A program made the translations under genes and the position numbers. DNA of 35,119 nt from Bilabrum cf. latius. Its lineage: Eukaryota. Numbering within the stretch: the first letter of the stretch is position 1; every line of letters begins with the position of its first letter. Below are positions 1-35,119 of this stretch, piece after piece. A model generated the notes under the pieces. The model had not been told where the DNA came from. It saw only the letters and a list, made by a program, of their open reading frames with translations, and made no database searches. The stretch covers positions 620,001 to 655,119 of the forward strand of contig OZ237769.1 of the NCBI GenBank assembly GCA_965178125.1. The letters run 5' to 3'.

Positions 1-6
1 GCACGA

Positions 7-1068
7 TCAGCTCCTGAACAGCACCACGGGCACGTTCTGTGTGACAGAGTAGTAGTCCTCGAACTGCACGATCACGTTCACCTCGAACTGCACGCTCAGG
101 GTCTTGGAGGAGAAGGAGGGGCAGGTGAACATCCGGGGGAGCACCATGTACAGAGGCAGCGCCACCCCGCGGGGGACGTCTCCCTCCCCCACCTGCAGGT
201 TCTGGATCTCGGTGGCTTCCCGCTGGGTGCCAGAGGCGGTCGCAACCGATTCCACCCTGACGAGCTGCAGCTCCAGCGACCTGACCCTGGCCTCGGACTT
301 GGCCAGCGTGAGGGTCCCCGTGAAGGGACGGGTGAGCGAGCAGCGGGTCTGGTCCAGCTTGGCGAGCACCTGGAAGTCCGGTATCTCGTGCACGCTGTCC
401 TTCTTTATGTTGGCCAGAGTGGCGGGTGAGATGTCCACGGTCTTGGGGCCCGGCTCGAGGGCGGTTCGGGCGGGGACCTGCACCAGGAACTCGGCGCTGT
501 GGGTGAGGTCCGAGGAGAACGCCCCGCTGGCCTTGAGCACCGCTGCCACGCGGTACACCACGGACAAATAAACTCCGTGGTAGGTTTCGATGAGCCGCCG
601 CCCGCCCACGCCGTCGCACTCGAACTCGAAAGGAATCTCAACTGGCTTGGCAGGCAGCTTGCCCGCGGGCTCCAGCTCGATGGTTTCAGAGAGAAGCACG
701 GAGCTGCCACCTGCCGCCCCGCCACTTGCACCGCCCCCTTCCGGGTCTAACTTTGCGATGACGCCGACTGCCTTGCCTTTCGGCAGAGCGATGATACCAC
801 CATGAGCATCAACTACCAACCCCTTATGCGCCCAGCTGGGCGCGTTGACCAGTACAACGCCCGAGACCGTCTCCTGCAACGCAGTGGGCAGAGAATATCA
901 TGCAATGGACACGCCTCGATCCGGACAAACAACGATACCATCATTCGCTACGCCTCGACAAGTGCAAGTCAGACCACTCCGAAATGTGTACGTGATATTC
1001 ACGGAATTCCACCTTACCCCTGCCTTATAAGTTCTATCTACTCTCTTCAACTTGACTGACAAGCTCAT
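7..1068 (-). CDS. VPS26C: Retriever complex subunit VPS26C / Down syndrome critical region 3 homolog (arrestin-like fold), ~305 aa, 2 exons (1068-1018, 873-7)
   Basis: Exon 1 MSLSVKLKRVDRTYKAG, then a GTAAGG...TTGCAG intron (1017-874), then ETVSGVV...EIPFEF...ETYHGVY...RSLELQLVRVES...REATEIQNLQVGEGDVPRG..LPLYMVLPRMFTCP, typical DSCR3 motifs. Ends in TGA. No in-frame TAG. Confidence 0.93.
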
Positions 1069-1222
1069 CACGACCTGTTTGAGAGGCCTGTGTTGCACGG
1101 GCGGCGTATTTCGGATCCTCGCCGTCGGACTCAAAAGCACACGTTATAATTTCAATGTACTCTGCCAGATTCCGATGTTTGGAGGGAATCTCGCACTTTC
1201 CTCGACAGTAGTAGTCTCAAAC

Positions 1223-2207
1223 ATGGCTGCCGCCGGTGATGAGAGCGCACACAAGTTCCCCGAGGGGTTCGAGGTGTACGATGACGAGAAGTGCATGGCA
1301 GCGGAGGCTCCCTCGCTCGAGGGCCTCAAGGACACTTGGATCGCTGGCGAGTACGTGAGATATCGCGCGCATTTCTGTGGCTTTGTTCTCGTAGTAAAGT
1401 CTGATAAAGTATTGCCTCGTGTGTGGTGCTAGTTATGGTGTTGGTGCTGTGTGGGACTGCACAGGCTCGTTTTGCTGTGCCACGCAGTCGATATCGCGTC
1501 AGCGACCAATCAGCTATTTGGCACTGCACTAGCCGCAGTACGTCTGCAGTTTGTAGTATATTGTCGAGAAGTATTTGCTCGTACTGCGTGAATCGGTCAA
1601 CTGCGCTCAAGCATGCGTTGTTGCTCGAGCAAATGCCTCCGCCAATGAATGCCATGCAGGTTCCCGCGCTTCGATCTGCCCAATCTTTGATTCGCAGTTC
1701 AACCACGGCAACGGCAAGCCCACCATCCTGCTGTTTTGGGAGAAGTTTGCCACTGGTGATTACAAGGTGAACGAGCAGGTGGCCGACTGGGTAGCCACGC
1801 TCGGCGACAAGGTGAACGCCATCGGCGTGTCTGTGGACGCCACCAAGGCGGACGCCGAGAAGTACGTGTCCCGCCTGGGCAAGCACCTGGAGGAGCAGCG
1901 CGTGACCATGAAGATGGTGCCCAACGTTGCATGGGATGAGGACAAGAAGCTGTCCGAGGAATTCAAGAAGGTGTGCCGCCTGGCCGTGATGGGCCCCTCC
2001 AACATGTTCCTCATCTCGGAGAGCGGCCGCATCATGTGGCGCGAGCGCTTCTCGCAGACCTACGAGTTCGAGCAGGGCCTGTTCAAGCGCCAGACGGAGA
2101 ACCTGCTGGCCAACGTGAAGCTGGTCAAGGTGGGCAAGCAGCCCGAGGAGGAGGCCGAGGAGGAGGAGGTGGAGCTCGACTCGGACGACGATGGGGCACT
2201 CTTCTGA
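1223..2207 (+). CDS. Thioredoxin-fold / redoxin (TlpA/AhpC-TSA-like) protein lacking CxxC, ~213 aa, 2 exons (1223-1354, 1698-2207)
   Basis: A GTGAGA...TCGCAG intron (1355-1697) joins APSLEGLKDTWIAGEY to FNHGNGKPTILLFWEKF...AIGVSVD...VAWDEDK...PSNMFLISESGRIMWRE, a redoxin-like pattern. Strong GC3 bias, acidic tail, TGA stop. Confidence 0.7.
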
Positions 2208-2475
2208 GTACGAGATGAAGATGAAGATGGACGCGCCTGGTCTTCGTCTTGCTCGTTGAGCCTGCCAGATGGGCCTCCCTGCCGCAAAGGGAAAGCGATG
2301 CGGTCTAGTCTGTCACTGGCAGGGGCCCAGGGAGACGGCCGAGTTGGATGGAATGCCAGGTGCGTTGAATCGGGGGGTGTGGTGCTGATCTGATTGATTC
2401 CACGATGACACGCTACAATCCCCGAAGCGATGATCAAGCACACGTGCACAGGAAACTCCACTCGCAATCAATCAA

Positions 2476-4120
2476 TCAATGCCTGCCGCCCTGGCCTTCA
2501 TTCCCTCGTTCCCCCTGCTCCGATCTTCGGTCGGCCCCGACTGCCTCGCCCACGCTCCCGAACCCGTCCTCCTTGAGCAGCCCTGCCAGCTCCCTCTTGA
2601 TCCTCCTCACCAGCGCGGGGCCGCAGTACCCCAGTGCAGTGTACACCTGCACCGCAGAGGCCCCCGCCCGGATCTTGGCATAGGCGTCCTGCCCCGACTC
2701 GATCCCGCCCACGCCCACCAGGGGAAGCCGCCCCTACAGCACGCGGCTCGCCTGCCGGAGAATCTCCAGCGAAGGTTCCTTCAGGGGTCTCCCGCTGAGA
2801 CCCCCCTTCTCCCCCCTGTGCGCCCCCTGCAGGGAGCTGGGCCTGGCCACCGTCGTGTTGGACACGATGAGCCCCTGCACGCCCGCGGCCACGGATGCCT
2901 CGCACACGTCAACCACCTCCTCGGGGCTCAGGTCAGGGGCCACTTTCACCAGCACCGGGCAGGGGCGTCTGTCGAGCGCCTGCCAGTCGATCGCGTCCCG
3001 CTCCTTGACCACGGCCTCCAGCAGGCCCTGCATGGTCTCTCGCCTCTGGAGGGCCCTCAGCCCGGGGGTGTTCGGGCTGCTGATATTGACGGTCAAATAG
3101 TCCGCGACGGGGGCCGCCGCCTGCACCCCAGCAATGTAGTCCGGCAGCGCCTCGGCTGTCTTGTTCTTGCCGATGTTGAGCCCCACCGCCCCTACCCTCG
3201 GCAGGCTCCTGGGCTGCTCCGCCCTCCGCCTCAAGAAGGCCTCCACCCGGGGAACAACCACAGAGAGACCCTCCGAGTTGAACCCGAATCGGTTGATTAC
3301 CGCACGGTCCTCCTCGAGTCTGAACATCCTCGGGCGGCTGTTCCCCGGCTGTTCCTTGGGAGTGACGGTCCCCACCTCCACGGCCCCCAGCCCGCACGCC
3401 AGCATGCCCTCCATCGCCTCTCCGTGCTTATCGAACCCGGCAGCCAGGCCCACGGGATTGCTCAGGTGCAGCCCCACCAGCTCAGTGGCCAGCACGGGGT
3501 CATCCTCCTCGTCTTCCCGAGGCCCCAGCCCCGCCGCCGCCAGCCGCAGGCCCCACCCGTGCGCGTCCTCTGCGTCGAGCCCCCTGAGCAGAGGCATGCC
3601 CACGTGTTCGGTGAGCCAGTGGTACTCGTCCGTGCAGCGGACATCTCTCACGCCGAAATGGTACAGCCCCAACAGCACGGCCGATGCTATCTGCGGGGGA
3701 TAAGACGGGGGGCGAGGCTGCTGGACAGCAAACAGTGGATGACTTGCAAGGTCAACCATGGTTACGATGCACCCCGCAGAGCCATTCAGGGGACACACAA
3801 TGAGCATCGCATAGTGCCCATCAAGCACCGGCGATACGGTTTGCACACAACCTCACGGCTGCCTACCGAAATAGCCCACTCCAAGTGAAGAAGCCTTCTG
3901 GGATGCTGCCTTCCCCACCGCCTGCACCTTCGGACCCTGCGCCAGATTTCTGTTCGCTTCCGCGGCCGTTATCCGCCCAAACTAATGGCGTTGAGAAAAT
4001 ACGTCTCCTGGGCACCACAATATGCTGCTATTTGGTCGCTCTAATCTATCGCACGCGGAATAAACTGCCTAGACCCTGTCGCACGGATCCTCTGCAGATG
4101 TTTGTGGCAATTCCCGCCAT
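2476..4120 (-). CDS. DHODH: Dihydroorotate dehydrogenase (quinone), class 2, mitochondrial, ~492 aa, 2 exons (4120-3857, 3690-2476), 4 in-frame TAG
   Basis: Motifs [107 protein letters not shown]. Exon 1 encodes an Arg-rich presequence. GTGAGG...CGCAG intron (3856-3691). TAG at 4046-4048, 4028-4030, 3863-3865 and 2734-2736. TGA stop. Confidence 0.96.
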
Positions 4121-4314
4121 TCTTTCAATTCAACCGCCAGTACCAGCGAGAGTAGTCACTATCAGTGAAAAGGCAAGTAGCAAATATCCGCGTATTGCGC
4201 TGACAACCTCAGTTTGGTGTTTGAAAAAGCTACACCGGAACTGTGAGGCAACGATGCCGAAACCTAGTGTTCCAAGTACTGAAGTGGTGATATGGTTTCA
4301 ATTAAATTGACATC

Positions 4315-5334
4315 ATGAGGAATACTCGTAGACTAGGTGCGGTATCGAAGCTGCTTGACGCCACCAGCCCACGGCGCGGAGTCTTATCTCGTAAGCATTG
4401 GGACTGGATGTGGAAGAGCGGTTTCATGGATTAGCAGCAGGCGATGCCCTCTGATCTCATCAGTACTGTCATTGAGCACTCTAAGCAGCACACGGGTTCC
4501 GGCGCCAGTAGGCTGGCCCTGGTCCCCATGTGCGGCACCTCCGCCGATGCTCTGCTGCTCGCCGAGGGTGGGATGGATGTGGTCGCCATCGAGGTTTCAG
4601 AGGAGGGGTGCGAGCGGGCCCGATCTAGCTGGTCCAAGCAATGGAAAGGAAGTAACTGGCAAGATCTCGGCGTGAGGATGGTCGACAAAGAGGCGCTGGA
4701 CGGTGGGCACGCCACCAGCACGGTGCACGCAGCTAGGCTGCAGGTAGCAGGGGCCGCCGACGATTCCGGTTCTATACTGCTGCTACAGGCAGACGTGTTT
4801 TAGGCTCTACCCCCTGCAGAATATGTCCAGGGGGGTGCTGGCGATATGCTCGCAGCACTGGCAGGCGGGCTTGGTTGCCTCTAGGGGCAAGCAGTGCACG
4901 GCGATGTACACGTGCACCTGCCCATGCCTCGTGCCTGCGCCTCTCTGGTGTGGGATCGAGGGGGTGTGACGAGTGTGGAGCCGTCGAGTCGCGAGGTGTA
5001 CCTGCGCACCTTGTTGGGGTGCCTGCAAGGGATACACCTGGGAGATGAACAAGATGGCAGCAGCTGTCCTGAGTTGGAGGGTGCTGCTGTCGGTGGTGCC
5101 CTGCTGGTGGAGGCGCTGCATCGGCCTGCCACTGGTGGGGGAGAGGACGGTGGGGATGGCTCCGAGTCGGAGGGTATGTCGGCAAGGAACTTGGTTGAGA
5201 TGGTGGAGAGCGCATCCCGATCGGTTGGACTGGATAGGGGTCGCTGGGAGACGGAGGTGCTGCTCGAGGGGGGCATGGAGGGGGTGCCAGGGGTGTCGCG
5301 GGCGCTAGTTAAGTGCTCGGTGAGGGCCGCCTGA
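4315..5334 (+). CDS. Thiopurine S-methyltransferase (TPMT)-like SAM-dependent methyltransferase, ~339 aa, 3 in-frame TAG
   Basis: One continuous frame if TAG is sense (4432, 4801, 4882): HWDWMWKSGF, ALVPMCGTSADALLLAEGGMDVVAIEVSE, QADVF, LVWDRGGVTSVEPSSREVY, matching TPMT-family motifs (VPLCGKS.D..LA..G..VVGVE.S; YDRAAL..LP...R..Y). TGA stop. Confidence 0.82.
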
Positions 5335-5520
5335 TCTCTGAGCGGTCAGTGTTGGTGCGACCCCCATGGACTCCAAACTTACAGACGGTAATTTGCGGGG
5401 CCAGGCAAGTCACAACAGAAACAATGGCCACAAACGCTGCAAAAACAAAAGTTGCTCGTCACACTGGCCACCGGAACGTCAGGTCCTTGGCCAGACGTTG
5501 ACATCTGGACATCATTTCCA

Positions 5521-8025
5521 ATGAGTGATAGGTAAGTGTATATGCCATACTTTATGGTGCGCTTCCGTAGCCTCGTTCCTGCGCCGGCACCCTCGCTATG
5601 CACGCCAAAGTATTCGTGACGGTTGGTTTGCTTGCCTTTGCAGCGAGGACGAATACGAGTATGAGAGCGAAGGCGATGATTTTGGCTCGCCTCAGCAGCC
5701 CTCACCACCAAAATCAAGGGTTGCAGCCACCAGTTAGCCTTCGTCGGCAGCCGGGGCGGCTGATTCCTCAACAGGTTTCGCTGTGCCTGCCTCTGCAAGC
5801 ACAGCGTCTGCCTCAAAAGGCGGTTCTGACGATGCAATTATCGGTTCGAAGCCCGCCCCAACTCCGTCTGTGCTGCCCAGCACCACGGCTAAGGAGAGCA
5901 CAAGCGCGGCGGCGGGCCTGCAACACGAGACAGCCGAGTACCGCATCGTTGAGCCGGGCGAGCTAGCTCAGGAGGTGACGCGCCGGGTAATAGCGCTACG
6001 GGATGTGCTTGAAATTCCCACAGACGTGTGTGAATCGCTACTAGTTGCAACTTCTTGGAGCCGGGAGCGCGTGATGGAGCGGTTTCTTGAGGACGGCGAC
6101 AAGCTGCTCGAGGAGCAAGGCGTGAGAGGCACCTGCTCGACTGCGTACCATCCAGAGTGACGCATTCGCACTGTGCTGTATTTAGTATTCGTGCCTACCT
6201 TTGAACGTTGAACAACTGCCGTTGGTGCCATGCACGCCGACGCTCCTCCCTGATTCCGTCCTTCCCGCACTCGCCACCTGTCCTCTCCTCGCAGCTGGCT
6301 GACGTGGCGAAGGTACCGGATGGCGAGTGCCCGGTGCGGACCCCCATTTCAATTGTGGGTGCAGACGCAGGCGCGGGCGGGTTCTGCGAGATCTGCTTCA
6401 ACGAGCTGCCTGCCTCCGAGGCGCTGGCCCTGCCTTGCAACCACGCATTCTGCGGGCAGTGCTGGCGGGCCTCTGTGGATGCGGCGCTGCAGCTCGGGGG
6501 CGAGCAGGCGCTGCGAGCCTCCTGTCCCAGCCACGGCTGTGTGCAGCGCGTGACGAGGAGGACGGTGTCGAAGGTGTGCAGCCCAAGCGACTCGCAGGAT
6601 GAGGCCGAGGCGGGGCTGTTCGAGGAGGAGGACGAGGAAGAGGAGTGGGACGGGTCTGGGCCCGGGGCGGAGGGAGCGAGAGCGAGGAGGAGGAGGCGGC
6701 GGGGCGGGCTGGCACAGTGGGCCCACCTGACGGAGCACTCCATGGTTGCAACCGCGCGCAACATGGCGTGGTGCCCCGCCCCCGGGTGCGAGCACGCCTT
6801 CGTGGCCAAAGGGGCGGGGCCCTCTGATGTCAAGTGCCCGTGCGGGACTAGGTTTTGCTTCCGGTGCGGGAAGGAGTCCCACTCGCCCGTCACCTGCGAC
6901 TCGCTTGCTGCCTGGCAGGCCAAGTGCGCTGACGAGAGCGAGACGGCCCACTGGATCGTGGCCAATACCAAGAGGTGCCCCAAGTGCTCGGTGCGCATCG
7001 AGAAGAACCAGGGCTGCAACCACATCATATGCAGGTCCTGCAAGCACGAGTTCTGCTGGGTCTGCGAGGGGGACTGGGCCTCGCACGGGCAGAGCACGGG
7101 AGGCTACTACGCATGCAACAAGTACGACCCATCCAAGGCGGGGGGCGGCAAGGACGGGGGCGCGGGGGGCGCTGACAGCGCCAAGGCGGAGCTGGACAGG
7201 TATCTGTTCTACTACCAGCGATTCGACAACCACGACAGGGCCAGGCGGTTCGCGGCCCGCCTGAGGGAGAGGACGTAGAGGAGGGTGCAGGCGCTGGCCG
7301 AGGCAGGGGGAGGCACGTGGAGCGATGCCACCTTCCTGGAGGAGGCCATCGAGGCGCTGCTGGAGTGCAGGCGGGTGCTCAAGTTCACGTATGTGCTGGG
7401 GTACTACATGCCCGGGGGCCACGAGAAGGTCCTGTTCGAGCACCTGCAGGAGCACCTGGAGAGGGCCACGGAGGAGCTGGCCGCGCTCACAGAACAGCCG
7501 GTGGAGAGGGTGGCGGACCAGCGGCAGGAGGTGGTCAACTACACGCGGGTCACGCAGCGGTTTCTGCGGCAACTGCTGGGGGGCATCGAGGAGGGACTCA
7601 CGGGGGGCGGAGCGGGGGCAGGGGCAGGGGCGGCACCTGGGGGGGCGGGAGAAGGGGTCAAACCTGCCGGTGGGGGTAAGAAGGATGCATCATACGACGG
7701 TGCAAACGGGGTACCACGCGGACGTGTTGGGGCACGGGCCTCTGCAGGTGGTGCAGGCGCAGGCCGAGGGGCCGGGGCTGGGGCTGGGCAGAGGTCTGGA
7801 TCGAAGGGGTCGGTGCGCAGTAGCGGGGGCAGGGTGGGGAGTAGTGGGTCCAGGACGGGAGCTGGAGGCAGTAGCGGCAAGAGACCGGGGGCAGGGACAG
7901 GGGCTCGCAGCGGGAGCCGAGGTGCGAGGGGGGGCGCTCCGTCCGGACTGGGTGGGGTGTCTGGGGCGGGGATTGCAGGGAGAGGCCGGAGTGGGGGTTA
8001 GTCCAGGCGTAGGAGAGGTAAGTGA
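5521..8025 (+). CDS. ARIH: Ariadne-family RBR E3 ubiquitin ligase (acidic N-terminus, UBA-like, RING1-IBR-RING2, Ariadne domain), ~739 aa, 3 exons (5521-5531, 5644-6121, 6295-8025), 3 in-frame TAG
   Basis: MSDSEDEYEYE; RING1 CEIC..CNHAFCGQC..CPSHGC; IBR WCPAPGC..CPCGTRFCFRCGKESHSPVTC; RING2 NTKRCPKCSVRIEKNQGCNHIICRSCKHEFCWVC; ELDRYLFYYQRFDNH; LLECRRVLKFTYV. Introns 5532-5643 (GTAAGT..CAG) and 6122-6294 (GTGAGA..CAG). TAG at 5735, 7276 and 7999. TGA at 8023-8025. Confidence 0.93.
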
Positions 8026-8550
8026 AGATAGTTAGGACTTCCACCAATACGCTGTAAGCAGTATAATTTGAACCTGGATAGATACTACGCGCCAGATGCC
8101 CTAGCTATCTTTTGTTTTGGAAAACAACACGTTACTGAATGGGAAATACGGATCAGCTGGAACACCCGCCACAAGACCGTAGTAGAGAAAAGAAGTTTAC
8201 TGCCTAACGCACACAGAAATTGTTAATATGAACCCTATTGGATCAGCACGCGAATGGGCAAAGGTGAGACTGTGGGCTTATTCGCCTGCCAAGGCCACAA
8301 GATTTGTCAGCTGAACCACAATCGCCTCACCATCACCTCGAGAATCGCTGCGTAGCGGTTCAAGAGCGTTCCGCATATATTTTTAAGTGATATATGTCTT
8401 CTATCGCTATGAATGTTGCGGAAGAGCGCATACAAGGCGGATGATGGGGTCGACGTGGTGTCCATCATGGTCCAGTCGGATTGCTCCTTTTCGATTTTGT
8501 CACGCCCGATTCGTGCACACGTTGTCCCATTGTACTATTAAATATTGCAG

Positions 8551-8913
8551 GATCATCCCCTCACATCTGTTGTTGGACTTTGGGCAACATTGATGGCTGG
8601 AACAGGTGCTTACCTGTACAGCAAGCCTATGAAACCATCTATCCGTGTCATCTATGCGCGTCTGGTAGCACAAGCTGGGGTCGTGACCGGTATTTTGGGG
8701 GCAGGATTGGCATCGTTCATGATGCAGGATAATGAAGAGAAGCCTGAGTTCGGTTCGTTGCAGATCAGGGAGCTGACAGACAAGGAGGGCAGGCGGATCC
8801 GAATGGAGGAAGTGGCGGCCGCTGGGGGAAAGGCTGGCAGTGATGAGGCCACCAAGGTAGCTGCAACAAGTCCATTGTCTGAGGAATTCAACCAGGAGAA
8901 CGGCAGGCAGTGA
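8551..8913 (+). CDS. HIG1 (hypoxia-induced / Rcf1-like) small mitochondrial membrane protein, last exon; 5' exon not resolved
   Basis: After the TTGCAG acceptor at 8550: DHPLTSVVGLWATLMAGTGAYLYSKPMKPSIRVIYARLVAQAGVVTGILGAG, two hydrophobic segments around an R..AQ motif as in HIG1 domains. TGA stop. Confidence 0.65.
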   Translation, partial: DHPLTSVVGLWATLMAGTGAYLYSKPMKPSIRVIYARLVAQAGVVTGILGAGLASFMMQDNEEKPEFGSLQIRELTDKEGRRIRMEEVAAAGGKAGSDEATKVAATSPLSEEFNQENGRQ

Positions 8914-9182
8914 TGTGGCCCATGTCCGGCTTGCCCGTGCATCGACCGTGCGATTGATGATACACTGTGTACAGAGCCGTATCCGTGCGTCGTGTGCGAG
9001 CTTCACTGACCAAGCATCACAATCCTCAGCACACCCGATCAATTTGGAATCCATCATTTAGGATTCGCAGTCGGCCAGAGTGAAAGAGGCGCCGCGCTAC
9101 TGGCACCCTCTGGTTCCGCAAGAACAACATGTCGCTGAAAATCGAACGGCTCACGCACTCATAGCCAAAAGTAGAACCCAGA

Positions 9183-9894
9183 ATGCCTGGAAAAAGTAAA
9201 GGTTAGTGTCATCTATTGAGTGTCCCTATTTTTTTGTAATTAAATTGCCGAAGATCACTCTAACCACGTGATTTGGAAATGGCCATTCTGTTTCGCAGCG
9301 AAAGGAGGCAAGAAGAACAAGAGCAAGAAGAAGGTGACCGATGAGAAGAAAGAGCTAGTACTTATTGACAAAGAGGATCCCGATTCGCAGGTGTATGCCA
9401 AGGTTGTGAAGGTGCTGGGTGGTCTGCGGTTCGAAGGGCTTTGCTTCGACAAGGAGCGCAAGACACGATTGTTGCACGTCAGGGGCAAGTTGAGAAAGCG
9501 CCAGTGGATCAACCAGGGAGACTTTGTGCTGGTATCCTTGCGGAGCTACCAGGATGACCGCGCAGACGTGATCCACACGTACCAGGCTGACGAAGCTCGC
9601 CAGCTCAAGAAGCTCGGCGAGCTCCCGGCGGATGCAGTGGTGGGCGACGTGGAGGAGAAGAAGGATGGCGGCGGAGACGACGATGGAAAGATCGACGACG
9701 TGCTAGTGTTCACCGATGTATCCACTGCAGGGGCTGCCAAGGGCGGCGCGGCTGCCAGCGGGGGAGCGGCCAAGGGTGGCTCTGGGAAGGGAGCAGCCAA
9801 GGCCGCGGCTCCTGCGGGGCCCTCCAAGACAGCCATCCTCAGCGCAGCAGCCGCCGGCGATGACGATGGGGACATGGAGCTGGACATGCTCTAA
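9183..9894 (+). CDS. EIF1A: Eukaryotic translation initiation factor 1A, ~204 aa, 2 exons (9183-9201, 9299-9894)
   Basis: MPGKSKAKGGK, a GTTAGT..CGCAG intron (9202-9298), then YAKVVKVLG..RFEGLCFD..RLLHVRGKLRKRQWINQGDFVLVSLRSYQDDRADVI..Y.ADEARQLK..GELP. Acidic end DMELDML followed by TAA. Confidence 0.95.
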
Positions 9895-10167
9895 GCCCCC
9901 TCACTCCCTCCCTCTCTCCCTCTCTGCCTGTGGGAGCCACTGGGCGCGAGCTCAACGGCTCTTCCGTCCTATGCTGGTGTGGAGGGTGCGTGATTGATTG
10001 TGATGCGAGCTAGCCATGGCGTCTTGAGTATCATTCCATATTATGGGGATCAGCGTGTCTCAGAGCGTTGCATTGCAGAGCAGAGCAGCCCGGCGCGCCC
10101 TTGCCCACAGACGAGCGCGACGAGCCGATTGATTCACCTCTTCCTCTTCCTCTTCCTCTTCCTCCGC

Positions 10168-11226
10168 TCACTGCCCCTTGCGCTCCTCCTCCGTCATCTT
10201 CTGAAAGACGCACAGCTCCGAGCACCCCCACTGGAACTTGCGGGCGTGCTCCCGAATGAGGAAGGGCTCGTCCCCGCTGTGCACGAGCGAGAAGCCCAGC
10301 TCCTTCATGCGGGCCTTGAGACCCTCGCTGGAGCCACCGTCTCCGCGGGCGGCGGCAGCGTCGTCACTGCGGCCCCCCAGCCACTTGTCCCTGGGAGTGT
10401 ACTGCTCCAGCCACGAGTAGGGCGAGATGAAGACCACCACGCCCTCGGGGGCCACCAGGCTCGGGAGGGCCCGCAGGAGGGCGTCCGGCTCGGGCAGGCG
10501 GCAGAGCAGGTTCGCGCCGTGCACCACGTGGAATGGGCCTCCTAGCTTGTCTGCGTCCAGGCTGCAGGCGTCGCCCTGCTCGAAGCGGATGCGGTCGGGC
10601 TTGGCGGCCTCAGGGCGGGTGGCCTTGCCAGACCGCCAGACCTCGGCTTCCTGCAGATACCGGAATGGGAGCTCCCCGGCGGTCTGGAGCTTCTTCGCGG
10701 CATTGATGAATGCGTGCGAAAAGTCAATGCCAACCACCTCGTCGAAAGCCTCGCTGAGCTTGAACGAGGTTGCGCCCACGGCGCACCCGAGATCCAAGGC
10801 ACGCGTCTTGGCTGGCTTGCGCCCAAAGTGGGCCAGACGGCTCTCGGACCAATCAATGCACACCTATGCAGTGCGGACAGGGAAGTTCAGCGCGTGCTTC
10901 GGTCCCATGCTGTACGGTAGGAACTCCTTATCGGAACCGTAGTGAAAGAAGAGGTACTCATTCACCGCACCATCAGTCTCGTACACGTTTCCGTCATGAT
11001 CCGAAGACGTGGTAGACAGCTACTACTTCTTAGTTGCCTTCTCCGCGTCAGCTTTGGAGCCGCAGCATGATGCCTTGGAAGAAGAGGGTGAAGATCCCTT
11101 CTATGCCCGCAGCAGCAGCCAGCTCACACCGGCGCCCAACACAGCTCCCGCACAGCTCGCTGCAACCACATGGGTTGTGTTGATATTGCCCAGAGACAAT
11201 TTGTTGGATGATGATGCAGCAGCCAT
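10168..11226 (-). CDS. SAM-dependent methyltransferase resembling the OvoA C-terminal (mercaptohistidine N-methyltransferase) domain, with an N-terminal hydrophobic anchor, ~352 aa, 4 in-frame TAG
   Basis: Continuous frame from ATG 11226: NVYETDGAVNEYLFFHYG...NFPVRTA*VC...RALDLGCAVGATSFKLS..FDEVVGIDFSHAFI..A...FEQGDAC.L...ANLLCRLP.P...SPYSWLEQYTPRDKWLGG...PFLIREHARKFQ. TAG at 11101, 11023, 11020 and 10864. TGA stop. Confidence 0.88.
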
Positions 11227-11438
11227 GACAATTTAATCCCAGGTACGCTCTAAAATGGGGCCCACGCCGACAGCCTGTGCTCTCCCGCGCAGGACCGCCG
11301 GCGTCACACACCCGCGTCACACACCCCGGTGGCCGAAAAGCCTCGCAGCACAGCCCTAGGGAGAAAACCCCAGGCACTCTATGAACAAATCTAGCAGCGC
11401 GCATACTATCTGTTGCACGCATCAAGCACCCGAGTCCG

Positions 11439-14400
11439 TCAGCTCCCGGCGCCCCATGGGGAGGCCATGGGCCCAGTCCCAGCCCCAGTCCCAGCCCCAG
11501 TCGCCCCAGCCGCCACAGGCCCATCCGAGAACTTGGACCCCGCCACCTCCCTGTGCCTCGCCCCGTCCGCTCGCTCCCTCGCCCGCCGAAGCCGAAACAA
11601 ACCCTCGTCCACGTGCTTTAGTCGATCAGACGCCAGCATCTCCATCACCTCCCCCTGTGCGGCAGGAGGCACAGCCCCAGGGGGCAGCAGCTGCCCCAGC
11701 GCGGCCTGCACCCACTCCCGCGCGACCCCTCCCCCCAGCTGCCTCAGCTTCCTCACCATCGCGGAGACACTGCCCGTCCTGCCGTCGATCACACGAGAAG
11801 TCATCGTCACCAGGGCAGCCTCCAGACCAGCACGCACCAGCGCAGCCCCGGCCCTGCGGATCTCGGACGACGCCCTGCCCATCGCTGCCCCCTGCACCGC
11901 ACCTGAGCTCGCACCTGTGCCTGCGCTAGCGCCAGTTTGCTGCTGCCTGCCTGCCGCTAAACATGCATCGCCCAGCATCGATACGGCCCTGCACGCCTGC
12001 ATCGCCACGTCCAGATTCACCGCGGGCAGCGCCCGAACCGCGAGTTCCAGGGCGCGGGGCAGCCCCGGCCAGGAGGATACCACAGGCCCGCACAGCGAGG
12101 CCGCGGTGCCCAGCAGCTGCAGGCCGCGGTACACGAAATCCGCTTGTTCCCTGGCCCGCTGCTGCACGGCCGCTCCATCGACGGGTCCCGTGCCCAGGAC
12201 CCTGTCCACCACGGCACCCACGGCCTCCAGCGCCATCATCTCGCAGGCCCCTCGAGTCGGAGGGGGCACGTGCTCGGGCCTGGCCTTGTGGCAGCAAGTG
12301 GCCAGCAGGCTCTGCACCAACTCCAGCAGTACCTGGTCCTGACCATGACCAAAGATGAACGGGAGGGCCGGCCGCAGGTGCTGCACCAGCCCCAGGGAAC
12401 AAGGCCGCTGCACTTGCACGATGGTCCTTGCGGCTTCCAGCCAGGCACCCACCGCGTCCACCTGCCCTATCCTCCTCCTCAGCGCCTGCATGAGCAGGGG
12501 CCACAGCTGGTCCAGCACCCTCTTCACCACCCGCATGCTGCCTGCATCGGGAGCGGGCCACTGGGAGTCCCGGCCCGTCCATCCACCCATCGCATACGGC
12601 CTGCCGCGGCGGGCAGGCAGCTGCAGCCCCTCGAGCTCCACGAGAGGAGCTGCACCGGACCGCTGGGCTTCGGCGCGGGCCAGTGCACTCGTCACAGCAG
12701 CGGCTTCTTCCCTGGCCCTGGCTGCATCCGCGCGCACCGCCGGCACCTCGAGAGCGAGGGGGGAGTAGAAGCAGGCATCGAGGTCCTGCAGCGCCAACAG
12801 GACGGGCTAAGGGTCGGAGAGTGGCCCCTGCGACTTGGCGTCTGCCGCCAGGCGGTCTACCGCGGGCTTGAGGACGGCCTTGAGCCGGCCCTCTGCCTGG
12901 GACTCGTCGGTGGACGCGAGGGCGGCGGGGGCCAGGCGGTGGAAGCAGTTGTCTCGGATGGTGGGACGGGCCGACAGGGCAAGAGCCACCATCTGGCCCT
13001 GCAGGTCCGGGGGCAGCGCATGGGAGGCGTCCCGCAGGAAATAGCCGAGGGCGTTGCCAGCCTGCACGCTGAACGAGGGGTGCGGGCGCTGCACGGCCAT
13101 GCGCAGCAGCCCCGCGCACTTGGGCAGCACCGAGGGGACTCGCACCATGTGTTCCCTGTACACGGTCACCAGCCTGCACATGGTGGCCACGCACTCGGGC
13201 TCCCGCGGGTACTGGTCCAGACCCTGCAGCACGCTCCTGACCAGAGGTGCCATGGAGAAAGGCACCTCTCTGTGGATCCCTCGGAGCGCGTACAGGGCCG
13301 CCTCGACCCCCCGCCAGGTGCCAACCAGTCGCGCGGGCCCTGCGGCAGAGGGCTTCCCTCGCCTGCCGCTGCCCTTGGTCTCCCTGTACGCCCTCATCTG
13401 CCCCTGCAGCTGCTGCAGCAGCATGGTGGCCACCTATCTGGTCCCGCACAGCCTGCATGCGTCCCCCAGCAGCCCGCACACCGCATACCTCCACTCCAGC
13501 AAAAAGGCGTCCTGCCTGTCCTTTGGCATGTCCTCGTACCCCTCAGGCACTTCGATCGCGCCCAGCACCGCCGCGGCCAGCTCCGTGTAGGCCCGCTGCA
13601 CCAGCCCATGCACCGCCTCCGTGGTCCGCCTCACCACGATGGGCCTGTCCTCGTCCCCACTGCTGCTGCCTCCCTCCTCCTTGCCCTCCCTGAGCTCCCC
13701 TTCCTCCTCCCCCTTGTCCTGATCGTCCCCGTGCTCCTCCTCCGAGTCATCCCCGTCCCCGCCACCACCGGCGATCGACCTCGGCCCCAGCACCACCCTA
13801 GAGACCTCGGCCCACGCAGACAGCGTCAGCTCGGCCACCTCGTGGTCCCTGCTGCCAGTGCACCTCACCAGGGCCTGCAGCAGACCCCCGTACAGCGCAC
13901 CGTGCGGCCGCAGCAACACCCTCGCGCTGCAGTTCGCCGCCCAGCTGACCACCTCCACCATGCGTGCCGCGCCCACATCGTCCCCCGCCTCCTGGCACGC
14001 GACCCCGACCCCCGCGCACTCGCTCGCCTCCCGACACACCAGCCGGAGGAGCCCCTCGGGCCCCCGGGTGTCCCCCGGGTCTGGCACAGCACCTGCACCT
14101 GCACCTACACCTGCACTGGCCCCGGCCCCGGCCCCGCCTGCTCCCCGAGCCTGCCCCACACTGCTGCTGCTCTTAGTCGTCATCCCCTAGGCTCGGGGTA
14201 CCGTCTGCCGCAGGTGCACGATTGCCTCGTCCGAGACCCGCTGGATGGCCGCGTGAGCTGCCTTGAAGGCCGACTGCAGCACCCCGTCCATGGCCGAGAG
14301 ACGGACCAGTCCGGGGGGAGGGGCCTGCCCGCCCGGGGCGGTGGCCCTTGCCCTCAGGAGCTGGAATGCCCTCTGCACCAGTCGAGAGGGAGGCGCGATT

Positions 14401-15164
14401 TCCCTGGCCCCCATGGCCTTGTAGTCCAGCCACTCGGCCATGCAGTCCATCGCGGCGCACACCGCCCCCGGCCTGCCCTTAGACCCCGCCATGACTGCGT
14501 CCAGCAGGGCTGCCACCTTGGGCCGGGCGGCGATGAGCTCATCCTGTAGCGCGGCATACCTGCCCCTGCCGATGGCCTTCTTGCGGTGGGCTAGCTCCCG
14601 GGCGCGGGGCATCTCCGAGAGGACCGAGAGCAGTACGGGCTGGCCGGCGGGGGGCAGCCCGGAGGCAGGACCACCCGACCCACTGGCTGCATTGCACTTT
14701 GTGGTAATCGCAGAGCGAATCGAGTCCACCACGCCGGTCCAGTCTGTCCATTGACACGCCAGCGACGCCAGAGCGACAGCTGCCGGTCGCTGCACGGACT
14801 AGAGTCCCGTGCCACCACGCGCGGTAGTGCACCTCAGCAGCACCTCCAGCAGCATGTCTCTCAGATTTGGCCAGAATTTCTTGTTCAGTCTTGCCAAGTC
14901 CTCGATTACTTTGTCCTCCAGGGTTTTGGCCGCCCATTGCAGTTCCGGCTCGTTGGGTGCATGATTCATATCGAGCTTCAGCAGATTGATTGCGGACATC
15001 CAACCGGCATCGCACCGCCTGACGTCTGCAATGTATTCCGTGGCTCGCTCCCTTTCGTCTTTCGGGGCAAGGCCGGCTGCCACAGCATGAAGGGCACCGC
15101 GAACTTTGGCCTCGTTGAACGGTGGGCCCAGAAATGTCAGCCCCTCTGGTAGCAATGAGGCCAT
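11439..15164 (-). CDS. TNPO3: Importin-beta family karyopherin, transportin-3/Mtr10/importin-13-like, ~1,241 aa, apparently intronless, 4 in-frame TAG
   Basis: Five same-frame ORF fragments separated only by TAG (14799, 14187, 13434, 12807) and ending in TGA (11439). IBN_N-like ERATEYIADVRRCDAGW..A..LL...ELQWAAKTLEDKVIEDL; AVALASLACQWTDW; LSVLSEMP; WRGVEAALYALRGI. Subfamily is inferred. Confidence 0.78.
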
Positions 15165-15352
15165 GACCACCACCTATGCACACGCTATTTGAACTTAAGC
15201 GTAACTATGCGCAGCCTGTAGTTTGCTGGGTTTCTAATGCATGCAGCATGGTGGTGTTGATGGCCGCACTGCACTCATCACTGCGCCACTGGCAGCAAGG
15301 ACACGGTGGGATCCGTGTGCCTCGCAGAGGTAGTAGGGCAGATAAAACCGGC

Positions 15353-16606
15353 ATGAGTAGTCTGCGAGCTATCATTGAGCAGCGCCGGGCCAAAGCCTCC
15401 GCGAGTTCAGCGCCAGCTGCCGTCTCAAAGCGATTCGTGCGGCGTGGAGAGCTGCGAGCCAAAGGGTCGACAGCCGGCGAGCGCCGGGGCCGCAGCGAGC
15501 AAGATTCGGAGAACCCCAGTTCAGAAGCAGAATCGCAGCCGCGTAAGAGGTCTCGAACGGAACCGAGCACCAATCAAGCATCGGCTGGTGCCAAGTCTGC
15601 AGCACCGGACATTCCAGGAGCATCGCAAGACAAAGATAGTTTCGACCGAGCTTGCAGCGTGCTCAGATCGCAAGGCATGCCGATTCGACTTTTTGGAGAG
15701 AGCGAATAGGACGTAGCACGCAGGGCCAGCCAGTACTCCCGCGGAGACGACGTGCTTGGCACCCGCTTAGGCCTCGAGCACCACCTCGGCGTGAGGCGAC
15801 GCACGGGGATGGAGGGCTTGCAGGAATACGGAGCACCTTCCATTCATGAGGCGGGGAAATCTGCTCCGCCCTCGCTCCCTGCTGGGAGTGCCTCGGCGGG
15901 TGCACCGGCGCCCTCCTCCTCCTCCTTCTCTTCGTCCTCGTCAATGCCGGCGAGCGCGACCCCGAGCCACTCCCTGTCCTCGTCCGCAGACCAGTTCTCG
16001 TTGGCCGGTGCCCAGTTCGTGCCCCCCCGGGACAGGGCAGAGGCTCTCTCCCGCATGGCCCGAGTGGCGGGCTACTTCCAGGGGCTCTTGCGGGGTTGGG
16101 AGAACGAGTGCGAGGCCAGGGAACAGGGGGTTGCTGGGGCACGCGAGGGCAAGGGGGGCACTGCGGCTGACCGCGCCGTGGGTACGAGCCAGAGGAAGAG
16201 GATCCAAGCTGAGCTACGCCGGTGCAGCGAGTACCTGCTTCCGCTGTGGGGGGCGTGCAGGGAGGGCACTCTGCCTCTGGACGTGCTGGGGCACCTGGAG
16301 GGCATGGCGGGGGCGCTGGCCAAGGGGAGTGTGACGAGGGCGCTGCAGCACCACGTGCAGTGGAGCGTGGGAGAGCAGGACTGGATCGTGGGTGTGACGA
16401 CGACGGGGATCCACGCCCGCGCGGGGCGCAACAAGCTGTTCGAGCAGGATGTGGCGCACGTGATGAACGACGAGAGGCAGAGGAAGATGGCCGTGGGGAT
16501 CAGGGCACTCATTGCCTTCGCGCAGAGGAGCGGAGAGGGCGTGTCCGCACGAAAAAGTGCCGAGGTGGGCTCCTCGGCCGGGAATGTGAAGAAGGGCTCT
16601 AGCTGA
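15353..16606 (+). CDS. PRPF18: Pre-mRNA splicing factor Prp18, ~417 aa, 1 in-frame TAG
   Basis: N-terminal KRFVRRGEL; splicing-factor motif LRSQGMPIRLFGESE*D (TAG at 15707); C-terminal SVGEQDWIVGVTTTGIHARAGRNKLF..DVAHVMNDERQRK matching the Prp18 motif IGNAPWPIGVTMVGIHAR..REKI...VAHVLNDETQRK. TGA stop. Confidence 0.92.
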
Positions 16607-16845
16607 TGCCGACGGCTGCGAGGACTAGGCCTATCCGCGGTCAGCATAAGAGTGGGGGTCAGTGCTCCCAGCTGTTTATGCATGGATTCTCGTCAGTGGT
16701 GGCCTCTGCTGATGGCATGCTGTGCATGCACTCTCGCACTGCACTGCCAGCTTGATCGACAGTGTGGACGAACGTCATCCACAAATCACATCGAATACAC
16801 GTCGAACAACAGATTGTTGACGCAAAGTTTGTAAATATTACTACA

Positions 16846-18249
16846 ATGGCAAGTGAAGCGGCCTAGAGACGGGCTGTACTCGCAAGACAAGCGGTTGCAC
16901 TGGGCTCAACGCAAGTGGCCGCAGAGTCGGAGCTTGCCGCTGCCGCAGAGGCAGATAGCTACAGAGTGCGAGTGGATGAAACAAAGAAAAGAGCTGTGAT
17001 GGAGGCACCAACCTACGACCAGTTTCATCAAAGGGTTCTGGCCACTGACCTCGTTCCATTGGCAGGCAAGCAGATTCAAGGCGAGCTGCTTGGAGGGCAG
17101 CGACCTGCTGGCTCTCAGGAAACGTCAGCTGGAGATACACAATTATCTGGTATTTCACCGGCTGACGGGGCATTTCTCTTGGATCTAACGCTGCCTAAAT
17201 CAGAGAGAGGCGGCGCATCAGGCAGTGGACTCAGGTCTTGGACGTAGCTTGCCGCAGCTTCTGCAGCGAACGATGCGGATCGTTTGCTTTCTGGCACATG
17301 GGCAGATGGAATGCCCCGACTGGGTAGGCGTCGTGGCGTGGCAGCTTCCCGCGATGCCCGCCGCCCGCCCGCTCCCGTGTACACGCCGTCCACTCACGAG
17401 CGGCTGTCCCTGTCGGCCATCGCGGCAGAGGCGCTGCGACCCTGCGGTGGTGTCTAGGGCGCTGTGGCAGCAGGTGGGGATAGTGGGGCGGCTGGGGAGG
17501 GCGTCGTGGCGGCCGCATCCAGTGTGACCAGTGCATCAGCAGCAGCTAGATCTACTCAGGGCCCTGGCACCAGTGCTGGCAAGAGCAAGAGTAAGGGGAA
17601 AGCCAAGGGGGGGAAGAAAGGGGCCTCTTCCCTCCCACGCACTCTGATGCAGCTGGAGAGGGACTGGAGAAGGGAGTCCCGGGCAGCAACAGGGCAAGGG
17701 CAAGGCTATGGGCTTGGTGCTCGGGATGGCAGAGTGACGCTCATGCGGGGGCTGGGGCCCAGGCGGCTGGCCCGCCTGACTGGCCTGGAGGTGGATGCCG
17801 GTCTGCTGGGTGACGTGCTGCAGCTGGCGGAGCGGTATGGTCCATCCCAGGGAACAGGGGAGCTTCATGCGGCTGGAGGGGCTGGCGAGATGCAGAAGAC
17901 GGACTCACGGGCTGAGGCCCAGGCCCAGACCCGCTGGGACAGGGAGGCCTTGGGGTGGGTGGAGGCAGTGATGGTGGACAGAACACCGAGGGAACAATCC
18001 AGGTTGCCGTGGGCTAAGGGATACGTGGCTCCGGGGGGAGACGGGGCGGGGGTAGCTGACCCCGGCGCTATGATAGGCACGGCTCGACAGCTGAGGATAT
18101 CCGGTCCTGCCCGGCTGGCGTGGACGCTGGTGCGAGCCGAGGCACGGGAGGCTTGCAAGGCGTTCTTGGGGCGGTGCGTGGGGTACGGAGCTGGCGCAGA
18201 AGATGTGAGTGCGAGGGCCAGGCAATTGCAGGAGGCTCTGCTTGGTTGA
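16846..18249 (+). CDS. CCDC103: CCDC103/DNAAF19-like axonemal dynein attachment factor, ~467 aa, 3 in-frame TAG
   Basis: N-terminal ESELAAAAEADSYRVRVDETKKRAVMEAPTYDQFHQRVLATDLVPL (dynein attachment factor N-domain) and RPAP3_C-like LPRTLMQLERDWRR...LMRGLGPRRLARL..LEVDAGLLGDVL. TAG at 16864, 17245 and 17455. TGA stop. Confidence 0.85.
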
Positions 18250-19493
18250 GCGCTGGCATCCAGATATATGTTCCATGTTGGCGGCCATATGTCGCACGTG
18301 TGAAGCTAAGACTACCAGAAATGTGCTATCTGTATCCTAGACGTCTATTTAGTTTTTCAACTGCGATCTCATATTTAGATATCCGATCTCATGTTTGAAA
18401 GTACACCTTACCCCTCAGAGTTGCTCGTGATGATCCGGATAGCGCAAACTAGTCTCCCAATCAATCAGACATGGCAAGTCCTTGACAAAGCTTTGCAGGA
18501 TGGCGCTGCTCTAGGCCTGTTTATCCAGGTCCGAGCTGAGCCACTGCACCACTCAGCCGAGGAGGAGGGGGAACTGGGAGGGTGGGAAAACGAGTTAACC
18601 CAAACTCCGTCCCTCTCCTGAACACAGAGAGAGCTGCAACACATAAATCCGGTGCGCGTCGATCACGGTTGCGACCGGCCCTATACCGTAACAAACGGGG
18701 AGACATGGCAACCTGCGCTCCCATTATCGCATCAAACCCGAACCCCATCCGGCGTAAGGTATAACAAATTATTCTGGTAGACTATTATTCTGGTATTCCA
18801 CAAAATATCAGATCCCCCCCTCACTTTTGGTCCCCGGAAAGGGGAGGGTCCTGAACACTGTGAACAGTCCGGGGGTCCGTAGACCAGGCCTGCCGACTCG
18901 TGCAGCGACCAAGATTCGCTCCGGCCAAATATCGTCCATTCCTACCGGGGATTTGGTAATTTGCAGCCAGTAGCGGTATAGGTGAGGCCAACTAGTGCCC
19001 CAAGTGCTGGTTCTGGCCCGATGTCTGCCTCTAGTTTTCGAGAGGCACCGAACCGCCCCTTCACATTGTACAAGCACATACTTTCGTAAGCTAAGCTACA
19101 GTTCAAAAATGGAAATTGTAGCCAGGTTTCGTCCCCTTGCTAAGGTAGCTACATGTACCCGTACCCATACTGACCAATACAGCTGAGTCCTGGCAGAGGG
19201 GACCCGCATGTCGTGCTTCCTACCTTTTTCATGCATTTTCTGCTCCTCTATCGCAGATAAATAGTCGACAATAGGTAGCTTTTTTTGTCAAACTCCATGA
19301 TTTTGCTGGTAAGTCAATCTGTAGCCCAACAATATTTTCCACAAACGACAAAACGTGTTTTCCACCCACTGCCAGTGGCAGCGTGGATGGCCCTCCGAGG
19401 AGTCCCTTCCCCGTCGCCAGAGCGGATTCAAAGAGCAGGTGCACTGGGGCTGGGATTAGGGGTGCGGGGCAAGTATGGTATCATAGCCGGGTC

Positions 19494-22400
19494 ATGCACT
19501 CCTATTTCTCCCGACTTTTATCAGCCAGTCTCCCCTCACAGCAGCCAGTCCTGCTCCTGCTGCAGTTCCTCTGGAGCATAGCCCAGCCAGCCCCGAATGA
19601 GGCCCGCCAGGTCATGCAGACTGACGCACTTGATCCAGATGGGATTAACCACCTTAACATGGGGCAACAGGGTAGCCATCGCGACCGAAGGCTCAACCTG
19701 GCAGATGATGGGTACGTAACTTTGAGCTCCGGGGCGAACGGGATGCCAGCCCTGCCCGCGAGCACAGCGTTCGGAACGTGCATCGCAAACCTGGGAAACC
19801 TCGACAACGATACAAACGGGCTTCCGGAGGTTTTTGTGGGAGCCAGAAAAGGTGCCAGTGCCAGCAACATCGGGACGAGCTTCATTGTGTCGCTCACAGC
19901 GACGGGCACGGTGGCTTGGACCAAAGAGGTCGGGTAGGCCAACCTGGCGGATGGGTCAGGTGAGCGGTTCGGGGAGGACTGCATCTCTCTAGGACGGATG
20001 ACGGTCGATTCAAATCGCACCACTGTGGCAATTACTACGCTGGAAAAATTCAGGTTATGGCTGATCAACCTGAGACCGAACGGTGAGGTGGCTAGCTACT
20101 AGGTCATCTCGACGACGACGGGACTTGAGCCTGGCGTGACCTTCAACCAGTAGATTCGAAGTGTAGCCGCCCCCGGTGATGTTGATGGAAACGGAGTGCA
20201 GGATCTGCTGGTCAACGAGTGGGACTTGGGAGGTTCCAACTACAGGACGTCTCTCCTTTTCCTAACCGTAAGGGGCACTGTTCGGGAGGTCTTCGAGCTC
20301 TCGATACCGAACGCTGATGACGGTAGATTTCGGACCTTGAGAGTAGCCCCCATGGACCCATGGACGTCTAGCAGCATCACCATAGCCACTTCAGATTACC
20401 GCGAGGGGTTCCCAAGGGGAGTTCGGATCTTCGAGATGGAAAGGAACTCAACCACGCCTGCCTTCACTCTGGTAGGATCCGTACTTACGACGTCGGACAA
20501 CTTCTGCTGCTCGACGCTGCTCTCGAGATCATTTGCATTTTTAGCAATATGGATACCAGAGTAAGACGTATATTGACAGCAGGGCCTGCTGTGGATGTAT
20601 AGCGGTTGCTCAATCACGTGATCCATTGCTACTGCTTTGACCCTGCCACGCTTCCCGCGCCTCCCCCCGCAGCCAAGACGCCGACTCCAACCCCGAGCTG
20701 GTGATCACAGACTTTAGATACAACAATGACAGAGGGAGGGCATACTTGGTGTACCTGAATGCCACCTACGGGATAAAGGGCATGGTGCCTTTTGGTCCGG
20801 GGCAGGATTACATGCAAGTATCATCCAGCCCTGCCAAGTATTTCGGCACGGCGGTCGACTTTATCGGCAATCTTGGTAATGGTGGCAAGCCAACACTCAT
20901 GGTAGGCAGCAATTATGGCTTAGCAGGGGCTTCTGGCCGAAAAGGCAATGCATGGGTCCAGACGATGCCCGAGGGGGTCGCCGTGGTCACCTCATCCCAC
21001 CGCATCGCAAGCAACTAGGGCGGCATTGGCTCGGTCTCGGGCAGCAAGTTCGGTACTGCCGTCTGTGCCATCGGAGACCTGAATCGGGACGGGATCAATG
21101 ACATGGCCATCGGGCAGGCCTCTGGTGCCTTGCCCACCAGAGGCAATGTGCGGATCGCCTTCATGGACGCTGACGGGACGGTGGGCTCTGTGCAGACCAT
21201 CTCCAGCACCAACGGCATGGGAAATAGTATAACACGTCAATTTGGAATCTACATGGCATTCCTCAATAGACAGACAGGGTCATCCTACGATACCCTAATA
21301 GTTTCAGATGACTTTGACAGCAACGATGGCTACGAGCGTGGGGCGCTGTGGATCCTGGAGCTAACGACGACAGGCTCTGTGCAGTCCAAGCAGCGCATCG
21401 GGGACAACGAAGGTCTCAATGGACAAGGAAGACTTGGTCTGTAGAGCCGTGACCATTTTGGCCGCTCAGTGGCCGTGGTGGGCGACATCGATTCCGATGG
21501 GCGAGTAGAGATCGCAGTTGGGGCCGAGCACTTAGTATCTGCCGGTTCGGGCACCTTGTTCATCATGTCACTCTTCCAGAATCACACGGTGGCCTAGTGG
21601 AGCAAAGTATCTGCCACAGAGGGGGGATACTAGCCATCACCCTTCGATACCAGGATGTACCAGAGCCTTGCAGCAATCGCAGACTTGGACCAAGACGGAG
21701 TGCCAGACGTAGCTACCGGCACCAACTTCGTATCTGACTGCGGAAGCAGATGCGGGGCCGTCATTGTCTTTTTCCTTCATTCGAACGGCACCGTCAAGGA
21801 CCAGCAGCGGATCTCACATAACACAGGCGGTCTTGGGTCTGTCCTTGCGGCGGGCGACAACTTCGGCCGCGGGCTCTACTCGCCCGGTGACTGGAACGGC
21901 GATGAGATTCCAGACCTGCTGGTGGGCAGCTACAAAGATCCTGACGGGGGCAGCGCGCGAGGTGCATTCTACCTTATGTACATGAATCGCGATGGCACGG
22001 TCAAGTCGTCGGTCAAGTTCTCAGACACCAAAGGGCAGCTGGATGTAGACATCAAAGCTGGAGACAACTTTGGCTACTCGTTCATGCTGCTGTCATCGAG
22101 CATAGGCAACAACCATAGGATTGCTGTGGGTCCATCTACTGACTCTGGCTACGTGGAGGTGATTGATATCTTCTCAGCCGCATCCCTGGCATCTCCATCT
22201 CCGTCGCCTACCCCATCTGTGACTCCCTCGACCTCCAGCAGTCCCACGCCAAGCATTACGTCTAGTGTCACCAGCAGTCCCAGCAGCTCGCCCACGCCGA
22301 GCATTACGTCTAGTGTCACACCGAGCCCTTCCAACAGCCCAACGCCCTCAAATAGCCCCACGCCCAGTGTAACGCCCAGTGTAACGCCGACCGCGACCCC

Positions 22401-25400
22401 GTCCATCACCCCAACTACGACACCCAGCACCACACCAGGACCCGTCGCCTCCACGGCCCTGTGGGCAGCAGCCAGCCAAGAAGCGTCGCTGCCTCACTCC
22501 AACGGCCCTGCTTTGGTGCTGCAGGGCACAGGGCCGCTGGTGCAGCTGGCGCGGGTGACGGGATACTCTGGCGCTGCGGTGGATCTACTGGCGGGCGTGG
22601 AGTTGCTGGTGGGACCGTACAGCTGTGTTGGGGTGCAGGCCATCCCGTCAGACACGTAGGGCAGTCAGCTGCGGTCAGATGAAGACTTCTCCATCAAGTG
22701 CCCCAGCCTGCCAGAGGGGGCAGGCGGGCCGCACCCGGTCACCCTCAAGCACGTGCTGGGCAGCATCGATGTGGTACAGGAGGAAGGCTCATCGACCCCG
22801 CTGTTGCTGTCGTATGACCCCCCCAGCATCGCGGACGTGACGCCTCGTGCCATAGAGCTGACGGCCATTGCCAACTTGACCTTTGCCATCACGGGGGAGG
22901 GTTTCGGGCCCACTCCTGGCATGCTGGACTCTGTGTGGGTGGGTGGTGAGAGGTGCTACCGGGCTACGTGGGTGTCTTCCACCGAGGTGCGATGCGACGC
23001 TGTGAGAGCCGATCGATTCAGCACCAATGGCGTGGTGGTGCGAGTGCTGGCCACTGCAGCCGGCGCCGAGCCTGGATACATGGCTAGCATCAACGGGGAG
23101 CAGCGCATCACTTACCCGGACCCGCCCCGCCCTGTGGGAGCCTCCCCACAGGACATCCCGTGTCTGGGCCGGTCTAACGTGACAATCTTCGGCATCAACA
23201 TCGGACTTGAATCTGGATCGAATGCCGTGGTGCGAGCCACGATCGGCTCCCAGCCTGCCCCTCGCTTCCTCCGCGAGACGGATTTCTCCCTGCAGATAGA
23301 CGTGCCCCCGGGGGTGGGTAGAGACCAGAAGGTGGGTGTGGTGACCGCATCAGGCATCCAGGGCCAGTCGCTTCAGGGCATCCTGCAGTACGAGCCGCCC
23401 GAAGTGCAGGGCATCAGCACCTCTCCCGCCACCGTGTACTCAGCCCTGGATGAGCCATACAACGTGACCATTAGGGGTAGGAACTTCGGCCCCAGGGAGG
23501 TGGTGGCCATCCGCACCGCCACGGTGGGCGGCAACCGGTGCCCCCAGGTGCTGTCCGTCTCGGACAGCGAAATTCTGTGCGTGGGGGTAGAGGCGCCGTG
23601 GTCGGACAATGCAGTGCTGGTGGACGTGCAGGGGCAGACGGGCTTTGATCTGTCAGTGTTCGAGTACTAGCCCCCCGCCGTGGTATCCGGGCTCCAGCCG
23701 GCGAATGGCCCCACAGTGGGAGGCACTGTGGTCACCATCACCGGTAACGGACTGGGGTAGGTGGCTACCATGGATGTCGAGGCCGTATTCATCGGTGACA
23801 GAAGATGCACAGACATTTCGATCCCGGCGGCTCACGTGGGGTAGTAGATCGTGTGCAAGACACCCAGGGGAACGGGGGAGGGCAACGAGGTACTGGTGGT
23901 CACAACACGCAATGGCAATAGCACGTTCCAGGGGGAGAGCCGGGTCTCGTTTGACTACGATACTCCCAGCGTCAATGGCATCAGGGCGTGCCAGGGGCAG
24001 TGCGGGTCAATCGCACTGCGCGGACAGCAATCTCCTTGGAGCTAGACGGTGATTTATGCGGGCAACTTGAGTGCGAGTGCAAGGGCCACCGTGGATAACG
24101 CGGGGAACCACGATGGCCTGCTGACGGGAGCCAGGCTGGTGCACGCCACGGGCGGGGCGGCGCAGTGGTCGGTGGACTGCAGCCAGGTAGCGACGGAGCG
24201 TGCTGGCTCAAGCGAGCAGGACCAGATCGAGGCCGTGCAGTGCCAGGTGCCCAGGGTGCCAACGACGGGCGTGGCCAATGGCGAGTCCGCCGAGATCACG
24301 CTGGAGTTTGCCGTCGACGGACAGACCAGCACGGCAACCGGGACTGTATCGGCGCTGACAGTCGTGGGCGCCCCTCGAGTCGACAGCATCCAGCCAGCGG
24401 ATGCGCCTGCCACGGGGGGGAACGCCGTCCATCAGCTGACAATCCAGGGAGCCTCCAGCGCAATTGCGGCCCGGCTTCACGCTTCCTTGCTACAGCAGAC
24501 ATCGAGCACCCAAGTCATCGCGCGTCCGACCTGGCTGCTCTAGGACGGGTCTGTCAATAAAACCGCCCTGTTGCTCGCTGATGCATCCGCAGTGGTGCCA
24601 ACGGCCTTCTTGTTGGCGCCGGGAGCACCCGAACTGGACGACTGGGCGGACCTAGGCCTTGCCCAGGTGCGCGGGGCAGAGCTGGGCAGGTCCGCAGTAG
24701 GGCTGCTGCGTGCTACCGTCGGAGGCCGCCCGTGCCCTCTGGTTGCGTGGAGCACTCAGGAGGAGCTCTTCGTGGCCGTGCCCCCGGGGGTAGGAGCTGC
24801 GGCCAAGGTGCTGGTCCTAACGGCAGGAGGCCTCTCGAATCAAGACCAGGCCACCCCTGTGACGGTGAGCTACTCACCCCCTCAGGTCTTAGGGGTGTCC
24901 CCTCTAGTCGCATTGATGCCCCCCGACTGGGATGCAGGGGCTTCGGTGGACGTGCAGGTAGAGCTGACAGGTCTGGACCACGTGGCTGGACGGTCCAGCT
25001 CCGGTCCAGCCGTCTCGATCCAGCTATCGGACAGCACTGCAGGTCTGAACGCAGAATGCATTGCGCTGCAGCGTCTGGCAGACCAGGCCACCGGAACGCA
25101 GCGACTTTCGTGCCAGTTGCCCCTGCAGCCCTTTGATCCCGACTTAGCCCCCCTCCGAGACCTGGCTGTGCAGGTGCAGGTGGCAGACCAGAGCGTCACC
25201 ACGCAGGTGGGAGTACTCACGCTCGTGGGGCGGCCGATCGTCACGGGAATTCAGCCCAATGTGGCCAGAACGGCGGGCGAGGGGAATGCCACGCAGGCGC
25301 CCGTGACGCTGGAGGGGCAAGGCTTCGGCACACTGCCTGGGCACGTCGGCGGGGTTAAGGTGGGCGGGGTGCCGTGCCCGTTGGTGCAGTGGGTCAGCTC

Positions 25401-28400
25401 TAGCAGGCTGCTGGTGGCGGTGCCTCCAGGTGTGGGAGGCGGAGTACCCGTGGTGGTGCAACTGCAGGCGGGCCTGACCTCCCAGCCGGGCCCCAACAGC
25501 GAGCTGTAGTACGAGCTGCCGGACGTCAGGGCCATCGAGCCCAGCTACCTGTTCCTGGCACCCGTCGAGGGCAACTTCACCGTGACGGGGCAGCACTTTG
25601 GGCACTCGCAGCAGAACTTAGACTACATTGAGGTGGGTGGCGTGCGGTGCCAGCGATCTGTGTGGGTGGATGGAGCCACGGTGAGGTGTGTCGGGCTGGA
25701 TGGCAGTCGGCTGGATCCGGCGTCGTTAGACAGCCGCCGGGTGCTGGTGCGCACATAGGGGCAGACCAGCATTGCCAACGCTCTATTCGAGCCGGTGCCT
25801 CCTCCAATCGTGCAGGAGGTGGCGCCGGCCCAGGCGGCCGCGGGCTCAAACGTTGTGATCCTTGGCCGTAACTTTGGCTACGTCGCATCCGACCTGCTGC
25901 GTGTCACGGTGGATGGCGTGCCGTGTGCCAGCTAGCAGTTCCGGTCCAGCTCCGTTGTGACCTGCCGACTGCCTGAGCCCAGGGCGTGGCGAGTGGAAGC
26001 GTCCAGCCAGGGCAACACCACGGTACTCGTTGGCCTGTCCGTGCGCGTGTCCACTCTCGGGGGTCAGCGGTCAGATTAGGCCACATCAGCCGTGGTATCG
26101 TATCCCAGCGTGGGCGCAGTGCTGCCCTACGTCCCTACTGAAGTCTTGGGCTGGAGGGAGCGAGGAAGGCCGGATACGCTGATCGTGAGATGGGTGTATC
26201 CCCGGGAGGAGTGGGCGCTGCAGGGCATGACGGAGCCCAGCGAGTACCACGTAGAGGTGTTCTCTGTGGCACAACCGGAGCTTGGAGGTAAGCAGTAGCG
26301 GTTCCGTGTGGCCGAGATCGAGAGTCGCAGGGAGGACGAAGACACGGTGGTCATGCGGCACACACTGCAGATCACCGAAGCGGGGCCCGTGCGCGTGCGA
26401 GTACGCGCAACTAGTTCTGCGGGCGATGCACCATGGTCGGAGTCGACCGGCGCCATCCCGCCCAGCTGCCTGGGGACCGAGTTTCTGGCCACCCATCTAG
26501 ACATAGGAAGGTGGACGTGCCTACCATGCGCTTCGGAAGCCAACCGATGCAGCGGAGGGCCAGCGCAGGTAGTGGAGCCGGCTACAGGGTACCAGCGCAT
26601 AGGATGGAGCGCCGGGCGACTGTCGTTTGCGGCATGTCCCAACCCCGACAGTTGCATCGTCGTTGAGGCCAACAACGGAAGTGGCCAAGCTGGAGGCATC
26701 GAAGGCACAGGACAGGCACGGAGGGTGCAAGGAGTCGCTGCTGATGATGACGGGATCCTCCGAGCAAACAGCCAGGTGGCTCCGGCTGGGTCTGCCCCTG
26801 GCTGGGTGCGGGAGGGACTGGTGGACGCCATCCGACAGGTGTGGCCCATGGGGAGCGACAGCCGAGGAGTTAGCCTGGCCCTCGCATCCAGCTCTGGGGC
26901 ATCAATCGACAAGCTGCTGGAGGAGGCCACGTTGGACGGAAGCTATGCCTCGTGCGCGGAAGGCTACAGCGGGACCATGTGCCAGAGATGCGTGCCGGGC
27001 TACACCCGCTGGGGGGTGCACGGCTGTGCCAAGTGCAGGACAGGCGCCGTGGTGGTCCTGGTCTTCATCGTCGTCTTTCTGCTGACCATCGCACTCGTGT
27101 CCTACCTCGTCATCAACGCCCTTCGCAAGAGCTCGCACCAGCTAATGATGCGGATCGAGAGGATAACCGCGGTCTAGGAGAAGAATCCTGATGATGATAC
27201 AATGGCATCAAGGGGCTTGGACATGTATGCAGCTGGGCAGCAAGGTAGTAGCAAACACGAGGGCCAGGGAGCACGGGAGGCTGCATGCAACCCCCCTGCC
27301 ACCCCGATATCCTCCTCCACCGCCCGGCTTAATGGAACAGAAGTGACGACAAGTCCGGCAGGCATGGCACAATCTATGCCTCCTGCAGACCCTGTGGGGC
27401 CCAAGTTCCGGGTTGCTATCCTCAAGATCATTTTTTCCCACGTTTAGATCGTGGCTATCGCTTCCAGCTTTGACCTGCGATGGCCTGCCTCCCTGATGGA
27501 GTACTTCAATACGCTCAACACTGCCACGTCGGTGGCCAGCGACGTCCTCAGCCTCGATTGCTTCCTGCAAGACGAGACGGTGTCACTCGGAATCGGGTTA
27601 GACGGTGGTGGCACCGGCAATGCAAGCGGCGTCTTGGCTGCATCCAGGGCCAGTAGCGGGGTCTCGGGGGCGACAGATCTGGGTGGCCCGTGGCCGCACA
27701 TTGACGAGGCCGGGGTGGCTGCCTTGACTGCCTCGCAGACCGAGCGCCACGCCTCTCTCATCTCCATGACCATGCCCGATGGAGGCCTGGCTGCCATCAT
27801 GCCCAGTGGGTCATCGTTCCTGGCCAAGTCAGTTGTGGTGCTGCTCTTGCCGCTCCTGCTGGTGGGGTTCGTCGCTCTATTTTGGCTGGCGCTCGAGGTG
27901 TCTGACGGGTGTCTCTTCGAGGAAGAACCCGATGGTGAATAGGAGGGGCAAACAGACAAGCCGGAACAATAGGCCCATATGACCAGCGAATCCCAGGCGA
28001 CTGTCACGGTATAGGGCCCCGCCTTTACGGTGCAGGTGCACACGGGCACGTCTCGCGCCGCCGCACCTGGCACCCCAACCCCCACGCAAGGCGCCCGCCT
28101 CGTCATCCAGGCTGCTACCGAGAGTGATGGCAGAGGCAGTTCCATGGACAAAACGATGCACACAGGCAAGCCTCAGCCCAGGATGAGCAGGCGACGTTCG
28201 TCCTTCGCTGGAGTAGTGCCGCTAGCGGGGGAGGCCAGGAGCGGTAGTCTGCTGACCAAGATGGGCGTGGATCTGAGCGTGGCTCGGGCGACGTACTGTG
28301 ACAAGCTGCTGGTGACCCTGGTGGTGCTAGCCTTTCTCATCCACCTCAATGTCACGCAGACCAGCCTGCAGATGCTCACGTGCCACGATATTAAGCCCTC

Positions 28401-29190
28401 GGTGGATCTGGACGGAGGGCTATAGGCTATCGCAGCCAACAGCACCGGTGCGCCACTTGAGGACCACGGGAACCTGACCGATGTTGCCTTGGGTCTGCCT
28501 CCAGGCTGTCCTGTCGACCATCCCAGTCGCCGGCTGTACCATGATCTAGACGTGTGCTGCCACGACCCCGCCGCTCTCGTAGTCATGTACGGGATCGGCA
28601 TCCCGGCCACCATGCTGTATGCCTTCGGCATCCCTATCTTCGCCGGTGTTTTGCTGTACCGTGCCAGGAACAAGCTGGACGACACCCGGGTGGTGGCCAC
28701 GCTGGGCTTCCTGCAAGAGGGATACAGGCGGGACCACTTTTACTGGGAGGTGGCCATCATGGCCCGGAAGCTCATCGTCGTCTGCATCGCCGTTTTTCTC
28801 GAACCGTGGGGGGCGGCTGTTCAGACATATGTGGCGATGACGAACGTATTTGTATTCGCAACGCTGCATGCATTTAACCAGCCGTTCAAAGACCGGGATT
28901 TAAATCTTCTGGAACTCCTCGCCCTAATGAGTGCCTTTCTGACGTTCGTGTGCGGGCTGTTCTTGTTCGACCCAGTGACTGGGGACGGTGTGCGGGTGCT
29001 GGCCACGATGGTGGTAGTGCTGCTGAACACGACCGTGATCGCTGTGGCTATAGGGGTGCTGCTCCTGCCATTTGCTGCACCCTACTTCCTTTCGTGGTGT
29101 GGTTGCGGGCGGCTCGATAGGGAGGGCTCGATCGCCAAGGCGAGGGTTGGTGGGACGGAACAGAGGCGCCTGCCGATCCGAGAAGATTGA
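19494..29190 (+). CDS. Giant cell-surface protein: signal-like N-terminus, FG-GAP (integrin-alpha-like) repeats, Ser/Thr/Pro stalk, many IPT/TIG domains, FN3-like and Cys-rich segments, multi-pass TM C-terminus; ~3,194 aa, 2 exons (19494-20560, 20673-29190), 25 in-frame TAG
   Basis: FG-GAP motifs (FGTAVCAIGDLNRDGINDMAIG, FGRSVAVVGDIDSDGRVEIAVGA, FGRGLYSPGDWNGDEIPDLLVG); IPT motifs (P.V..I.P......GG..VTITG.NFG); CAEGYSGTMCQRCVPGY; TM region with LGFLQEGYRRDHFYWE and PF....LNLLE. One phase-2 intron, GTAAGA...CGCAG (20561-20672). All other breaks are TAG; terminal TGA. The start codon is inferred. Confidence 0.88.
22189..22443 (+). repeat. Coding low-complexity mucin-like (SPTPS/TPSVT) repeat within the giant surface protein
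   Basis: ASPSPSPTPSVTPSTSSSPTPSITSSVTSSPSSSPTPSITSSVTPSPSNSPTPSNSPTPSVTPSVTPTATPSITPTTTPSTTPGP, with DNA-level duplication of agcattacgtctagtgtcac. Confidence 0.9.
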
Positions 29191-29880
29191 CACTCAGCTG
29201 CATCTACTTGACAATTGTGCTTCAAATTACATTTGCATTCAATTCGAAAGCGCCACATGCACCGCGGCAGCAACACGATAAGCGAGGCTCAACATATGCC
29301 TTTGGATGCTCTGCTCGCTCTAAGCTACCTCCACCATTACTAGCGCGACCGCTACCAGTGCAAGCCAGTCGGCCAACGAACTGATGCAGCTGCACAACTC
29401 TACGAGGCTGCGCAGTGCACACCACGGCACTCGGTTTCCAGCCCATGGTCATAGAGAGGTAGATGGGCTTCGAGACGGGAAGCGGTTCCTGATGCACATC
29501 ACCGTGGTGCGGAGTGCGGCGCTGCTAATCGTGGAGGATCAGGATCCTTGATTTAAGGTCACAGTACCATAATAAGGCGCCGCGAAAGTTAAAATCTTCT
29601 GTAGAAGCTGGTTCATGTACTTCGACATCAGGATTTAAGCGACGGGGAGCAGAGATGATACGTAAGTCGAGGCAGGCAAACTCGACGATCCCTGGTATGG
29701 CAGCGACAACAGAAAAACTCATTAGGAAAGTTGTATACTCCCATCCAATGGCAGACCACAACCAGCCCCATATTCGATGTGAAGCCAAGATGTTCAGCAA
29801 GACACTACTTTGGCCAACATTTCTTCGGTACTTGCTATCTATGATCTAGAAATGATCCACTACGCTATAACTCACATACC

Positions 29881-30019
29881 ACCCGCACAGTACCCCACAC
29901 ACAAACCTTCGCATCATCCACCGCACTCACACACCACCCGAACAATACCCCAGACCCACACCTTGACATCATCCACCGCACTCACACACCAACCCCACAA
30001 TACCCCAGACGCACACCTT
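29881..30019. repeat. C/A-rich ~55-bp subtelomeric tandem repeat (2 full copies plus a partial upstream copy)
   Basis: catcatccaccgcactcacacacca...acaataccccagac.cacacctt at 29912-29964 and 29967-30019; degenerate partial copy at 29881-29909. Confidence 0.85.
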
Positions 30020-30020
30020 C

Positions 30021-30036
30021 GGGTTAGGGTTAGGGT
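30021..30036 (+). repeat. Short interstitial telomeric repeat remnant
   Basis: gggttagggttagggt. Confidence 0.8.
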
Positions 30037-30570
30037 CCCCCCCGCTATGATCATAAATAAATTTATTTTAACCGTCCCCGTGAAATCTCCCAGAAATTTC
30101 TGGATTCCGGGTCCAGATTTGCGACCCAACGACACTCAGGGCCAAATATATCTAAATCTAATGCATGAAATACAAATTTAACCGCTTAATAATTTAGCAT
30201 GTACGGTTGGTCGTGTACTACAGGTACAGTGATTTGGAGTTTCGCGCAAAAAATGTAAGCAATCGCTTCTTGAATCTGGAAGCTATGCAGGGGAGACGAG
30301 CGCTGCGACCATCCTGACCGGAGTTTGGACGCTATCAATGTAGGCATACCGTGAACATCTAATAATGCAATGTGCAACAAGCCGACCCCAATTTATGAAT
30401 ATATTAGTAGGTTTTGTAATGTTGCGTAGATTAATTGTGAGAACCTATCCGTCCCCGTGAAATCTCGATTTCGGCCGGTTTCCGGATTCTGAGGCAAATC
30501 GGCAAAAACTTTGCCGTTTGATTTTTGCCCAATGCTGCGGTGCAATTTAACTTTTAATAATGCAAATCAA

Positions 30571-30961
30571 AGGGTTAGGGTTAGGGTTAGGGTTAGGGTT
30601 AGGGTTAGGGTTAGGGTTAGGGTTAGGGTTAGGGTTAGGGTTAGGGTTAGGGTTAGGGTTAGGGTTAGGGTTAGGGTTAGGGTTAGGGTTAGGGTTAGGG
30701 TTAGGGTTAGGGTTAGGGTTAGGGTTAGGGTTAGGGTTAGGGTTAGGGTTAGGGTTAGGGTTAGGGTTAGGGTTAGGGTTAGGGTTAGGGTTAGGGTTAG
30801 GGTTAGGGTTAGGGTTAGGGTTAGGGTTAGGGTTAGGGTTAGGGTTAGGGTTAGGGTTAGGGTTAGGGTTAGGGTTAGGGTTAGGGTTAGGGTTAGGGTT
30901 AGGGTTAGGGTTAGGGTTAGGGTTAGGGTTAGGGTTAGGGTTAGGGTTAGGGTTAGGGTTA
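30571..30961 (+). repeat. Telomeric (TTAGGG)n array 1, ~65 units
   Basis: Perfect TTAGGG tandem array, G-rich strand on +. Confidence 0.99.
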
Positions 30962-31585
30962 CAGTACCATCTCAGGGAAGGGTAAGGCGCCGCGAAAGTT
31001 GACATGTTCCGCAGAAGTTGACATGTTCCGCAAAGACGGCGGTGCCGCGCAGTGTCGAAGTGGTCGCAAGATCGCACTGAGGCGGATCTGGGCCAGTTGC
31101 AAGGATGCAAGCAGTCGGCAAGAGGTGCAAGTGATTGGCAATGCATATTTGGTGTATGATTATGTGTGTCTGCTTGGTTTGCAATGAATCTCGGCCGCGG
31201 TCTCCTCGGCAGTGCGGCCCGTGGGTGACGAGCACCCAGGGGGCTGCACGGGATGGACGCCCACCCGGCGAGTCTGGACCAAACCGCGTCGTGCAAATTG
31301 GGTTTGCCAAGGAGGTGTGCCCTGCTGTGTTTCGCCCGCGAGAATAGGGGGTTGTCTCCCCGTCGGGCAGGTGCTCCATCCAGCTCGCCCGTCCGTGACT
31401 GAGACAGCACGGGCCGCGACAAGTGCGCGAGCCCGGGGATCAAGTCAGCGGCCGATGGCAGCGAGCCGGCATGAAGCGCGTGCACGAGGAGCTTGCGCTC
31501 CCCATGCACTGCCTGCCCCACCTCATTGCGGATCTGGGACATCAGGTTCATCGTGTTGCCACACACACCTCCACACTCGACGATC

Positions 31586-32329
31586 TTAGGGTTAGGGTTA
31601 GGTTAGGGTTAGGGTTAGGGTTAGGGTTAGGGTTAGGGTTAGGGTTAGGGTTAGGGTTAGGGTTAGGGTTAGGGTTAGGGTTAGGGTTAGGGTTAGGGTT
31701 AGGGTTAGGGTTAGGGTTAGGGTTAGGGTTAGGGTTAGGGTTAGGGTTAGGGTTAGGGTTAGGGTTAGGGTTAGGGTTAGGGTTAGGGTTAGGGTTAGGG
31801 TTAGGGTTAGGGTTAGGGTTAGGGTTAGGGTTAGGGTTAGGGTTAGGGTTAGGGTTAGGGTTAGGGTTAGGGTTAGGGTTAGGGTTAGGGTTAGGGTTAG
31901 GGTTAGGGTTAGGGTTAGGGTTAGGGTTAGGGTTAGGGTTAGGGTTAGGGTTAGGGTTAGGGTTAGGGTTAGGGTTAGGGTTAGGGTTAGGGTTAGGGTT
32001 AGGGTTAGGGTTAGGGTTAGGGTTAGGGTTAGGGTTAGGGTTAGGGTTAGGGTTAGGGTTAGGGTTAGGGTTAGGGTTAGGGTTAGGGTTAGGGTTAGGG
32101 TTAGGGTTAGGGTTAGGGTTAGGGTTAGGGTTAGGGTTAGGGTTAGGGTTAGGGTTAGGGTTAGGGTTAGGGTTAGGGTTAGGGTTAGGGTTAGGGTTAG
32201 GGTTAGGGTTAGGGTTAGGGTTAGGGTTAGGGTTAGGGTTAGGGTTAGGGTTAGGGTTAGGGTTAGGGTTAGGGTTAGGGTTAGGGTTAGGGTTAGGGTT
32301 AGGGTTAGGGTTAGGGTTAGGGTTAGGGT
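31586..32329 (+). repeat. Telomeric (TTAGGG)n array 2, ~124 units
   Basis: TTAGGG array with one TTAGG variant near its start. Confidence 0.99.
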
Positions 32330-32389
32330 ATCTAATATAAAGTCAGGGACAGGGTCGGGGAAAAAATATTTTCATCTTCAATATTTGTC

Positions 32390-33007
32390 GAAAAACGACG
32401 TGCTACGATCTCGGCAACTACAGGTGATATGAAGACCGTTCAAACTGCATCGGGACGGCCTGGGGGCACAACATGGGCCAAATGTTCCCCAGGTTCCGTT
32501 CTGGCCGCGCGGCGCCGATATGGGTGTATGAAGAATTTCACACCGAAAAACGACGTGCTACGATCTCGGCAACTACAGGTGATATGAAGACCGTTCAAAC
32601 TGCATCGGGACGGCCTGGGGGCACAACATGGGCCAAATGTTCCCCAGGTTCCGTTCTGGCCGCGCGGCGCCGATATGGGTGTATGAAGAATTTCACACCG
32701 AAAAACGACGTGCTACGATCTCGGCAACTACAGGTGATATGAAGACCGTTCAAACTGCATCGGGACGGCCTGGGGGCACAACATGGGCCAAATGTTCCCC
32801 AGGTTCCGTTCTGGCCGCGCGGCGCCGATATGGGTGTATGAAGAATTTCACACCGAAAAACGACGTGCTACGATCTCGGCAACTACAGGTGATATGAAGA
32901 CCGTTCAAACTGCATCGGGACGGCCTGGGGGCAAAACATGGGCCAAATATTCCCCAGGTTCCGTTCTGGCCGCGCGGCGCCGATATGGGTGTATGAAGAA
33001 TTTCACA
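32390..33007. repeat. 155-bp satellite, 4 copies (starts 32390, 32545, 32700, 32855)
   Basis: Unit gaaaaacgacgtgctacgatc...gaagaatttcacacc. Copy 4 has two substitutions (gcaaaacatg, aaatattccc) and runs directly into telomeric repeat. Confidence 0.98.
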
Positions 33008-33738
33008 GGGTTTAGGGTTAGGGTTAGGGTTAGGGTTAGGGTTAGGGTTAGGGTTAGGGTTAGGGTTAGGGTTAGGGTTAGGGTTAGGGTTAGGGTTAGG
33101 GTTAGGGTTAGGGTTAGGGTTAGGGTTAGGGTTAGGGTTAGGGTTAGGGTTAGGGTTAGGGTTAGGGTTAGGGTTAGGGTTAGGGTTAGGGTTAGGGTTA
33201 GGGTTAGGGTTAGGGTTAGGGTTAGGGTTAGGGTTAGGGTTAGGGTTAGGGTTAGGGTTAGGGTTAGGGTTAGGGTTAGGGTTAGGGTTAGGGTTAGGGT
33301 TAGGGTTAGGGTTAGGGTTAGGGTTAGGGTTAGGGTTAGGGTTAGGGTTAGGGTTAGGGTTAGGGTTAGGGTTAGGGTTAGGGTTAGGGTTAGGGTTAGG
33401 GTTAGGGTTAGGGTTAGGGTTAGGGTTAGGGTTAGGGTTAGGGTTAGGGTTAGGGTTAGGGTTAGGGTTAGGGTTAGGGTTAGGGTTAGGGTTAGGGTTA
33501 GGGTTAGGGTTAGGGTTAGGGTTAGGGTTAGGGTTAGGGTTAGGGTTAGGGTTAGGGTTAGGGTTAGGGTTAGGGTTAGGGTTAGGGTTAGGGTTAGGGT
33601 TAGGGTTAGGGTTAGGGTTAGGGTTAGGGTTAGGGTTAGGGTTAGGGTTAGGGTTAGGGTTAGGGTTAGGGTTAGGGTTAGGGTTAGGGTTAGGGTTAGG
33701 GTTAGGGTTAGGGTTAGGGTTAGGGTTAGGGTTAGGGT
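33008..33738 (+). repeat. Telomeric (TTAGGG)n array 3, ~122 units
   Basis: TTAGGG array starting with a GGGTTTAGGG variant. Confidence 0.99.
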
Positions 33739-33798
33739 ATCTAATATAAAGTCAGGGACAGGGTCGGGGAAAAAATATTTTCATCTTCAATATTTGTC

Positions 33799-34416
33799 GA
33801 AAAACGACGTGCTACGATCTCGGCAACTACAGGTGATATGAAGACCGTTCAAACTGCATCGGGACGGCCTGGGGGCACAACATGGGCCAAATGTTCCCCA
33901 GGTTCCGTTCTGGCCGCGCGGCGCCGATATGGGTGTATGAAGAATTTCACACCGAAAAACGACGTGCTACGATCTCGGCAACTACAGGTGATATGAAGAC
34001 CGTTCAAACTGCATCGGGACGGCCTGGGGGCACAACATGGGCCAAATGTTCCCCAGGTTCCGTTCTGGCCGCGCGGCGCCGATATGGGTGTATGAAGAAT
34101 TTCACACCGAAAAACGACGTGCTACGATCTCGGCAACTACAGGTGATATGAAGACCGTTCAAACTGCATCGGGACGGCCTGGGGGCACAACATGGGCCAA
34201 ATGTTCCCCAGGTTCCGTTCTGGCCGCGCGGCGCCGATATGGGTGTATGAAGAATTTCACACCGAAAAACGACGTGCTACGATCTCGGCAACTACAGGTG
34301 ATATGAAGACCGTTCAAACTGCATCGGGACGGCCTGGGGGCAAAACATGGGCCAAATATTCCCCAGGTTCCGTTCTGGCCGCGCGGCGCCGATATGGGTG
34401 TATGAAGAATTTCACA
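33799..34416. repeat. 155-bp satellite, second block of 4 copies (starts 33799, 33954, 34109, 34264)
   Basis: Matches 32390-33007 at an offset of 1,409 bp, including the variant fourth copy and the preceding 60-bp leader. Confidence 0.98.
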
Positions 34417-34697
34417 GGGTTTAGGGTTAGGGTTAGGGTTAGGGTTAGGGTTAGGGTTAGGGTTAGGGTTAGGGTTAGGGTTAGGGTTAGGGTTAGGGTT
34501 AGGGTTAGGGTTAGGGTTAGGGTTAGGGTTAGGGTTAGGGTTAGGGTTAGGGTTAGGGTTAGGGTTAGGGTTAGGGTTAGGGTTAGGGTTAGGGTTAGGG
34601 TTAGGGTTAGGGTTAGGGTTAGGGTTAGGGTTAGGGTTAGGGTTAGGGTTAGGGTTAGGGTTAGGGTTAGGGTTAGGGTTAGGGTTAGGGTTAGGGT
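34417..34697 (+). repeat. Telomeric (TTAGGG)n array 4, ~47 units
   Basis: TTAGGG array starting with the same GGGTTTAGGG variant and followed by non-telomeric AT-rich sequence. Confidence 0.99.
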
Positions 34698-35119
34698 GTC
34701 GTGTCAGAAAACAACAAATACCCTTTTGAATTAGTCCAGGAAGTTCCCCGACCGACCGGGCAATCCAGATTTACATATTCAAATCAAATACTTGAACATT
34801 AGCTCCCTGAGCATCTGTCTTTAACAAGCGAGGATAGTCTGTCCATTGAAAGACCCTATATCTACCAACTGAGGCCATCATGATGGAATCCCCCGACAAC
34901 ATACAGCTTAAAATGAGTGGATCGACTAGAATAATTTGATAGTAATGCCTCCGATCTGAATGTGGCCTGACTTTTAACGCTTGATAAGAAAACGAAAAGG
35001 ATAAATATGGTCGCGGAGAATCGCATTAATGCACTAAAAGCATTTTACTAGAAATAAATCAGTCTGAAATTAGCGAAGCAATAAAAATATAGAAAGGAAT
35101 CCATCAAATCTAAAGTAGG

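Follow-up and report, generated by a model that had tools for sequence, protein, structure and literature searches.

Eight of the twelve genes in the window, a 35,119-nt stretch of contig OZ237769.1 from Bilabrum cf. latius, carry TAG codons in frame. This locus raises the question of whether UAG is a sense codon in this nuclear genome and, if so, which amino acid it specifies, which codons still terminate translation and how such a code relates to those already described.

TAG codons within the genes of the window

Exon models were built on GT..AG joints provided by RNA-like contigs; in three genes, the 5' exons were absent from the lists of open reading frames. A class-2 (quinone) DHODH of 492 aa (2476..4120, minus strand; Pfam PF01180, E 1.2e-82) consists of exons 3857-4120 and 2476-3690, separated by the intron 3691-3856, whose position is common to the window and to the relative L001. 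Its four TAG lie at 4048, 4030, 3865 and 2736 and its stop is TGA (2476-2478). On the plus strand, a TPMT-like methyltransferase of 339 aa (4315..5334; Pfam PF05724, E 2.4e-10; PDB 2bzg, E 2e-4) has three TAG (4432, 4801, 4882) and a TGA stop, and an Ariadne-type RBR E3 ligase of 739 aa (5521..8025; Pfam IBR and Ariadne matches) is assembled from exons 5521-5531, 5644-6121 and 6295-8025 with RNA-like joints 5529>5642 and 6121>6295; it carries three TAG (5735, 7276, 7999) ahead of TGA at 8023-8025. The minus-strand gene at 10168..11226 encodes a stand-alone OvoM/OvsM-like thiohistidine/selenohistidine N-methyltransferase of 352 aa (PDB 9bxh, E 9e-43, and 8khq, E 4.5e-40; Pfam methyltransferase families) with four TAG (11103, 11025, 11022, 10866) and a TGA stop, two of the TAG forming a tandem TAG-TAG pair at 11020..11025 (aa 68-69).

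A 1241-aa ORF (11439..15164, minus strand), putatively a 'transportin' according to the preliminary description, is an open frame when TAG is taken as sense; it contains four TAG (14801, 14189, 13436, 12809), ends with TGA and matched no Pfam family at E<=0.01. Three further genes lie on the plus strand. The Prp18 splicing factor (15176..16606, 476 aa; Pfam PF02840, E 8.3e-27) has one TAG at 15707, with the PF02840 domain located downstream of it, and a TGA stop. The CCDC103-like dynein attachment factor (16846..18249, 467 aa; Pfam PF15867, E 5.9e-10) has three, at 16864, 17245 and 17455, and also stops at TGA. Finally, a giant membrane protein of 3182 aa (19297..29190; Pfam TIG, E 4.6e-43, and FG-GAP) has 25 TAG and a TGA stop at 29188-29190, its exons 19297-19308, 19542-20560 and 20673-29190 being connected by joints 19307>19541 and 20560>20673. 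It is laid out as FG-GAP repeats, a Pro/Ser/Thr linker, TIG/IPT repeats and a multi-pass C-terminal region, and its C-terminal part has 5139 relatives at E<=1e-3.

Combined, the eight spliced models comprise 7288 codons, of which 47 are TAG; in-frame TAA, in-frame TGA and frameshifts are absent, and every model closes with TGA. The preliminary description had counted 47 TAG free of in-frame TAA or TGA, and the spliced models match this count gene by gene; when the eight genes are taken as single ORFs, without splicing, 40 TAG lie past the start codons. The two other frames of the same coding sequences contain 109 TAG, 54 TAA and 223 TGA, so that the lack of TAA and TGA in frame reflects selection and not composition. 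The TAG codons are distributed along the CDS length (15, 7, 10, 8 and 7 by successive fifths) and, counted as Gln codons, would represent ~14% of them, next to 50 CAA and 236 CAG. Pfam domains and homology run on beyond the TAG; sequence is conserved past them in DHODH, in the Ariadne domain, in the TIG repeats and in the C-terminal membrane region, which follows 20 TAG.

Sites of programmed stop-codon readthrough are rare and gene-specific, usually one per gene and located at the natural stop. Such readthrough was rejected here, as the 47 sites are spread over eight of the twelve genes, a single gene has as many as 25 of them, and tandem pairs occur twice. Both pairs, described earlier at 11020-11025 (minus strand) and 23842-23847 (plus strand, giant protein aa 1401-1402), are real, and together with 25 TAG in one mRNA they imply that efficient decoding is needed.

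TAG in DNA and RNA-like contigs and the terminators in use

Twenty-nine TAG sites within 2400-22150 were compared to run contigs, 18 further sites of the giant gene lying beyond 22150. DNA contigs of X1 covered all 29 sites without any difference. RNA-like contigs X5, X6 and X7, from two other studies, covered 24 of the 29 sites, again with no difference; their reading as RNA relies on splice joints and on poly(A) ends at 2430, no run being on record as RNA. For 11 of these 24 sites, the contig concerned also has GT..AG introns removed. One spliced X5 contig spans all four TAG of DHODH with no differences, contigs of X5, X6 and X7 span the four TAG of the OvoM/OvsM-like methyltransferase, equally with no differences, and an X5 contig (11559-13964) spans two TAG of the 1241-aa ORF. 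The sites outside the RNA-like pieces listed are 4432, 7276, 7999, 14189 and 14801. The claim that UAG is sense is supported both by the homology that continues beyond TAG and by the retention of unaltered TAG in spliced RNA-like contigs; the genes that contain TAG are conserved, expressed and spliced.

To which codons termination falls was read from the ends of all twelve genes. TGA terminates 11 of them and TAA one, whilst TAG is required by none, a tally that covers these 12 genes only. The TAG-free coding sequences comprise a putative Vps26-like C-terminal exon (7..897, minus strand; an ORF with its translation, named from reading the sequence), a thioredoxin-like gene and a HIG1-like gene, each with a TGA stop, and a putative eIF1A, also named from its sequence, whose main exon (9299..9894, plus strand) ends with the window's only TAA terminator (9892-9894) and whose intron 9202-9298 is delineated by the joint 9199>9297 in X5 and X7. 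The distribution of stops given earlier (11 TGA, TAA for eIF1A, no model needing TAG) thus holds, with one ambiguity. The Ariadne TAG at 7999 lies seven codons upstream of TGA, where the tail of the protein has no homology, and may itself terminate the gene, so that the count amounts to 46 secure TAG and one ambiguous.

UGA was correctly recognised as a stop, since it accounts for 11 of the 12 terminators here and for both of those available in L001 and is found 0 times in frame vs 223 times off frame. UAA appears to be a stop as well, as had been proposed; here the evidence is thinner, consisting of one terminator (eIF1A) and of the absence of TAA in frame, where synonymy with TAG would predict ~10 (P = 5e-5). 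A code in which UAR specifies Gln (NCBI table 6 type) was rejected on the same data, with 0 TAA vs 47 TAG in frame (P ~5e-5 under synonymy) and eIF1A ending in TAA.

Relatives, and the residue specified by UAG

In a close relative, the giant protein is represented by four ORF fragments that lie in collinear order on a 6904-nt contig and are 84-89% identical to the window; public gene calls for relatives are split into fragments at the same positions. These fragments have Q at six of the nine TAG sites that they cover, the remainder being D, P and S, and a score of at least 6 of 9 has a binomial P of 3e-7 vs a Q background of 3.9%. At ordinary CAG or CAA sites of the window, the close relative has Q in 53 of 61 cases. 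The tandem TAG-TAG of the giant protein corresponds to Q-Q in the close relative. When close relatives were pooled (P0001, P0241, P0391/393/395 and L001), 20 comparisons at TAG sites gave Q 8 times, D 4, G, P and R twice each, and E and S once each; Leu, Tyr, Lys and Trp were found 0 times out of 20. The DHODH of P0001, 97% identical, has D at TAG site 2736.

A more distant relative is represented by the metagenome contig L001, which was retrieved by a metagenome scan with P0002 as query; the same type of scan with the giant protein as query found no relative. The contig is syntenic for Ariadne, TPMT and DHODH at ~69% identity, with 35% for the TPMT-like orthologue. L001 has its own in-frame TAG, at positions other than those of the window, and both of its complete 3' ends are TGA. 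Exchanges between TAG and CAG are seen in both directions: window TAG 3865 faces CAG in L001, and a second L001 TAG faces CAG in the window. One window TAG aligns with GAG in L001. The contig has Q at one of seven window TAG sites vs 17 of 42 ordinary Gln codons. UAG is a sense codon in at least one related species (L001) too, and a second species, that of the sister contig whose orthologue is split into ORF fragments, probably shares the trait.

Two alignment columns are informative about the residue. TAG 27445 (27445..27447, plus strand), at aa 2602 of the giant protein in the motif S-H-V-x-I-V, falls in a near-invariant Gln column: of the 124 homologue stretches aligned there, 118 have Q (121 of 127 with a shorter query) and none has Glu; relative P0241 also has Q there. 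The DHODH column that holds an L001 TAG, where the window has CAG, contains Q in 118 of 120 homologues and E in one. Most other TAG sites, including most of those in the giant protein, are in variable columns. At Ariadne site 491, 120 homologues give E 73, Q 15 and D 15; at DHODH site 407, G 36, A 20, E 19 and Q 12 are found, and this site, like DHODH sites 25, 31 and 86 and Ariadne sites 35 and 732, is little informative on the residue. Equally uninformative are methyltransferase site 121, where three PDB chains have K (twice) and T, and TPMT site 40, for which the PDB alignment is ungapped and weak. Nor did visual comparison of the repeats within the giant protein provide information. The assignment of UAG to Gln, suggested before, is well supported by the near-invariant Q columns, by the TAG/CAG exchanges with L001 and by Q at six of nine TAG sites in the close relative.

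The variable columns also bear on the idea that UAG specifies another residue (Glu, Leu, Ser, Lys or Tyr) or is read by near-cognate tRNAs with a mixed outcome and no dedicated tRNA. The preponderance of E at Ariadne 491 (73 of 120), the single pairing of TAG with GAG in L001 and the K, K, T at methyltransferase 121 speak for it; however, Glu does not occur among the 124 members of the column at 27445 and accounts for 1 of 120 homologues in the DHODH column that holds the L001 TAG, and close relatives show Q at 8 of 20 sites vs E at 1 of 20, with Leu, Tyr, Lys and Trp at 0. We regard another residue as quite unlikely. Somewhat less improbable, though still with little in its favour, is an ambiguous or context-dependent code in which UAG is Gln within genes yet ends some genes near the 3' end of the mRNA. 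Ariadne TAG 7999, seven codons before TGA in a non-homologous tail, could be such a stop, and the sample of terminators is 12. Against this, a TAG stop is needed by none of the 12 models here and by neither complete 3' end in L001, TAG is scattered along the CDSs from the first fifth to the last (15, 7, 10, 8, 7), and the in-frame stop mix of Amoebophrya Kv, in the available part of PMC12005148, is unlike that of the window.

That the TAG are untranslated, as assembly errors, as codons edited or spliced out of the RNA or as marks of decaying subtelomeric pseudogenes, is scarcely credible. The location is indeed subtelomeric and the best DNA run may be the window's own source sample, but the same letters are found in contigs of three studies, spliced ones included, 7288 codons are free of in-frame TAA, TGA and frameshifts, and the sequence spanning the sites is conserved in the orthologues of two relatives, with the TAG of L001 located elsewhere. 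The nuclear code is very probably one in which UAG is an ordinary Gln sense codon, UGA the main terminator and UAA a rarer one, equivalent to NCBI table 15, which is named the 'Blepharisma' code. A cognate tRNA-Gln with anticodon CUA would decode UAG and, by wobble rules, would leave UAA unread, whilst eRF1 would have lost or weakened its recognition of UAG and kept that of UAA and UGA. The occurrence of TAG at less constrained Gln sites would fit an origin from CAG by C>T after reassignment. A tRNA search found no tRNA gene within the window or L001, an Rfam scan of the window found no family, and the gene for eRF1 is located outside the window.

Known codes, affinity and origin

Four TTAGGG arrays are present on the plus strand (30571-30961, 31586-32329, 33007-33738 and 34416-34697), the last two each preceded by four copies of a 155-bp tandem unit. 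In ciliates, telomeres carry repeats of TTGGGG or TTTTGGGG type. In a FastTree phylogeny of Ariadne, the window gene is placed beside a clade with a 'Symbiodinium sp. KB8' entry (support 95); this clade is nested among stramenopile sequences and the window gene is far from Blepharisma. The best named match of DHODH is in the 'Symbiodinium sp. KB8' assembly (55% identity), and the closest named homologues belong to stramenopiles, rhizarians and dinoflagellates, an affinity that rests on one gene tree and database labels and is too little to place the organism. The view that it is neither a ciliate nor a fornicate is reasonable given the TTAGGG arrays, the quinone-type DHODH, the HIG1-like gene and the distance of Ariadne from Blepharisma.

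UAG-only ciliates, which include Protocruzia tuzeti and phyllopharyngean lineages in the available part of PMC11687900, resemble the window in having UAG as Gln and UAA still as a stop; in contrast to them, the window has a TTAGGG repeat, a long multi-gene chromosome end and its distant Ariadne. The same partial source argues that a tRNA with a CUA anticodon does not read UAA and that UAG can consequently evolve alone. As far as the available text of PMC5304391 goes, Iotanema spirale (Metamonada, Fornicata) reads UAG as Gln, uses UAA and UGA as stops with UAA as the primary one, and is an anaerobe. Like Iotanema, the organism studied here is a non-ciliate with UAG alone reassigned, and to Gln. 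Unlike it, the window has a quinone-type DHODH, a HIG1-like gene, a GC3 of 0.74, TGA at 11 of 12 gene ends and nearest named homologues outside the fornicates. Rhizaria sp. exLh (UAG=Leu) and Scotinosphaera (UAG=Ser), as presented in the parts available of PMC5304391 and PMC11687900, share with it a non-ciliate nuclear genome in which UAG is decoupled from UAA, and differ in the residue, Leu being found 0 times and Ser once in the 20 comparisons with close relatives. UAR=Gln codes (NCBI table 6), which that portion of PMC11687900 lists for many ciliates, hexamitid diplomonads, some ulvophytes, Streblomastix and Amoeboaphelidium, are alike in that a stop codon is read as Gln. TTAGGG telomeres, genes of an aerobic mitochondrion and a position apart from a ciliate in one tree together mean that the organism fits no known UAG=Gln lineage.

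Among ambiguous-stop codes, all three stops are reported to be concerned in Condylostoma and UAA in Blastocrithidia, in which UAG is Glu. The window resembles these codes, including those of Amoebophrya and Blastocrithidia nonstop, in having in-frame stops in about two thirds of its genes (8 of 12); unlike them, its in-frame stops are all of a single kind, and none of the 12 genes requires that codon as terminator. Two candidate organisms were discarded: a trypanosomatid such as Blastocrithidia, as genes are on both strands with cis-spliced introns and TGA as stop, and Amoebophrya Kv, as its pattern of in-frame stops differs, UAA representing 58%, UAG 32% and UGA 9.7% in Amoebophrya sp. ex K. 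veneficum (available part of PMC12005148). In the literature searched, from which subscription journals and supplements were excluded, no GC-rich non-ciliate with UAG=Gln was found besides Iotanema. We give even odds to an independent, so far unreported origin of a UAG=Gln-only code in an aerobic, flagellated and GC-rich lineage among or near SAR, the code extending to at least one other species (L001), and probably to two, with TGA as near-exclusive terminator.

Annotation of this genome or its relatives with the standard code would leave about two thirds of genes truncated or split. Nuclear reassignments of UAG alone amount, in the accessible parts of PMC5304391 and PMC11687900, to a fornicate, a rhizarian, a green alga and a few ciliates. 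Any further independent case probes how far the decoding of UAG is mechanistically separable from that of UAA and by which route it changes, the first step being taken by the tRNA, by eRF1 or through loss of the codon. A high GC content combined with TGA as main stop makes an uncommon setting for loss of the TAG terminator. If an independent origin were true, the reassignment of UAG would have taken place at a GC content under which TAG stops ought to be common, which would be awkward for codon-disappearance models that rely on AT pressure.

Gene models and in-frame TAG codons

With TAG translated as glutamine, a Pfam search of the window genes identified a class-2 DHODH (2476-4120, minus strand), a TPMT-like protein, an Ariadne RBR ligase (5521-8025, plus strand), a methyltransferase (10168-11226, minus strand), Prp18, a dynein-attachment (CCDC103-like) protein and a giant TIG/FG-GAP protein (19297-29190, plus strand). 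The search returned no family match for the 1241-aa ORF (11439-15164, minus strand) previously called transportin. The four coding sequences without TAG were named putatively from reading their translations (Vps26-like, thioredoxin-like, HIG1-like and eIF1A). The methyltransferase is a stand-alone protein matching OvoM/OvsM-type enzymes (PDB 9bxh, E 9e-43; also 9bxl and 8khq) and is predicted from its sequence to be of the ovothiol/ovoselenol N-methylation type; no OvoA-like synthase was found in the window. Three of its four TAG codons lie in a hydrophobic N-terminal extension of ~75 aa.

Contigs from four public runs dating from 2025 were aligned to the segment 2400-22150: one DNA run (X1) and three runs (X5, X6 and X7) tentatively classed as RNA. 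Contigs skipping GT..AG introns were present in X5, X6 and X7, which come from two studies, neither being that of the best DNA run. The splice joints added one 5' exon to DHODH with three TAG, two 5' exons to Ariadne with one TAG, and upstream exons to the giant gene with three TAG. When each of the eight TAG-containing genes was taken as a single ORF, 40 TAG were counted; the spliced models gave 4+3+3+4+4+1+3+25 = 47 TAG in 7288 codons, the tally of the preliminary description. Its claim that in-frame TAA and TGA are absent also held, with 0 of each in these models, all eight of which terminate with TGA; the two remaining reading frames of these coding sequences contain 109 TAG, 54 TAA and 223 TGA. 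Over all 12 genes the terminators are TGA in 11 and TAA in one (eIF1A), again as described. TAG 7999 is located 7 codons ahead of the Ariadne TGA, where the tail shows no homology, and this codon might itself be the true terminator of the gene. Further TAG triplets (8102, 8180-8185, 9162 and 15176) are in frame 5' of the likely starts of the HIG1-like gene, eIF1A and the 1241-aa ORF and are outside the coding count.

The same alignments bear on transcript ends. Position 2430 is followed by poly(A) in contigs of X5 and X7, and 2428 is the first position of the DHODH contig; the convergent thioredoxin-like (plus strand) and DHODH transcripts appear to have ends no more than ~3 bp apart. A single X5 contig (15269-18293) is continuous over Prp18, a 240-bp spacer and the CCDC103-like gene, which could be due to UTR overlap, to read-through transcription or to DNA present in the library. 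In Ariadne, X1, X5, X6 and X7 contigs alike are broken or diverge at three GC-rich low-complexity stretches (6621-6645, 7611-7631 and 7768-7789), corresponding to an acidic insert and a Gly/Arg/Ser tail, which suggests further copies elsewhere or variable length.

TAG codons in DNA and RNA-like contigs

The check for other letters at TAG sites, proposed in the preliminary description, was made on contigs for the 29 sites in 2400-22150 (the other 18, all of them in the giant gene, lie beyond 22150) and revealed no difference. X1 DNA contigs covered 29/29 sites; the listed RNA-like pieces of X5-X7 covered 24/29 (the others being 4432, 7276, 7999, 14189 and 14801), and 11 of these 24 sites are in contigs demonstrably spliced. 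Within this segment, listed letter differences occur only at 18479-18726, in a multi-copy intergenic element (18392-18884) between the CCDC103-like and giant genes, where the summed X1 contig depth rises from ~15 to 240 and many contigs have loose ends.

The amino acid at UAG and its decoding

Among distant homologues, the columns holding most TAG sites are variable or cannot be aligned. At site 27445, in a conserved membrane region of the giant protein, glutamine is present in 118 of 124 aligned stretches (121/127 in a second alignment). Ariadne residue 491 on its own would favour glutamate (E 73, Q 15 and D 15 of 120 homologues). In a close relative, one 6904-nt contig carries four ORF fragments (P0393, P0394, P0391 and P0395) that match aa 1180-3179 of the giant protein in collinear order at 84-89% identity. 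Of the nine window TAG sites within their reach, six have Q, both codons of the giant protein's tandem pair among them, and the others have D, P and S; in these fragments ordinary Gln codons are Q in 53/61 cases. L001, a 5807-nt metagenome contig (GC 0.55) from a more distant relative, retains the gene order Ariadne-TPMT-DHODH at 69% overall identity and has its own in-frame TAGs, with TGA as the terminator in 2/2 genes. One L001 TAG lies at a DHODH position that is Q in 118/120 homologues and CAG in the window; a second is aligned with a window CAG, and window TAG 3865 with an L001 CAG. The remaining nine pairings of TAG sites between the two gave G, G, D, E, P, R and S, N, A. Pooled over all close relatives, Q was found in 8/20 TAG-site comparisons, against a background of 3.9%. 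Taken jointly, these results make glutamine by far the best reading of UAG. TAG sites resemble, in these alignments, Gln sites of somewhat lower conservation.

If TAA were synonymous with TAG, ~10 in-frame TAA would be expected (CAA/CAG = 50/236); none was observed (P = 5e-5). Up to 25 TAG sites are present in one mRNA, TAG-TAG pairs occur at 11020-11025 and 23842-23847, and the base directly 3' of TAG can be any (A 9, C 10, G 22, T 6); these data fit a dedicated and efficient decoding of UAG. By analogy with other lineages (PMC11687900, PMC5304391), the decoder is likely a tRNA-Gln(CUA), together with an eRF1 that has likely lost UAG recognition. Neither tRNA genes nor Rfam families were found in the 35-kb window.

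The organism, its chromosome end and its relatives

The code is of an already known type, table 15. PMC5304391 and PMC11687900 describe UAG-only reassignment to Gln in one fornicate and some ciliates, to Leu in one rhizarian and some ciliates, and to Ser in Scotinosphaera. The suggestion that the organism is no typical ciliate or fornicate is reasonable. A ciliate was rejected on three grounds: the chromosome end is long and carries multiple genes, its arrays consist of TTAGGG, and the Ariadne tree sets the window gene well apart from Blepharisma. An Iotanema-like organism was rejected on the basis of the quinone-type DHODH, the HIG1-like gene and the main stop, which is TGA here and TAA in Iotanema (PMC5304391). 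Amoebophrya Kv was also rejected, as most in-frame stops there are UAA (PMC12005148). The nearest named homologues of Ariadne and DHODH (44-55% identity) are from stramenopiles, Paulinella and the 'Symbiodinium sp. KB8' assembly, which does not place the organism. No report fitting it was found in the full-text literature searched, subscription journals and supplements being outside this scope; an earlier description is possible.

The window is GC-rich, with values from 0.51 to 0.70 per 2 kb. In its 3' part, four TTAGGG arrays (~65, 124, 122 and 47 units, 30571-34697) alternate with a 155-bp tandem unit rather than forming a single terminal array. A block of four such units plus an array is present twice (32389-33738 and 33798-34697), and 420 bp of AT-rich unique sequence extend from the last block to the window end; this arrangement reflects a nested subtelomere or, alternatively, a join in the assembly. 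Further upstream, a 55-bp tandem repeat (29870-30037, 2.8 copies) leads directly into a short GGGTTAGGGTTAGGG stretch ~530 bp ahead of the first long array.

Public gene calls of relatives (P0001, P0002, P0121 and P0391-P0395) end or start at known or probable TAG positions of these relatives: P0002 finishes one residue short of an L001 TAG, P0121 stops at Ariadne 583 and P0393 ends exactly ahead of window TAG 24043. Standard-code annotation is therefore splitting the proteins of this lineage in databases.

Follow-up and report, generated by a model that had tools for sequence, protein, structure and literature searches.

A probable stramenopile in which nuclear UAG most likely encodes glutamine and every gene end seen is UGA

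Changes of the nuclear genetic code are rare in eukaryotes, and those that separate the meaning of UAG from that of UAA are rarer still. Two known codon tables are relevant to the present study: NCBI table 15, in which only UAG is reassigned to glutamine (Gln), and NCBI table 6, in which both UAR codons are read as Gln and which is used by many ciliates, hexamitid diplomonads, some ulvophyte green algae, oxymonads, and Amoeboaphelidium.

The closest described systems are those in which UAG has become a Gln codon on its own. In Iotanema spirale, UAG is translated as Gln and accounts for around 8% of Gln codons while UAA has been kept as a stop, and the same source reports for the rhizarian exLh that UAG is read as leucine and that UAA has a separate meaning (PMC5304391). 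That paper further names fungi, Amoeboaphelidium, oxymonads, Blastocrithidia, ulvophytes, and ciliates as lineages with code variants. In a second report, UAG is described as a serine codon in Scotinosphaera and as a Gln codon in Protocruzia and two phyllopharyngean lineages (PMC11687900). A 2024 overview of the stramenopiles mentions code reassignment solely in a reference on mitochondria (PMC11412368), and a full-text literature search, with subscription journals mostly outside its coverage, gave no indication that such a nuclear variant has been described for this group.

The DNA studied here, which we call the window, is a stretch of 35,119 nucleotides. The code that its genes appear to use resembles those of Iotanema spirale (Fornicata), Protocruzia tuzeti, and the two phyllopharyngean ciliate lineages in that UAG would mean Gln uncoupled from UAA while UGA terminates. 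As in Iotanema, UAG makes up a small part of the Gln codons (about 8% there, 50 of about 350 here), whereas UAA, reported as a stop in that organism, is seen here neither as a sense codon nor as a stop, with UGA at 10 of 10 gene ends. The host also differs from those of the known UAG-only-to-Gln systems by its stramenopile best named matches, by a GC-rich genome, and by being aerobic with a mitochondrial-type dihydroorotate dehydrogenase (DHODH). With table 6 codes, the window shares the apparent use of a former stop codon for Gln, the UGA terminator, and the fragmentation of genes by standard-code callers, but UAA as Gln is absent (0 in 7,898 codons versus around 11 expected). In the codes of the rhizarian exLh (Leu) and Scotinosphaera (Ser), which retain UAA as a stop, UAG and UAA have separate meanings; so do they here, where Gln is the amino acid indicated. 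A code that converts UAG alone to Gln is already known as a kind, and it is the lineage that appears to be new for such a code.

The analysis started from a class 2 DHODH gene on the minus strand of the window that contains an in-frame TAG at 2734-2736. Its coding sequence (4120..3857 joined to 3690..2476, minus strand) comprises 492 codons, four in-frame TAGs among them. Positions 1-8100 of the window were compared with the DNA-like sequencing run X1 and with runs X5, X6, and X7 from two further studies. X1 is possibly the source of the window itself and does not count as independent support, while poly(A) loose ends and GT..AG joints indicate that the contigs of X5, X6, and X7 derive from processed RNA, the type of the runs being otherwise a guess. 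The runs date from 2025, and those who produced them may already be aware of the unusual code. From its 5' to its 3' end, the DHODH gene is made up as follows (L001 is a metagenome contig from a relative, see below):

4121..4205, minus strand: 5' untranslated part; X5 record 11 extends to 4205.
3857..4120, minus strand: coding part of exon 1, 88 codons, with the ATG at 4118-4120; basic N-terminal extension and start of the hydrophobic anchor.
4046..4048, minus strand: in-frame TAG, codon 25; 0 other letters in X5 record 11 and X7 record 25.
4028..4030, minus strand: in-frame TAG, codon 31; 0 other letters in X5 record 11 and X7 record 25.
3863..3865, minus strand: in-frame TAG, codon 86; opposite CAG (Gln) in L001 and present in transcript contigs.
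3691..3856, minus strand: intron of 166 nt, GT..AG; joint 3690/3857 in X5 (depth 51) and X7 (depth 5).
2476..3690, minus strand: exon 2, which encodes the catalytic barrel and closes with the stop TGA at 2476-2478; supported by Pfam and solved chains, with the acceptor at 3690 taken from the X5 and X7 joints.
2734..2736, minus strand: in-frame TAG, codon 407, just 5' of the GVGG motif; unchanged in X5 record 11 and X6 record 18.

Past the TAG at 2734-2736, the DHODH frame remains open for 85 further codons up to the TGA. At the other end of the gene, the first-pass annotation had proposed that three more TAGs in exon 1 extend the frame to an ATG at 4120, and all three are indeed part of the coding sequence and of its transcripts. 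No ATG occurs in the 85 nt of DHODH transcript upstream of 4120, and the one at 4118-4120 is the first of the contig. This contig, X5 record 11 (1,612 nt, depth 51), matches window positions 2428-3690 and 3857-4205, spliced together, letter for letter and retains all four TAGs in one spliced molecule; its joint, which reads CT..AC on the plus strand, is found in both X5 and X7, which are runs of two studies. The TAG at 2734-2736 is also spanned without change by X6 record 18 (2518-2863), and X7 record 25 spans the three TAGs of exon 1, while the X7 pieces listed do not cover 2734-2736. Transcripts lacking the TAG, which the first-pass annotation had named as a possible refutation, are not among these contigs; those covering the DHODH TAGs keep every one of them unchanged. 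With the TAGs present in mRNA, assembly error and RNA editing both fail as an explanation.

The product of this gene has the barrel domain and the binding motifs of a class 2 DHODH, on both sides of the TAG at 2734-2736. The position of this codon inside the catalytic barrel, claimed from the outset, is confirmed by Pfam family DHO_dh (PF01180), of whose 291 profile positions 2-290 match the exon-2 product (404 residues) at 67-371 (E 8.8e-83), in an alignment that crosses the TAG, residue 319 of this product. The best solved chains are mitochondrial quinone DHODHs (phmmer, E 3.8e-111; query 15-389 versus chain 26-394), and in the mitochondrial chains 2fpt_A and 6cjf_A, which we take to be the human enzyme, the same phmmer alignment places the TAG opposite the q of 'yaltqgrvpiigvgg'. 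The earlier statement that the TAG falls on a Gln of human DHODH is therefore right as an alignment, but it makes a weak argument for the meaning of the codon, with Q found in only 7 of 118 homologues in this column. Beyond the TAG, as had been noted, lie the GVGG motif with invariant G326, G328, and G329 and the Q-x-Y motif with nearly invariant Q348 and Y350 (all 118 homologues have Q in the column of Q348). Further invariant columns include N202, S204, S205, P206, N207, T208, K249, N278, T279, and T280, and the FMN- and orotate-binding motifs of class 2 DHODH, including GVGG, Q-x-Y, and SSPNT, are all present; the Ser of the SSPNT segment is presumably the serine base of the enzyme.

When TAG is translated as Gln, the first 50 residues contain 9 R+K versus 1 D+E, and the best hydrophobic window of 19 residues (87-105, mean Kyte-Doolittle 1.28) straddles the exon junction; the region that follows this stretch aligns with solved chains from chain residue 26 onward. 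On composition alone, it is plausible that this N-terminus represents a mitochondrial presequence followed by a membrane anchor. If the code reads UAG as sense, the gene is intact and would give rise to a class 2 enzyme of 492 residues in which a basic N-terminal extension precedes a putative hydrophobic anchor and the FMN-binding barrel is complete. This predicted protein is like the mitochondrial class 2 DHODHs of humans and other animals (2fpt_A, 1d3g_A) in its full-length alignment and its FMN- and substrate-binding motifs, and it differs from them by a longer N-terminal extension ahead of the anchor (around 85 residues) and by the four UAG codons in its gene.

In-frame TAGs are by no means peculiar to DHODH. 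Ten genes of the window were recognized through Pfam or homology, and their 7,898 coding codons contain 50 TAG, 0 TAA, and 0 TGA in frame; 8 of the 10 genes have at least one in-frame TAG, and all 10 are terminated by TGA. Once TAG no longer counts as a stop, the longest open frame in the window reaches 2,850 codons instead of 863, and Pfam domains of the window genes extend over TAGs. Besides DHODH, the following genes contain in-frame TAGs:

4315..5334, plus strand: TPMT-like methyltransferase; TAGs at 4432, 4801, and 4882; ends in TGA; X5 record 12 equals 4284-5233 with 0 other letters.
5642..8025, plus strand: Ariadne-type RBR ubiquitin ligase; intron 6122-6294; TAGs at 5735, 7276, and 7999; ends in TGA.
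10168..11226, minus strand: 4-mercaptohistidine-N1-methyltransferase-like gene; 4 in-frame TAGs; ends in TGA.
11439..15164, minus strand: gene of 1,241 codons, not matched by any Pfam family; TAGs at codons 122, 326, 577, and 786; ends in TGA.
15167..16606, plus strand: splicing factor Prp18; one TAG at 15707-15709; ends in TGA.
16846..18249, plus strand: dynein-attachment-factor-like gene; 3 in-frame TAGs; ends in TGA.
19095..29190, plus strand: giant FG-GAP / IPT-TIG membrane protein; 28 TAGs, 25 of them after the first Met; ends in TGA.

The 1,241-codon gene strikes us as importin-like, an assumption made by impression, and the intron of the FG-GAP / IPT-TIG gene at 20473-20671 was placed by its GT..AG borders and matching phase alone. 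Transcript contigs run with 0 other letters over TAGs of DHODH, the TPMT-like gene, and the Ariadne gene. The window also contains a Vps26 segment as well as TTAGGG arrays interleaved with a 155-bp satellite.

The same usage of TAG is found in one relative and possibly extends to a second. The former is represented by the JGI metagenome contig L001 (5,807 nt), which is syntenic with the window over Ariadne, TPMT-like, DHODH, and AhpC-like genes at 68-82% DNA identity. Every in-frame stop codon of L001 is a TAG, none is a TAA, and their positions differ from those in the window; the readable gene ends are TGA in 3 of 3 cases. The other, closer relative is 92-96% identical and known in the form of protein fragments, namely P0001 (DHODH) and P0361, P0364, P0365, and P0366 (1,241-codon gene). 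As judged from the protein fragments, frame breaks of P0361 and P0364 coincide with the window's TAG at codon 122 and with the window's CAG codons 724 and 868. Similarly, the database proteins P0002 and P0121 stop at TAGs of L001, and P0361, P0364, and P0365 break at sites that are TAG or CAG in the window.

These relatives also provide evidence on the amino acid for which UAG stands. At the three covered sites, corresponding to TAG codons 326, 577, and 786 of the 1,241-codon gene, the closer relative has Q in all cases (P0361 and P0364). The TAG in the DHODH gene of L001 ('AV-TAG-LY') lies at the Q of the VQxY motif, where the window has CAG and all 118 homologues have Q. In 3 of the 12 aligned codon pairs of window and L001 that include a TAG, its partner is CAG, and the remaining partner codons are GGT, GGG, AGA, GAT, GAG, CCT, AGC, AAC, and GCC; that is, L001 also has G, G, R, D, E, and P opposite TAGs of the window, and the window has S, N, and A opposite TAGs of L001. 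This share of 3/12 is not different from the 19 of 48 ordinary Gln codons at which Q is kept between window and L001 (Fisher p 0.51). Overall, Q is found in 6 of 16 TAG comparisons versus a background of 4.6% (p about 5e-5). Two kinds of sites were dropped as evidence on the amino acid, the TAG columns of the methyltransferase, which are variable or gapped, and the flagged site of DHODH itself, which says nothing on this question because its column varies among the 118 homologues (G 45, A 26, E 13, D 8, and Q 7), with D in P0001 of the 96% identical relative and G in L001, which is 85% identical.

It could be argued from several of these data that UAG is a sense codon for another amino acid such as Glu, Leu, or Ser, for which some ciliates, the rhizarian exLh, and Scotinosphaera provide examples, or that the context decides whether it is sense or stop. 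In two Ariadne TAG columns, E outnumbers Q among distant homologues (79 E versus 14 Q and 60 E versus 8 Q), one TAG/GAG pair and one AGC/TAG pair were found with L001, and published reports document codes with UAG-to-Leu and UAG-to-Ser (PMC5304391, PMC11687900). However, Glu is kept at 91 of 123 aligned positions between window and L001 and yet stands opposite a TAG just once in 12 pairs, while Q occupies all 3 TAG sites covered in the 92-96% identical relative and, at one TAG column, none of the 118 homologues departs from Q. A context-dependent reading would need to accommodate that none of the 10 window genes terminates in TAG, which also speaks against codes of the Condylostoma, karyorelict, or Blastocrithidia type with the same codon as sense and terminator, albeit in a small sample. 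We consider an amino acid other than Gln, or an ambiguous codon, to be improbable. The reading of TAG as Gln that the first-pass annotation had adopted has thus gained support from transcripts, from 8 of 10 genes, from Q in a close relative, and from the invariant Q column at the L001 TAG, and on these comparisons of sequences we hold with good but not complete confidence that UAG encodes Gln in the organism of the window.

A second question is whether UAA has been reassigned along with UAG, as in table 6, and is just too rare to show in a GC-rich sample. In accounts of known variants, UAA and UAG are mostly reassigned together (PMC5304391, PMC11687900), and both the GC3 of the window (0.73) and the lack of TAA at the ends of all 10 window genes would fit this idea. 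But the ratio of CAA to CAG in the window is 55:249, which predicts around 11 in-frame TAA beside the 50 TAG in 7,898 codons where 0 are seen (Poisson 1.6e-5), and L001 is likewise free of in-frame TAA. In this sample of one window, UAA is not a Gln codon at the rate predicted from CAA, which points to the UAG-only type rather than the common type with both UAA and UAG, and we regard a table 6 code as unlikely. As for termination, TGA closes all 10 genes of the window and the 3 genes of L001 whose ends are readable, and TAA closes none. A run of ten TGA ends has a probability of 0.11 if TAA had a share of 20%, and occasional termination at TAG or TAA may occur beyond the ten gene ends seen.

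Neutral dN/dS in this copy, combined with an intact paralog, had been named in the first-pass annotation as a refutation. When the window's DHODH gene is compared with that of L001, pN is 0.139 and pS is 0.767 before the TAG at 2734-2736, and over the 70 conserved codons after it, pN is 0.123 and pS is 0.670. We give pN and pS separately and not as dN/dS because synonymous sites are saturated (pS 0.67-0.77). Low pN with saturated pS on both sides means that the part of DHODH behind the TAG has been kept as coding sequence, and purifying selection downstream of the TAG equals that upstream. The idea that this DHODH copy is a truncated pseudogene with a true premature stop, for which one could cite that the standard code stops the frame at 2734-2736 and lets the ATG at 4120 open just 24 codons and that D, a sense codon, stands at the flagged site in the 96% identical relative, has practically no chance of being right given that the TAGs are retained in a spliced and well-covered transcript, that the 70 codons past the TAG evolve like those upstream, that the invariant motifs past the TAG are all intact, and that 8 of 10 window genes would share the same break, in every case due to TAG and in none to TAA or TGA.

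Taken together, we consider it highly probable that the window stems from a probable stramenopile in which nuclear UAG is a sense codon, most likely for Gln, in which UGA is the terminator at every gene end, and in which UAA is not a Gln codon. UAGs are found in spliced mRNA, they are used across genes, they are matched by Gln in relatives, and they are followed by sequence under purifying selection. By analogy with other lineages with UAG- or UAR-to-Gln codes, the decoder of UAG would be a tRNA-Gln, either one whose anticodon is CUA or a near-cognate one, and eRF1 would no longer recognize UAG. Scans of the window and L001 for tRNA genes found none, and an Rfam search returned 0 matches.

The assignment to stramenopiles comes from the Ariadne gene. 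Among its 24 matches to named organisms, oomycetes, ochrophytes, and a labyrinthulid account for 23 (38-56% identity), with a dinoflagellate as the remaining one; we take the genera of the 23 to be stramenopiles. The named matches of DHODH and the methyltransferase are taxonomically mixed. On this basis, the organism is probably a stramenopile. A bolder proposal, to which we give slightly less than even weight, is that the window reveals a nuclear stop codon reassigned for the first time in a lineage affiliated with stramenopiles, and an independent origin of a UAG-only-to-Gln code, with UGA possibly as the sole working terminator.

If this is true, the code would be common to at least 3 related lineages, that is, the organism of the window, the relative with 92-96% identity, and the environmental relative with 71-85% identity, among which CAG and TAG would still interconvert freely. 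A further unrelated, GC-rich lineage would provide an independent case for studying the co-evolution of eRF1 and tRNA-Gln when one UAR codon is captured. The existence of DNA and two RNA studies suggests that the group is culturable, and a GC-rich and apparently culturable group could show how UAG and UAA separate. On the practical side, gene calling with the standard code would break most genes of this organism, and its annotation, orthology assignment, and metabolic reconstruction need a codon table with TAG as Gln; otherwise, core enzymes like DHODH would be counted as absent.

Four genes of the window besides the dihydroorotate dehydrogenase (DHODH) gene are described here.

Further genes in the window
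1239-2430, plus strand: AhpC/TSA-like gene with an intron at 1355-1697 and a poly(A) site at about 2430
10168-11226, minus strand: gene resembling 4-mercaptohistidine N1-methyltransferases
11439-15164, minus strand: gene of 1,241 codons
19095-29190, plus strand: giant gene, about 3,300 codons long, encoding FG-GAP repeats and several IPT/TIG domains
20473-20671, plus strand: single inferred intron of the giant gene

The giant gene, which also encodes a linker rich in Ser, Thr and Pro and a multi-pass C-terminal membrane region, contains 28 in-frame TAGs, and the only TAA nearby falls inside its inferred intron. Four TAGs, including an adjacent pair at codons 68-69, are found in the methyltransferase-like gene, whose product has a hydrophobic N-terminal extension and whose name, referring to the ovothiol pathway, comes from JGI and NCBI sources. 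The AhpC/TSA-like gene is without any TAG; its transcript contigs are the deepest by far (depth 1,334 in sequencing run X5 and 315 in run X7), and its 3' end meets that of DHODH at 2428-2430. The 1,241-codon gene matched no Pfam family and had only 38 matches (E <= 0.001) among 1.84 billion representatives, several of them fragments from close relatives; our impression, formed from its look, is of a HEAT/importin-like protein.

The right end of the window is repetitive, with four TTAGGG arrays within 30571-34697.

Repeats at the right end of the window
30571-30961: TTAGGG array 1
31586-32329: TTAGGG array 2
32389-33007: block of four 155-bp repeats, first copy
33007-33738: TTAGGG array 3
33798-34416: block of four 155-bp repeats, second copy
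34416-34697: TTAGGG array 4
34698-35119 (window end): AT-richer, non-telomeric sequence

The two repeat blocks are identical and interleaved with arrays 2-4. Since non-telomeric sequence follows the last array, either the arrays are not terminal but interstitial or subtelomeric, or the assembly cannot be relied on in that region.

Proteins of this organism's relatives are fragmentary in public collections (P0002, P0121, P0361, P0364, P0365 and P0366): gene calling with a standard-type code made them start or stop at TAG codons. The ends of P0002 and P0121 coincide exactly with TAGs of L001, a syntenic metagenome contig. Across the four genes shared by the window and L001, Gln is the least conserved of nine residue types compared, being kept at 19 of 46 positions. 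The conserved fraction of the remaining eight types (E, K, D, G, S, N, R and L) is 0.58-0.78. Exchange between CAG and TAG is seen in both directions.

Follow-up and report, generated by a model that had tools for sequence, protein, structure and literature searches.

Is TAG an amino acid codon in the genome from which this DNA comes, and if so, which residue does it encode and do TAA and TGA still terminate translation? The question is raised by a single giant gene within the 35,119-nucleotide stretch analyzed here (the window), which encodes a protein of 3,182 residues with 25 in-frame TAG codons, no in-frame TAA or TGA, and a terminal TGA at 29190. Our preferred explanation, to which we give a probability of roughly 0.9, is that NCBI translation table 15 applies genome-wide, with TAG read as glutamine and termination occurring at TGA (mostly) and TAA, in a probable stramenopile.

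Setting and gene content of the window

The window sequence is eukaryotic, with a GC content of ~60%, and carries TTAGGG arrays with interleaved 155-nt repeats (30571..34697, + strand), which mark a eukaryotic chromosome end. When TAG is read as sense, frames and Pfam matches together give twelve genes: a VPS26-like gene, an AhpC-like gene, a dihydroorotate dehydrogenase (DHODH), a TPMT-like gene, an Ariadne ligase (ARIH), a HIG1-like gene, eIF1A, an OvoA-type methyltransferase, a transportin-like protein, PRP18, a dynein-attachment factor and the giant protein. The transportin-like label is our own reading, as that gene has no Pfam match. No tRNA and no Rfam match was found within the window, and a search of a viral collection returned no relative. 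In our reading the window is nuclear DNA of an aerobic protist that is probably a heterotrophic stramenopile.

The gene model of the giant protein (+ strand) draws on public contigs from two studies, with X5 and X6 coming from one and X7 from the other. The first coding exon, which holds the ATG (19297..19308), was placed by the splice joint in X5 and by translation, and is followed by a 233-nt GT..AG intron that X5 skips (19309..19541). Coding exon 2 (19542..20560) contains three in-frame TAGs, at 19935, 20100 and 20151, and a second GT..AG intron of 112 nt (20561..20672) is skipped in X5 and X6 and present in X7. Coding exon 3 (20673..29190) runs for 2,838 codons with 22 in-frame TAGs and no TAA or TGA before the terminal TGA. 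Judged by eye, the hydrophobic N-terminus encoded by exons 1 and 2 appears signal-peptide-like.

Beyond this N-terminus come ~12 FG-GAP (integrin-alpha-like propeller) blades at residues 80–848, assigned by Pfam (PF01839, PF13517) and repeat alignment and holding 7 TAGs (19767..22185, +), a Ser/Pro/Thr-rich stalk (22189..22446, +), an array of IPT/TIG domains with 11 TAGs (Pfam PF01833, E = 5e-42; 22519..26100, +) and a multi-pass membrane domain with weak similarity to the fungal FLC/Pkd2-like domain PF06011 TRP (27049..29091, +). A cysteine-rich segment lies between the IPT array and the membrane domain. The giant protein scores 19.9 bits against PF06011, where the Pfam cut-off is 28.5, and 34 of 61 family members match that model at E ≤0.01. 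In structure prediction the membrane domain models well (pTM 0.72, pLDDT 75.5); Foldseek gave no match to a solved fold at E ≤0.001 and the best Z was 7.2, which does not show that the fold is new. When the membrane domain was searched against 1.84 billion representatives, 4,533 matched at E ≤0.001; a full-length homologue search for the C-terminal region yielded a single protein. The giant gene belongs, as an ordinary member, to a large family of protist surface proteins, and its domains suggest that the protein probably acts in surface adhesion or sensing. We take the FG-GAP/IPT/membrane architecture to be Cafeteria-like, Cafeteria being a sequenced bicosoecid and a possible relative of the source organism.

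TAG is a sense codon

Across the window there are 44 in-frame TAGs in 7,914 codons, present in 8 of the 12 genes. Counted with 258 CAG and 50 CAA, they make up 44 of 352 glutamine codons (12.5%). Eleven genes end in TGA and one, eIF1A, in TAA (9892..9894, +). Apart from the giant gene, TAG lies inside homology-bounded domains of DHODH, ARIH and the methyltransferase: within the mitochondrial-type DHODH it stands 86 codons before the TGA, in a variable column that holds Q in human (2734..2736, − strand); within the Ariadne domain of the ARIH E3 ligase it stands in a column of E 88, Q 12 and D 9 among 120 sequences (7276..7278, +); and in the OvoA-type methyltransferase one of four TAGs stands in a variable column (10864..10866, −).

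Could these TAGs be nonsense mutations, in a subtelomeric pseudogene or through C-to-T hypermutation, or else sequencing errors? The giant gene does lie ~1.4 kb from the telomeric arrays, and a change of CAG to TAG is a transition. This account is nonetheless hard to credit: the frame has no frameshift, TAA or TGA, the same TAGs recur in the spliced contigs as well as in the other study's unspliced DNA (X7, whose listed pieces cover 15 of the 25), and housekeeping genes and other species also carry TAG. Based on codon-usage opportunity, the probability that all 44 nonsense mutations would be TAG is ~1e-10, a figure that is partly circular since TAA and TGA had served to delimit the frames.

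A standard code could also be kept if U-to-C editing or tiny introns removed TAG from the mRNA. TAG can indeed be a 3′ splice site, and in our reading it probably is one in the kinase of locus L003, a metagenomic relative described below. The evidence from X5, however, leaves this account with next to no probability. This 9,503-nt contig covers 19541–20560 and 20673–29102 with no mismatches and no gaps besides the 112-nt intron, and it keeps all 25 TAGs unedited. Because X5 is spliced and shows no other letters, majority editing and micro-introns are excluded; as contigs drop rare variants, the exclusion applies to majority editing only. We take X5 and X6 to be RNA from their splice joints, their database label being a guessed RNA with no run recorded as RNA.

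TAG might instead have a dual meaning, with glutamine internally and stop near transcript ends, or be suppressed leakily with a mixture of residues. This would fit the ARIH TAG that lies 8 codons before the TGA in a low-complexity tail, and also the few TAG columns that are Trp- or Val-rich. We consider it improbable, though less so than the two accounts above, given that none of the twelve genes needs TAG as its end, that the base after TAG (G 21, C 9, A 8, T 6) is similar to that after CAG and reveals no special context, and that 25 successive read-throughs in one protein would demand near-complete efficiency. TAG is a sense codon here, and glutamine fits it best.

TAA and TGA are kept as stops, the sample for TAA being small (1 of 12 gene ends in the window, with a further TAA ending the relative L005). 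From the CAA:CAG ratio in the window, ~8 in-frame TAAs would be expected if TAA were also recoded, and none was observed (P ∼4e-4); the same test in the metagenomic relatives gives P ∼1e-20. The zero count of in-frame TAA and TGA is partly circular, as the same two codons set the limits of the frames.

The protein's own repeats suggest a polar residue

The initial annotation had claimed that internal repeats of the giant protein identify TAG as glutamine without any external database. Its description of the sequence is exact: the in-frame TAGs begin at 19935 and end at 28423–28425, the peptides quoted around the TAGs at 20100, 25507, 25756 and 27445 and the comparison peptides at 21172, 21370, 21784, 23377 and 23614 read as given, and the FG-GAP and TIG/IPT repeats are real according to Pfam. 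The choice of comparisons, however, was selective, and unselected columns mostly do not hold Q.

In an unselected MAFFT alignment of the 12 FG-GAP blades and 11 IPT-region segments of the protein, the TAG in an FG-GAP blade at 20100..20102 (+) is matched by Q in 3 of 10 other blades, the TAG before an IPT junction at 25507..25509 (+) by Q in 1 of 8 repeats, and the TAG in an IPT strand at 25756..25758 (+) by Q in 2 of 10 repeats, or 3 of 36 in a wider set. At 21595, a TAG that had not been quoted, the column contains S in 5 of 10 repeats and no Q. Pooled over the TAG columns, Q makes up 9 of 105 residues against a background of 4.6%, with S (18) and T (12) ahead of it. Of 18 columns 12 could be scored, and the likelihood calculated from them puts S first, T second and Q third. 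Non-Gln residues thus dominate the unbiased repeat columns, an outcome nominally against glutamine but with power too low to refute or confirm it.

That power can be read from masked controls, in which the true residue ranked first for Gln in 1 of 8 cases, for Glu in 0 of 8, for Tyr in 0 of 8 and for Leu in 2 of 8. Since a true Gln is recovered first only once in eight, the protein's own repeats cannot identify the codon, and we rejected them as an identifier. They do carry some information: masked Leu always returns an aliphatic residue and masked Trp mostly returns Phe, and TAG behaves otherwise, so the most that the repeats suggest is a polar residue.

Homologous columns within the window favor glutamine

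The conclusion that TAG means Gln rather than Leu, Glu, Tyr or Trp survives on other grounds, namely external homologues and relatives, which disfavor Leu, Tyr and Trp. The decisive TAG in the window (27445..27447, +) lies in the conserved KIxxxxxQ helix of the membrane domain (helix 8–28 of the model, pLDDT ∼94), where Q is present in 111 of 118 aligned stretches from the best 150 of the 4,533 matches, and E, L, K, Y and W in none. The initial annotation had recognized this motif correctly, by drawing on external knowledge and not on an internal repeat.

We quantified such evidence with a masked-codon test, in which columns with fewer than three residues were left unscored, so that 10 of 25 window TAGs and 30 of 92 TAGs in relatives were scored. 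Near-duplicates (L003, L006 and L008, seven proteins matching the loci, and P0291) were removed before columns were counted. In the window, Q ranks first for TAG and the true residue is recovered in 8 of 9 control classes, the missed class being the window's own CAA/CAG, for which Q ranks second. When column 27445 is left out, little separates Q, A and E in the window (0.1, 0.0 and −2.7), and A leads at the lowest pseudocount.

Other columns in the window are mixed. Opposite window TAGs, the closest relatives carry D (DHODH, 96% identical) and G (ARIH, 73% identical); the column of the TAG at 25933 is hydrophobic (V 23, L 7, I 7); the methyltransferase column is uninformative (E 4, N 3, A 2, Q 2 and others, with 6 gaps); and for PRP18 and the transportin-like protein, solved structures gave no alignment across their TAG. 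Given the near tie without column 27445 and the mixed ARIH and DHODH columns, the window alone makes a moderate case for glutamine.

These mixed columns are also where a sense codon for glutamate, as in the ciliate PL0344, or for another polar residue would find its support: Glu occupies 88 of 120 positions at the ARIH TAG, D stands opposite TAG in the 96% identical DHODH, and S and T top the own-repeat ranking. The columns rich in E could reflect the single step from GAG to TAG, through Glu-to-Gln substitution. When 42 columns are combined, Q is ahead of the runner-up by 19–22 log units at three pseudocount settings, with E ∼19–24 log units behind Q. Together with the lack of E at column 27445 and the TAGs at conserved Gln sites in relatives, this makes the glutamate or polar reading very improbable, and glutamine remains the residue that we assign.

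Metagenomic relatives carry TAG at conserved glutamines

A metagenome scan yielded 59 loci. Eight of these (L002–L008 and L010; 53–59% GC) have long frames with 7–37 TAGs and no TAA, and their membrane domains are ∼36–43% identical to that of the window. Other loci differ: L001, L009, L011, L013 and L015 (63–73% GC) use the standard code, with frames of 478–3,646 codons, and L030 has TAA as well as TAG in frame. In five non-redundant paralogues (L002, L004, L005, L007 and L010) there are 92 TAGs and no TAA in 11,127 codons, alongside 144 CAA and 222 CAG, such that TAG accounts for 92 of 458 glutamine codons (20%).

The positions of these TAGs are informative. In L005 and L010, TAG occupies the near-invariant Q of a V.QTY motif (Q 127–131 in those columns), a run of seven Q in L005 ends in TAG, and in a gene flanking L006 TAG lies opposite a Q of yeast Pol eta; two TAGs in L005 fall in Trp-rich columns. 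In the masked-codon test on the relatives (30 columns) Q again ranks first for TAG, and all 9 control classes are correct. With TAG at conserved Gln columns and 92 TAGs against 0 TAAs, the relatives make the case for glutamine strong.

Truncated database proteins point the same way. Among homologues of at least 40% identity, 7 of 8 distinct mid-domain truncations stop just before a window Gln, where Gln makes up 2.5–4% of the residues, and one of the truncations precedes a DHODH Gln that 116 of 120 homologues share. Two ARIH cases and three membrane-domain cases of lower similarity do not end before a Gln. The DNA was available for four truncated proteins, and all four break off at a TAG.

A fast tree of membrane-domain sequences places the window with the TAG-bearing L002, L004 and L007 (97) and L005 (88), beside standard-code sequences, and L010 is a separate paralogue. 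The simplest reading of this tree would be a single origin of the TAG change before the window and its relatives split at ~40% protein identity, within the limits that paralogy sets.

Lineage of the source organism

Nearly all named ARIH matches are stramenopiles: they come from oomycetes, Platysulcus, ochrophytes and one labyrinthulid, with one further sequence labelled Paulinella. A quick ARIH tree (70 rows, midpoint-rooted, with no proper outgroup) puts the window on a long branch within a clade of 13 rows. The window's DHODH is grouped (92) with a sequence that carries the label Symbiodinium sp. KB8, an assembly that may hold Cafeteria-like contamination. Mavirus-like genes are reported from that assembly in the accessible part of PMC10120064. 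No named bicosoecid was among the matches. We consider a stramenopile source highly likely and, within that group, lean toward a bicosoecid.

The sequenced bicosoecid genomes differ from the window in composition. Cafeteria burkhardae has a GC content of ~70% against ~60% in the window (PMC6972860), and Halocafeteria seosinensis has 46.8% GC and a TAACCCT telomere, in contrast to ~60% and TTAGGG (10.64898/2026.06.25.734631). For both species, the available portions of the same two sources note no nuclear recoding.

Comparison with known codes

UAA and UAG nearly always change meaning together in nuclear genomes, and few lineages uncouple them. In table 6 (Tetrahymena, Paramecium, some ulvophytes and Streblomastix) TAA and TAG both encode Gln, whereas the window recodes TAG and not TAA; we rejected table 6 given that the window has 44 in-frame TAGs and the relatives 92, with 0 TAA in either. 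Other codes that change UAG only assign it a different amino acid, namely Leu in the rhizarian exLh and TARA ciliates and Ser in Scotinosphaera. PL0344 uncouples UAG from UAA as the window does, with a different amino acid (UAG Glu, UAA Lys).

Table 15 has been reported for Iotanema, Hartmannula, Trochilia and Protocruzia in the accessible text of two sources (PMC11687900, PMC10553269), and the part available of a third also lists it for crAss-like phages (PMC9523058). According to the accessible text on the ciliates Hartmannula sinica, Trochilia petrani and Protocruzia tuzeti (PMC11687900), they resemble the window in reading UAG as Gln and keeping UAA and UGA as stops. UAG is a minority Gln codon there (18.5% and 31.8%, compared with 12.5% in the window and 20% in the relatives) and occurs in ~80% of genes, compared with 8 of 12 in the window; UGA accounts for 8–13% of stops, in contrast to 11 of 12 in the window at 60% GC. 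A ciliate origin of the window was rejected from the ARIH and DHODH neighbors. In Iotanema spirale, a fornicate, UAG is Gln and UAA is kept as a stop, with a tRNA-Gln(CUA) and an eRF1 change predicted as we propose here (PMC5304391, accessible part); Iotanema is a metamonad with UAA as its dominant stop, while the window has a quinone-type mitochondrial DHODH, a HIG1-like gene and best matches dominated by stramenopiles.

The window is thus a real new instance of a known rare code, and a well-supported one. No nuclear stop-codon reassignment in a stramenopile was found in the literature searched, with subscription papers and supplements mostly outside it; as far as its accessible text goes, a 2024 stramenopile review has code-change terms in its references only, and the examined part of PMC6492006 has none. 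We think it somewhat more probable than not that TAG alone came to mean Gln across a whole clade of heterotrophic, free-living stramenopiles, which would plausibly be bicosoecids and the sister group of Cafeteria-like flagellates that keep the standard code.

Proposed mechanism and implications

The reassignment may have arisen through a tRNA-Gln with a CUA anticodon, one mutation from tRNA-Gln(CUG), that would read UAG and not UAA, combined with an eRF1 that would have lost or weakened its recognition of UAG. Within the text available, it has been argued for Iotanema that no anticodon other than CUA reads UAG without also reading UAA, that a single change separates it from tRNA-Gln(CUG), and that eRF1 must lose affinity for UAG (PMC5304391). 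The dominance of CAG among the unreassigned Gln codons (258 against 50 CAA) makes a spare CUG tRNA a plausible source. The change would have preceded the split from the ∼40% identical metagenomic relative, with related GC-rich organisms staying standard. The 16 loci scanned for tRNAs (L001–L016), like the window, contained none, and in the cases of UAG as Gln covered by the accessible literature the suppressor tRNA has not been identified.

If the stramenopile assignment is true, the group would have its first nuclear stop-codon reassignment in the literature searched, in a GC-rich genome with TGA as the main stop. As several species have already been sequenced, with long contigs and RNA, the suppressor tRNA and the eRF1 change could then be read directly, and the effect of the altered code on the giant viruses and virophages of such hosts would be testable. 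One more independent origin, in a lineage that is GC-rich, ends its genes mainly with TGA and has close relatives with the standard code, would also allow the capture of UAG to be tested by comparison. Finally, every automated annotation of the clade is truncated, as the database fragments that end before Gln illustrate, and its proteome is thereby hidden from searches and phylogenomics.

Sequences flanking the giant gene

Upstream of the gene for the giant FG-GAP/IPT/multi-pass membrane protein lies a multi-copy element (18438–18864), divergent copies of which are stacked at high depth in four public sequencing runs (X5–X8). Since some contigs lack 18423–18863, the element appears to be an insertion absent from related sites. 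Searches for a further copy within the window and for an Rfam match both found none. The 5′ UTR of the giant gene contains a 275-nt GT..AG intron (18982–19256), spliced out in one X5 contig and kept in another. A single X5 contig spans both PRP18 and the dynein-attachment gene (15269–18293), and represents either overlapping transcripts or DNA.

Four TTAGGG arrays interleaved with 155-nt repeats occupy 30571–34697, followed by ∼400 nt of AT-rich sequence. The 155-nt repeats form two identical blocks of four, set between the arrays, and the region as a whole could be either a genuine subtelomere or a duplication introduced during assembly. A motif common to 29553–29610 and 30953–31020, spaced ∼1.4 kb apart, adjoins a telomeric array at its second copy; it resembles the end of a telomere-inserting element.

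Other window genes and their relatives

The dihydroorotate dehydrogenase (DHODH) P0293 is 96% identical to that of the window, which shows that public sequencing assemblies include a very close congener. In a relative, the fragments of DHODH (P0294) and of the Ariadne E3 ligase ARIH (P0125) both come from 5,807-nt contigs and their cluster mates from 5,407-nt contigs, and these matching source lengths hint that the gene order of the DHODH–ARIH region (2476–8025) is conserved. The stand-alone OvoA-type (ovothiol) N-methyltransferase (10168–11226, minus strand) has a hydrophobic segment at its N-terminus and is 34–44% identical to bacterial proteins.

The giant-protein family in other loci

Immediately upstream of the giant gene in L010, a metagenomic locus carrying a TAG-bearing paralogue, inverted fragments resembling that gene (1002–1803, minus strand) suggest a local duplication. 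Two further family members, L030 and L052, have both TAA and TAG in frame, with TAA occupying the conserved Gln column in L030; they probably represent other organisms, using table 6, in which both codons specify Gln.
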